Shown here: piece by piece, positions 1 through 32,000 of the stretch
Layout: every line of letters begins with the position of its first letter
Numbering within the stretch: position 1 is the first letter of the stretch
Origin: Candidatus Thorarchaeota archaeon
GTDB lineage: Archaea > Asgardarchaeota > Heimdallarchaeia > Hodarchaeales > Hodarchaeaceae
DNA length: 32,000 nt
Reading direction: 5' to 3'
NCBI GenBank assembly: GCA_048882505.1
Contig: JBHLRO010000026.1
Span: 627-32,626 of the forward strand
Notes under the pieces: model-generated
What the model was told of the DNA's origin: nothing
Seen by the model: only the letters and a program-made list of their open reading frames with translations
Database searches by the model: none
Program-made: the position numbers and the translations under genes

Positions 1-357
1 AAACAAGAGTCTTTAATTGAAGCGTATCGCTGGGCATTGGAACAAAAATCAGATCAGATTCGAGCAATTTTTAGATTTTTATCATTATCAACGAATTATC
101 CCTTGGTCATTCATTGTTACGCAGGAAAGGATCGGACGGGGATTATTGTCGCGCTAATTCACCTTCTCCTTGGGACTCGAAAAACATTAATCATTCAAGA
201 TTATTTGATTTCAAGTACAAACGCGAACCGAGACGCGATTTCATTTCTTATTGATTTCATTGAGGATAAGGGGGGAATAGAAAAGTATCTAACATTCATC
301 GGAATTTCTGGTGACGAGCAGAAAGAAATCCAAAATTTGCTCTTGAGATCTGACTGA
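1..357 (+). CDS. Protein tyrosine/dual-specificity phosphatase (Y_phosphatase3-like), 5'-truncated by the window edge
   Basis: The frame is open from base 1 (KQESLIEAYRWALEQK...) and contains the PTP signature HCYAGKDRTG (CX5R). Confidence 0.85.
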   Translation, partial: KQESLIEAYRWALEQKSDQIRAIFRFLSLSTNYPLVIHCYAGKDRTGIIVALIHLLLGTRKTLIIQDYLISSTNANRDAISFLIDFIEDKGGIEKYLTFIGISGDEQKEIQNLLLRSD

Positions 358-543
358 ATCACGGCGAATCAGGTTGTTCTCAGGGGAAGCTGAAACCAGG
401 AGTGGAGTAAAAACTTAGATTATTTTAGAAATAGGTATAGAAATACGCTGATATCTCCGCATCGCAAGTTTTAAGTGCGCCCTTTGATAAGTTTAAAAAT
501 GATAGAGACCAAAATGTCATAAAACACCATGTTGGTTTGAAAT

Positions 544-1134
544 TTGGCTCTCGATCCGATTCAGCTAATATCCAAAACACTTGTGGATTGGAACTTCATT
601 GTGCTGATCATAGGGGGACTCCTCGCAGCATCATGGTTGATTGTGCGGTTGGCAGGCGTAAGTGCAGAGGATCTGTCAAGTACCGTGGAAAAACTAGCGA
701 TTCTCGGGTTAGTGGTTGGAATCATTTCCCTGATCACCATTGGGGCTGGGATTTATCTTTCCTCTTACAATATAATGGGAGATACTCCGTTTGATATAAT
801 AACAATTGTATGCTTAGTATTACTTGGACTGATCCTAATCTTGCGCCCTATCAAGGATTTTAGGTTCGGAGCCTTCCTTTCCCTAGCGATTGGGTCATTG
901 GGTGCGGGATTTCTTGTCTTGTTTGGAACCGATTCTGTTAAATTATTGGCAGGAGCTTTTCTCCTATTATTTTTCGTTATTTACGGGGCTACAAGACTAG
1001 TAGAGGACCTTTATCTCCTTATTGCTGAAACCCTCTCTTCTCCATTAATTTCCATCGGGATTGGCATCATATGCGTGCTACAGGGAGTGCTGGAGCTTCT
1101 TAGCACTTCAATCCTTGTAATATTCGGGGGATAA
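544..1134 (+). CDS. Polytopic membrane protein of unknown function (about 6 TM helices)
   Basis: 196-aa ORF made almost entirely of hydrophobic segments; TTG start; TATA-like aagtttaaaaat at about 489-500. Confidence 0.75.
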   Translation: MALDPIQLISKTLVDWNFIVLIIGGLLAASWLIVRLAGVSAEDLSSTVEKLAILGLVVGIISLITIGAGIYLSSYNIMGDTPFDIITIVCLVLLGLILILRPIKDFRFGAFLSLAIGSLGAGFLVLFGTDSVKLLAGAFLLLFFVIYGATRLVEDLYLLIAETLSSPLISIGIGIICVLQGVLELLSTSILVIFGG

Positions 1135-1141
1135 CGTCTTT

Positions 1142-1654
1142 CTAGGCCTCTATTTCCAATCGTACAGGACTTTTTGAAATCAAACTTGCAATTTGTTCGG
1201 ATTGTTCTATCGGGAATCTTAAATTGGTAGGATCACCTTTCAAGGTAATTTTAAGCTCAATATCTCCGTCAGGGGGCACAAAAAGTTGATCGATTTCCAA
1301 AATTTCCAAAGGTGCGAAGAAATGGGTAAAGGCGGAGCGTTGTCCCGATCCGAGCTCCACAATTTCTATTTGACTATTTATCTGGTCTTCCAAAAACGCT
1401 TTAATGTCCTTGTTGTTCTGAATATTGGCGCCATTTCGTATTAGTAATACAATGGTGTCATCCTCGTCAATCTGATGTGCCCGAGAAAGTGTAACGTTTT
1501 GCAGGAGCTTGGGGTATTTTTGATCGGCCATACCAAAAGCTTTAGAGACCTCAACGTCCAGGGATGTGATCTTCTTCTTACGAAGTTTTAATTTACATTT
1601 CTTACATAGGATGCCAGTACGTGCGTCAAAAGCACAAATAGGCGTAATAACCAC
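1142..1654 (-). CDS. nusA2: Archaeal NusA-like protein with N-terminal Zn-binding motif (NusA2 type)
   Basis: N-terminal PICAFDARTGILCKKC matches the C-x2-D-x2-TG-x-LC-x2-C pattern of the archaeal NusA paralogue, followed by degenerate KH-like regions. GAGGT SD precedes the GTG start. Confidence 0.7.
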   Translation of the reverse strand: MVITPICAFDARTGILCKKCKLKLRKKKITSLDVEVSKAFGMADQKYPKLLQNVTLSRAHQIDEDDTIVLLIRNGANIQNNKDIKAFLEDQINSQIEIVELGSGQRSAFTHFFAPLEILEIDQLFVPPDGDIELKITLKGDPTNLRFPIEQSEQIASLISKSPVRLEIEA

Positions 1655-1675
1655 GATATTTACCTCACAGTTATC

Positions 1676-2602
1676 TCATAATAGATTTTTAAGCACAGCG
1701 GCAACAGTATGTAGCCGATTTTCAGCCTCATCAAAAACGACTGAGTGTTCACCATAAATAACCTCGTCTGTGACCTCTTCGTGATGCCGTGGAAGGCAAT
1801 GCATGAAAATATAATCATCGGCTGCATGCTGGACAAGCGAGGCGTTTACCTGATAACCTGCAAACTTTTGAAGTTTTTCTTGAGCTTGAGCTTCCTGTCC
1901 CATCGAGATAAAGGTATCAGTAACTACCACGTTTGCATCTTTAACGGCCTTAATCGGATCTAAAGTTGTTTCCACTTGATCGGGATCACTCTGGTTCTGT
2001 TTGCAGTATTCCACAATGGATGGATCAGGTTCATATCCTTCTGGTGTAGCAATACGCATGTTCATTCCCATTTTTACAGAGGCCAACATTAAGGAATGAC
2101 AGACGTTATTTCCATCGCCGATCCAAGCAATGTCTATATTTCTAAGTTCCCCTAAATGTTCCTTGATAGTTAGAATGTCCGCAAGACCCTGAAGAGGGTG
2201 AAACTGATCGGAAAGCGCATTGATTACGGGAATTCCTGCGTGCCTTGCTAGAGTTTCTATGTCTTGATGTGCAAAGACTCGGGCAAGAATTCCAGACACC
2301 ATCCGCCCTAATACTTTAGCAGTATCGTAAAGAGACTCATTTACACCGAGTTGAATATCATCCTTGCCCAAGAATAAAGCGTGGCCTCCTAGCTCGGCCA
2401 TAGCAGTTTCTGTCGAAACTCTTGTACGAGTAGAACGTTTCTGGAAAATCATTCCTAATGTTTTTCCATGTAAAGGCTTATTCCGGATGAATTCTGAACG
2501 ATGCGCCTTAAATTGGGAGGCCTCATCGAGGAGGAATTGGATCTCTTCTGATGCAAGATCCATCAATGTTAATAATGATCGTCCTCTTAAATCGGATTCC
2601 AT
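1676..2602 (-). CDS. argF: Ornithine carbamoyltransferase
   Basis: Motifs STRTR, HPLQ, GDGNNV, TDTFISMG, FMHCLP and EAENRLH. Confidence 0.96.
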   Translation of the reverse strand: MESDLRGRSLLTLMDLASEEIQFLLDEASQFKAHRSEFIRNKPLHGKTLGMIFQKRSTRTRVSTETAMAELGGHALFLGKDDIQLGVNESLYDTAKVLGRMVSGILARVFAHQDIETLARHAGIPVINALSDQFHPLQGLADILTIKEHLGELRNIDIAWIGDGNNVCHSLMLASVKMGMNMRIATPEGYEPDPSIVEYCKQNQSDPDQVETTLDPIKAVKDANVVVTDTFISMGQEAQAQEKLQKFAGYQVNASLVQHAADDYIFMHCLPRHHEEVTDEVIYGEHSVVFDEAENRLHTVAAVLKNLL

Positions 2603-2651
2603 TTTTATCTCTCTTTTGAGTTTCTATTGAATTGCAGTTTGTCGAGTGCTT

Positions 2652-2954
2652 TCAGGAGGATGTTCCACCATGGATCACGGGGATGAAGGCCAACGTGTCA
2701 TTTTGTTGAACCAAAGTATCCATACCAGACAGGGCAGAGATTTCCTGGTCATTTAAAAAGACCAGTAACGACCGTTTCACTTCTAGGGCTTCAGAGAAGA
2801 AACTACGTAACTCCTCGTATTGCGGATCTTGGGTAAGCGCGGCCACGATTGACCTTACGCTAGTGTTGGTTTCGATTGGCCAGAGCAAGGAGGGTCGGTT
2901 AAGATCATGTCTGAGCGAACCTAGGAACTTTAGCTGTATTTTCTTGAGAACCAT
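2652..2954 (-). CDS. Ubiquitin-like beta-grasp sulfur carrier/modifier (Urm1/MoaD/SAMP family) with a 3-aa tail after GG
   Basis: LLVFLNDQEISALSGMDTLVQQNDTLAFIPVIHGG followed by TSS-stop. The ATG at 2954 is preferred over the TTG at 2969. Confidence 0.85.
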   Translation of the reverse strand: MVLKKIQLKFLGSLRHDLNRPSLLWPIETNTSVRSIVAALTQDPQYEELRSFFSEALEVKRSLLVFLNDQEISALSGMDTLVQQNDTLAFIPVIHGGTSS

Positions 2955-2995
2955 GGTTACATCATTCAAGAAATAAAGACATGCGCCGGCCGGGA

Positions 2996-3045
2996 TTTTT
3001 GGAAAACAGCCGTCAAAAACCTCAGAGGTTCAACATCTGCTTTCT
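2996..3045 (-). other. 50-nt non-canonical BHB tRNA intron at position 59/60 (T-loop)
   Basis: Outer helix is the T-stem; central helix UUCG/CAAA has one C.A mismatch; bulges AA^A and AA^U; inner helix GAAAGCAG/CUGUUUUC is capped by an AACCU/AGGUU hairpin. Confidence 0.88.
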
Positions 3046-3066
3046 TTCGAACCCGGGTTACCAGCT

Positions 3067-3086
3067 CACTCCAACCAATGAGGTTA
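3067..3086 (-). other. 20-nt canonical BHB tRNA intron at position 37/38
   Basis: Central helix CUCC/GGAG, bulges CA^U and UG^A, inner helix AACC/GGUU: a strict BHB. Confidence 0.93.
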
Positions 3087-3141
3087 TGGGAGGCTGGTAT
3101 CTTACCAGGCTGGATTACCGGCGCAAGAAACTATTCTTCAA

Positions 3142-3156
3142 TCATTAAAGATCATT
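3142..3156 (-). promoter_or_regulatory. Putative TATA/BRE for the tRNA-Gly gene
   Basis: Minus-strand AAATGATCTTTAATGA, with TTTAAT 20-25 nt upstream of tRNA position 1. Confidence 0.45.
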
Positions 3157-3341
3157 TTGGGTGCAAGAGATCATTACGGGGTGGATTCCCTGCGCATTAG
3201 ATCTATTTGCTTCCGCGTTATTTGTATTTTCTTTGTAATGCTGTTATTCTATCCTCCCCAAGGAAAAGAAACCGAGATTAGTGTTAATTGATCGTAAACA
3301 AAGATTTTTCGTTATACGATTTCAAAAACTGAATATGGAAT

Positions 3342-4121
3342 CTAGCGAAAAACATCGGTTGCAGGATCTCGCATTAGTTCTAGTGCTGAAGCCTCCGCTA
3401 CATTGTATTTTACTCCTCGTACAATTATTACTGGAGTTCCTTCATCAGCCTGCCCCATTACGAGTCCTGCTGCAGCTGCAACTTCATCAGCGCGAGCAAC
3501 GATTGTAGACACCATTTCATATCCATATAGATCTTTTCGCCCCCGATAATCTTCGAGAGGATGAATCCCAGCAATCCCAATTGCTACATTGGTAGTTCCA
3601 ATCCGTAATGGACGTCCAAATGTGTCAGAAATGATGACTGCGACCCTTTTTCCCAACTGTGTCTGTATATAATCACGGATCTTCCGAGCAGAATAATCTG
3701 GATTATCTGGAAGTGATATCACGGCATCACCAGGCGCGTTCGACTTGTCCACCCCACTATTAGCACAAACAAACCCGTGTGAGCCATGTTTGGTGGCTGT
3801 AATTAATACTCGATCATTCATCCGGACAATCTCATTCGTTTCTCTTAGGATTACTTCAATTTTGCGAGGATCTTTATCTTGCATTTCACCGATATGCTTA
3901 GCCAAGGGACTAGGTTCAATTTGGCCAAGATCAAAGATCTTTCCTTCGGCAATTGATACAATTGTGTGAGCTATAACGATGATATCATTTTCTCGAAGAT
4001 TTTCATGCCGCAAATTGGAAACAAGGATTTGTTCTAAATTATCCCCTGGCTTAATGAGGGGAAAATCATGAAGTGGAAATATTGTAACTGTCCCAAGCTC
4101 TGGCATTGATAGATCCCTCAC
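3342..4121 (-). CDS. cofE: Coenzyme F420-0:L-glutamate ligase
   Basis: Motifs PLIKPGDNL, DIIVIAHTIVSIAEG, GFVCANSGVDKSN, VIISDTFGRPLRIG and DEVAAAAGLVMGQADEGTPVIIVRG. Confidence 0.95.
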   Translation of the reverse strand: MRDLSMPELGTVTIFPLHDFPLIKPGDNLEQILVSNLRHENLRENDIIVIAHTIVSIAEGKIFDLGQIEPSPLAKHIGEMQDKDPRKIEVILRETNEIVRMNDRVLITATKHGSHGFVCANSGVDKSNAPGDAVISLPDNPDYSARKIRDYIQTQLGKRVAVIISDTFGRPLRIGTTNVAIGIAGIHPLEDYRGRKDLYGYEMVSTIVARADEVAAAAGLVMGQADEGTPVIIVRGVKYNVAEASALELMRDPATDVFR

Positions 4122-4245
4122 GTTAAGTTCAAAGAAGGTACCCTTTAGACAACCTCAGACCGCTCATCGTATATCATTACAGACTTTCTGCTCTTTCATT
4201 TGATTGTCATCACAGGCTGACCGAAAATCGCCATTATAATCCCGA

Positions 4246-4998
4246 TTATATTCCAAATTCAGCAGGTCGGGCCTTAACTTGTTCGGTGAGGTCTTTTAAC
4301 AACTGTTTGACCTTTTCGGTTTGAGAAGTGTTCCCAACTGCGTGATATTTCTCATGAGCTTTGGCCAGAAGATCAATGACTTCCTTTACGTTTTCGCGGG
4401 CGCTGATCAATGCTTTGGCGCGACGATATAATGCATGTGCCTCATAACGAGTTGGGTCTTCTCGCCCTTTCTTAAATTCCTCCACAGCTTTTTCTAAAAA
4501 AAAGGCCTTATCAAAGTCCGATTCCATAGCAGCCCCTCTTTGGACAAATGATCGCGCGCGAGCTCGCGCTGCCTCCATTTCCATTCCCACAGTCTGATAT
4601 AGTGCCCCTGCAGATTCAAAAAGACGGGCAGATTCAATAAATTCTCCATTTTGTGCTTTAACCTTGGCGAGTTCACCTTGAGTTTGGGCTTGTACGGTTC
4701 GCGCATGCTTAGCTTCATCACCAAATCCCTCAGTCGAAAAAGTTACGTTTGCTTTTCCGAAGAACCGGATAGCGTCGAGAAATTCTCCAGCCAACATATG
4801 AATATAACCTTGGGCGCAGAATTCATAGGCAGCTGCACGTCGGCTTAATTTCTTTTGATCGCCATCCGAAAGAAATTTGGCTGCCCGGTCGAAACATGAC
4901 TTGGCCTCCTCATACCGTTGGGCCTCGTAGAAGACCATACCTTGGTCGAATTCTTCTTGGCCTTTCTTTTGTTTTCCACTCTTTCTAAAAGAAACCAT
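4246..4998 (-). CDS. All-helical TPR-like protein, possibly of the SNAP (NSF-attachment protein) fold
   Basis: Repeated A-x2-[FY]-x2-A helices (EEAKSCFDRAAKF, DAIRFFGKANVTF, ESARLFESAGALY, KAFFLEKAVEEF). Confidence 0.65.
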   Translation of the reverse strand: MVSFRKSGKQKKGQEEFDQGMVFYEAQRYEEAKSCFDRAAKFLSDGDQKKLSRRAAAYEFCAQGYIHMLAGEFLDAIRFFGKANVTFSTEGFGDEAKHARTVQAQTQGELAKVKAQNGEFIESARLFESAGALYQTVGMEMEAARARARSFVQRGAAMESDFDKAFFLEKAVEEFKKGREDPTRYEAHALYRRAKALISARENVKEVIDLLAKAHEKYHAVGNTSQTEKVKQLLKDLTEQVKARPAEFGI

Positions 4999-5256
4999 TC
5001 TAAGGGAACTCCATAGATAATTTTTGAGAAAACGAGGATGGGAACGCTATAGTTGAATTTTCCTCCAAATTAAGGATGAAAACGCAGAGCATAAGAAGAT
5101 TATCAATCAATTAGGAAGTAAAGAAAGCCTAATAAGGAAAGCCTTGTATGGATACCCATCTTAGACTTATTCCCCCTGCATTCTTGAGAATCCCGAATTC
5201 AAAAGGTTCCTGGTGTCAACATCGCGACAGGGGTTGTTCACTTTGGTGGATCTAGA

Positions 5257-8200
5257 ATGAAGAAAAATCAATGTATTTCATTGTTCGCTCTCATGATTGT
5301 AGTGATTTTTGCAATTTCTACCCCGATTTTTCTCAATATGTATTCTACAGACCGCCTAGATCCAATTATCCCGTTTTTCCTTAGAAGATACGTGTCACCG
5401 TTACGAAAAGACCCTCCTCAAATACGCATCCCTGATGTTCAAACAGGAATCATCAGTTCTGGGGCTACTACTGGCCCTAATGCTCCTCGTCAACCTCGTC
5501 TTGAGATCGTGAATCAAAAACCAGTCTTTTTTCCAGGTGACAGCATTCGAGTCAGGAATCGCTTTAGTACAAATGAAGATCCCACATATGCTGTTCTCAA
5601 CTTGAATGTCTCTATTTATCTTCATAAACAGGGGTATTCCAGCCTAACAGATCCCAATCATTGGTTCAGGAATGAAACCACTAACTTTACCGCGCCTCTA
5701 CCGACAGTTCCTATTTCTAATGATCCATCCCAAGGGTGGATGGATGTCACTTTTCAGATTCCTAGTATTTCAGAACTTACAAACTATGGTATCGCATCAG
5801 GGGACAATGTAACGATTTATCAGTACTGTCAGCCTAACAATACAAAATTTTTGGAGGGACTTAGCCCCATCACGTTTGCAGACAACTTTACATTAAGTGC
5901 ATTCGCTTTGGTCGGAGCTAAAGGTACAGGTTTTGTAAATAATGCTACTAGCGATAGTACCTTTCGTCAAGGGGAAAATGCAACGGCTATTATTCGAGTT
6001 TTTGCAGGGTCGGACAATATTCCCAATGTATCTATCACTGCAACTCTTTATGATTCTTCCGACACACCTATTGCCAACAACACGAGTGGGATCACGTATT
6101 ATCTCACTAATTCTTCTGGAACTTCGCAAACATATACCGACGGGAATGGAGAGCTAAAACTTACTGTAAATACTTCCTACCCAACTGTACCTCAGGATAG
6201 TTATTATTTCAATATAACGGCAGATCTCTTTGGGACGGGGTATTTTTCACGATTTTATGATCCTGGTACTCCCAGTGTTAATATTGAATTTAATTCTGCC
6301 GATTTTAACTTCACGGTACAAAACGAAATGGACACCGTAGACCTCCAGCTGATTAGCGCCGTACCTCAACCCCTCGATCCCCCTAACCAAAATATCACAA
6401 TTGTAACATTCCGAGTTCGGGCCCTATATGTCTATGGTATTCCAGGCACCTATTATTATCCTGCAAACATGCCTGTCAACGTAACATTAAATTCCTACCC
6501 TGCAGGGGTTACCCTATCTATTGCAAAGGGTTTTACAGATAATGGATCGGCTGATTGGGCGCTTACCAATGGTTCGGGATATGTGGCGTTCAATATTACA
6601 GCTTCGTTTCCAACTCTATATTTGGATGATATTATCAAGAATATTACGGGGAGAGTTAATTTGCAGAACGATATTGCTCCTCAATATCCCTATCATACCG
6701 CTCTATCCCCACAACCGCATCGATTCATGAGAAATGCCACCAATGGAGTCAATGCTTCATGGACGGAGGCGATTTCAATTGATCCTGACTTTTGGGTAGG
6801 GAATATATACCTAGCATCTATTGATACTACAATTATCCGCCCTGGGGACTCTGCAAAACTGACGTTTGAAGTCAACTCGACCCAAGCACCAAGTGTTGAT
6901 TTTGCAGGTGTTCCTGTCAATGTTACTTTGAATGTACCCATTGCAGGGGTTTCATTAAGCTCCAGCAACTCCTTTGCGTATGGGGGGTATCGATTCACGA
7001 ATAATACGGGACATTATGAACTTCAGATCGCTACTACTTACCTAACCACGCCTGAGGTCGTTCAATCCATTGTCCTGGACATAATTGTGGATTTTGAAAA
7101 TGATTCAGAAGTCCGCTGGATTGGAACAGTAAATGGAGGAACTGCAACCTTAACTGAGTTTAACAACACATGGCGTACCGCACAATCATCAGCAGTGACC
7201 ATTCATCCTCAGTTCACGAATTTTTCAGTCAGTCTTGATACAACCAACGAAACGGGTGACACAACCATCCGTTCAGGTGATGGACTCACCCTCACATTTA
7301 AGGTTCAAGAAGAAGGGGGAGGTTCAGTTTTAGCTGACGTACCTGTCAATGTTTCTTTGGATAGTGCCTATCCAGGTGTATCTCTTACCAACATAGTAGG
7401 ATTACCTCATCCTAATTCTGGATATTATAATACCACAGGCGCGGGGACAATTACCGTAGAATTATCTACCACTTACCCGACAACACAGAAGAATCTTGAC
7501 ATCATCCTCAAAGTTTCCGCTGATTTCGAGAATGATTCCACCTCGAATTCGGTATGGTTTGTTGGTCAAAAACCCACAGGAGTAAACTTCAAGTCAAATT
7601 TCTCGTTTTCGGATCTAACCACCACGGTTCAGGTGAGGCCGCAATATTTCACTGGGGAGATCTTTGTTCCAGGGGGAACCAACCCTAATGCCACCCTTGT
7701 GCAGCAGGAAGAAACAGTTAGGATTGAATTTCGCCTACGTCTGGATTATTTGGGGACAAATTATGCTTCAAGTATTACGGGAGTAAATGTCTCGATCCTG
7801 ATTAACAATTCAAAACCATCGGATTGGAATATGCGTGTGTTAAATGTTACTTTGCTCGAGTCGCAATATCAAAATTCTCTTGCAAGTAGTGTGATTTTCT
7901 ATATCCAAACCAATGTTACTGGAATCACACCCGAAGCAGACTATAATATAACCGCTACGGCGGATTTTCTGGCCGCAAAGGGCCTCACCTATAATGTTAC
8001 TCAGTCAACCGTCCCTACAGGAAAACTTTTTGGGAGGTGGGTGAACGGTTCATTAAATAATGACAATTCATCCGTCACCCAATCGTTCAGGGTAGAAAAT
8101 ATCGATCGAATTACCGTTCATGTTCAGAGCCTTAACGATCCTTCTCATCCTGATGAAGGATTTAATGCGTCCTCTGGCTTCTATGAGGTCTATCGGGACA

Positions 8201-10362
8201 CAACGTCCATCACACTCAATGGAACGTACGAAGATGCGACTGGACAAGGACGCTCATCAACGCTTATTCTTGCCTATAATTACACGGGTGGATCAAACCC
8301 GTACGATCTTACATTGGTAATCTCCAATGCTCAAGGATTCTTTTCCACCACGATTGTCCTCAATAACACAGTCCCATTAGCAGACCTCACGATTTACGGA
8401 CGTGATACTGTTACACGGGTTCCCCAAGAGATTCGAATTGGACTGAGTTCCATTCGAGTAATGACAAACGTCACATTTAGTGGTCATTCTCGCAGTGGCA
8501 CGTTTAATGGGACAGCAGTATATGTTGGGGAAACAGTTAGCGTAACAGGTACCCTTCGTGATGAACAAGGAGCCGCCATCACTTCACCAGAACTTTCAAA
8601 TCGTCTACGCCTTATCGGTTGGAATGCTACCAATCAGGTTGAAATAGGTACTCCCGTTATAGGCAGCCCCGCTGTAGGGGCCTATAGCATGACCTACCAG
8701 GTGCCACTGAATTTTCTGGGAGACACCTTGTATATTCGTCTCAACTTGACAATGAGCGCGGCCCTTCTCCATTATCGAGCGAATTATTTCGAATTTCCTG
8801 TCCCAATCTATAGAAATTTCCAAGTTTCCGGCCTACAGATGTTCTTCCCATCAACTGGCGGTACTATGCCTGTTACAAATGACAGTGTGTACCTCATTAC
8901 AGGCATCCAGAACCGTACATTCTTTATTTCAGGAACCTTACAGGATACCGCCAGTCGGGCCCTTATAAATAAGGAAATCAACGATAGATTGGGAGCTGCG
9001 AGTCAGAGGCGAGCAGTGAGTTCTATCGGGTTCTTTAACATGCAGTACAACTTTGGAGGCTGGAATAACGCTACTTTTGGATGGACTCTCTATCACATTA
9101 GCGATGCGGGCACCAACCTCACCACTCATTACAATCTCACACTCCAATGGGAAATTTATGACACCGCGAGCCCATCTATCACCGTAACGAGTCCAACGGG
9201 ATTCGACAATACATCTACCATACCAAATGTTCCCAATACACGCATCAATACAACCATCTTCGATCCGGATCCTTCGACAGGGCCTGGTTTTGTTTCCCTT
9301 GGCCTAGATGTGGCTAGTCTCACAATCGAGATTAACACCACTATACCGATTACAGCCCCCATGGTTTCAATGGGAGGAGATATCTATGTTTACGACTGGG
9401 ATACTTCGGCAGTTGCGAATGTAGTTTATAATGTTACTATTGTAGCCTCCGATAACGCAGGGAATCAACGGCGGCTCATCACTTTGGTTGTAGTAGATCT
9501 AATCCAACCAACTGCATCAATGACTGTCCCCGTGAGTGGAGGATATGCAACCGTTAACTCACAGGGAAACGTTCCAGTTACCGGAACAATAACGGATAAT
9601 CCTTCAGTTGGGGGACGACAGAGCGGAATTAATGAAACCACTGTTACTCTGCGAATCCAAGCTGGCACGACTACCGTGACCCTAAATAATACAGAAATTG
9701 GGTTCATTCCAGCTTCTGGCAGTTACTCATATGATTGGGTAATCTTTTTCCCCAGTAATCAATCACGGAACCTTCTGTTCACTACCCCAGATGACTGGAC
9801 AATAATTCTTGATTTCGACGATCTTGCAGGAAATACTGGTTCTACCCAACAGTCCGTAATCCTAGATAATACAGACCCTGCAGTCTCGATTGAACTACCC
9901 CCACCGGATATCATCATAAATGAAACAGTGGAAATTGGTATTACCCTATTTGATGGGGAGACTGGTTTGGATATAACCACACTCCAGGTTAATCTTATCA
10001 ACACATTCACCTCACAGGTTACCCTTACGATTGTTGACCCTGAACTCGTTATCACAAACCTAGGGAATGGAAGGTACAATCTCACTTTTGATATTAGCTC
10101 TGTAGCAAACGATGTTTATACATTTAATGTCAGTATCCTTGACATGACAGGAAATTTGGCATCTGCAACTCATCAAAGCAGAATTGATATCCCCACACCT
10201 ACCACCCCCACCAGTACCACAACCCCTGTCCCACCTGGTGGCCCGCTTCTAGGCCCAGTGGATCTTATTCAGTTCATACTCTTCGATCTGGTTGCATTGG
10301 GAGCTGGGGTTGGCCTAGCCGTAGTCTACGAGCGATTAAAGGTTGTAAGACGGAGGGAATGA
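5257..10362 (+). CDS. Large membrane-anchored cell-surface glycoprotein with tandem Ig-like beta domains (S-layer/adhesin-like)
   Basis: 1701 aa. Hydrophobic N-terminal signal/anchor, Thr/Asn/Val-rich beta-strand composition, very many N-x-S/T sequons, internal PVNV(T/S)L repeats and D-x2-P repeats, a PT-rich linker, and a C-terminal TM helix followed by KVVRRRE. Confidence 0.85.
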   Translation: MKKNQCISLFALMIVVIFAISTPIFLNMYSTDRLDPIIPFFLRRYVSPLRKDPPQIRIPDVQTGIISSGATTGPNAPRQPRLEIVNQKPVFFPGDSIRVRNRFSTNEDPTYAVLNLNVSIYLHKQGYSSLTDPNHWFRNETTNFTAPLPTVPISNDPSQGWMDVTFQIPSISELTNYGIASGDNVTIYQYCQPNNTKFLEGLSPITFADNFTLSAFALVGAKGTGFVNNATSDSTFRQGENATAIIRVFAGSDNIPNVSITATLYDSSDTPIANNTSGITYYLTNSSGTSQTYTDGNGELKLTVNTSYPTVPQDSYYFNITADLFGTGYFSRFYDPGTPSVNIEFNSADFNFTVQNEMDTVDLQLISAVPQPLDPPNQNITIVTFRVRALYVYGIPGTYYYPANMPVNVTLNSYPAGVTLSIAKGFTDNGSADWALTNGSGYVAFNITASFPTLYLDDIIKNITGRVNLQNDIAPQYPYHTALSPQPHRFMRNATNGVNASWTEAISIDPDFWVGNIYLASIDTTIIRPGDSAKLTFEVNSTQAPSVDFAGVPVNVTLNVPIAGVSLSSSNSFAYGGYRFTNNTGHYELQIATTYLTTPEVVQSIVLDIIVDFENDSEVRWIGTVNGGTATLTEFNNTWRTAQSSAVTIHPQFTNFSVSLDTTNETGDTTIRSGDGLTLTFKVQEEGGGSVLADVPVNVSLDSAYPGVSLTNIVGLPHPNSGYYNTTGAGTITVELSTTYPTTQKNLDIILKVSADFENDSTSNSVWFVGQKPTGVNFKSNFSFSDLTTTVQVRPQYFTGEIFVPGGTNPNATLVQQEETVRIEFRLRLDYLGTNYASSITGVNVSILINNSKPSDWNMRVLNVTLLESQYQNSLASSVIFYIQTNVTGITPEADYNITATADFLAAKGLTYNVTQSTVPTGKLFGRWVNGSLNNDNSSVTQSFRVENIDRITVHVQSLNDPSHPDEGFNASSGFYEVYRDTTSITLNGTYEDATGQGRSSTLILAYNYTGGSNPYDLTLVISNAQGFFSTTIVLNNTVPLADLTIYGRDTVTRVPQEIRIGLSSIRVMTNVTFSGHSRSGTFNGTAVYVGETVSVTGTLRDEQGAAITSPELSNRLRLIGWNATNQVEIGTPVIGSPAVGAYSMTYQVPLNFLGDTLYIRLNLTMSAALLHYRANYFEFPVPIYRNFQVSGLQMFFPSTGGTMPVTNDSVYLITGIQNRTFFISGTLQDTASRALINKEINDRLGAASQRRAVSSIGFFNMQYNFGGWNNATFGWTLYHISDAGTNLTTHYNLTLQWEIYDTASPSITVTSPTGFDNTSTIPNVPNTRINTTIFDPDPSTGPGFVSLGLDVASLTIEINTTIPITAPMVSMGGDIYVYDWDTSAVANVVYNVTIVASDNAGNQRRLITLVVVDLIQPTASMTVPVSGGYATVNSQGNVPVTGTITDNPSVGGRQSGINETTVTLRIQAGTTTVTLNNTEIGFIPASGSYSYDWVIFFPSNQSRNLLFTTPDDWTIILDFDDLAGNTGSTQQSVILDNTDPAVSIELPPPDIIINETVEIGITLFDGETGLDITTLQVNLINTFTSQVTLTIVDPELVITNLGNGRYNLTFDISSVANDVYTFNVSILDMTGNLASATHQSRIDIPTPTTPTSTTTPVPPGGPLLGPVDLIQFILFDLVALGAGVGLAVVYERLKVVRRRE

Positions 10363-10495
10363 AATCTCCTGAATTGGAACCCTTGATAAAACAGAATGGA
10401 AAGAAAGATAAAAGAACAGAAAAATGGATAATGTATTAAAACAGAAATCCATAAGGTTTGACTGATAGATCGAAATTAAGGACCTGTGACAGATT

Positions 10496-11011
10496 ATGAA
10501 TGGAAGCAATTTCTTTGGTCAATTTATCACCCCTGGACAAGATCTGCTCCTCGCTATTGCGATTATTGTTGCGCTTGTAATTGGATTCTTGGTATATACT
10601 TTTAGATCTCAGATTATTGATCGACTTGGAGTTGGATCAGCCAAGAAAACTGTTATCGAACAGGATATTGAACAACAACTTGTACAGATTCGGCAGCTGG
10701 CCAGACAACAAATGTTTCGTGAGGCTTCTGTTCTCATGTGGCAGACGATGACCACCGCTGCGGAAGGTTTTCTTGGAGTACATCGGAGTCCCAACGAGAC
10801 GGCTCGCCAACTTGGGGTCAAGCTCATGAATCGAGGTGATGTGGATCCCGGTGCCATCAATGCTATTGTTATCGCATTTGAAAAAGCTCGGTATGGACAA
10901 ACCCCACTGACCAACCAAGAATTCAAAGATGGCCTTTCTGGGCTTCACCAATTTCTTCAAATGGCAACCTCAGTCGCGGAAATCATGGAAGGCGCAGAGG
11001 AAGTTGCATAA
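10496..11011 (+). CDS. Single-TM protein with C-terminal DUF4129-like domain
   Basis: N-terminal TM; C-terminal pattern SPNETARQL...IVIAFEKARYGQTPL is typical of DUF4129; context fits the DUF4129-DUF4350-MoxR-DUF58 cluster. Confidence 0.75.
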   Translation: MNGSNFFGQFITPGQDLLLAIAIIVALVIGFLVYTFRSQIIDRLGVGSAKKTVIEQDIEQQLVQIRQLARQQMFREASVLMWQTMTTAAEGFLGVHRSPNETARQLGVKLMNRGDVDPGAINAIVIAFEKARYGQTPLTNQEFKDGLSGLHQFLQMATSVAEIMEGAEEVA

Positions 11012-11112
11012 AGAAGGAAAAATCCCGATTGATTACCAATAGCTTAGAACCGAACTACGTGAAATCTTCAACAAAGTATAGATATCTCGAATCTTGCTGA
11101 ACGGGCTTAGAT

Positions 11113-12876
11113 ATGGTAGAAATCAACCGTAGTACCAGCGCCTTGGTTGTTTTGGCCATTTTTATCAGCTATCCTTTTTTGGCAGCCGTCTTCTTGGGCT
11201 TTTTTTTCGCTGGGAACACTACGAACTTTAGTATATACAATACGGGTGCATTTGGTGCCAGTGAATTTATGCAACGATTTGCTGACCATTCAAATGAGGG
11301 TCAAATTTCCACAATAGTCGGGAGTTCAAATATTCTGAATAGATTAAATGCTTCCGAGATGAACGACAGCCAAGGCAGCCTCATCATTCTTGGACCCGCT
11401 ATTCATTATGATTTTTCAGAAGCACTTGCAATCCTCATTTACGCCATTAATGGGGGCAGAGTGTTGATTGCCGATGATTTCGGAACAGCTAATGACATTC
11501 TAGGTGTCCTTTCCATATTCCTTGGGTTTATGTCAGAAATCGATCTAGGTTCATCCCTGGGATTTGGTGGTTCTGAAGGTCTCAACTTATTGGGTATGAA
11601 TTCCTCCACTGGCGGAGGGGGATTAAGTGGGAGTGGAACGAACAGCACAACAGGCGAAACTGTCAATGCAAGTTTTAATTTCCCCATTGCAGGGGTTGCG
11701 ATCAATGGAAGTTTACTCGCTGACCAAGGTAGTTATAATGACACACCACTTACCCCCGTTTTTAGTTTCCCCTCTTCTGCTACCCAAACTGCTACTCAAT
11801 ACTTACTTCCCGCGCCTTGGGTGACGAGTTTTACAGCTGGGCTTAGTGGTAATGGCATTATTGGGAATTTTGCTAGTATTATTACCATGAAAGTTCGCTA
11901 TCCAGATATTAATTCCTCCGGATATCCATCGAATCCCGATTATCTAACCAAATGGGTACCCATGGGCGAATTTCCTGCTTCAGTCCAGCAGGCGTTTGAT
12001 AATCAACAATTAGACTCATTAGGTATCGAATTACCTGATATTTCATTTAGCCTGCAAATCGCAGTTTTATATAGCAGTTCTGAGGCCTGGTTGGAATCAG
12101 ATCTCGCTGCAGCGAGGCAAAATGTTAATAATATCAACCCAAATCTGAACGAATGGGGTAATCCCAATATTGGTTTCCCTGTTTTTGTCTATTTTCCTTT
12201 TCCACTAGGTGGGCAAATTATATTATGTTCTGATCCCTCTATTTTTATCAATCAGTATGTTGATACAGCAAATTATCCTGGAGCAAGTCTTTACGACAAT
12301 AGTGACTTCACAGACAATGTAGTGGACTTGATAATGCAGGATAGGCCGGGTCAAACCATCATTTTCGATGAAGGCCACCTGGCTAACGCGCCTTTTGCTC
12401 CTATTCTTCCCCTCAGTCTTTACCTGAAGTTCTTAGATATGATTACCATGTTTCCCCTGTTCGCATGGGCTCTCCCCTTTGTCGCGATCTTTCTATCTCG
12501 GCGTTTCATGCCCAAACGCGAACAAGCTAAACCTCTACTCCTAACACGGGTCGAACGGTACTATGGTCGTAGTTTTTTTGCGGTCAAAATGCGCTGGTTC
12601 CTTGAGTACCGTCAATTCTCGAGAGGTTTGGAACTTATATTCCGCCGCTTAAGACGGAACCTGATCCGTCGATATAATCCCGAAGAAGAACTCACTCCCG
12701 ATGTCATAGCGATTTATTTGGAAAACGAATTCGGTCCCGAGCGCTTTGACTATAAATCTACACGGCAAACTCTAATCACTATTGAAGAAGTGATTGCTAC
12801 TCGGGCCCCCATTACCGAAGAAGAATTTCTGAGTCATTATCTCTTTCTGAAAGGAATTGGCGCAGAAATTAGCTAG
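11113..12876 (+). CDS. DUF4350-like membrane-anchored protein
   Basis: N-terminal TM, then FSIYNTGAFGASEF, GGRVLIADDFGTAN, IILCSDPSIFINQ and IIFDEGH, then a second TM and a cytoplasmic tail. Confidence 0.8.
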   Translation: MVEINRSTSALVVLAIFISYPFLAAVFLGFFFAGNTTNFSIYNTGAFGASEFMQRFADHSNEGQISTIVGSSNILNRLNASEMNDSQGSLIILGPAIHYDFSEALAILIYAINGGRVLIADDFGTANDILGVLSIFLGFMSEIDLGSSLGFGGSEGLNLLGMNSSTGGGGLSGSGTNSTTGETVNASFNFPIAGVAINGSLLADQGSYNDTPLTPVFSFPSSATQTATQYLLPAPWVTSFTAGLSGNGIIGNFASIITMKVRYPDINSSGYPSNPDYLTKWVPMGEFPASVQQAFDNQQLDSLGIELPDISFSLQIAVLYSSSEAWLESDLAAARQNVNNINPNLNEWGNPNIGFPVFVYFPFPLGGQIILCSDPSIFINQYVDTANYPGASLYDNSDFTDNVVDLIMQDRPGQTIIFDEGHLANAPFAPILPLSLYLKFLDMITMFPLFAWALPFVAIFLSRRFMPKREQAKPLLLTRVERYYGRSFFAVKMRWFLEYRQFSRGLELIFRRLRRNLIRRYNPEEELTPDVIAIYLENEFGPERFDYKSTRQTLITIEEVIATRAPITEEEFLSHYLFLKGIGAEIS

Positions 12877-12914
12877 TAATAATGGCTCCAATTTATACTG
12901 CGAATTTAATCCTA

Positions 12915-13706
12915 TTAGTTTCTCTCCCAGATCAATTCTAAGGAGGGTTTTTCATATTTCTGGGTCGTCGCGTATTGTTTACCAAAGGAGGTTAGAGATA
13001 TTTCTTTTAACTTGCGCGTCCGTGTGGTTCGGATTAAATTTAGCGCTGCCATTCTCGATATTTCGCGCGACAAATTCATCATATGTTTCCCTGAGGTTTC
13101 CTGACCAAGTTTTGTATTTAGTCCCTTTAAAGAACCGATTTGTCCCGTTGGGAGCCGTGATAGCTCATAAATGACTCTCTCATCAATTTCTTTGAACACC
13201 ACATCCGTAATTGGGATGTCAAAGCTATATTGTTTGGCAAATTCAATGTCCTGCTCAAGTTTTTCCAGGACGGTTTGGGTGGAAGTTTGTGCTTGAAACC
13301 TCTCTCCTGGGAAGCTGAAATGAACAGAAGGGATCTTATATTTCAGGGCAAATAGGTACAGACCGACATTAGCGGGAATGGGGCCCGCCGAAATATCTAC
13401 TACAACCTCGTAATAGTGAAAGCGGGTCCTCAAATCAATAGTTTCTAGGGACTTAATCACAGAGATTGGATTTATTATATCTACTCTAACCTCCCAAATT
13501 CGATCCAATTGCTGAAAAAATCGACGATGACTATCAATGTAGTGAATCACGTCGTTAATTGCAATATTGATATTCTCGCGTACTTTAGGATTTATATCAT
13601 AAAAAGATCGCAATAATATGCAGTCTTTGGGTAAATATGAGAGAATTGAAGCTATTATTTTACTTTTATGCAGGCCCTGACATAATAGTAACAATTTATT
13701 GGTCAT
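12915..13706 (-). CDS. CARF-like Rossmann domain plus winged-HTH transcriptional regulator (Csa3/DUF6293-like)
   Basis: N-terminal LLLLCQGLHKSKI..LPKDCILL; strand-loop VVVDISAGP (compare CARF N/D-x-S/T-G-G); C-terminal wHTH LSREISRMAALNLIRTTRTRKLKEISLTSFG. Confidence 0.7.
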   Translation of the reverse strand: MTNKLLLLCQGLHKSKIIASILSYLPKDCILLRSFYDINPKVRENINIAINDVIHYIDSHRRFFQQLDRIWEVRVDIINPISVIKSLETIDLRTRFHYYEVVVDISAGPIPANVGLYLFALKYKIPSVHFSFPGERFQAQTSTQTVLEKLEQDIEFAKQYSFDIPITDVVFKEIDERVIYELSRLPTGQIGSLKGLNTKLGQETSGKHMMNLSREISRMAALNLIRTTRTRKLKEISLTSFGKQYATTQKYEKPSLELIWERN

Positions 13707-13761
13707 CCTTAACCCTACCAGGTAGCAATTTTATCAAGAAGTTCCTACAAACTCCAGCATA

Positions 13762-13792
13762 TATAACTTTTTGAACACACAATAAAGTTATA
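13762..13792. promoter_or_regulatory. Back-to-back BRE/TATA elements forming a 9-bp inverted repeat between the divergent regulator and ATPase genes
   Basis: TATAACTTT (13762-13770), 13-nt spacer, AAAGTTATA (13784-13792). Each arm reads as AAAGTTATA, a BRE-TATA-like element, on its own strand. Confidence 0.6.
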
Positions 13793-14006
13793 AAAGAAAT
13801 AAATAACTTAATATTGTGATTAAATTTGGAATCAAGAAACCAAGAGGAATCGTTACGAATCTTCTTAGTTTACCAATTTGCCTGGTGGGGGGAAATTCAT
13901 AGGGTTGTAACATTAAATTTGAAACAGGAGTAGGAACTTTCATGGATAGGATGATGAAGACAGTAAAAGTTTTGAAAATTATTGAAATATTAAGGAGGGA
14001 GGGTAT

Positions 14007-15323
14007 ATGATAATCGAGGGAAGAGAAAACCCGAATTCAGATCCAGGTAATATCTTATCCGCTTCCTTTCGGGCGCAAACATTTGTCCAAAATGGGCGTT
14101 ATTACGACCAAAAGGGGCAATACTCACAAGCGGTGAAGTATTATGGATTGGCCCAAACCAAATTCGCTAATCTATTGAAACAATTTCCAAAGGTACCTTT
14201 AACCCCCCAATGGGAGTTAGAAATTCGCCTGGCCCACCAACGTATCAACCAACTGAAATCTAAGGCGACACCCCAAAAACTCCGTTCAAAGGACGACCAA
14301 CAATATGCCGAGATGAAAGCTCGCGTTCTCTCCTGTCGAGTCAAACCCAACCCGAACCTGACACGACAGGATGTGATCGGCCTCCATCATATCTGGCGGG
14401 AGCTCGAAGACGTCGTTATTGATCCATTGATTTACCCCGAACTCCTCCACACCAATCCGGACTTCCCCCGGACAATTCTCCTCAACGGCCCCCCCGGCTG
14501 TGGGAAGAGCTTCCTGATGAATGTGTTGGCCGCGGTGGCCCCGATTACGCTCTTTCTGGTCACGCCAGGCCTGATCTACCAGAAATGGATGGGAGAAAGC
14601 CAAAAAATGGTGCAGGTGTTGTATGAAACAGCCTGGGAGTACGCCCCCTCTGTCATCTTCATCGATGAGTTTGACAAACTGTTTAATTCGTCAGTTACCC
14701 GTCTTAACGGCGGAACAGAGGCATCCCAGACAGGGATGCAGATCGAAAGCGAGCTCCAACAGTACTTGAGTGGGATGCGGACACCTCTCGTCAACCCTAC
14801 AGTTACAATAGCCGCCACCAACGAACCGTGGCAAATGGATGCCGCCATGCGACGACGCTTTGCTCGCATCCTCTATATCGGCCCTCCCGGCTCGTTTACG
14901 ATCGAACAGCTCATTGTCCGAAACTTTCGCCATACCCAACATGATCTAACCGAAAACCACGTCCAGTGGCTCGCGAATGAATTAGAGCGGCATTCACCCG
15001 CAGAGATTGCAAAAATTTGTTCGATCGCACATATGACGGCCCACAAACAAGCGCGAGACCAGGGATTTACTGAGGTGGTGAGTCTCAAGGATATGTTCGA
15101 TGCCATCCCCACTGTGGCGCCTGCTCTGGAGCTCTGGGCTGAACATAGTACAAGGTATAAATCGAAACTCACTAAATATCGGGAGTGGAACGACCAGTAT
15201 AGCATTCCTAAGATAGAACACCTGGGTTGGGAGTGGGAGCTGAAACCACGGGAGAAAACACGCAACCCAATTCAACTGAAAGTCTTTGACGAATCCCAAC
15301 CCGTAAAATGGAAGAAGGATTAA
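14007..15323 (+). CDS. MIT-domain AAA+ ATPase of the Vps4/CdvC/katanin (meiotic) clade
   Basis: MIT-like N-terminus (AQTFVQNGRYYDQKGQYSQAVKYYGLA...RINQLK), Walker A GPPGCGKS, pore loop KWMGES, Walker B VIFIDEFD, SRH AATNEPWQMDAAMRRRF; strong SD GGAGGGAGG. Confidence 0.85.
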   Translation: MIIEGRENPNSDPGNILSASFRAQTFVQNGRYYDQKGQYSQAVKYYGLAQTKFANLLKQFPKVPLTPQWELEIRLAHQRINQLKSKATPQKLRSKDDQQYAEMKARVLSCRVKPNPNLTRQDVIGLHHIWRELEDVVIDPLIYPELLHTNPDFPRTILLNGPPGCGKSFLMNVLAAVAPITLFLVTPGLIYQKWMGESQKMVQVLYETAWEYAPSVIFIDEFDKLFNSSVTRLNGGTEASQTGMQIESELQQYLSGMRTPLVNPTVTIAATNEPWQMDAAMRRRFARILYIGPPGSFTIEQLIVRNFRHTQHDLTENHVQWLANELERHSPAEIAKICSIAHMTAHKQARDQGFTEVVSLKDMFDAIPTVAPALELWAEHSTRYKSKLTKYREWNDQYSIPKIEHLGWEWELKPREKTRNPIQLKVFDESQPVKWKKD

Positions 15324-18300
15324 TGGAGCAGGAGGAGGCGCCTCAGGCCCAAGAAGAAGAGGAGCAGATTACCGAGGCTGTGGAGGAACAAGAAGAAAGC
15401 TGTGATCTAGACGGTCAAGACATCGAGGATCTCATTCAACAGATGGAAGCAGAACCCGAGGATCCCGACCCAGAAACAGAGGAAGACGTAGATCAAGAGG
15501 ATACTCTAGATGATGTAGGCGACCATTTTCAGCAGATCGTTGAGGATGATATTGCTAGTGACACGCTGTCCAAGGATGAGATTCTCGAGGATCTCCCCTT
15601 TGAATTTCCGCTCGCGTTTGATTATGAACCTGAGAATGAGACCATTGAATTCCTGGAAAGTGAAACATCCTCGATTCAAGAGGCCGAGCTGAATCGGGCC
15701 GAGGCCGTAGCGGAAGAGGAACATCTCGAAAAACTCCACCAATGGTTTGACCAACTTGTCCACCACGGCACTTCGGACTTAGAAGACCACGAAGATGTAT
15801 ATGAGCGAGATGAGGTGGGAGCGAGTACGTTGGAAGAAATCCAGGGTGTCATTGGGGAGGGGGAGATCCAGATCCAAGACTTAGCTGAACGGCTCCCTGA
15901 GGATATTTTCAGTTTCGAAATGGAGGAAGAACAGATAGATGCTCTCTTTCTGGAGGAACAGGACGTTAGTAGGTGGATTGAGGAAGAAACAACCCATGTA
16001 GCGGACCATCTTACCTTGGAAACACAAACTGAAGAACACCACCCTGAGCTTTCTGAGGAGGAGATAAAGTCAAAGCTGGAAGAGGTCGCTGAAGAGGTGA
16101 AAGATCAGTACGTCCAGGACCTCGATAGCTGGTGTGCGGATCTCCTGCACGAGACACCCGAAGAGAGTCGGGAGATTGAGGTTCAAGAACAGGAATGGAT
16201 AGAAACAACCCCTGATGAGGGAGAACTGGAAGTACTTACCCAAGAAGAGTTAGCTGTAAATGGGAGTGCGAACGAAGTAGAAATGGATAGTTTTACCCTC
16301 GTAGAAGAGGCAGAAGAGGATACACAATCAACAGTTACGACCCCTGAGGGGGGGACGAAGAATAATGAAATGGGAACGGTAGTTAAGGACATTGAGGAAG
16401 AAGAGTTAAGGGGGAATGTGACAGAGAAGGGAGTGGAGAATGCATCAATCACGGAAAATACACAATCCGAACAAGGACAGAATGTGAATATTGGGGAGGG
16501 GATACAAGCAGCTGAGAGTCATCCCATCCAGGAACTCGACAGCTGGTTGGATGAGGTTACCCATCTACTTTCTGACGGGAAAGCCTTGGACTTTCTAGAG
16601 CAGGATAGTTTCGTGAACATAGATGATCTGGTTCCACTTAGGGAAAATACAACTGATAAGGAGCTAGAAACTCTAGAATTAAAGAATCAACTACCTATGT
16701 CTATTCCTGAGGATATTCTTCCATTAGATGACCTACAAGTGGACTCAGAATTCCTCACTTCCACGCTTTTTCACACTGGATCTACAGGCCTGGATTCAGA
16801 GTATAACGAAGAGATCGCTCCATTCGCCCCATTATCCGAGATAGCTACAGAAATCCAGCAAAGGGAACAGTACCTTGATGTAATAATGGGGCCCCACTTC
16901 CTCGAAGAGGTACACACCCAGATCGAAGTACAAACACTTGAACAACTCGAGACCAAGGCCGACCAGGTTCTAAAAACCCAGGAAGAAGGCCTCCAACTCC
17001 AACGTCAGGTGCCGACTCTTCCTGAACCCCCTCCCTACGATTTTCAGGCCGAATTGGAGGCCTGGGAAGAAGAGGAAGCCCTTCAAGCCAAGTACACCGG
17101 CCCCCCTATCTATCGGTTCGCTAGCCATACTCAGGAAGGACGTTCAAAAAACTTAAAGGCCTCGTCCGACACTTCCCAAATACAGAAAACCCAGGAAAAA
17201 CAATCTAACAGAGAACCGAGGTCTAATTCTGGCAGGTCACTAGAGGAAGCTAAATACATTAAATTGACAGCATCTCGTGATTTGGCAACTCAATCCCTTT
17301 TTAATAAAGAGAAATCAATAGACAGCAAATATATGGTAGGATTGCCAAAAAGCGGAACTCAAGTGGAAAGAGGAAATGACCAGATGGGGACTTGTCAAAC
17401 TTTTGAAAGGGATTTTAAGTATATCAAAGAATATTTCGGATCTCTCAAATCTCCTTTAGAAGGCTTTAAGTATTGGATTAGGTTTGAACAAGATCTTAAA
17501 ATAGGTTCGATGAAGCAACCGTATTATTACAGTCTGTTAATCAAGCCCGATAAGAACATTCCCGATGTGGTTCATGAAAAACGGATCTATATCCAAAACC
17601 GGTCATCCTTTTTTAAAAACGGCTGGGATGCAAGAAATTTTTACCAGCATTCGACCCGAAATGAAGCAGTCTCTTCCTTCCAGAAGATTGTTATGGAAAG
17701 AATTGACAAATGGCTAAATATATCTCCGTGGACAGCTGTAAAAATCCGTCATTCGATATACGAACAATTTTACGAAAAAAAGCCCGCATTTTCGGAAATA
17801 AGGAAGAAAATTACAACAACAAAGAGTAAAAAGAAACCTTCTCTTTTTATCGCTAAGTTTAATTTAGAAAATTCCCAACCCTTATGGATAAAAGCATTTA
17901 ACGAATATATGAATAAGTTAAAAAATAAAGAGTCATTTCTGCAAGATTTAAAAATACGTTATCCTGACGTGTATCAATATTATACCTCAGAAGAGAACAC
18001 CCGCAATTTATCCCAAATTTTGGCCAATAAATCCCGATTCCTTGATTCTGAGGAAAAAAAACTGGCTAAACAAATCGTTTTAGATGTGAATACGAGAAAG
18101 GAGGATACAGCAAAGGCCAAGCGGTTTATTGAAGAAATAAACCATGCAATAGTAGAGGGTAACCTAAATGTCTCAGACCAAAAGATACTTGAAAATTTAA
18201 GTATGATAAGGAAACTAGAATCGTTTAAAGATATTGGATTTGTGTACAACGGAAATAACTGGGTTACAGTCTATAACTGGGAAGGGATGGATGATATCAA

Positions 18301-19810
18301 GTACTTCTTCAACGAAAGAATACAAGGAATTTGGGGATTGAAAATTTGGATTGACGTTTATATGGGAATCCCGATTTTTTCGAATAATAACAAACCTCTT
18401 TATTACACTGTGACGTTAAATGATCAAAGTGATATTCTTTTTCCGTTACGAGGAAAAACATTTCTATTAAGAAATGATCCAAGAGTTCTCAAAGAATATG
18501 GCGTTCGTAACTCATATTGGAGTGATAAGAACGGAACGGTCTTAAATTGGGAATATAGATTTTGTGAAGTTCTAGATTACGAAGTTCTAGGGCTAAACAA
18601 GGGAGATAAATCTGACCGAATGAACTTTACACGAATTAGAAATAGCATATTTAACCAGTTTAAACTAAAATACGGAGAAAATTACGGATACAAGACAAAA
18701 AATGCTCAAAGTCTCGCCCAGACAAAAATCCTTATTCTTAAATATGATAAAAATAACCTGCATTATTCTTGGATAAGGGCATTTTCTACTTCTAAATGGG
18801 ATATAACAACCTCTACATATAAGACTGTTGCTAATTGTCTTAGTAAGTTTGGATACGCAGATAGTCTAAAAGGGGAACCAATCGACTATATAATTACGAC
18901 AAGCGAGATTAAATACGATAATTTGATTGCTAAGATACGTAATAAAGAGATTGACGATCTTGGGGAAATGATTCATGCTCTAGAATATAATAAAAACTCA
19001 TCGACTAAATTTCACGATTTGTATTTTGGAACCAAAGATGTACAATTTCCTCTTATGGCCGATACCAGGGACTTTCAGAAATTTAAAGATGAATCAAATC
19101 CACAGGGCGAGTCGGCAATAATCAGTTCATTATTCCAACATAGGGAGTTGATAAGAGAGATAAACAAAAGATTTCCGTCAACGATCCCTTCATATGGCAT
19201 CTATGAATTTAAAGGCCAGTCTCGAGGTGAGAGTTCAACAACACCAGTCTATGAGGATATTTCAGCCAAAAAAAATAAAGCAGGGGATCCATTATCGTCA
19301 AATGTGAACATTCTAATTAAGAATTCAAATGAACATGTAAAAATCCGATTGTTAGAAGACTATTTAAAAGCCTTGCACGGAGTTGGAGACAAAAATATCT
19401 ATGTAAAAACAGTAATAACACATCCTGGGCATTTCAAGGATTTAAGCGAAATTCCAAGAGAAGTTAAGAAAGCAGTTGATAATTACCAGGAGGGAAGAAG
19501 ACTTGGATGGATTGATATAGGGATTGTACGTGGTAATAAGACCTATAATAACCTTGGATCTATATATGGAGCTGTGAAATGGGCCCGTACTGAAACAACT
19601 AATCATAAGGTGGCCGACACCAAATCGGGCATCGTACATGATTCAATAAGAAAACTTATGGAACATCGTATTGTGAAAAAGGAAAAAGAATTAGTTGAAA
19701 ATATGAACGACCTTTTTGAAAGACATAAATTTACTGGAAACTCCATTCGAGAAACCTCCTATGAAAAATTCAAGGATTTCATCATAGATTTCTTTGAAAC
19801 GTTTTTTTAA
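15323..19810 (+). CDS. ~1495-aa hypothetical protein: acidic disordered N-half, basic AT-rich C-half with a duplicated ~165-aa domain
   Basis: Uninterrupted ORF. The ATG at 15323 overlaps the ATPase stop (TAATG), suggesting translational coupling; the ORF track start at 15308 is an alternative. No family recognised. Confidence 0.8.
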   Translation: MEQEEAPQAQEEEEQITEAVEEQEESCDLDGQDIEDLIQQMEAEPEDPDPETEEDVDQEDTLDDVGDHFQQIVEDDIASDTLSKDEILEDLPFEFPLAFDYEPENETIEFLESETSSIQEAELNRAEAVAEEEHLEKLHQWFDQLVHHGTSDLEDHEDVYERDEVGASTLEEIQGVIGEGEIQIQDLAERLPEDIFSFEMEEEQIDALFLEEQDVSRWIEEETTHVADHLTLETQTEEHHPELSEEEIKSKLEEVAEEVKDQYVQDLDSWCADLLHETPEESREIEVQEQEWIETTPDEGELEVLTQEELAVNGSANEVEMDSFTLVEEAEEDTQSTVTTPEGGTKNNEMGTVVKDIEEEELRGNVTEKGVENASITENTQSEQGQNVNIGEGIQAAESHPIQELDSWLDEVTHLLSDGKALDFLEQDSFVNIDDLVPLRENTTDKELETLELKNQLPMSIPEDILPLDDLQVDSEFLTSTLFHTGSTGLDSEYNEEIAPFAPLSEIATEIQQREQYLDVIMGPHFLEEVHTQIEVQTLEQLETKADQVLKTQEEGLQLQRQVPTLPEPPPYDFQAELEAWEEEEALQAKYTGPPIYRFASHTQEGRSKNLKASSDTSQIQKTQEKQSNREPRSNSGRSLEEAKYIKLTASRDLATQSLFNKEKSIDSKYMVGLPKSGTQVERGNDQMGTCQTFERDFKYIKEYFGSLKSPLEGFKYWIRFEQDLKIGSMKQPYYYSLLIKPDKNIPDVVHEKRIYIQNRSSFFKNGWDARNFYQHSTRNEAVSSFQKIVMERIDKWLNISPWTAVKIRHSIYEQFYEKKPAFSEIRKKITTTKSKKKPSLFIAKFNLENSQPLWIKAFNEYMNKLKNKESFLQDLKIRYPDVYQYYTSEENTRNLSQILANKSRFLDSEEKKLAKQIVLDVNTRKEDTAKAKRFIEEINHAIVEGNLNVSDQKILENLSMIRKLESFKDIGFVYNGNNWVTVYNWEGMDDIKYFFNERIQGIWGLKIWIDVYMGIPIFSNNNKPLYYTVTLNDQSDILFPLRGKTFLLRNDPRVLKEYGVRNSYWSDKNGTVLNWEYRFCEVLDYEVLGLNKGDKSDRMNFTRIRNSIFNQFKLKYGENYGYKTKNAQSLAQTKILILKYDKNNLHYSWIRAFSTSKWDITTSTYKTVANCLSKFGYADSLKGEPIDYIITTSEIKYDNLIAKIRNKEIDDLGEMIHALEYNKNSSTKFHDLYFGTKDVQFPLMADTRDFQKFKDESNPQGESAIISSLFQHRELIREINKRFPSTIPSYGIYEFKGQSRGESSTTPVYEDISAKKNKAGDPLSSNVNILIKNSNEHVKIRLLEDYLKALHGVGDKNIYVKTVITHPGHFKDLSEIPREVKKAVDNYQEGRRLGWIDIGIVRGNKTYNNLGSIYGAVKWARTETTNHKVADTKSGIVHDSIRKLMEHRIVKKEKELVENMNDLFERHKFTGNSIRETSYEKFKDFIIDFFETFF

Positions 19811-20011
19811 CCTGATCGAGTAGATTTCTGTTGGTTCAATACACTTGATCTGAACAATAATCTTTATTTCAGGTTATAAATGTTTGAAACGCAATACATG
19901 CTATTTTATATAGGAACAACCCAGTGAATTTTAGATGAAGAACTTAATAATCCAACATTATGAATTAGATAAAAAAATAATCTGTCATGACTTAAACAGG
20001 TGTAGGATACT

Positions 20012-21089
20012 ATGAGTAAAACAGAAGGTAAAGATTTCACCGCAGACGATATTTCCTTCGATATGTTGTCCGAAGCTGACGTCGCAAGGGCCTATCAACA
20101 AATAATGGCTGAAATTCGGAAGGGATATATTGGACGCACCGAAATATTTGAGATGTTATGGATCGCCATGTTGACCGGTAAACACGTCTATTTAGAGGGT
20201 GTACCGGGTATTGGAAAACTTGGTTGTGGTTACAACTAAGTCTGAAAAAACATATATGGCGAAAATCTTCTCTCAATGTTTAGGAACACAATTTCAACGA
20301 ATTCAATTCACCCCCGACATGCTGCCCTCCGATATTGTTGGAACGAACATATTTAATCCCAAAACAGGAACGTTTCGTCTTAAAAAGGGTCCAATCTTTG
20401 CTAATGTCATATTGGCGGATGAAATTAATAGAGCTCCTCCTAAAACTCAATCAGCAATGTTGGAGGCCATGGCTGAAAGCCAAGTCTCTATAGAAGGCGA
20501 AACACATAAGCTGGAACAACCTTTTGTCGTTATGGCGACTGCAAATCCCGTAGAGCAAGAAGGAACGTATCCCCTGCCAGAAGCTCAGTTGGATAGGTTC
20601 ATGCTCAAAGTTATTATCCATCATTCATCGCCTGACGATGAACTTCGAATTATCAATTTCAAAAATGAGCCTGTCCCGGCCAAAATCAACCAAGTGGTGT
20701 CTCCTCAGACTATAGTTGCTATGATGGATGTTGTTAAACGTATTTATGTCTGTCCGGAAATTCTCGAAATGATTAGGGACATTACAGTTGCTACGCGCAC
20801 AGATCCAAGACTAATACTCGGTTGTTCTCCCCGTGGAAGCGAAAGTCTACTGCTAGCTGGTAAAGCAAGGGCAGCCATACATGGCCGGGATTATGTGATA
20901 CCAGACGATATTCTTCTAATGATACCTCATATAGTACATCATCGATTAATCATGAAGCCGGAAGCAGAACTCGAAGGTATCTCTCAGATAAGGGTGTCCG
21001 AGGATATACGCGATAGTCTCGTTGTGCCTGTCCATCTCGTAACCGAAGAAATGATCGTAGAAGAGTACATTGAAGAATATGTCGAATAG
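20012..21089 (+). CDS. moxR: MoxR-family AAA+ ATPase, predicted join(20012..20216,20248..21089), 348 aa
   Basis: Exon 1 ends HVYLEGVPGIGK; exon 2 continues TYMAKIF...RIQFTPDMLPSDIVG...LADEINRAPPKTQSAMLEAM...ATANPVEQEGTYPLPEAQLDRF. Removing 31 nt restores Walker A GVPGIGKT. Confidence 0.9.
20217..20247 (+). other. Candidate 31-nt bulge-helix-bulge intron in moxR mRNA
   Basis: 10-bp inner stem ACUUGGUUGU/ACAACUAAGU with a GGUU loop; 3-nt bulge AA^A (20215-17); 4-bp central helix UUGG/CUGA; second AA^A (20246-48). Contains an in-frame TAA at 20237-39. The outer helix is weak, so this is a relaxed motif. Confidence 0.75.
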
Positions 21090-21216
21090 AATGGGATTAA
21101 TGTCATCTGGTTTCAATCAATTTCATTCATCTTCCACCTGTATACCCGTTAACATAAAACAATTCGTAAAGAGAAACTACATAGAAGATCGAAGAACTTA
21201 CAAGACGTGGCTTTGA

Positions 21217-22695
21217 ATGCTCTCATCACGTGGTGCTTTTATTGCAATTGGTGGCATCCTACTCCTTTCTGTCGGCCTAAGCGCCAAGGGGGTCGGGACA
21301 CTTACCACGATGGTACCTATAGTGTTTGGAGGACAGGGGTTAGTTCAAGGCGGAGGGCAGCCAACAGGGAATGGAACTTCTTCTTATCCTCCAGGCTTGG
21401 AGTTTCTCGAAGTATTTGACATTCTAAACAGTTCTCCAATCGTGGATTATGGAATGTTTCTTGGAACTTTATTGATCTTGGCAAGCATTATTGGATTACC
21501 GTTCTTCCGAGCATCCGCCAATGCATCACTTATTCGAGTCACAAGGAGCATTGACCGCGAGAAAGCATTTGCAGGTGAATATGTCCACGTGACGGTCAAA
21601 GTTGAAAATACGGGTAGACGCCGCATGGACTTCTTAGAGATCTATGACGCAATTCCAGACATGTTCGAAATAGTGGTCGGAGAGAACTTTATTATAACCC
21701 AACTCTCTGGACATGAAACTAAAGAATTTTCTTACATTGTAAAAGTGAGTACTAGAGGTGTTTACCGTATAGGCCCAACCAAAGTCATTATACATGATAG
21801 ACTAGGCTTTTACTTTGAAGAGGACGTCCGACATTTCTACACGGAAGTTTTGTGCTATCCTTCCTACGAGGACATCCGGCGTATGGATGCCTTGAGCAAA
21901 CGACGGCAACAGGGCAAGCTTTTTGGGGCTCATAAAACCAAACAGAAAGGGATGGGAGACGATTTTCATGCCCTAGCACGGTATTATCCTGGAGCTCCAT
22001 TTAAATCCTTGGATTGGAAGGCTTTCAGCCGAACGGGAGAGCTCATGGTGAGGGAATTCGAAGCTGAGAAGAATATCAGAATTGTTGTATTCCTAGATCA
22101 TAGCGGGAGTATGGGCGCGGGGATTCCCTTTAACACAAAATTAGATTTCGCTATTCGGGCGACAATGCTGGTCATGAAGATGGCAGAGGAGAGGCAAGAC
22201 CTATTCGGCATGATCACCTATGCGGATAGACCTACCTCGTACCTCCCGCCTAAAGGGGGTAAAGCGATGTTTTTTCAACTATTAGAAATCCTTGCGCTGG
22301 TGGAACCCCAAGGTCGCTCCGATCCGTTGGCCGCAGTCGACTTTGTGATGCAACGTCTACCACGAGCATCTTTTTACGTGTTCCTTACTGATTTGGAATC
22401 GTCAGATTCCGAAATCTTTACCGAGGCGGCCAAAAGGGCTAGAGCTGCAAAAAACCGTATTACCGTAATCAGCCCCTTTGGACCTCTATTCGAGACAAAG
22501 TTGACAGATTTGACCCCGACAGAACGCGCAATGGCAGAGGCGATTTTCGAGGAATATCTCGGTTACCGAAAGCAGGTTGAAGATGGCTTACGAAATTTAG
22601 GGGTAGAGATCATAAACGTGGGGCCCGACGACATGTTGCCAAATGTAATTAAAACCTATATGAAAGCAAAACAACAACAAATAGGTTCGGTGTAA
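21217..22695 (+). CDS. DUF58 protein with vWA-like C-terminal domain (MoxR partner)
   Basis: N-terminal TMs; GDDFHALARYYPGAPFKSLDWKAFSRTGELMVREFEAEK; MIDAS-like FLDHSGSM; VFLTDLE. Confidence 0.9.
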   Translation: MLSSRGAFIAIGGILLLSVGLSAKGVGTLTTMVPIVFGGQGLVQGGGQPTGNGTSSYPPGLEFLEVFDILNSSPIVDYGMFLGTLLILASIIGLPFFRASANASLIRVTRSIDREKAFAGEYVHVTVKVENTGRRRMDFLEIYDAIPDMFEIVVGENFIITQLSGHETKEFSYIVKVSTRGVYRIGPTKVIIHDRLGFYFEEDVRHFYTEVLCYPSYEDIRRMDALSKRRQQGKLFGAHKTKQKGMGDDFHALARYYPGAPFKSLDWKAFSRTGELMVREFEAEKNIRIVVFLDHSGSMGAGIPFNTKLDFAIRATMLVMKMAEERQDLFGMITYADRPTSYLPPKGGKAMFFQLLEILALVEPQGRSDPLAAVDFVMQRLPRASFYVFLTDLESSDSEIFTEAAKRARAAKNRITVISPFGPLFETKLTDLTPTERAMAEAIFEEYLGYRKQVEDGLRNLGVEIINVGPDDMLPNVIKTYMKAKQQQIGSV

Positions 22696-22701
22696 CAAAA
22701 T

Positions 22702-24090
22702 ATGGAAGCAAGTGAGCTAACGGCCAATATATTCCGCAGCCTCTACTTCGCGTTGTTTTGTTTTTCAGCAATTTTGGTTTTTTTCTCAATAGATCCATCC
22801 ATGTTTGATTTTAGCAATGTTTTTGGAATTCTTGAATGGCTCGCACTCCTCGTTCAATCTGCAGTCTGGGCAACGGGGGTGGTCGCTCTAATCATTGTAA
22901 ATGCATTCCTAACATTAAAGTCTCAGATCCCCATTCTCGGCAGCTTACCCCTCATTGGGGATCCAAATTTTGGAGCTCTCCAATATGGCGAGGCCTATGG
23001 CACTATCATTGATGGTATTTTCAGCCCTGCCAATTACTTTTTTCCCCACTCGAACATTGATATCTCAGATCCCGCTGTTATAGGGACAGTCATAGAAGAT
23101 TTCCTTAATTTTGCGGGGGCAACAACGATCTTGATCCTATTACCGATCGCGCTCCTCTCGGGCCTGGGTTTCCTCCGAGAAGGCGACACTAAACTTGCGA
23201 TTTATTCTTTCCTCGGATTCCAACTCATCATCATTGTGGCAATCTTCACCCAAAACGCACTGATCTCGACCGAAATTAATACTTCTGGCCTCATTGAGAT
23301 GATCTTAAGTCCCGTTTTCACTCTGGGATTTCTTCTCTATCTTCTACTTGAAGTAGCATTTCAAACGTCGTACACTCTAAACATTCTCGGCCCTATGACA
23401 GAGCGTGAGAAACGCATCCAAGAACACCTTAGGCGGATTCGAACCTTTGTTCCTACTAGCGGAGACATGGAAATCCAGGATGAGCAGGCATTTCAAGGCA
23501 CCCAGTCCAAAAAATTCGGTCTCTTGGCTGCCAGCTATCTCCGAGAAATGGTAGAACGACGCGTATTTAGAGAAAGAGAAGTTGTGCAAGACCCAAAAAG
23601 CATGATGCGTCTTCAGTCGTATTTGGCTTCATTATCGCAAAGCGACCCCCAGACCGATTTGAAACTTGCAGCAAAGACCGCTCAACCGACAGGATCCGCG
23701 TTATTGAGACATTTTGCTCCTGCAATGTTGTTCCGACTGGTAAGCGTGGTTTTACTCTCTTATTTCATCATAGCACCCGAAGGCATCTTGAATCTCTTTA
23801 TAGGCTTCTCTTTTCCAGCCCTTTTGGATAGTCTAGAGTTGTCTCAGCCTGAATTTCGCACTATCGCCATCTTAAATGTGGCTCTCTTGATTATTCTAAT
23901 TTCCGCCGTTCTCCATTACGCCACAACTAGTAAACGAACAAAAGCCATGCTATTACGTGTGGTACAACAAATTGACACCTTAGTCGATTTTGATAGGGGG
24001 CCGAGTCCAGCTACGGTGACTGAAGAGGGAATGGAGGCAGACGAAATCGTCGAAGACCTACCTACAGATGAGGAAGAAGAGATTTCATAA
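22702..24090 (+). CDS. Polytopic membrane protein of unknown function, probably co-transcribed with moxR/DUF58
   Basis: Multiple hydrophobic helices, a ~120-aa hydrophilic insert and an acidic C-tail; 6-nt gap from the DUF58 gene. Confidence 0.75.
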   Translation: MEASELTANIFRSLYFALFCFSAILVFFSIDPSMFDFSNVFGILEWLALLVQSAVWATGVVALIIVNAFLTLKSQIPILGSLPLIGDPNFGALQYGEAYGTIIDGIFSPANYFFPHSNIDISDPAVIGTVIEDFLNFAGATTILILLPIALLSGLGFLREGDTKLAIYSFLGFQLIIIVAIFTQNALISTEINTSGLIEMILSPVFTLGFLLYLLLEVAFQTSYTLNILGPMTEREKRIQEHLRRIRTFVPTSGDMEIQDEQAFQGTQSKKFGLLAASYLREMVERRVFREREVVQDPKSMMRLQSYLASLSQSDPQTDLKLAAKTAQPTGSALLRHFAPAMLFRLVSVVLLSYFIIAPEGILNLFIGFSFPALLDSLELSQPEFRTIAILNVALLIILISAVLHYATTSKRTKAMLLRVVQQIDTLVDFDRGPSPATVTEEGMEADEIVEDLPTDEEEEIS

Positions 24091-24119
24091 GTCTGAAATG
24101 AATACGAGATGATAGTCCC

Positions 24120-24653
24120 ATGGTGAAACTTGATCAGGAATCGATTCAAGCCCGAAAGCAATTAATGGATGAAATCAAGGATTACGGGGACTACCAAAAG
24201 CAGAATGACCGTAAATTAACCGATTCAGCAGTTCGGTTCTACCTGGAGAATCGTCTATCTATCTGTTCAGATGAAGTTAAAAAAATCCAAGAAGCTGCTT
24301 TGATGAGCCAAATGATTACGACATGGTCTGATTTGGATCGTCTTATAGCAAGCTTTTCAGATCTAAAATTGTTGGTCCAAAAAACGAGCTACGGGATCAG
24401 TACTTTTTTTGATAGCCTTGTCATAAAAGAATTCGATCTCAGCTATTTGTACACCCTAGAAAAAACCGTTTTGGACATAATTACAAGATTAGACGATAAG
24501 ATTGAGCAGTTTAGCGAAGCTATTGAGAGTGGAATGCTTTCAGACAGCAGTAGACTTACCAATGAGATCCTTGAAGACTTATCAGCTGTCAGAGATGCAT
24601 GGGAAGAGCGTCGAAAGTTAATAGAAGAATTTCAAAAGCTAGGCCTTGTTTAA
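24120..24653 (+). CDS. Helical-bundle hypothetical protein
   Basis: 177-aa ORF with heptad-patterned helices and a conserved-looking SYGISTFFD segment; function not recognised. Confidence 0.7.
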   Translation: MVKLDQESIQARKQLMDEIKDYGDYQKQNDRKLTDSAVRFYLENRLSICSDEVKKIQEAALMSQMITTWSDLDRLIASFSDLKLLVQKTSYGISTFFDSLVIKEFDLSYLYTLEKTVLDIITRLDDKIEQFSEAIESGMLSDSSRLTNEILEDLSAVRDAWEERRKLIEEFQKLGLV

Positions 24654-24924
24654 ACTAGATGTAAATCTCATATTTATAATTCTATTTCAATAGCACCCAG
24701 CTCATCTTTCTTCCTGCGAATCTGGATTAACGGTTTCTTTCAGCGAGGCAAGGAACACCATTCTCATCCCCTAGCTCCATAGATACAATCCAATTACATC
24801 AACAAACCGATTGTTTTTTTATCTGACATTGTAATTTTTTTCACGCTTATGCTTGCTTTTGAAATTCTACTTATCTGCTTGAATTTCATCAGGGCCTCCA
24901 ATAATAGTCTAATTGGGTGATTTT

Positions 24925-26958
24925 ATGACAGAAATGACAACAACTGAATTAGAAAAGTCGAAGAAATACTATCCACTACCCAACCTGGCAAAAACGAGCC
25001 GAACTCCTGATATAGATGCCTATTTTGCCAAATGGAAAGAATCCGTTGAAAACCCAGAGCAGTTTTGGGCGGAAGAGGCCAAAAAGATCGACTGGTTTAC
25101 TCCTTATAACCAAGTCTGGGTTCCCCCTATAGAAGGAAAATCTGATTTTGTTGGCCAGTGGTATGTAGGAGGGAAACTGAATGTCACGTATAATTGTCTT
25201 GATCGCTGGGTTGAACGAGGTTATGGAAACGAAACTGCGCTCATATGGATGGGCGAAGATGACACGGTGAAGAAATATACTTACCAATCACTGCTCGTAG
25301 AAGTCAACAAAGCTGCTAACGCGTTGAAAAGTCTTGGAGTCAAAAAAGACGATCGTGTCTGTATTTGGTTACCCATGATTGACGGGTTAGCGATTGTAAT
25401 GCTTGCTTGTGCCCGAATAGGGGCTATACACTCAATCGTTTTTGGTGGTTTTTCAGCGGAGTCAGTGAAGGATCGAATTGATGATTCTAATTGCAAAATT
25501 TTGGTGACTGCTGACGAAATAAGACGTGCTGGCAAGAATAGGCCAATGAAAAACAACCTAAGAGGCATCATTGAAACCTGTCCGTCTATCAAGCATGTAG
25601 CTGTCATTAAACTCACGGGGGGCGAGGTTTATGCATCCGAAAAAGACGTGGATTTCCTGATGTTAATGAACCAACAATCTTCGGTGTGTGAACCCGAAAT
25701 TATGGATGCAGAGGATCCTCTTTTCATTTTATATACTAGCGGAACCACAGGTAAACCCAAAGGGGTTGTCCATACTCAAGCTGGATATCTAGTCTATGGT
25801 GTGACCACCAATTATTATGTGTGGGATTACTCATGCTTGCTTGATCTCAAGGGAACTACTCCCGCAACACGAGATGTATGGTATTGTACTGCTGATATTG
25901 GCTGGATTACTGGTCACACCCAAATCGTGTATGCCCCGTTAACTCTGGGCGCCATCACCATCATGTACGAGGGTGTTCCCACCTGGCCGCATAACGGACG
26001 CTTCTGGGAAATTTGCGAAAAGTTTGGGGTCACTCATTTCTATACGGCACCTACTGCCATTCGAGCTTTGAAGAAATTCGGAGATGAACACGTCACAAAG
26101 TGGAACCTTTCAAAATTGAAAATGTTGGGTACCGTGGGAGAAGTATGTAACTGGCCTGAATGGCGGTGGTACTGGGAAGTGGTAGGAAAGGGGACATTAG
26201 GAGATAGACCAGAAGGAAGGCCAATTGTAGATAGTTATTGGCAGACTGAGACTGGAAGTTACATGATGGTTAATTTTGGAGCAGTGACTCCAATGAAACC
26301 AGGAAGCTGTACTTTCCCTATGTACGGGATTAATCCAGTGCTTCTGGATGATGATGGGCAACGGGTCACCAAACCAAATACACAAGCGTATTTTGCCTAT
26401 GACCAAAGCTGGCCTGGACTAATGCGCACCGTATGGGGAAATCATCCACGTTTTGTGAATACTTATTTGTCACAGTTCGAAGGGTATTACTTCACCGGTG
26501 ATTATGCGCTAATTGACAACGAGGGCTATTATTTCATCCTAGGGCGATCAGACGACGTGATCAAGGTCTCAGGACATCGATTAGGTTCTGCAGAAGTTGA
26601 ATCTGCCATAAATTCCCATCCAAAGGTTGCCGAGAGCGCTGTTATTCCTTATCCACATTCTGTAAAAGGATCCACAATTTTTGCATATGTAACCGTGATG
26701 TCGGGCGTGGAACCGAGCGATGATCTCAAAAAAGAGATTCAAGCACACGTTAGATCCGTAGCAGGACCTGCTGTGTATCCTGAGATTATTATGTTTGCAG
26801 ATGCCGTTCCTAAAACTCGCTCGGGAAAAATCATGCGCCGAATTCTCAAAGCTGTTGCAACTCAAAAAGACATCGGTAATGTTATGACCTTGGCCAATCC
26901 TGAAGTTGTGGATGAGTTGATTAACAGACGAAAGATGATGGGAGAAATTATGTTCTAA
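24925..26958 (+). CDS. acs: AMP-forming acetyl-CoA synthetase
   Basis: YTSGTTGKPKGVVH, TADIGWITGH, YWQTETG, GRSDDVIKVSGHRLG and PKTRSGKIMRR; GGGTGA SD precedes the ATG at 24925. Confidence 0.95.
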   Translation: MTEMTTTELEKSKKYYPLPNLAKTSRTPDIDAYFAKWKESVENPEQFWAEEAKKIDWFTPYNQVWVPPIEGKSDFVGQWYVGGKLNVTYNCLDRWVERGYGNETALIWMGEDDTVKKYTYQSLLVEVNKAANALKSLGVKKDDRVCIWLPMIDGLAIVMLACARIGAIHSIVFGGFSAESVKDRIDDSNCKILVTADEIRRAGKNRPMKNNLRGIIETCPSIKHVAVIKLTGGEVYASEKDVDFLMLMNQQSSVCEPEIMDAEDPLFILYTSGTTGKPKGVVHTQAGYLVYGVTTNYYVWDYSCLLDLKGTTPATRDVWYCTADIGWITGHTQIVYAPLTLGAITIMYEGVPTWPHNGRFWEICEKFGVTHFYTAPTAIRALKKFGDEHVTKWNLSKLKMLGTVGEVCNWPEWRWYWEVVGKGTLGDRPEGRPIVDSYWQTETGSYMMVNFGAVTPMKPGSCTFPMYGINPVLLDDDGQRVTKPNTQAYFAYDQSWPGLMRTVWGNHPRFVNTYLSQFEGYYFTGDYALIDNEGYYFILGRSDDVIKVSGHRLGSAEVESAINSHPKVAESAVIPYPHSVKGSTIFAYVTVMSGVEPSDDLKKEIQAHVRSVAGPAVYPEIIMFADAVPKTRSGKIMRRILKAVATQKDIGNVMTLANPEVVDELINRRKMMGEIMF

Positions 26959-26998
26959 CTTTCCATGACCTCTTTCCATCTCCTTATTCATTCAGAGG

Positions 26999-27310
26999 CT
27001 ACTTGAAATTTCTTCGTGGGTTTTCTTTTATCAAGGTCAGAATCTGTTCTTTTGTAACATTCTTTAATCTGAGAACTTTCTTGGATCTTTTATGGCCTGC
27101 TTCTAGGATGGCTTCGGCTTTGAAATGCTTGCGGAGCAGTTTCAGGATTTGTTTGTTCGCTCTCCCTTGAATTGGCGGAGATGTAACTCGGATTAGAAAC
27201 TGATCTGGGTTAACTGCAAGTTCATCAGCTTGTTGCCGAGTCTTTACATGAACAGTGACCAGATAATCTCCTGTATCGACATCCAATTTCAACCAAGGAA
27301 ACTTTTGCAT
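26999..27310 (-). CDS. DUF167/UPF0235 (YggU-like) protein
   Basis: LIRVTSPPIQGRANKQILKLL...ILEAGHKRSKKVLRL matches the DUF167 pattern. Confidence 0.85.
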   Translation of the reverse strand: MQKFPWLKLDVDTGDYLVTVHVKTRQQADELAVNPDQFLIRVTSPPIQGRANKQILKLLRKHFKAEAILEAGHKRSKKVLRLKNVTKEQILTLIKENPRRNFK

Positions 27311-29265
27311 CTCGCACCATCCTGGCTGATTTCTTCAACTGAAGAAAAAGGAGTCCGCTGAAGTGAGAAGCGAGTCTCGATTAACCTCTGTGCGTCCAGT
27401 AGTGAAAGATTTTCTTCCATCCAAATGAAATTCAAAAAATAACGTGCTAAGTTGCTGGGCCATAAACTTTCCTGATAAGATGTCCCCAATGCGAGAGAAA
27501 TACGTTGTTTGAAACGGTTAACGTACTGTTCTGATGATTTCCGTCCAACTTCCTTAATAATCTCAACGGGGGATTTCGAGGTCCAAATGATTTCAAACTC
27601 GTGCTTGATAGAGTCCACTACAAACCCGTAAATTATCCCTGTCTGATCATTCGTGACAAAAGGTTTGCCAATTAGATAACGAAAGGTTTCAGGGATGCTC
27701 GTGAAATAAACTCCGATTTTTGCATGGATCTTATCCCCAAAATTAAACGCAGCCGCAGGTAAAACCGAAAAATATGAAGCTGCTAGTTCGTGAGGAGAGA
27801 TGAGAAGCCGCTCTTTTGTATTCATAGCCCATAAGCAAGATGGTGAAAAAGCCTCCCCTTCTCCAATGCTTAGTTCTTTGGCAACGTGAAATCGGAGTGC
27901 AGCTAGATTCTGGATACCTAATCCCTCCAAAAAAAGGGTTAGGATAAAGGAGGGGGGAACCTCACGTTTGATAAGAAGAGTCTGCCCAAAGGGAGTCCCT
28001 GACATCACACCGGAAATCTTTCCAAAAGGTGATCCACCCATACCTGTAATGCCTTGGTCCATAACTTGGCCCACATCGGTGATTTTGGGTTCCCCAGGCG
28101 CGGGAATCCACACAGGAACTCGTAGCTGTGTAAGTGCTCCCTCATCAATAGTTATTCCATCAGCAGAATCTATCGTCACCCCTGGTACTGTTATAAAATT
28201 GACCTGATTCAGGTGCGGTTTAACTGGAGTAACATGACCCCCAATGGAGTGTAACCAATTATTAAAGAATGAAGGCTGGAGTGCTAAGGTTCTAGGAATC
28301 CCTAGCGCTCTTGCAATAGTAGTTTTGATTTCTTCGGTAGTAACCTTTTTCAGGTCGAGTTTCGCTTGTTTCAGGATCTTTGCGTACCGCTGTTTTAAAA
28401 CCGTAATTGATAATGGCTCTTCCTTAACAATAGGTAGAAATGTTGTATCATCTACAATAATGGGGGGACGAAAAACACCCAGAGGACTACCTGCTGTATC
28501 AATAGCTACCTTTCCCACAACATCCCAGGGACTTGCTTCTGTAGAAGCGATAGGCCTCCTTTGAGCTTCAATTGGATCTGGTGGGTATGTTACAGGGACA
28601 TCCTCTACAGGGGAAGGGGAAAAGGTATTGCTTACCTGGCCTAGAGGTTGAATAAGATCCCCCAAATTTAATGTATCTACTTCTTCCTCACCGAGCGGAG
28701 AGATGAGCCGACTAATGATATCTCTTTCCACATCTTCCATGGGAGCCGAGGGTATTGTGGGAGTTGGAAATTCATCTTTCCTGTGGGAGTCGGCCCATTT
28801 TTCCCACACCTCGGAAAACCGTGATATTATTCGAGACGTCGATTCCTCAACATCAGAATGCGGTAAGTTAGCGATATAGCTCCGCAAATCGATCCCATCG
28901 TTTGCTTCTAGACTTTTAAGTCGGGCAATCAATACTGGGATATGAGTATGAAGTGTTTCCTCCCTTTTCTCAAGTTTTTCGCGCTCTTTTACGAGCTCTG
29001 TAATCACATGTCTTGCTTCAGCTTTGGTCGAACGACCGGAATCCCATGACAAAGCGGCTTGTTTTGTCTTTACTTCATTAATCTGAAGGGCATTGTTGAC
29101 TTGATGTAACCTCTCTTCGATATAAATGATTTGAATCATATCAAGAAGGGGTCCCGGAGAGTAAGCGCGTGTTTGTGATGGTTTTTTGAGGTCGTTAAGA
29201 GCATTAAGGAGCTCATTCTCATCTATTAGATCTTGATTCCTAAGAGCAAAGAGGAAGTTTTTCAA
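27289..29265 (-). CDS. Hypothetical protein: N-terminal coiled coil, Pro-rich linker and three PRC-barrel-like repeats with helical inserts
   Basis: Repeat starts DVVGKVAIDTAGSPLG, VMDQGITGMGGSPFG and YLIGKPFVTNDQTG. The PRC assignment is by eye. Confidence 0.65.
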   Translation of the reverse strand: MKNFLFALRNQDLIDENELLNALNDLKKPSQTRAYSPGPLLDMIQIIYIEERLHQVNNALQINEVKTKQAALSWDSGRSTKAEARHVITELVKEREKLEKREETLHTHIPVLIARLKSLEANDGIDLRSYIANLPHSDVEESTSRIISRFSEVWEKWADSHRKDEFPTPTIPSAPMEDVERDIISRLISPLGEEEVDTLNLGDLIQPLGQVSNTFSPSPVEDVPVTYPPDPIEAQRRPIASTEASPWDVVGKVAIDTAGSPLGVFRPPIIVDDTTFLPIVKEEPLSITVLKQRYAKILKQAKLDLKKVTTEEIKTTIARALGIPRTLALQPSFFNNWLHSIGGHVTPVKPHLNQVNFITVPGVTIDSADGITIDEGALTQLRVPVWIPAPGEPKITDVGQVMDQGITGMGGSPFGKISGVMSGTPFGQTLLIKREVPPSFILTLFLEGLGIQNLAALRFHVAKELSIGEGEAFSPSCLWAMNTKERLLISPHELAASYFSVLPAAAFNFGDKIHAKIGVYFTSIPETFRYLIGKPFVTNDQTGIIYGFVVDSIKHEFEIIWTSKSPVEIIKEVGRKSSEQYVNRFKQRISLALGTSYQESLWPSNLARYFLNFIWMEENLSLLDAQRLIETRFSLQRTPFSSVEEISQDGARCKSFLG

Positions 29266-29379
29266 GGAACTAAAAGTAGGCTCCTCCGATTTGGACTGGC
29301 TGTCCCTACTAAAACAAACTAATTAGGTTTATTAAAAAATTACCTGAATAAGGGATTTTCCGTTATTGTTGCCGATACC

Positions 29380-30405
29380 TTATTCTTCTTCAGAGGTTTC
29401 TTGGGTATTTTCATTCAGTGATTCCGGAATTTCAAAATCGAACGGCGGTTGGGTCGTTATAATCACCCCGTCGTTTTCCGTGATAACAAAAGTATGTTCA
29501 TATTGGGCAACATAACTTCCTTTTTCATCGGCCAATGGTGGGTATGCCAATGCGCCTCCCGCGCTTAAAAGCTCCCGAAGGGCAAAACGTACCCGTGCTT
29601 GATTAAATCCGCCATAAGAAGATAGCCAACGTTCCGCAAAGGGCAGAGATTTGTAATTCTTATAAATTGTTGAATATATCTTACGAGAAACCGGATTCCT
29701 AAGGGCCACTCGTCGAGGTAGTAACATGTAGATGTATTTTGTACCAGATACCTCGTGGACACTCCCCGTTCCTGTCGAAGCGAAAGTTTCAAATGCATAG
29801 GCTTCACCGACTTCCAGTGCGCTTTCTGCGGGATCAAAGGCCTGCCCAACATTAGGCAGCCTTTTCTCACCGTGAAGTTCAAACCGACCTAATTTATGCC
29901 CAGATAGCTCACGTAATGGTTTGTAGCCGTAACCATTAATTGTTTCTTCCACTCTTTTTCCTATCATTGAGGGCATGGTACCTGGATTGATAATTTCCAT
30001 TCCAGCCTTAAAACCTTCCTTTGCTGCTTCTTTTAGGTTCTTATGATCAGATGAGAGGTTAACCGAAAGCGCAGTATCAGCAATATACCCATTAACATGA
30101 ACACCAACATCAAATTTCACAATTCCATCACTTGGAATAATTGTCTGATCACCAAAGGGTGAAGAGTAATGGGCAGCCAGATGATTGATCGAAACATTTG
30201 TTGGAAACCCATGCCCATCTGCCCCTTTTTCAAGGATCATCTTCTCAGCACTTTCACAGATATCAATAACCGAAGCTCCAGGCTTAATCATCTTAACAAT
30301 GGTGTGTAATACTTCATACCCAATTTGGCCAGCTTTTCGGTAGTAATAAATCTTTTCTTCGTTGGAGATTCCCTCTTCAGATGTCCAGTCACTCAATTTC
30401 GTCAC
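29380..30405 (-). CDS. map: Type II methionine aminopeptidase
   Basis: GFPTNVSINHLAAHY, VKFDVGVHVNGYIADTA, LSGHKL, YAFETFAS and AQYEHT metal-ligand motifs, plus the helical insertion of type II enzymes. Confidence 0.95.
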   Translation of the reverse strand: MTKLSDWTSEEGISNEEKIYYYRKAGQIGYEVLHTIVKMIKPGASVIDICESAEKMILEKGADGHGFPTNVSINHLAAHYSSPFGDQTIIPSDGIVKFDVGVHVNGYIADTALSVNLSSDHKNLKEAAKEGFKAGMEIINPGTMPSMIGKRVEETINGYGYKPLRELSGHKLGRFELHGEKRLPNVGQAFDPAESALEVGEAYAFETFASTGTGSVHEVSGTKYIYMLLPRRVALRNPVSRKIYSTIYKNYKSLPFAERWLSSYGGFNQARVRFALRELLSAGGALAYPPLADEKGSYVAQYEHTFVITENDGVIITTQPPFDFEIPESLNENTQETSEEE

Positions 30406-30603
30406 CTTTTACTTTTTTTTCACTTTTTAGTGCCAATCGTTTGGAAAGATTCTGTTTTATGCAAGGAAGGAGAATGAAGAGGAAAAAATCCCTCTTAAGG
30501 CCGAGATGCACATTATTGCTCGTAATACGTGCATAGAATCGCTGTTTGGGCATTCTATGAGTTAACTAAAAACCTTTATTTCACGGATTCAATGGGAATA
30601 TCA

Positions 30604-30616
30604 TAAAGTTTAAGTA
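30604..30616 (+). promoter_or_regulatory. Putative BRE-TATA for the terminal TPR-like gene
   Basis: TAAAGTTTAAGTA, about 45-55 nt upstream of the TTG start. Confidence 0.5.
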
Positions 30617-30660
30617 TCGGTATAACGTAAAAATGCCGATCTCATTGGAGTTATTTGCCA

Positions 30661-32000
30661 TTGGATGTTGAATTCCTTTCCATCCTGCAACAAAGATATC
30701 CTCAAACAGCGGATGCTATAATAGATGCCATAAATCAGTGTGATTACCTGATTGAGTCGATAATGTCTGAAGATTTCTCACAAAAAGATTTTTATGTCAA
30801 TCTCCTCCAAAATATTAGACTGTTTCTTAACTCTGAATCAATATTTCACAGCAGAAGTTTTCAAAAAGCCCTAAAGTTCTATGAAAAGCTACGGGTTAGT
30901 ATAAGTGAGACCCAAACGCAGTTTCCAGATTCCTACTCATCCTGGCGATATGATATCGACCGTTTAACCTCACGAACTGAGGCCCGACTCCAAGAGGTTC
31001 GGGCACAGCTTTCTCTGGAACAAGAGGACACAGTACAAGCAGATATTCTTCTTGTTGAAACAATAAATCGATATAACCTGGAACTCCAATTAGAACAAGA
31101 ATACAGTGATTATGACCACTATTTTAATACGTTGGGCAATATTTTTCGATGTTCGGGCCATCTCTACTTTTTAAGGGGACTGACTAACAACAATCGCATT
31201 GAACTCTATCAATCAATCAAGGATTTTAGAAAAGCGATCTTTCTGGGTCAATTGGACCTTGATGACTACGTGAAAGATGCACACAAGAATATCAAAATCA
31301 TGACGTTCGCAAAACTAGAACAACAAGCGGAGACCTACTTTAATCTTGGATTAACTGAAACTGATGCAGAGAAATATAGTGAGGCAAAAGGCAATTATCA
31401 TAAATCTGCCCAATTATACAGCTCATTAAAGCGCACCGCTTTCCAACCAGACCAATCAAGAGAATTTGAACTCCAAGAACAGATTCAATTCTCCTCTTAT
31501 TATGAAGCTAGCGCAAAAGAATTCATGGCTCAAGATAATAACGAGCAAGCCGCTGTTCAATTTTCGAATGCTTCTCAGACTTTACGGAACGTTCTCGAGT
31601 TCCTTCCCAGTGAGGCTTTACGGAAGAACTTTTCGCCCCAAATCGATTATTTCGAAGCAATGCGTCTATTCTGCTTGGCTGTAATCGAGTATGACCAAAT
31701 GCTTCCTGAAGCAATGATTCGTTTTAGGACGGCCAGAGGAATACTCGAAACCGCCAGACAAGAAGCTGAGGGAATGTCGAATCTTCCTCTGGTCAAGAAC
31801 TGTGAGGATACTTTAAACAAACTCAAATCCTATATAGAGATCGCTGAACTCCTACAACCTGAAGAGTCCGAAATGACGGAGAGCGCCCCAAGCATCGAGG
31901 AACCCGTACAACCTCTGGAGCCCGAAGAACCTACTCAACCCTCGGACCTCGGGGCACCTGAACTAGCTCCAGAACCCGAACCACCTCTGGAGCCCGAAGA
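30661..32000 (+). CDS. Large TPR/alpha-solenoid-like protein with a Pro/Glu-rich repeat region, 3'-truncated (absent from the ORF track because no stop lies in the window)
   Basis: I translated the frame by hand: open from 30631 to the window end; TTG start at 30661 (or 30655), MDVEFLSILQQRYPQ...; TPR-like helices such as AETYFNLGLTETDAEKYSEAKGNYHKSAQLY. Confidence 0.8.
   Translation, partial: MDVEFLSILQQRYPQTADAIIDAINQCDYLIESIMSEDFSQKDFYVNLLQNIRLFLNSESIFHSRSFQKALKFYEKLRVSISETQTQFPDSYSSWRYDIDRLTSRTEARLQEVRAQLSLEQEDTVQADILLVETINRYNLELQLEQEYSDYDHYFNTLGNIFRCSGHLYFLRGLTNNNRIELYQSIKDFRKAIFLGQLDLDDYVKDAHKNIKIMTFAKLEQQAETYFNLGLTETDAEKYSEAKGNYHKSAQLYSSLKRTAFQPDQSREFELQEQIQFSSYYEASAKEFMAQDNNEQAAVQFSNASQTLRNVLEFLPSEALRKNFSPQIDYFEAMRLFCLAVIEYDQMLPEAMIRFRTARGILETARQEAEGMSNLPLVKNCEDTLNKLKSYIEIAELLQPEESEMTESAPSIEEPVQPLEPEEPTQPSDLGAPELAPEPEPPLEPE
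31911..32000 (+). repeat. 18-bp direct repeat ACCTCTGGAGCCCGAAGA at 72-nt spacing (coding PLEPEE)
   Basis: Copies at 31911-31928 and 31983-32000; probably the start of a 24-aa tandem repeat cut by the window edge. Confidence 0.7.

What the first reader, a model, noticed from the sequence alone, without database searches (positions are those of the whole stretch)
2996..20247. Two relaxed, A-bulged BHB substrates in one window suggest a genome-wide BHB splicing layer
Seen in sequence: the T-loop tRNA intron (bulges AA^A and AA^U, mismatched central helix) and the moxR insert (AA^A and AA^A, weak outer helix) share A-rich bulges and relaxed geometry. Inference: the host endonuclease tolerates relaxed motifs, which would let small introns colonise protein genes. 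Other apparently frameshifted pseudogenes in this genome may be spliced genes, hitting conserved motifs as this one does.
Basis: inference. Interest (0 to 1): 0.72.

Follow-up and report, generated by a model that had tools for sequence, protein, structure and literature searches.

The report
BHB introns in tRNA-Gly and moxR
In this Asgard archaeon a glycine tRNA gene carries two small enzyme-cut introns, and a MoxR ATPase gene carries a conserved 31-base intron of the same type inside its ATP-binding motif; a genome-wide search found no other protein gene treated this way.

Summary
Both observations hold. On the minus strand at 2982-3124 lies tRNA-Gly(CCC) with a strict 37/38 intron (3067-3086) and a 50-nt T-loop 59/60 intron (2996-3045; bulges AA^A and AA^U, one C.A mismatch). 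Removing both gives a 73-nt cloverleaf. [quoted passage not shown]

The moxR insert is a conserved element. An independent metagenome contig spans it. Two diverged alleles (JGI, 31 nt; NCBI/Logan, 30 nt) carry a homologous insert at the same site. All 14 core pairs are kept, with compensatory changes. The flanking exons are under strong purifying selection (dN/dS 0.04; synonymous sites near saturation). The cut rule rebuilds GIGKT in all three alleles.

The genome has an (alpha-beta)2-type EndA and RtcB. No RNA data exist.

The generalisation fails. Comparison with 2.8 Mb of a relative, a paralogue scan and BHB-plus-ORF scans found no second frame-restoring BHB insert in a protein gene. The other apparent breaks are gene boundaries or plain frameshifts.

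The scan had already noted the moxR intron on this same window.

The parts
2982..3124 (-). tRNA-Gly(CCC) gene with two introns (143 nt; no encoded CCA)
   Evidence: The spliced 73-nt product is called tRNA-Gly(ccc) by ARAGORN. Orthologues are present in G016, G010, G019 and G017.
3067..3086 (-). Canonical 37/38 intron, 20 nt, strict hBHBh' motif (central helix CUCC/GGAG, bulges CA^U and UG^A)
   Evidence: The intron-less G010 and G017 orthologues read CUCCCAA in the anticodon loop, exactly the predicted splice product.
2996..3045 (-). T-loop 59/60 intron, 50 nt (central helix UUCG/CAAA with a C.A mismatch, bulges AA^A and AA^U, outer helix = T stem)
   Evidence: G016, G010, G019 and G017 have an intron at the same position with divergent sequence.
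20012..20216 (+). moxR exon 1 (M1 to the first base of the Walker A Lys codon)
   Evidence: bpMoxR N-terminal match. Collinear with 22 orthologues.
20217..20247 (+). 31-nt BHB intron in the moxR coding sequence (inner helix 20218-20227/20232-20241; central helix 20211-20214/20242-20245; bulges 20215-20217 and 20246-20248)
   Evidence: Excision restores GIGKT. Homologous inserts occur in L264 and L267/L268, with all core pairs kept. The insert is present in an independent metagenome contig.
20248..21089 (+). moxR exon 2 (AAA_3 from profile position 11, plus AAA_lid_2), including the stop codon
   Evidence: dN/dS is 0.03-0.04 against G016 and L264.
21217..22695 (+). Intact DUF58/vWA partner gene downstream of moxR (context)
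   Evidence: The same gene order is seen in L267 and L269.

Best explanation
The window, from a Hodarchaeales-type Asgard genome, holds two real substrates of the archaeal tRNA-splicing endonuclease.

(1) Pre-tRNA-Gly(CCC) carries a strict anticodon-loop intron and a T-loop 59/60 intron.

(2) The moxR pre-mRNA carries a 31-nt intron that splits the Walker A lysine codon. It folds into a BHB motif whose outer, exon-exon helix is nearly absent (HBh'-like).

Inferred mechanism: the (alpha-beta)2 EndA cuts after the second base of each 3-nt bulge, and RtcB joins the exons. This gives a 73-nt tRNA and an in-frame moxR mRNA encoding GVPGIGKT.

Shown here:
- the motif geometry;
- exact frame restoration in three alleles;
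- conservation of the structure;
- purifying selection on the interrupted gene;
- presence of the enzymes.

Not shown: the RNA cleavage and ligation themselves.

The moxR intron is a singleton. In this genome BHB splicing is widespread in tRNA genes but is not a general layer over protein genes.
For: tRNA:
- The spliced product is a canonical tRNA-Gly(CCC).
- The T-loop intron position is shared by five species with divergent intron sequence, and G016's differences keep the pairs.

moxR, the insert is real DNA: an X2 contig from another study spans 19219-20371 with no gaps.

moxR, homologous inserts at the same codon: L264 (31 nt, 26/31 identical) and L267/L268 (30 nt, with an in-frame TGA).

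moxR, structure:
- All 14 core pairs are paired in all three alleles. Five pairs vary, two with changes on both sides.
- 98% of cells are paired, against 28-45% when the partners are slid.
- The intron is far more conserved than synonymous sites: 5/31 differences against pS 0.60, P = 7e-7.
- The peptides the insert would encode differ (KLGCGYN, IFSCSHN, KFS), so it is not coding.

moxR, selection between intron-bearing alleles: pS 0.60-0.82, dN 0.046-0.092, P(neutral) 5e-34 to 3e-68.

moxR, population variants: all six listed variants at 20372-20609 are synonymous (one search read).

Enzymes:
- The alpha subunit is closest to the A. pernix, S. tokodaii and P. aerophilum alpha subunits, with Y/H/K present.
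- The beta paralogue lacks the catalytic His.
- RtcB is present.

Singleton status.
Against: - No RNA run holds this locus, so excision is inferred only.
- The outer helix is essentially missing, and no Asgard EndA has been assayed on such a substrate.
- Only three intron-bearing alleles exist, so the shuffle control for covariation is uninformative (223/500).
- G016, the sister of G000 (95/95 support), lacks the intron. The distribution therefore needs at least two events, and how the intron arose or moved is unknown.
- The genome-wide negative is limited: only 2.8 of 4.9 Mb of one relative was compared, and introns shared by both genomes in genes with short flanking ORFs, or with weak motifs, would escape.
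Confidence: 0.8

Rival explanations
1. A relaxed-specificity endonuclease has let small BHB introns colonise many protein genes, so apparent frameshifted pseudogenes across this genome are really spliced genes.
For: - The (alpha-beta)2 EndA is present.
- tRNA genes are heavily interrupted: 10 of the 27 Rfam-detectable tRNAs carry inserts, and others, like this one, are missed altogether.
- One protein gene does carry such an intron.
- No standard 5S rRNA gene is detectable. Earlier scan notes attribute this to a BHB intron and a permutation; that was not tested here.
Against: - tblastn of 5,664 ORFs from 2.8 Mb of G009 against G000 gave 2,612 with hits and 12 candidate breaks. Only moxR is a long gene with a BHB-compatible insert.
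- The reverse search gave 13 breaks and no BHB.
- The self-paralogue scan gave 24 loci: +/-1 shifts, HdrA/MvhD and ABC-ATPase gene boundaries, and repeats.
- BHB-plus-ORF-fusion candidates shared by both genomes all turned out to be stop/ribosome-binding-site/ATG gene boundaries.
- The 307 in-frame insertions show no BHB enrichment over a displaced control. None reaches the moxR score, and one apparent hit was 5' UTR.
Confidence: 0.07
2. The moxR insert is a frame-breaking insertion in a recently dead gene (a pseudogene). Its BHB-like fold is a coincidence of a palindromic insert.
For: - The unspliced frame stops after 75 aa.
- The closest genome, G016, and 21 other orthologues lack the insert.
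- There is no RNA evidence.
- Decayed alleles exist elsewhere: L269 lacks 28 nt spanning Walker A.
Against: - Three diverged alleles keep the insert while their exons evolve at dN/dS about 0.04, with synonymous sites near saturation.
- The G000 branch shows no excess of amino-acid changes relative to G016.
- The insert itself is conserved, with pair-preserving and compensatory changes.
- The downstream DUF58 partner gene is intact.
Confidence: 0.04
3. The 30-31 nt are skipped during translation (ribosomal bypassing as in phage T4 gene 60, or another recoding event), not removed from the RNA.
For: - In G000 an AAA codon precedes the insert and an AAA lies 31 nt downstream.
- A stable hairpin sits in the gap.
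- Selection data alone cannot distinguish RNA removal from translational removal.
Against: - In L264 the codon after GGA is AUA and no matching landing codon follows, yet the BHB cut rule still rebuilds GGA-AAG-ACG.
- No stop codon follows the putative take-off codon in G000.
- The conserved features are the 4-bp helix and the two 3-nt bulges, that is, the endonuclease motif.
- The genome uses that motif dozens of times in tRNAs, with similar intron lengths of 21-31 nt.
Confidence: 0.04
4. The insert is an assembly or sequencing artefact of this metagenome-assembled genome.
For: The genome is a metagenome assembly of 83 contigs.
Against: - The source-run contig has depth 35, and a contig from a different study covers the site without gaps.
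- JGI, NCBI and Logan assemblies of related organisms carry homologous inserts.
Confidence: 0.01

Closest known systems
cbf5 pre-mRNA intron of Crenarchaeota (Watanabe et al. 2002; Yokobori et al. 2009, PMC2738675)
   Same: - A short BHB intron (16-44 bp there, 30-31 nt here) lies inside a coding sequence.
- It interrupts the codon of a catalytic residue.
- The cleavage motif is often relaxed.
- The host has a heterotetrameric EndA.
- The distribution is patchy, with secondary precise losses.
- Some alleles do not change the frame but still must be removed (L267 here).
   Different: - A different gene (a MoxR AAA+ ATPase, not a pseudouridine synthase).
- A different phylum (Asgard/Heimdall group, mesophilic sediment).
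- cbf5 splicing was shown by RT-PCR and in vitro cleavage. Here excision is inferred from comparative data only.
Multi-intron and non-canonical-intron tRNA genes of Asgard archaea and Thermoproteales (Valentin-Alvarado et al. 2024, PMC11291895; Goswami et al. 2026, bioRxiv 10.64898/2026.10.13.758758)
   Same: - Several introns per tRNA, at non-canonical positions such as the T-loop.
- BHB motifs at the boundaries.
- Two EndA paralogues.
- Standard annotators miss the genes.
- Introns at one position differ in sequence between relatives.
   Different: Nothing essential; the tRNA-Gly gene is a further example. [quoted passage not shown]
BHB intron in the 5' UTR of the Haloferax volcanii HVO_1309 mRNA (Schwarz et al. 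2020, PMC7714728)
   Same: An mRNA, not a tRNA or rRNA, is a substrate of the splicing endonuclease.
   Different: It lies in the untranslated leader and not in the coding sequence. The host has a homodimeric EndA and the motif is strict.
Translational bypassing in phage T4 gene 60
   Same: A short, hairpin-containing gap in a coding sequence is absent from the protein.
   Different: It needs matched take-off and landing codons and a stop after take-off. These are not conserved here, and the conserved features here are those of the endonuclease motif.

Membership tests
Archaeal BHB (EndA-dependent) intron: moxR insert | [quoted passage not shown] | tested here: met
   UUGG/CUGA (G000), UCGG/CUGA (L264) and UUGG/CCAA (L267), with bulges AAA/AAA, AAU/AAA and AAA/AAA. 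The topology is the same as in the tRNA's own canonical intron.
Archaeal BHB (EndA-dependent) intron: moxR insert | Cutting after the second bulge base and joining the ends yields the functional product | tested here: met
   This rebuilds GIGK-TYMA in frame in G000 (31 nt), L264 (31 nt) and L267 (30 nt). The A-to-U change in L264 limits the possible cut sites to two, one of them the predicted site.
Archaeal BHB (EndA-dependent) intron: moxR insert | Flanking helices h (exon-exon) and h' (intron) of the strict hBHBh' form | tested here: not met
   The inner helix has 9-10 bp. The outer helix is a mismatch followed by 1-2 bp. The motif is therefore the relaxed HBh' form, which is still within the family as defined for (alpha-beta)2 hosts (PMC5829648, PMC2738675).
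Archaeal BHB (EndA-dependent) intron: moxR insert | The intron is excised from RNA in vivo or by purified EndA | not testable with these tools
   No RNA run is listed for this locus.
Non-canonical tRNA intron (T-loop 59/60) | Removal gives a canonical cloverleaf with a 7-nt T-loop, and a BHB motif sits at the boundaries | tested here: met
   The product is a 73-nt tRNA-Gly(CCC) with T-loop UUCGAAU. The motif has 3-4-3 geometry with one C.A mismatch. The same position is occupied in four relatives.
(alpha-beta)2 heterotetrameric EndA | Two paralogues: a catalytic alpha with the Tyr/His/Lys triad and the specificity-loop region, and a structural beta without the catalytic His | tested here: met
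   - The 182-aa protein aligns end to end with A. pernix alpha (3p1z_B, E 1e-41), with Y, H, K and the loop region present.
- The 213-aa protein aligns best to the beta part of the M. kandleri enzyme (5x89) and has no His at the catalytic position.
- The assembly state was not tested.
Pseudogene | Relaxed constraint (dN/dS near 1) after the disrupting event | tested here: not met
   dN/dS is 0.038 between the intron-bearing alleles G000 and L264. Neutrality is rejected at 5e-34 to 3e-68 for the three pairs.
Programmed translational bypass (gene 60 type) | Matching take-off and landing codons flanking the gap, with a stop codon after take-off | tested here: not met
   G000 has AAA...AAA but no stop after take-off. 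L264 has AUA after GGA and no matching landing codon.

The most novel reading that the evidence does not exclude
Endonuclease-type introns in this Asgard lineage are not confined to stable RNAs. They can enter, persist in, move between and be precisely lost from protein-coding genes. The moxR Walker A intron would then be a regulated on/off switch: unspliced mRNA gives a 75-aa dead end and spliced mRNA gives the ATPase. On this reading a spliceosome-independent mRNA splicing route operates in the closest prokaryotic relatives of eukaryotes. Further cases would exist in other Hodarchaeales genomes even though this genome has only one.
Probability: 0.2. Interest if true: 0.85.

Novelty: new member of a known kind. 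Interest (0 to 1): 0.6.

Why it matters
In the literature searched here, cbf5 of Crenarchaeota is the only coding sequence reported to carry a BHB intron, and HVO_1309 carries one in its leader (PMC7714728, PMC2738675). A second protein gene, in an Asgard archaeon, carries such an intron under clear selection. This shows that endonuclease-dependent mRNA splicing is not a crenarchaeal oddity.

It also gives a concrete, testable substrate for Asgard EndA: 64 nt with known cut sites. [quoted passage not shown]

For annotation: such genes are called as two ORFs or pseudogenes, and tRNAs with T-loop introns are missed by ARAGORN and Rfam.

The negative result matters too. Heavy intron load in tRNAs plus a permissive enzyme has not produced a general splicing layer over protein genes.

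Tried and rejected
- ARAGORN (with and without -i) and Rfam gathering on the window found no tRNA. The gene had to be spliced by hand.
- No RNA holder is listed for the locus. Only DNA contigs could be laid.
- A BLAST search for other copies of the 31-nt insert in the genome gave only chance words of 15 nt or less.
- The first genome-wide BHB-plus-ORF-fusion scan gave thousands of hits, because ordinary same-strand gene boundaries pass the filter. It was replaced by homology-anchored scans.
- Apparent inserts of 34 and 38 nt (C2:71.6 kb, C18:2.2 kb) were flagged through short ORFs; the C2 one proved on DNA alignment to be an antisense ORF over a variable intergenic spacer, and neither has a frame-consistent BHB.
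- The HdrA/MvhD 'splits' on C7 and the ABC-ATPase hits on C25 are separate adjacent genes.
- An in-frame 33-nt insert with a stop in G009 lies upstream of the ATG.
- A degenerate pattern scan of JGI metagenome contigs for any 16-46-nt insert at this codon returned only the L264 contig.
- My automatic choice of tRNA intron boundaries by crude BHB score was unreliable. It picked a 22-nt variant with a wrong anticodon for this tRNA. No exact intron census is claimed.
- The shuffle control for covariation is uninformative with three sequences.
Full report
**Origin and context.** The window is contig C26:627-32626 of a 4.3-Mb, 83-contig assembly. Close relatives of its moxR gene are titled Heimdallarchaeota or Hodarchaeota MAGs, so this is an Asgard archaeon of the Heimdall/Hodarchaeales group.

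**The tRNA: gene and introns.** ARAGORN and Rfam (gathering threshold) report no tRNA in the window. Read on the minus strand, 2982-3124 has:
- a 7-bp acceptor stem;
- a D arm with U8, A14, G18, G19;
- an anticodon stem CCAGC/GCUGG;
- a T stem CCGGG/CCCGG.

Two inserts interrupt it.
- The first, 3067-3086 (20 nt, position 37/38), forms a strict motif: anticodon stem, central helix CUCC/GGAG, bulges CA^U and UG^A, inner helix AACC/GGUU.
- The second, 2996-3045 (50 nt, position 59/60), uses the T stem as outer helix and UUCG/CAAA as central helix (one C.A mismatch), with bulges AA^A and AA^U and an 8-bp inner helix.

Cutting after the second base of each bulge and joining gives a 73-nt sequence that ARAGORN calls tRNA-Gly(CCC), with T-loop UUCGAAU.

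**The tRNA in relatives.**
- G016 has both introns at 94% identity, and its differences keep the pairs (C-G to U.G, A-U to G.U). One difference changes a bulge base without touching the mature sequence.
- G010, G019 and G017 carry a T-loop intron at the same position, with unrelated sequence and a perfect UUCA/UGAA central helix.
- G010 and G017 lack the anticodon intron and read CUCCCAA there, exactly the predicted product.

The T-loop intron is therefore an old, ordinary BHB intron that is only mildly 'relaxed'.

**The moxR insert in this genome.** ORF1 (20012-20239) ends 75 aa in, after GVPGIGK plus seven unrelated residues. ORF2 (20199-21089) holds AAA_3 from profile position 11 and AAA_lid_2. 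Removing 20217-20247 gives GVPGIGKTYMAK and a 349-aa MoxR.

The local structure is:
- central helix 20211-20214 with 20242-20245 (UUGG/CUGA; two G.U pairs);
- bulges 20215-20217 and 20246-20248 (AAA, AAA);
- inner helix 20218-20227 with 20232-20241 (10 bp, GGUU loop);
- an outer helix that is a mismatch followed by U-A and G-C.

The bulges lie 3' of the central helix on both strands, the same handedness as in the tRNA's canonical intron. The rule 'cut after the second bulge base' removes exactly 31 nt.

All 22 orthologues from the genus and order are collinear and lack the 31 nt, including G016 at 96-97% amino-acid identity. The genome holds no other copy of the insert. Only 2.3% of comparable genomic hairpins have a fully paired central helix in phase.

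**Is the insert real DNA, and is the gene alive?** A contig from a different study (run X2) spans 19219-20371 with three base differences and no gap. No laid contig lacks the insert. The six listed population variants at 20372-20609 are all synonymous (one search read).

The decisive data came from the protein collection. The 75-aa ORF1 product clusters with another 75-aa protein whose tail differs, and with a 74-aa one. Their contigs show homologous inserts at the same codon:
- L264 (JGI): 31 nt, 26/31 identical.
- L267 (NCBI MAG) and L268 (Logan): 30 nt, with an in-frame TGA.

The BHB rule restores GIGK-TYMA in all three alleles.

Structure across the three alleles:
- All 14 pairs of the central and inner helices are formed.
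- Five pairs vary. Two show changes on both sides: C-G, U.G and U-A at 20219:20240; U.G, C-G and U-A at 20212:20244.
- 98% of cells are paired, against 28-45% when the 3' partners are slid.
- With three sequences the shuffle control carries no weight.

Selection between intron-bearing alleles:
- The exons differ at 60-82% of synonymous sites but at only 4-9% of non-synonymous sites.
- dN/dS for G000 against L264 is 0.038.
- Neutrality is rejected at 5e-34 to 3e-68.
- The intron itself is much more conserved than synonymous sites (P = 7e-7).

The peptides the insert would encode are not conserved. The G000 branch shows no excess of amino-acid change over G016, and the DUF58/vWA partner gene is intact.

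An interrupted gene that stays under strong selection for this long, with a conserved RNA structure at the break, must have the insert removed. A pseudogene and an assembly artefact are excluded.

Translational bypassing is unlikely. L264 has AUA after GGA and no matching landing codon, yet still fits the cut rule.

**Distribution of the moxR intron.** On the moxR tree, L264 is sister to (G000, G016) with 100/100 support, and G000+G016 has 95/95. L267 lies outside, among intron-less genes. At least two events are needed: for example precise loss in G016, as proposed for cbf5 (PMC2738675), or transfer. How the intron arrived is open.

**The enzymes.** The genome has two PF01974 genes.
- The 182-aa product aligns over its whole length with the catalytic alpha subunits of crenarchaeal heterotetramers (3p1z_B, 3ajv_B, 2cv8, 2zyz_B). 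The Tyr, His and Lys of the active site and the loop region tied to broad specificity are present.
- The 213-aa product aligns best with the structural half of the Methanopyrus enzyme (5x89) and lacks the catalytic His.

This is the (alpha-beta)2 architecture. With epsilon2, it is the type reported to cleave non-canonical motifs (PMC5829648), and it is reported as common in Asgard genomes (bioRxiv 10.64898/2026.10.13.758758). RtcB is present.

**Test 1 of the 'genome-wide layer': comparison with G009.** I fetched 2.8 of the 4.9 Mb of the single-contig relative G009 and ran tblastn both ways.
- Of 5,664 G009 ORFs, 2,612 hit G000. Twelve adjacent-HSP breaks were flagged, moxR among them as a positive control (insert estimate 31).
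- The others were short ORFs, antisense on inspection where checked, with variable spacers or shifts of a few bases, or in-frame 200-nt differences between paralogues.
- The reverse search gave 13 breaks in G009, none with a convincing BHB.

**Test 2: self-comparison for paralogues.** This flagged 24 loci: +/-1 shifts, separate HdrA and MvhD genes, adjacent ABC ATPases, and repeat proteins.

**Test 3: introns shared by both genomes.** I scanned both genomes for BHB motifs whose excision fuses two ORFs of at least 50 codons, and matched the junction peptides.
- There were 106,224 candidate cut pairs in G000 and 46,592 in G009. They gave 291 matches.
- Every inspected case with a motif in both genomes is a stop/ribosome-binding-site/ATG gene boundary.

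**Test 4: in-frame insertions.** There are 168 in-frame insertions of 4-45 aa in G000 and 139 in G009. They show no BHB enrichment over a control displaced by 150 nt, and none reaches the moxR score. One tempting case lies upstream of the start codon.

**Verdict on the layer.** Within these limits, moxR is the only protein gene with such an intron.

tRNA genes are a different matter. Only 27 reach the Rfam threshold, ten of these carry inserts of about 20-90 nt, and others, like tRNA-Gly(CCC), are missed entirely. Several tRNA introns are 28-31 nt hairpins like the moxR one.

**Comparison with the known.** The nearest precedent is the cbf5 intron of Crenarchaeota. It is 16-44 bp, interrupts the catalytic-residue codon, often has a relaxed motif, occurs in hosts with a heterotetrameric EndA, and is patchy with secondary losses (PMC2738675). 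As of 2020 it was described as the only additional BHB intron in an mRNA besides the HVO_1309 leader (PMC7714728). My searches of the held library found no report of one in moxR or in an Asgard protein gene. The tRNA gene is a further example of the published Asgard pattern.

**Overall verdict.** Earlier notes of this scan on the same window had already proposed the moxR intron. The comparative evidence here is independent of them.

Noticed in passing
L269:690-760 (JGI Ga0451568_278096): A related moxR allele lacks 28 nt of exon sequence spanning GIGKTYMAK (it reads GVP then ASLGV, stop). The deletion covers the intron site. It could be ordinary decay or an imprecise intron loss.
   Followed up: partly
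L265:2840-2998 (ENA k141_1077027): Another related contig has the moxR 5' part running into unrelated sequence 12 nt before the intron site. The contig ends about 150 nt later. It could be a larger insertion, a rearrangement or a chimera.
   Followed up: no
G000:C30:19043-19143 (L271): No 5S rRNA match reaches the Rfam cut-off anywhere in the genome (best 20.3 bits). Earlier scan notes describe a permuted, intron-bearing 5S gene. I did not check that structure.
   Followed up: partly
L260 (G019:C53, about 7490-7620): The tRNA-Gly(CCC) orthologue of G019 appears to have extra sequence in its 5' (acceptor/D-arm) part, in addition to anticodon-loop and T-loop introns of different sequence.
   Followed up: no
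window 5257-10362 and 15308-19810: Two very large ORFs (1,701 and 1,500 aa). The second, the only one scanned, has no Pfam match. The region 14-20 kb has a strong A-over-T skew and falls to 34% GC.
   Followed up: no
window 12875/20025: One low-depth contig of run X4 joins 12875 to 20025, skipping 7,149 nt that include the AAA gene and the 1,500-aa ORF. Only 22 nt lie on the shorter side, so this may be spurious or a strain lacking that block.
   Followed up: no
G000:C71 and C77 versus G009 near 335 kb, 2.46 Mb and 2.71 Mb: Small contigs with 62-95% identical junction peptides in G009 and reciprocal +/-1 frame breaks. They look like shared mobile-element genes, possibly with programmed frameshifts.
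   Followed up: no

What the first reader, a model, noticed from the sequence alone, without database searches (positions are those of the whole stretch)
15323..17130. ~600-aa acidic disordered region studded with Trp-centred helical motifs and a MIM2-like proline motif
Seen in sequence: extreme Glu/Asp richness punctuated by EKLHQWFDQL, DVSRWIEEE, QDLDSWCADL, QELDSWLDEV and AELEAWEEEE. Two of these are DNA-level duplicates (18/20 nt identical at 16113-16132 and 16527-16546). VPTLPEPPP (about 17009-17035) resembles proline-rich MIT-interacting motif 2 (e.g. LPEVP or LPELPHPP types). Inference: these are multivalent docking sites for the adjacent ATPase or for a coat/adaptor; alternatively the region is an acidic intramolecular inhibitor of the basic C-half that the ATPase must strip off.
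Basis: partly seen in the sequence, partly recalled or inferred. Interest (0 to 1): 0.6.

Follow-up and report, generated by a model that had tools for sequence, protein, structure and literature searches.

The report
Acidic tail with Vps4-paralog docking motif
The acidic first 600 residues of this giant Asgard-archaeal protein are a fast-evolving disordered tail ending in one strictly conserved proline-rich motif, which probably docks the extra Vps4-like ATPase encoded just upstream; most of the tryptophan motifs are not conserved.

Summary
Residues 1-600 of the 1500-aa ORF have net charge -158 and are mostly disordered. All five Trp motifs and VPTLPEPPP lie at the stated coordinates.

The motifs differ in conservation:
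- Four Trp motifs (W146, W223, W275, W413) are predicted short helices but are not conserved in any orthologue.
- The proline motif and the fifth Trp motif form one junction module, P(T/S)(L/I)PE(P/A)P(P/S)YDFxAELE. It is near-invariant in about 19 proteins of a single Hodarchaeales genus.

In six genomes (seven loci) this protein is encoded directly downstream of a fast-evolving Vps4 paralog. That paralog has an MIT domain and intact ATPase motifs. Here the two genes overlap as TAATG. The regions after the junction are swapped cassettes.

Best reading: the junction is the docking site for the paralog's MIT domain, and the polyanionic tail is the segment the ATPase pulls on. Binding and threading are inferred, not shown.

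The motif fits only the first half of the MIM2 consensus. The whole 7.15-kb block is an insertion that the closest relative lacks.

The scan found this same system before in other genomes (e1-5542807, e1-5670909, e1-5696044). I found no paper describing the partner protein.

The parts
14007..15323 (+). Vps4-paralog AAA ATPase, 438 aa, partner gene
   Evidence: PF00004 at 6e-25. Walker A/B, pore loop KWMGES, Arg fingers and the Vps4_C-type helix are all aligned with canonical Vps4. Its nearest paralog in its own genome is the canonical Vps4 (158 bits, against about 100 for Cdc48-like proteins).
14052..14261 (+). MIT three-helix domain of the ATPase (about aa 16-85)
   Evidence: A profile of six orthologues hits the CdvC/Vps4 MIT domain of 4lcb at 2.5e-5 over the full domain, 2v6y at 9e-4, and calpain-7 and yeast Vps4 MIT domains. 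Pfam MIT is below cut-off (19 bits). Net charge is +7, against +3 for the canonical MIT.
15323..19810 (+). Giant bipartite protein (1495 aa from this ATG; an alternative ATG lies at 15308)
   Evidence: ORF. TAATG stop/start overlap with the ATPase gene. No Pfam or PADLOC family found.
15308..16831 (+). Hypervariable polyanionic disordered region (aa 1-508)
   Evidence: Charge and composition. pLDDT is mostly below 50. No sequence conservation, but length (350-520 aa) and net charge (-100 to -163) are conserved in full-length orthologues.
15728..15757 (+). Trp motif 1, EKLHQWFDQL; lineage-specific amphipathic helix
   Evidence: Lies in predicted helix 110-156, pLDDT 67-81. Median z 1.08, so not conserved.
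15962..15988 (+). Trp motif 2, DVSRWIEEE; lineage-specific
   Evidence: Lies in predicted helix 207-241. Median z 0.58.
16115..16144 (+). Trp motif 3, QDLDSWCADL; short internal duplicate of motif 4
   Evidence: Lies in predicted helix 250-280, pLDDT 75-82. Shares 18/20 nt with 16527-16546. Median z 0.46.
16529..16558 (+). Trp motif 4, QELDSWLDEV; lineage-specific
   Evidence: Lies in predicted helix 405-422, pLDDT about 57. Median z 1.04.
16832..17005 (+). Conserved pre-junction helical hairpin (aa 509-566)
   Evidence: pLDDT 77-87. BLAST of aa 509-579 against the G002, G007 and G018 orthologues gives 38-39% identity at E about 1e-10. Aligned in A4.
17009..17044 (+). Junction proline motif VPTLPEPPPYDF (aa 568-579), with a MIM2-like core
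   Evidence: P572, P575, D578 and F579 are invariant in the nine-sequence alignments. It is unique in the genome. Median z is 13.3. The MIM2_Core regex is met in 21 of 23 sequences.
17042..17095 (+). Acidic amphipathic helix DFQAELEAWEEEEALQAK (aa 579-596); contains Trp motif 5
   Evidence: Predicted helix with pLDDT 82. L583 and E587 are invariant. W586 is shared with some orthologues (G018a, G021, P0024, P0026, P0028) and replaced by L, A, F, Y, P or Q in the others.
17102..17119 (+). PPIYRF, a weakly conserved second motif (P-L/I-Y-P/R-Y/F in a subgroup)
   Evidence: Median z is 2.5, and 36% of orthologues have z above 3. PLYPYS occurs in G004, P0031, P0032 and P0033.
17165..19807 (+). Basic, AT-rich, exchangeable C-terminal cassette
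   Evidence: It is shared with paralogs that have no ATPase neighbour, and not with the other ATPase-linked proteins. GC3 is 0.33, against 0.47-0.57 upstream. The model has pLDDT 82.5, with only weak fold hits whose top ranks include PD-(D/E)xK nucleases.
12876..20024 (.). 7.15-kb accessory block (CARF-like ORF, ATPase, giant protein) inserted between the DUF4350 gene and moxR
   Evidence: The block is absent from the same site in G016, whose flanks are 87-91% identical in DNA. The DUF4350-to-DUF58 gap is about 1.1-1.3 kb wherever both genes are matched on one contig in the other genomes, and 8.3 kb here.

Best explanation
The acidic half is the regulatory or handle region of a two-gene module. 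The module consists of a fast-evolving Vps4 paralog (MIT + AAA) and a giant protein.

The giant protein has three parts:
- a 350-520-aa polyanionic disordered region that keeps its length and charge but not its sequence;
- a conserved junction module: a helical hairpin, the proline strand P-T-L-P-E-P-P-P-Y-D-F, and an acidic helix;
- an exchangeable basic C-terminal cassette.

Proposed mechanism:
1. The ATPase's unusually basic MIT domain docks on the junction motif, as Vps4/CdvC MIT docks on MIM2 of ESCRT-III.
2. The hexamer's pore then engages the adjacent disordered polyanion and pulls on it.
3. This remodels the giant protein, most plausibly by stripping an acidic cis-inhibitor or nucleic-acid mimic off the basic cassette.

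Four of the five Trp-centred helices are lineage-specific short amphipathic elements of the disordered region. They are not conserved docking sites.

Shown: the gene pairing, translational coupling, the MIT domain, intact ATPase motifs, motif conservation, disorder, cassette exchange and the accessory insertion.

Inferred: MIT-motif binding, threading of the acidic region, and relief of inhibition.
For: Gene pairing:
- The ATPase paralog occurs in G000, G002, G004, G007, G016 and G018 (twice). Each time a junction-bearing acidic protein is encoded immediately downstream on the same strand.
- Genomes without the paralog lack intact junction proteins.
- The other neighbouring genes are not conserved.
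- The two genes overlap as TAATG.

ATPase:
- MIT domain confirmed by a profile search against solved structures.
- ATPase motifs are intact.
- Its closest paralog in the genome is the canonical Vps4.
- The paralog MIT domains carry net +4 to +9, against +3 for the canonical one.

Junction motif:
- It is the only conserved segment of the N half: median z 13.3, with all 11 orthologues above z 3. Invariant residues are P572, P575, D578, F579, L583 and E587.
- 17 protein clusters in a 5.8-billion-protein database carry it. Every cluster that a source names is a hypothetical protein of a Hodarchaeota, Hodarchaeales or Heimdallarchaeota archaeon.
- It matches the PhiPxPhiP core of MIM2 as defined in PMC8970359 and resembles CdvB LPELP (PMC5840170).

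Other:
- Disorder and charge. Charge and length are conserved across orthologues.
- ATPase-linked proteins share only the junction module; their C halves come from a pool of cassettes.
- PMC11188069 reports diverged Hodarchaeota Vps4 paralogs with no ESCRT neighbours.
Against: - No binding or activity data exist, and no multimer prediction tool was available.
- The second half of the MIM2 consensus (xxP-Phi-P) is never present.
- Two variants (P0028, LPEATPYDF; G018:C266, LIDPPPYDF) break the PhiPxPhiP core yet keep PYDF. The truly invariant part is therefore P-x-Y-D-F, not the MIM2 core.
- The motif lies mid-protein, not in a C-terminal tail. It shows no profile similarity to the genus's own ESCRT-III (hhalign probability 0.4%).
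- One junction-bearing copy (G018:C158) has no ATPase within the 1.2 kb upstream.
- Paralogs without an ATPase neighbour also have acidic N-termini, so acidity itself does not depend on the ATPase.
- The nuclease-like nature of the C half rests on weak fold hits (E 0.4 or higher) and on motifs read by eye.
Confidence: 0.55

Rival explanations
1. The acidic region works on its own. It would act as a cis nucleic-acid mimic, an autoinhibitor or a solubilising entropic bristle for the very basic cassette. On this view the ATPase is a co-regulated neighbour that acts on something else, and the junction motif binds a different partner.
For: Paralogs that have no ATPase neighbour and no junction motif also carry acidic, repeat-rich N-terminal extensions. 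Charge is conserved while sequence is not.
Against: This does not explain why the junction module and the ATPase paralog co-occur at seven loci and are translationally coupled. It also does not explain why the only conserved segment looks like an MIT ligand.
Confidence: 0.2
2. The Trp-centred helices are multivalent docking sites for the MIT domain or for an adaptor.
For: They are predicted helices within a disordered chain. They share a non-random Phi-x-x-W-Phi pattern (p about 0.002-0.005). Two of them are a short DNA-level duplicate.
Against: They are not conserved in any of 11 orthologues (median z 1.1 or less). Orthologous acidic regions have 0-4 Trp in unrelated contexts. They contain no basic residues, so the MIM1 consensus (D/E)xxLxxRLxxL(K/R) is not met. 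Their apparent similarity to the FQxELDEII repeats of unlinked paralogs is within the chance range.
Confidence: 0.07
3. The invariant PPxY-DF element is a late-domain-like ligand for another machine, such as a WW-like, UEV or ubiquitin/ESCRT adaptor. It would route the protein into vesicles or to turnover, and the ATPase would act downstream.
For: PPPY fits the eukaryotic PPxY pattern (from my own knowledge). The host is an Asgard archaeon with canonical ESCRT-III and Vps4 genes. The invariant residues centre on P-x-Y-D-F rather than on the MIM2 core.
Against: No WW domain was detected in the genome, although the control genomes for that search were uninformative. The pairing with the ATPase paralog is the only conserved genomic link.
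Confidence: 0.08
4. The acidic half is drifting low-complexity filler in a decaying accessory gene and has no specific role.
For: Sequence turnover is extreme. Some copies look damaged: an in-frame TAA in G007, a truncated start in G002, and a remnant in G014 that begins at the motif.
Against: A 1500-codon open frame is present. Length and charge are maintained in more than ten diverged orthologues. The junction is invariant.
Confidence: 0.05

Closest known systems
[quoted passage not shown]
   Same: An MIT + single-AAA ATPase whose nearest relative is the canonical Vps4. The partner is encoded next to it. The partner has a proline-rich strand with a PhiPxPhiP core (LPEPP, compared with CdvB LPELP) set in an acidic, disordered context. 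Vps4 is known to thread the segment adjoining the MIM.
   Different: The partner is not an ESCRT-III protein: no Snf7 hit and hhalign probability 0.4%. The motif is internal, lacks the xxP-Phi-P half, and is extended by an invariant Y-D-F and an acidic helix. The partner is a 900-1500-aa protein with exchangeable cassettes. The module is an accessory insertion confined to one genus.
Spastin and katanin (MIT-AAA, meiotic clade) acting on the glutamate-rich C-terminal tails of tubulin
   Same: Relatives of Vps4 with an MIT domain that have been redirected to a non-ESCRT substrate. Their pores grip a disordered polyanionic tail (from my own knowledge).
   Different: No tubulin-like partner is present here. 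The acidic region is about 500 aa long rather than about 20. No specific relationship to the spastin or katanin clades was tested.
Polymorphic effector/toxin architecture (constant N-terminal module, variable C-terminal domain)
   Same: The ATPase-linked proteins share only the N-terminal junction module. Their C halves are swapped cassettes with a distinct codon signature. Genomic location is variable.
   Different: No downstream immunity gene and no secretion apparatus are evident. Toxicity or nuclease activity of the cassettes is not shown.
Acidic protein inhibitors and DNA mimics of nucleases (colicin immunity proteins, ICAD, Ocr-type mimics)
   Same: A strongly acidic polypeptide is associated with a basic module that may bind nucleic acid.
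   Different: Here the acidic part is fused in cis, is disordered and is not conserved in sequence. Inhibition is only inferred.

Membership tests
MIM2 (MIT-interacting motif 2) | Core Phi-P-x-Phi-P with a charged or polar x | tested here: met
   LPEPP in the window. 21 of 23 family sequences match the MIM2_Core regex of PMC8970359. The regex alone is expected 0.17 times per 1500 aa in this genome.
MIM2 (MIT-interacting motif 2) | Second half x-x-P-Phi-P, giving the four-proline consensus Phi-P-x-Phi-P-x-x-P-Phi-P | tested here: not met
   0 of 23 sequences match MIM2_total. The following residues are P-Y-D-F. The consensus is taken from PMC5840170.
MIM2 (MIT-interacting motif 2) | Lies in the C-terminal tail of an ESCRT-III (Snf7-fold) protein | tested here: not met
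   No Pfam family was found in the protein. hhalign of the junction against the genus's ESCRT-III gives probability 0.4%. The motif is at aa 568-579 of 1500.
MIM2 (MIT-interacting motif 2) | Binds the helix 1 / helix 3 groove of an MIT domain | not testable with these tools
   No multimer prediction or binding assay was available. Genetic linkage is the only support.
MIM1 (considered for the Trp helices) | (D/E)xxLxxRLxxL(K/R) amphipathic helix with basic residues | tested here: not met
   The Trp motifs contain no Arg or Lys at the required positions. By contrast, the genome's own ESCRT-III tails end in LDEMRKQIEEGLR and ELQKELEKIKK.
Vps4/CdvC family (the partner ATPase) | N-terminal MIT three-helix bundle | tested here: met
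   The profile hits 4lcb at 2.5e-5 and 2v6y at 9e-4 across the full domain. Pfam MIT reaches only 16-19 bits, below cut-off.
Vps4/CdvC family (the partner ATPase) | Single classic AAA cassette with a KW(M/L)GES pore loop, Arg fingers and a Vps4_C helix; closest to Vps4 among paralogs | tested here: met
   Alignment. Canonical Vps4 is the best in-genome paralog at 158 bits.
Vps4/CdvC family (the partner ATPase) | Genomic or functional association with ESCRT-III | tested here: not met
   No Snf7 gene lies in the window or in the six other loci. The genome's ESCRT-III pair sits beside the canonical Vps4 on contig C11.
Intrinsically disordered polyanionic region | Low hydropathy with high net charge, no confident fold, and composition conserved without sequence conservation | tested here: met
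   FoldIndex -0.27. pLDDT is below 50 for 401 of 700 residues and pTM is 0.22. Orthologues carry net -100 to -163 with no alignable sequence.
PD-(D/E)xK nuclease (C-terminal cassette, context only) | Alpha-beta-beta-beta-alpha-beta core with D...(D/E)xK catalytic residues | tested here: inconclusive
   The best Foldseek rows include Hjc, EcoRV, N.BspD6I, YaeQ and Can2, but with E of 0.4 or higher. VIA-align gave Z of 5.4 or less with no clear fold. D388 is near-invariant and D422 invariant in alignment A2.

The most novel reading that the evidence does not exclude
A Vps4-derived unfoldase in Hodarchaeales has been retargeted from ESCRT-III to a family of mobile, polymorphic, nuclease-like giant proteins. 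The retargeting uses a MIM2-like docking motif. The ATPase would arm the effector by pulling a 500-residue polyanionic cis-inhibitor off it. This would be a new kind of archaeal conflict or defence system. It would also be a prokaryotic precedent for the eukaryotic spread of MIT-AAA enzymes to non-ESCRT substrates.
Probability: 0.25. Interest if true: 0.8.

Novelty: new variant of a known kind. Interest (0 to 1): 0.6.

Why it matters
Published work on archaeal ESCRT systems (PMC11188069) noted diverged Vps4 paralogs in Hodarchaeota that have no ESCRT partner, and left them unexplained. This finding gives them a candidate substrate and a precise, mutable docking motif.

Hodarchaeales are among the closest known archaeal relatives of eukaryotes. 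In eukaryotes, MIT-AAA enzymes diversified towards non-ESCRT targets such as spastin and katanin. A natural case of a Vps4 relative coupled to a non-ESCRT-III protein would make that kind of retargeting directly testable.

It may also reveal a new class of accessory system with exchangeable effector cassettes.

Tried and rejected
1. Word-based homologue search with the C half and with aa 500-625 returned only the protein itself. Exhaustive HMMER, six-frame genome searches and a profile search were needed to find relatives.

The genomic context of database-only members P0019-P0033 could therefore not be checked.

3. The Trp motifs QDLDSW and QELDSW looked like the FQxELDEII repeats of unlinked paralogs (P0004, P0017, L012). 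Against a maximum-z null, the observed z of 4.5-5.0 is ordinary (null mean 4.3-4.4, 95th percentile 5.6-6.0). This link is rejected.

4. The idea that the junction derives from an ESCRT-III tail is rejected: hhalign probability is 0.4%.

5. PADLOC gave no defence-family hit for the giant proteins. The ATPase gave only generic AAA hits (IetA), and the 263-aa ORF gave a weak CARF hit.

6. Fold searches of the C-terminal model found no clear match. The protein atlas gave chance-level scores.

7. A 10-nt direct repeat (12878 and 20101) looked like a target-site duplication. It does not sit at the insertion boundary defined by the empty site in G016.

8. A WW-domain search of the genome was negative, but its controls were uninformative.
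Full report
**What is there**

The finding lies in the first 40% of a 1500-codon ORF, 15308-19810 on the + strand.
- Residues 1-600 contain 22-43% Asp+Glu and 1-5% Lys+Arg per 100 residues, with net charge -158.
- Residues 620-1500 are basic and aromatic-rich.
- The two 20-nt stretches are 18/20 identical. That is the best such pair in the region, but 1 of 60 codon shuffles also reached 18, so it is only marginally above chance.
- Five of six Trp residues share a Phi-x-x-W-Phi context, with shuffle p about 0.002-0.005. This test was chosen post hoc.

**Disorder**

- FoldIndex is -0.27 for the N half.
- An AlphaFold2 model of residues 1-700, built with the orthologue alignment, has mean pLDDT 51 and pTM 0.22. 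401 residues fall below pLDDT 50.
- Helical islands sit at the Trp motifs: 110-156, 207-241, 250-280 and 405-422.
- A confident helical hairpin spans 509-566 (pLDDT 77-87). The proline stretch 567-578 is non-helical. A further helix spans 579-596 (pLDDT 82).
The last ~90 residues, however, form a structured, conserved module.

**The neighbouring ATPase**

- The upstream gene (14007-15323) is a single-cassette AAA ATPase. Its stop overlaps an ATG of the giant ORF as TAATG.
- Its Pfam MIT score is below cut-off.
- A profile of six orthologous N-domains matches the MIT domains of CdvC/Vps4 (4lcb, 2.5e-5; 2v6y, 9e-4), calpain-7 and yeast Vps4 over the whole domain.
- Walker A/B, the KWMGES pore loop, the arginine fingers and the Vps4-type C-terminal helix are all present. 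There is also a family-specific C-terminal extension.
- In its own genome its closest paralog is the canonical Vps4 (158 bits, against about 100 for Cdc48-like proteins). That canonical Vps4 sits beside two Snf7-family genes on another contig.
- It is therefore a second, diverged Vps4. This matches the partnerless, fast-evolving Hodarchaeota paralogs noted in PMC11188069.

**Relatives and the key result**

- Homologues of the C half exist only in the same genus. They are modular and are mostly not next to an ATPase.
- Orthologues of the ATPase paralog (34-45% identity) were then traced. Each is followed directly by a large gene with a hyper-acidic N half. After that N half comes the same sequence: P(T/S)(L/I)PE(P/A)P(P/S)YDFxAELE.
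- This holds at seven loci in six genomes.
- P572, P575, D578, F579, L583 and E587 are invariant in the nine-sequence alignment.
- A profile search of 5.8 billion proteins found 17 clusters. Every cluster that a source names is a hypothetical protein of a Hodarchaeota, Hodarchaeales or Heimdallarchaeota archaeon.
- A scan of 301 genomes of the phylum found the module in 8 of 21 genomes of this genus and in none of 280 others searched.
- The motif occurs once in this genome.

**Which motifs are conserved**

I compared every 11-mer of the window's N region with 11 orthologues, without relying on an alignment and against composition-preserving shuffles.
- Residues 562-589 stand out, with median z up to 13.3 and all orthologues above z 3.
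- The Trp motifs at 146, 223, 275, 297 and 413 have median z of 1.1 or less.
- Orthologous acidic regions carry 0-4 Trp in unrelated contexts. Full-length orthologues keep a length of about 350-520 residues and a net charge of -100 to -163.
- The fifth motif, AELEAWEEEE, is the helix immediately after the proline strand. Its Trp is often replaced.

**Relation to MIM2**

- The published consensus is Phi-P-x-Phi-P-x-x-P-Phi-P, and the CdvB example is LLPELPHPP (PMC5840170). A published regex defines the core as PhiPxPhiP (PMC8970359).
- 21 of 23 family sequences fit the core. None fits the full motif.
- The two exceptions still keep P-x-Y-D-F.
- The motif is internal, not in an ESCRT-III tail, and the module shows no profile similarity to the genus's ESCRT-III.
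- It therefore works like a MIM2 at best. It is not a canonical member.
- The paralog MIT domains are more basic (+4 to +9) than the canonical one (+3). This suits an acidic ligand but proves nothing.

**Architecture and mobility**

- All-against-all BLAST shows that the ATPase-linked proteins share only the junction module. Their C halves come from a pool of cassettes also found in unlinked paralogs.
- Within this ORF, GC3 falls from 0.47-0.57 (ATPase, acidic part, junction) to 0.33 in the C half. Neighbouring genes are at 0.37-0.46.
- The block 12876-20024 is missing from the same site in G016, whose flanks are 87-91% identical in DNA. The DUF4350-to-DUF58 spacing is about 1.1-1.3 kb wherever both genes are matched on one contig in the other genomes, against 8.3 kb here.
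- G016 carries a different ATPase-giant protein pair elsewhere in its genome.
- The genus's ESCRT-III, by contrast, is 84-99% identical across genomes.
- The module is therefore accessory, mobile and fast-evolving.

**Mechanism**

- Most likely (about 0.55): the junction is the MIT docking site, and the adjoining polyanion is what the ATPase pore grips. This is analogous to Vps4 threading the segment next to a MIM, and to spastin and katanin gripping glutamate-rich tails (the latter from my own knowledge).
- The plausible consequence is removal of an acidic cis-inhibitor from the basic cassette. That last step is pure inference.
- The cassette's nuclease-like nature rests on weak fold hits.
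- Rivals are given separately.

**Earlier notes**

After reaching these conclusions I found that this scan had already reported the same system from other genomes. My results agree with those reports. No paper describing the partner protein was found.

Noticed in passing
window 12876-20024: The block holding the CARF-like ORF, the ATPase and the giant protein is a 7.15-kb insertion between the DUF4350 gene and moxR. The same site is empty in G016 (109 nt instead), and the DUF4350-to-DUF58 spacing is only about 1.2 kb in the other genus genomes where both genes lie on one contig.
   Followed up: yes
window 17110-17165 (boundary inside the ORF): There is a sharp codon-usage break within one ORF. 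GC3 is 0.47-0.57 upstream (ATPase, acidic part, junction) and 0.33 downstream. GAG/(GAA+GAG) drops from 0.50 to 0.24. This is consistent with cassette exchange by recombination.
   Followed up: partly
window 15186-15320 (C-terminus of the ATPase): The Vps4 paralogs share an extra C-terminal extension after the Vps4_C helix. Its consensus is P-P-I-E-Y-P-x-Q-P-W-E-E, and the canonical Vps4 lacks it. Its function is unknown.
   Followed up: no
window 12915-13706 (-): This 263-aa ORF, divergent from the ATPase gene, gives a weak CARF (Csx1/Csm6) hit in PADLOC (3.3e-5) and no Pfam hit. No such neighbour was seen at the other ATPase-linked loci whose neighbours were scanned.
   Followed up: partly
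L030 8999-9001 (G007); L029 9909-10232 (G002); L044 7382 (G014): Some orthologues look damaged. G007 has an in-frame TAA where G002 reads Gln. The G002 frame starts about 110 residues late. G014 keeps only a remnant that begins at the junction motif directly after a MutS-like gene, with no ATPase.
   Followed up: partly
L013 392-4732 (-), L014 1469-3868 (+), P0004, P0017: Unlinked paralogs carry tandemly repeated acidic N-terminal motifs. EFLxKMEExLLxKAEKGYxDQxII occurs four times in L013. FQxELDEIIxRL(D/E) occurs several times in P0004 and P0017. They have no ATPase neighbour and no junction motif.
   Followed up: partly
window 5257-10362 (+): This 1701-aa ORF has no Pfam or PADLOC hit. It lies upstream of the DUF4129 / DUF4350 / MoxR / DUF58 cluster.
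   Followed up: no
G000 contig C11 41041-43554: This is the canonical ESCRT locus: two Snf7-family genes followed by Vps4. The tails end in MIM1-like helices (LDEMRKQIEEGLR; GLPSPD followed by ELQKELEKIKK). This ESCRT-III is 84-99% identical across the genus, in contrast with the fast-evolving paralog module.
   Followed up: partly

What the first reader, a model, noticed from the sequence alone, without database searches (positions are those of the whole stretch)
20208..20260. Candidate BHB mRNA intron inside the Walker A lysine codon of moxR
Seen in sequence: moxR is split into two ORFs by exactly 31 extra nt between GVPGIGK and TYMAK. The insert folds as a 10-bp stem (one G.U) with a GGUU loop, a 3-nt AAA bulge, a 4-bp central helix UUGG/CUGA and a second AAA. 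Applying the standard archaeal endonuclease rule (cut after the 2nd nt of each bulge) cuts after 20216 and 20247. The join gives GGA AAA ACA (G-K-T) and a 348-aa intact ATPase; unspliced RNA stops at TAA 20237-39. Established: BHB introns are removed by the tRNA splicing endonuclease, and very few protein-coding examples are known (classically cbf5 in Crenarchaeota). I know of none in a MoxR gene. Inference: this is a spliced mRNA intron that makes chaperone-ATPase output depend on EndA/RtcB activity, possibly as a regulatory switch. Caveats: the outer helix is weak, and a competing register (UGGA/UCUG, 9-bp stem) would remove 29 nt and stay out of frame.
Basis: partly seen in the sequence, partly recalled or inferred. 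Interest (0 to 1): 0.93.

Follow-up and report, generated by a model that had tools for sequence, protein, structure and literature searches.

The report
Mini-intron splitting an Asgard moxR gene
A 31-base hairpin that breaks the ATP-binding motif of a MoxR ATPase gene in a Hodarchaeales (Asgard) archaeon is very probably a tRNA-type intron cut out of the mRNA. Three diverged versions of it sit at the same codon in otherwise intact, strongly conserved genes, and all keep the shape and cut sites that restore the protein.

Summary
Window 20217-20247 is a 31-nt insert in the Walker A lysine codon of moxR, and it folds as a bulge-helix-bulge (BHB). It is real DNA: the same insert stands in two Logan assemblies from two studies, one differing from the window by 4 SNPs in 1,155 nt. 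Two diverged homologues (31 nt and 30 nt) sit at the same codon in other Hodarchaeales contigs. All 14 base pairs are kept in all copies through CG/UA/UG changes. The standard BHB cuts restore G-K-T in all three, including a copy that a ribosome hop cannot explain. The exons are intact under strong purifying selection (dN/dS about 0.035). Between the two strains carrying the window's version, exon 2 differs by 14 synonymous and 0 non-synonymous changes. The genome encodes a catalytic plus a degenerate EndA paralogue, RtcB, and many tRNA introns. The intron is absent from all 22 species-representative orthologues of the order, including a 97% identical one. On the exon-2 tree it needs two to three gains or losses. 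It travels with a distinctive 5' exon flank. No RNA data could be obtained, so splicing is inferred. A regulatory role is unsupported. In the literature searched, only cbf5 is known as such a case. This scan has noted similar Asgard mini-introns on other DNA, including Lokiarchaeal MoxR genes.

The parts
20012..20216 (+). moxR exon 1 (codons 1-68 plus the first base of the Walker A lysine codon)
   Evidence: The ORF is listed. It has a bpMoxR Pfam hit. It aligns without gaps to 22 orthologues.
20217..20247 (+). 31-nt BHB-type mini-intron. Starts at 20215-20219 are equivalent; the BHB rule gives 20217.
   Evidence: These are the only extra columns against 22 orthologues. Homologous copies are in L038/L047 (31 nt) and L035 (30 nt). 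The sequence is unique in its own genome. The hairpin motif is absent from the 82 other genomes of the class.
20248..21089 (+). moxR exon 2 (last two bases of the lysine codon, TYMAK... to the stop)
   Evidence: AAA_3 and AAA_lid_2 hits. The spliced CDS translates to 348 aa without a stop. dN/dS is 0.035-0.036.
20211..20214 (+). 5' strand of the 4-bp central helix (UUGG, exon 1)
   Evidence: It pairs with 20242-20245. The pair types vary (UG/CG/UA and GU/GC) across alleles and always pair.
20215..20217 (+). 5' bulge AA^A, predicted cut after 20216
   Evidence: Read from the sequence. The third bulge base is U in the L038 type, as expected if it is intronic.
20218..20241 (+). Intron hairpin: 10-bp stem (20218-27 / 20232-41) and GGUU loop
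   Evidence: It is the MFE structure. All stem cells pair in all alleles, and pairs 24-45, 26-43 and 27-42 of alignment A2 vary.
20237..20239 (+). In-frame TAA that ends translation of the unspliced RNA
20242..20245 (+). 3' strand of the central helix (CUGA, intron)
   Evidence: It is CCAA in L035, which gives four Watson-Crick pairs.
20246..20248 (+). 3' bulge AA^A, predicted cut after 20247. No adjacent outer helix, so the motif is relaxed.
20175..20207 (+). Predicted exon-1 hairpin (CCGGU...ACCGG) 3 nt upstream of the central helix. It is built from synonymous states that are typical of the intron-bearing alleles.
   Evidence: Predicted by RNAalifold and by single-sequence folds. Pair 20179-20203 is U-A in two alleles and A-U in L035. 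ACC occurs in 0 of 22 intronless alleles and CCG in 1 of 22. This is a prediction only.
20163..20171 (+). Predicted long-range helix, 5' strand (UCGCCAUGU), pairing with 20254-20262
   Evidence: Pair 20164-20261 is C-G in the window, U-A in L038 and broken in L035. This is a prediction only.
20254..20262 (+). Predicted long-range helix, 3' strand (AUAUGGCGA) in exon 2
21217..22695 (+). Intact DUF58/vWA partner gene of the MoxR operon
   Evidence: DUF58 and VWA_2 hits. The intact 492-aa ORF argues that the module is in use.

Best explanation

In the transcript, exon bases UUGG (20211-14) pair with intron bases CUGA (20242-45). A 3-nt bulge and a 10-bp intron hairpin lie on one side. An A-rich single-stranded 3' site lies on the other. 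This is a relaxed BHB without an adjacent outer helix.

The heteromeric splicing endonuclease (one catalytic and one degenerate EndA paralogue) cuts after the second base of each bulge, that is after 20216 and 20247. RtcB joins the exons. This recreates the lysine codon of the Walker A motif and gives a 348-aa MoxR ATPase. Unspliced RNA gives a 75-aa stump.

Shown:
- The insert, its fold and its reality as DNA.
- Its conservation with pair-preserving changes in three alleles.
- Exact frame restoration in all three.
- Selection on the exons.
- Presence of the enzymes.

Inferred:
- Cleavage and ligation themselves.
- That the intron is a tolerated, laterally spreading element and not a regulator.
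For: 1. The insert is real and recurrent.
- The exact 75-aa stump is encoded in Logan assemblies of two runs from two studies.
- The SRR20218960 contig has 4 SNPs against the window but an identical insert.
- A second version is in JGI 3300027872 and in ENA ERZ27250394.
- A third version is in GCA_976551405.1.

2. The structure is conserved.
- On alignment A2, 55 of 55 cells of the 14 pairs are standard pairs, and five pairs vary (CG/UA/UG, GU/GC, UA/UG, AU/GU).
- Slid registers pair in only 27-47% of cells.
- The central helix is all Watson-Crick in L035.

3. The canonical cuts restore ...GIGKTYMA... in all three alleles. This holds although intron lengths are 31, 31 and 30 nt, the bulge is AAA or AAU, and the lysine codon is AAA or AAG. 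The 30-nt copy is in frame but carries a TGA, so read-through cannot rescue it.

4. The exons are intact and constrained.
- dN/dS is 0.035 between the window and L047, the same as for intronless pairs.
- All 14 exon-2 differences between the window and the SRR20218960 strain are synonymous.
- The intron differs less (16% and about 30%) than synonymous sites do (pS 0.64 and 0.82).

5. The machinery is present.
- There are two EndA paralogues. By the alignment, one keeps the catalytic His context and the other lacks it.
- RtcB is present.
- ARAGORN calls introns in 23 of 39 tRNAs. Several have clear BHBs, including a 31-nt one with the same UUGG strand.

6. Precedent: cbf5 introns are 16-44 bp and mostly have unconventional BHBs. 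They are cut between the 2nd and 3rd bulge residues, disrupt a catalytic codon, and show lineage-specific loss (PMC2738675).
Against: - No RNA evidence exists. No RNA run was listed, and the reads and contigs laid did not cover the site.
- The motif is relaxed. There is no outer helix next to the 3' site. In the window's copy, two of the four central pairs are wobbles, and the BHB fold is 0.5 kcal/mol above the MFE.
- A competing 5-bp/9-bp register is slightly favoured in the other two copies and would not restore the frame.
- Only three distinct intron sequences exist. The shuffle control therefore has no power (177-231 of 500 shuffles reach the observed values).
- Single transitions often keep pairing by chance.
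- The intron is absent from all 22 species-representative orthologues of the order.
- Some Hodarchaeales alleles carry true inactivating lesions at the same place. moxR can therefore be lost in this group.
- Recombination, seen as mosaic identity, could have placed the insert into functional backgrounds recently. That would weaken the selection argument.
Confidence: 0.8

Rival explanations
1. The insert is an unspliced disabling insertion. moxR is a young pseudogene in these lineages, and the hairpin is just what happened to be inserted.
For: Other Hodarchaeales contigs show genuine lesions at the same P-loop site:
- 28-nt deletions in L036 and L037.
- AAA>TAA plus a second deletion in L040.
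- Foreign DNA after CCTG in L039.

The nearest relative and all species representatives lack the insert. No RNA data exist.
Against: - Three diverged copies of the insert persist at the same site in otherwise uninterrupted ORFs with dN/dS about 0.035.
- All 14 exon-2 differences between the two strains with the window's version are synonymous.
- All substitutions in paired columns keep pairing.
- The insert evolves more slowly than synonymous sites.
- The partner DUF58 gene is intact.
- A gene-killing insert in a gene under this much constraint should not spread to three backgrounds.
Confidence: 0.08
2. Programmed translational bypassing. The ribosome takes off at the codon before the hairpin and lands 30-31 nt downstream, as in phage T4 gene 60, so no RNA cutting is needed.
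For: In the window and in L035 an AAA codon precedes the hairpin, and a matching AAA lies exactly 31 or 30 nt downstream. A stable hairpin with a stop codon follows the take-off site. From my own knowledge, this is the gene 60 layout.
Against: In the L038/L047 version the 5' codons read GGA AUA. There is no AAA take-off codon. The triplet before AAG-ACG is GAA, which does not match GGA. The BHB cuts explain all three alleles. Conservation of the 4-bp helix UUGG/CURA, which bypassing does not need, is unexplained.
Confidence: 0.03
3. The insert is a DNA-level element: a small palindromic insertion or gene-conversion cassette that moves between alleles, possibly with reversible excision (phase variation), and is not spliced from RNA.
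For: - It is a near-perfect palindrome flanked by A-run repeats.
- On the exon-2 tree it needs 2-3 changes.
- It travels with a distinctive roughly 65-nt 5' flank.
- The window's locus is a mosaic.
Against: - There is no second copy in the genome, nor in the 82 other genomes of the class.
- G.U pairs and U-A/U.G changes are tolerated, which fits RNA pairing better than DNA pairing.
- Deletion between the GAAAA repeats (20214-18 and 20244-48) would remove 30 nt, not 31, and leave a frameshift.
- There is no consistent target-site duplication among the three versions.
- Lateral spread at the DNA level is compatible with, and does not replace, splicing at the RNA level.
Confidence: 0.05
4. Assembly or sequencing artefact, such as a hairpin chimera or a k-mer artefact (31 is a common k).
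For: The length of 31 equals a common k-mer size. The genome is a metagenome-assembled genome. I could not lay raw reads over the site.
Against: The insert is found in six contigs from at least five data sets made with different assemblers. It comes in three sequence versions, one of them 30 nt long.
Confidence: 0.01

Closest known systems
cbf5 (pseudouridine synthase) pre-mRNA intron of Crenarchaeota (Watanabe 2002; Yoshinari 2006; Yokobori 2009, PMC2738675)
   Same: - A short insert (16-44 bp there, 30-31 nt here) inside a coding sequence.
- It disrupts the codon of a catalytic residue.
- The BHB is mostly unconventional or relaxed.
- Cuts fall between the 2nd and 3rd bulge residues.
- The host has a heteromeric endonuclease.
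- The intron is too short to encode a homing enzyme.
- Presence and absence are lineage-specific.
   Different: - The host is an Asgard archaeon and the gene is a MoxR AAA+ ATPase.
- Splicing of cbf5 was shown by cDNA and in vitro cleavage; here it is inferred.
- The cbf5 intron is ancestral to two orders with a few losses. This one is rare: three alleles, and none of 22 species representatives other than the window. It is polyphyletic on the gene tree and linked to a distinctive 5' exon flank.
Non-canonical BHB introns of archaeal tRNAs, including those of this genome
   Same: Same predicted enzyme pair, same cut rule and similar size. A tRNA-Ala(GGC) intron of this genome is also 31 nt and uses the same UUGG strand in its central helix. 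A 2026 preprint reports that Asgard tRNA genes are heavily interrupted and that most genomes have two EndA paralogues (10.64898/2026.10.13.758758).
   Different: The substrate is an mRNA, and no tRNA body provides the outer helix. I found no sequence similarity to the tRNA introns of the genome.
BHB intron in the 5' UTR of Haloferax volcanii HVO_1309 (PMC7714728)
   Same: An mRNA that is a confirmed substrate of the archaeal splicing endonuclease.
   Different: That intron lies in the untranslated leader and does not interrupt the reading frame. The host is a euryarchaeon.
HAC1/XBP1 unconventional mRNA splicing in eukaryotes (IRE1 cleavage; ligation by tRNA ligase or RtcB); from my own knowledge
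   Same: A short intron is removed from a coding mRNA without the spliceosome. The frame changes on removal, and in animals the exons are joined by RtcB.
   Different: The endonuclease is IRE1, not EndA. The recognised structure is a pair of stem-loops. That splicing is a regulated stress switch, and no sign of regulation exists here.
Mini-introns in Asgard protein genes noted earlier in this scan (unchecked AI notes e1-3342179, e1-5142330/1, e1-3342180, e1-2566041)
   Same: Inserts of about 30 nt shaped like BHBs sit at conserved, glycine-rich motif codons (Walker A, P-loop) of Asgard genes, including Lokiarchaeal MoxR genes.
   Different: They are on other genomes and classes, and I did not test them here. 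I could not compare sequences. In my scan of 400 Asgard species genomes, no other orthologue among the 150 best matches showed a break at this site.

Membership tests
Archaeal BHB (splicing-endonuclease) intron | [quoted passage not shown] | tested here: met
   The 5' bulge is 20215-17 and the helix is 20211-14 / 20242-45. The 3' site is 20246-48, exactly 4 bp away. The same geometry holds in L038/L047 and L035. The 3' 'bulge' is open on its far side.
Archaeal BHB (splicing-endonuclease) intron | Flanking helices on both sides (strict hBHBh') | tested here: not met
   The inner helix is strong (9-10 bp). The outer exon-exon helix next to the 3' bulge is 0-2 bp in the window and is not conserved. 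This makes it a relaxed motif. The literature says heteromeric endonucleases cleave such motifs (PMC2738675, PMC5829648). The strict form is not a requirement for membership in hosts of that type.
Archaeal BHB (splicing-endonuclease) intron | Cutting after the 2nd base of each bulge yields a functional product | tested here: met
   The result is a 348-aa ORF with an intact GVPGIGKT in the window. The same junction residues appear in L038, L047 and L035.
Archaeal BHB (splicing-endonuclease) intron | Structure kept in evolution by pair-preserving or compensatory changes | tested here: met
   55 of 55 cells pair. There are seven extra pair types in five pairs, and one pair shows all of CG, UA and UG. 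Slid controls pair in 27-47% of cells. Power is low because there are only three distinct sequences.
Archaeal BHB (splicing-endonuclease) intron | Host encodes a splicing endonuclease able to take relaxed motifs, plus an RtcB ligase | tested here: met
   Two EndA paralogues carry both Pfam domains. One has the catalytic His context and the other lacks it. RtcB scores 541 bits. The enzymes' activity was not tested.
Archaeal BHB (splicing-endonuclease) intron | Spliced RNA (exon junction, excised or circular intron) observed | not testable with these tools
   No RNA run was listed. The one read-laying run gave no coverage of the site.
MoxR-type AAA+ ATPase (host gene) | AAA_3 core with Walker A, AAA lid, and an operon with a DUF58/vWA partner | tested here: met
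   Pfam hits are bpMoxR, AAA_3 (E 3.7e-58) and AAA_lid_2. The DUF58/VWA_2 gene lies downstream. Orthologues are named MoxR-like or AAA family ATPase of Hodarchaeales. Walker A is complete only after removal of the insert.
Homing-endonuclease-driven mobile intron | Intron-encoded or associated site-specific DNA endonuclease | tested here: not met
   30-31 nt cannot encode a protein. No candidate nuclease was identified. The co-varying 5' flank and the lesions at empty sites resemble homing, but no enzyme is known.

The most novel reading that the evidence does not exclude
The mini-intron is an actively spreading element. It moves between moxR alleles of different Hodarchaeales species together with about 65 nt of upstream exon, either by a co-conversion tract or as a co-adapted RNA scaffold.

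The empty P-loop-coding site is a target of DNA breakage. Intronless alleles show two different 28-nt deletions, a nonsense change at the very lysine codon, and an insertion of foreign DNA within 20 nt of the intron site. This would be homing-like mobility of a BHB intron that encodes no enzyme of its own, and would give a mechanism for intron gain in protein genes of the closest archaeal relatives of eukaryotes.
Probability: 0.15. Interest if true: 0.88.

Novelty: new member of a known kind. Interest (0 to 1): 0.74.

Why it matters
In the literature I could search, the only archaeal coding sequence known to need the tRNA-splicing enzymes is cbf5 of Crenarchaeota. A 5' UTR case is also known in Haloferax (PMC7714728).

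This case is a well-supported example in a different gene, in Hodarchaeales, the Asgard group placed closest to eukaryotes. It extends protein-enzyme mRNA splicing to that lineage.

The case is unusually informative because it is polymorphic. Close relatives with and without the intron, three diverged intron versions, and a linked exon flank offer a natural experiment on how such introns are gained, lost and tolerated.

There is also a practical point. Gene callers report this gene as two ORFs (75 aa and 287-292 aa), so annotation counts a working ATPase as broken.

Tried and rejected
RNA and read evidence
- No RNA holder was listed for the region or for the gene.
- The single read-laying run (X1-X4) put nothing on 20200-20260. 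The two raw-read runs were sampled at about 1 in 100 and gave no reads. The Logan contigs laid covered only 20353-20800. Direct read support and splicing are therefore untested.

Scans of the window
- Rfam (gathering thresholds) and ARAGORN on the window found nothing.

Pattern scans for the hairpin
- In JGI metagenome contigs the pattern found only the L038 contig again, plus unrelated high-GC hairpins.
- In GTDB genomes it found two unrelated hits. One, in a Bathyarchaeia genome, lies inside an intact 1,051-aa type I restriction gene and is chance.

Own genome-wide scan
- I scanned for a 4-bp helix, 3-nt bulges and an inner stem whose removal joins two open frames. It gave 1,418 hits, mostly gene boundaries.
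- It is not specific without homology data, and a longest-frame filter even removed moxR itself.
- It shows only that moxR is one of two hits with a 10-bp inner stem and a length of 40 nt or less.

Other checks
- cbf5 of this genome is uninterrupted.
- I found no sequence similarity between the moxR intron and the tRNA introns of the genome.

Considered and rejected
- Stop-codon read-through. The insert would add 10 residues inside the P-loop.
- A two-piece split protein. The P-loop would be cut between K and T.
- Frameshifting. The 30-nt copy is in frame yet carries a stop.
Full report
**What is there.**
The window is contig C26:627-32626 of a 4.3-Mb, 41% G+C metagenome-assembled genome. Its closest MoxR relatives are named Candidatus Hodarchaeales or Hodarchaeum, that is Heimdallarchaeia, Asgard.

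- ORF 20012-20239 ends GVPGIGK-LGCGYN-stop. The MoxR frame resumes at 20250 with TYMAK and runs to 21089.
- Pfam places bpMoxR on the first piece. On the second it places AAA_3 from profile position 13, plus AAA_lid_2. A DUF58/vWA partner gene follows.
- Against 22 orthologues (21 of the same genus, 2 of the same order, minus the window's own), the only extra columns are 31 nt between GGA-A and AA-ACA.
  - Central helix UUGG 20211-14 / CUGA 20242-45.
  - Bulges AAA 20215-17 and 20246-48.
  - A 10-bp stem with one G.U pair and a GGUU loop.
  - TAA at 20237-39.
- Removing 20217-20247 gives a 348-aa protein with GVPGIGKTYMAK.
- Of 200,000 shuffles of the insert, 88 give a comparable motif in the frame-restoring register.

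**It is real DNA.**
The exact 75-aa stump is encoded on Logan contigs of two runs from two studies. The 1,155-nt contig of SRR20218960 differs from the window at four positions but has the identical insert. With the two other versions described next, the insert is seen in six contigs from at least five data sets. An assembly artefact is excluded.

**Homologous inserts elsewhere.**
I looked among close MoxR homologues for proteins that lack the N-terminus and for N-terminal stumps. This found more split genes.

- L038 (JGI 3300027872) and L047 (ENA ERZ27250394) carry a 31-nt insert at the same codon.
- L035 (GCA_976551405.1) carries a 30-nt one that is in frame but contains TGA.
- The three versions differ at 16% and about 30% of positions.

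On alignment A2, all 55 cells of the 14 pairs of the BHB fold are standard pairs. Five pairs vary: 17-49 shows CG, UA and UG; 18-48 shows GU and GC; 24-45 shows UG, CG and UA; 26-43 shows UA and UG; 27-42 shows AU and GU. Registers slid by 1-3 columns pair in only 27-47% of cells. With three sequences the shuffle control has no power, and I give it no weight.

In L035 the central helix is four Watson-Crick pairs (UUGG/CCAA). Applying the rule 'cut after the second base of each bulge' restores ...GIGKTYMA... in all three versions. This holds although the lengths differ, the third bulge base is A or U, and the lysine codon is AAA or AAG. The BHB fold lies within 0.5-0.8 kcal/mol of the minimum free energy in each allele. 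The competitor is a 5-bp/9-bp register that would not restore the frame.

**The gene is alive.**
- The exons of the intron-bearing alleles have no other lesion.
- dN/dS is 0.035 (window-L047). It is 0.036 (window-L002, the intronless nearest relative) and 0.025-0.039 for other pairs.
- Between the two strains that share the window's intron version, all 14 differences in exon 2 are synonymous. One caveat: the 20353-20648 piece was joined to L034 only through their overlap and shared SNPs.
- The intron itself has changed less than synonymous sites (pS 0.64 and 0.82).

A gene under this much constraint cannot carry a truly disabling insert in three diverged backgrounds. The insert must therefore be neutralised, and the only mechanism that fits all three versions is BHB splicing.

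A ribosome hop from AAA to AAA, as in T4 gene 60, would fit the window and L035. It does not fit L038/L047, where the 5' codons are GGA AUA and the triplet before AAG is GAA.

**The machinery.**
- The genome has two EndA paralogues, each with both Pfam domains. In their alignment, one has ...GPGIDHS... at the catalytic histidine and the other has ...GKPGES... This is the pattern of a catalytic and a structural subunit.
- Such heteromeric enzymes are the ones reported to cut relaxed motifs and the cbf5 pre-mRNA (PMC2738675; PMC5829648).
- RtcB is present.
- ARAGORN calls introns in 23 of 39 tRNAs. Several show clean BHBs, including a 31-nt intron in tRNA-Ala(GGC) whose central helix also uses UUGG.
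- A 2026 preprint describes heavy intron load in Asgard tRNA genes and two EndA paralogues in most genomes, but it does not treat mRNAs.

**Distribution and history.**
- All 22 other species-representative orthologues in the order are uninterrupted, including G016 at 97% protein identity.
- The hairpin motif occurs nowhere else in the genome, nor in 82 further genomes of the class.
- Among the 150 best orthologues from 400 Asgard species genomes, only the window's has an open frame under 300 aa.
- On an exon-2 tree the window pairs with intronless L002 (support 100/99). L047 joins them (100/100). L035 sits elsewhere in the same 15-member clade. The intron label needs three changes, and at least two by well-supported branches.
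- The 66 nt upstream of the intron are more alike among intron-bearing alleles (0.88-0.91) than between the window and L002 (0.80). Downstream, the window is closest to L002 (0.93 against 0.78).
- Further upstream, the window shares its neighbouring gene with the L038/L039 lineage and not with G016.
- Intron-bearing alleles share synonymous states that are rare or absent in the 22 intronless ones: ACC 0/22, CCG 1/22, GAG 0/22, GCC 5/22.
- RNAalifold and the three single-sequence folds place these states in two predicted elements:
  - An exon-1 hairpin, 20175-20207. Its pair 20179-20203 is U-A, U-A and A-U in the three alleles.
  - A 9-bp long-range helix, 20163-71 / 20254-62. Its pair 20164-20261 is C-G, U-A and, in L035, broken.
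- These two elements would close a three-way junction around the BHB hairpin.

I cannot separate two explanations for the linked flank. One is co-transfer with the intron by recombination. The other is selection for an RNA scaffold that replaces the missing outer helix. Both are compatible with a functional intron.

**Other lesions at the same place.**
Intronless-type alleles from other metagenomes carry the following:
- 28-nt deletions that remove the P-loop (L036, L037).
- AAA>TAA at the lysine codon plus a further deletion (L040).
- Unrelated DNA after ...CCTG (L039).

So moxR does decay in some lineages, which is the main support for the pseudogene rival. Six of the seven N-terminal stumps found break within codons 61-70, although the search could have found breaks between about 41 and 131. 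This hints at a hot spot. I have not tested that idea, and it underlies the 'novel case'.

**Comparison with the known.**
The closest known thing is the cbf5 intron of Crenarchaeota. It is of similar size, mostly has a relaxed BHB, follows the same cut rule, disrupts a catalytic codon, and shows lineage-specific loss. A 2020 study states that cbf5 was the only further BHB intron reported in an archaeal mRNA, and adds one in a Haloferax 5' UTR. My searches found nothing newer on coding-sequence BHB introns.

The present case meets every defining feature that I could test, except the strict outer helix. That helix is not required in hosts with heteromeric enzymes. Spliced RNA could not be examined.

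I therefore file it as a new member of a known kind, with two differences from cbf5. It is in an Asgard archaeon. It is a rare, polymorphic, apparently laterally spreading intron rather than an old fixed one.

Unchecked notes of this scan report similar mini-introns in other Asgard genomes, including Lokiarchaeal MoxR genes near Walker A. I did not test them, and they are not evidence here.

**Verdict.**
- Observation: confirmed.
- Intron interpretation: supported at about 0.8.
- Regulatory-switch idea: unsupported.

Noticed in passing
L036:1430-1445, L037:735-745, L040:1188-1196 and 1415-1440, L039:1690-1842: Intronless-type Hodarchaeales moxR alleles carry different inactivating lesions within about 20 nt of the intron site. 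There are two distinct 28-nt deletions, AAA>TAA at the Walker A lysine codon plus a second deletion, and 147 nt of unrelated DNA after CCTG. That DNA has a reverse-strand ORF end and has no relevant match in G000 (only a 31-nt match at E 9e-4). This may be a mutational hot spot.
   Followed up: partly
window 18524-20216 versus 20248-22585: The locus is a mosaic. Upstream of the intron, the window is closest to the L038/L039 lineage and shares the 1,500-aa neighbouring gene with it. From the intron onward, it is closest to G016 (L002), whose upstream region is not homologous. The switch falls at or near the intron.
   Followed up: partly
L041:59-89, L042:1485-1515, L044:1709-1739, L045:5333-5363: High-G+C bacterial contigs, one from a Gaiellaceae MAG, carry low-G+C perfect palindromes of the form GACTTAGTTGC-N5-GCAACTAAGTC. 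These contain stop codons on both strands. They are of unknown nature and probably unrelated to the moxR intron.
   Followed up: no
G000 contig C2 (tRNA-Ala GGC, ARAGORN c[137847,137952]): This tRNA intron is also 31 nt, has a well-formed BHB, and uses the same UUGG strand in its central helix as the moxR intron. Otherwise there is no sequence similarity.
   Followed up: partly
window 1-32000: ARAGORN and Rfam find no tRNA in the window. A first-stage note (e1-5416732) describes a tRNA with a T-loop intron near 2996. Multi-intron tRNAs are probably missed by standard tools here.
   Followed up: no
G000 contig C18:79162-79509 (L051/L052): The cbf5-type TruB_N gene of this genome lies in one 376-aa open frame. 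The classical crenarchaeal cbf5 intron is absent.
   Followed up: yes
window 15308-19810: A 1,500-aa, very acidic protein with no Pfam hit lies directly upstream of moxR. It is shared with the L038/L039 lineage but not with G016.
   Followed up: no
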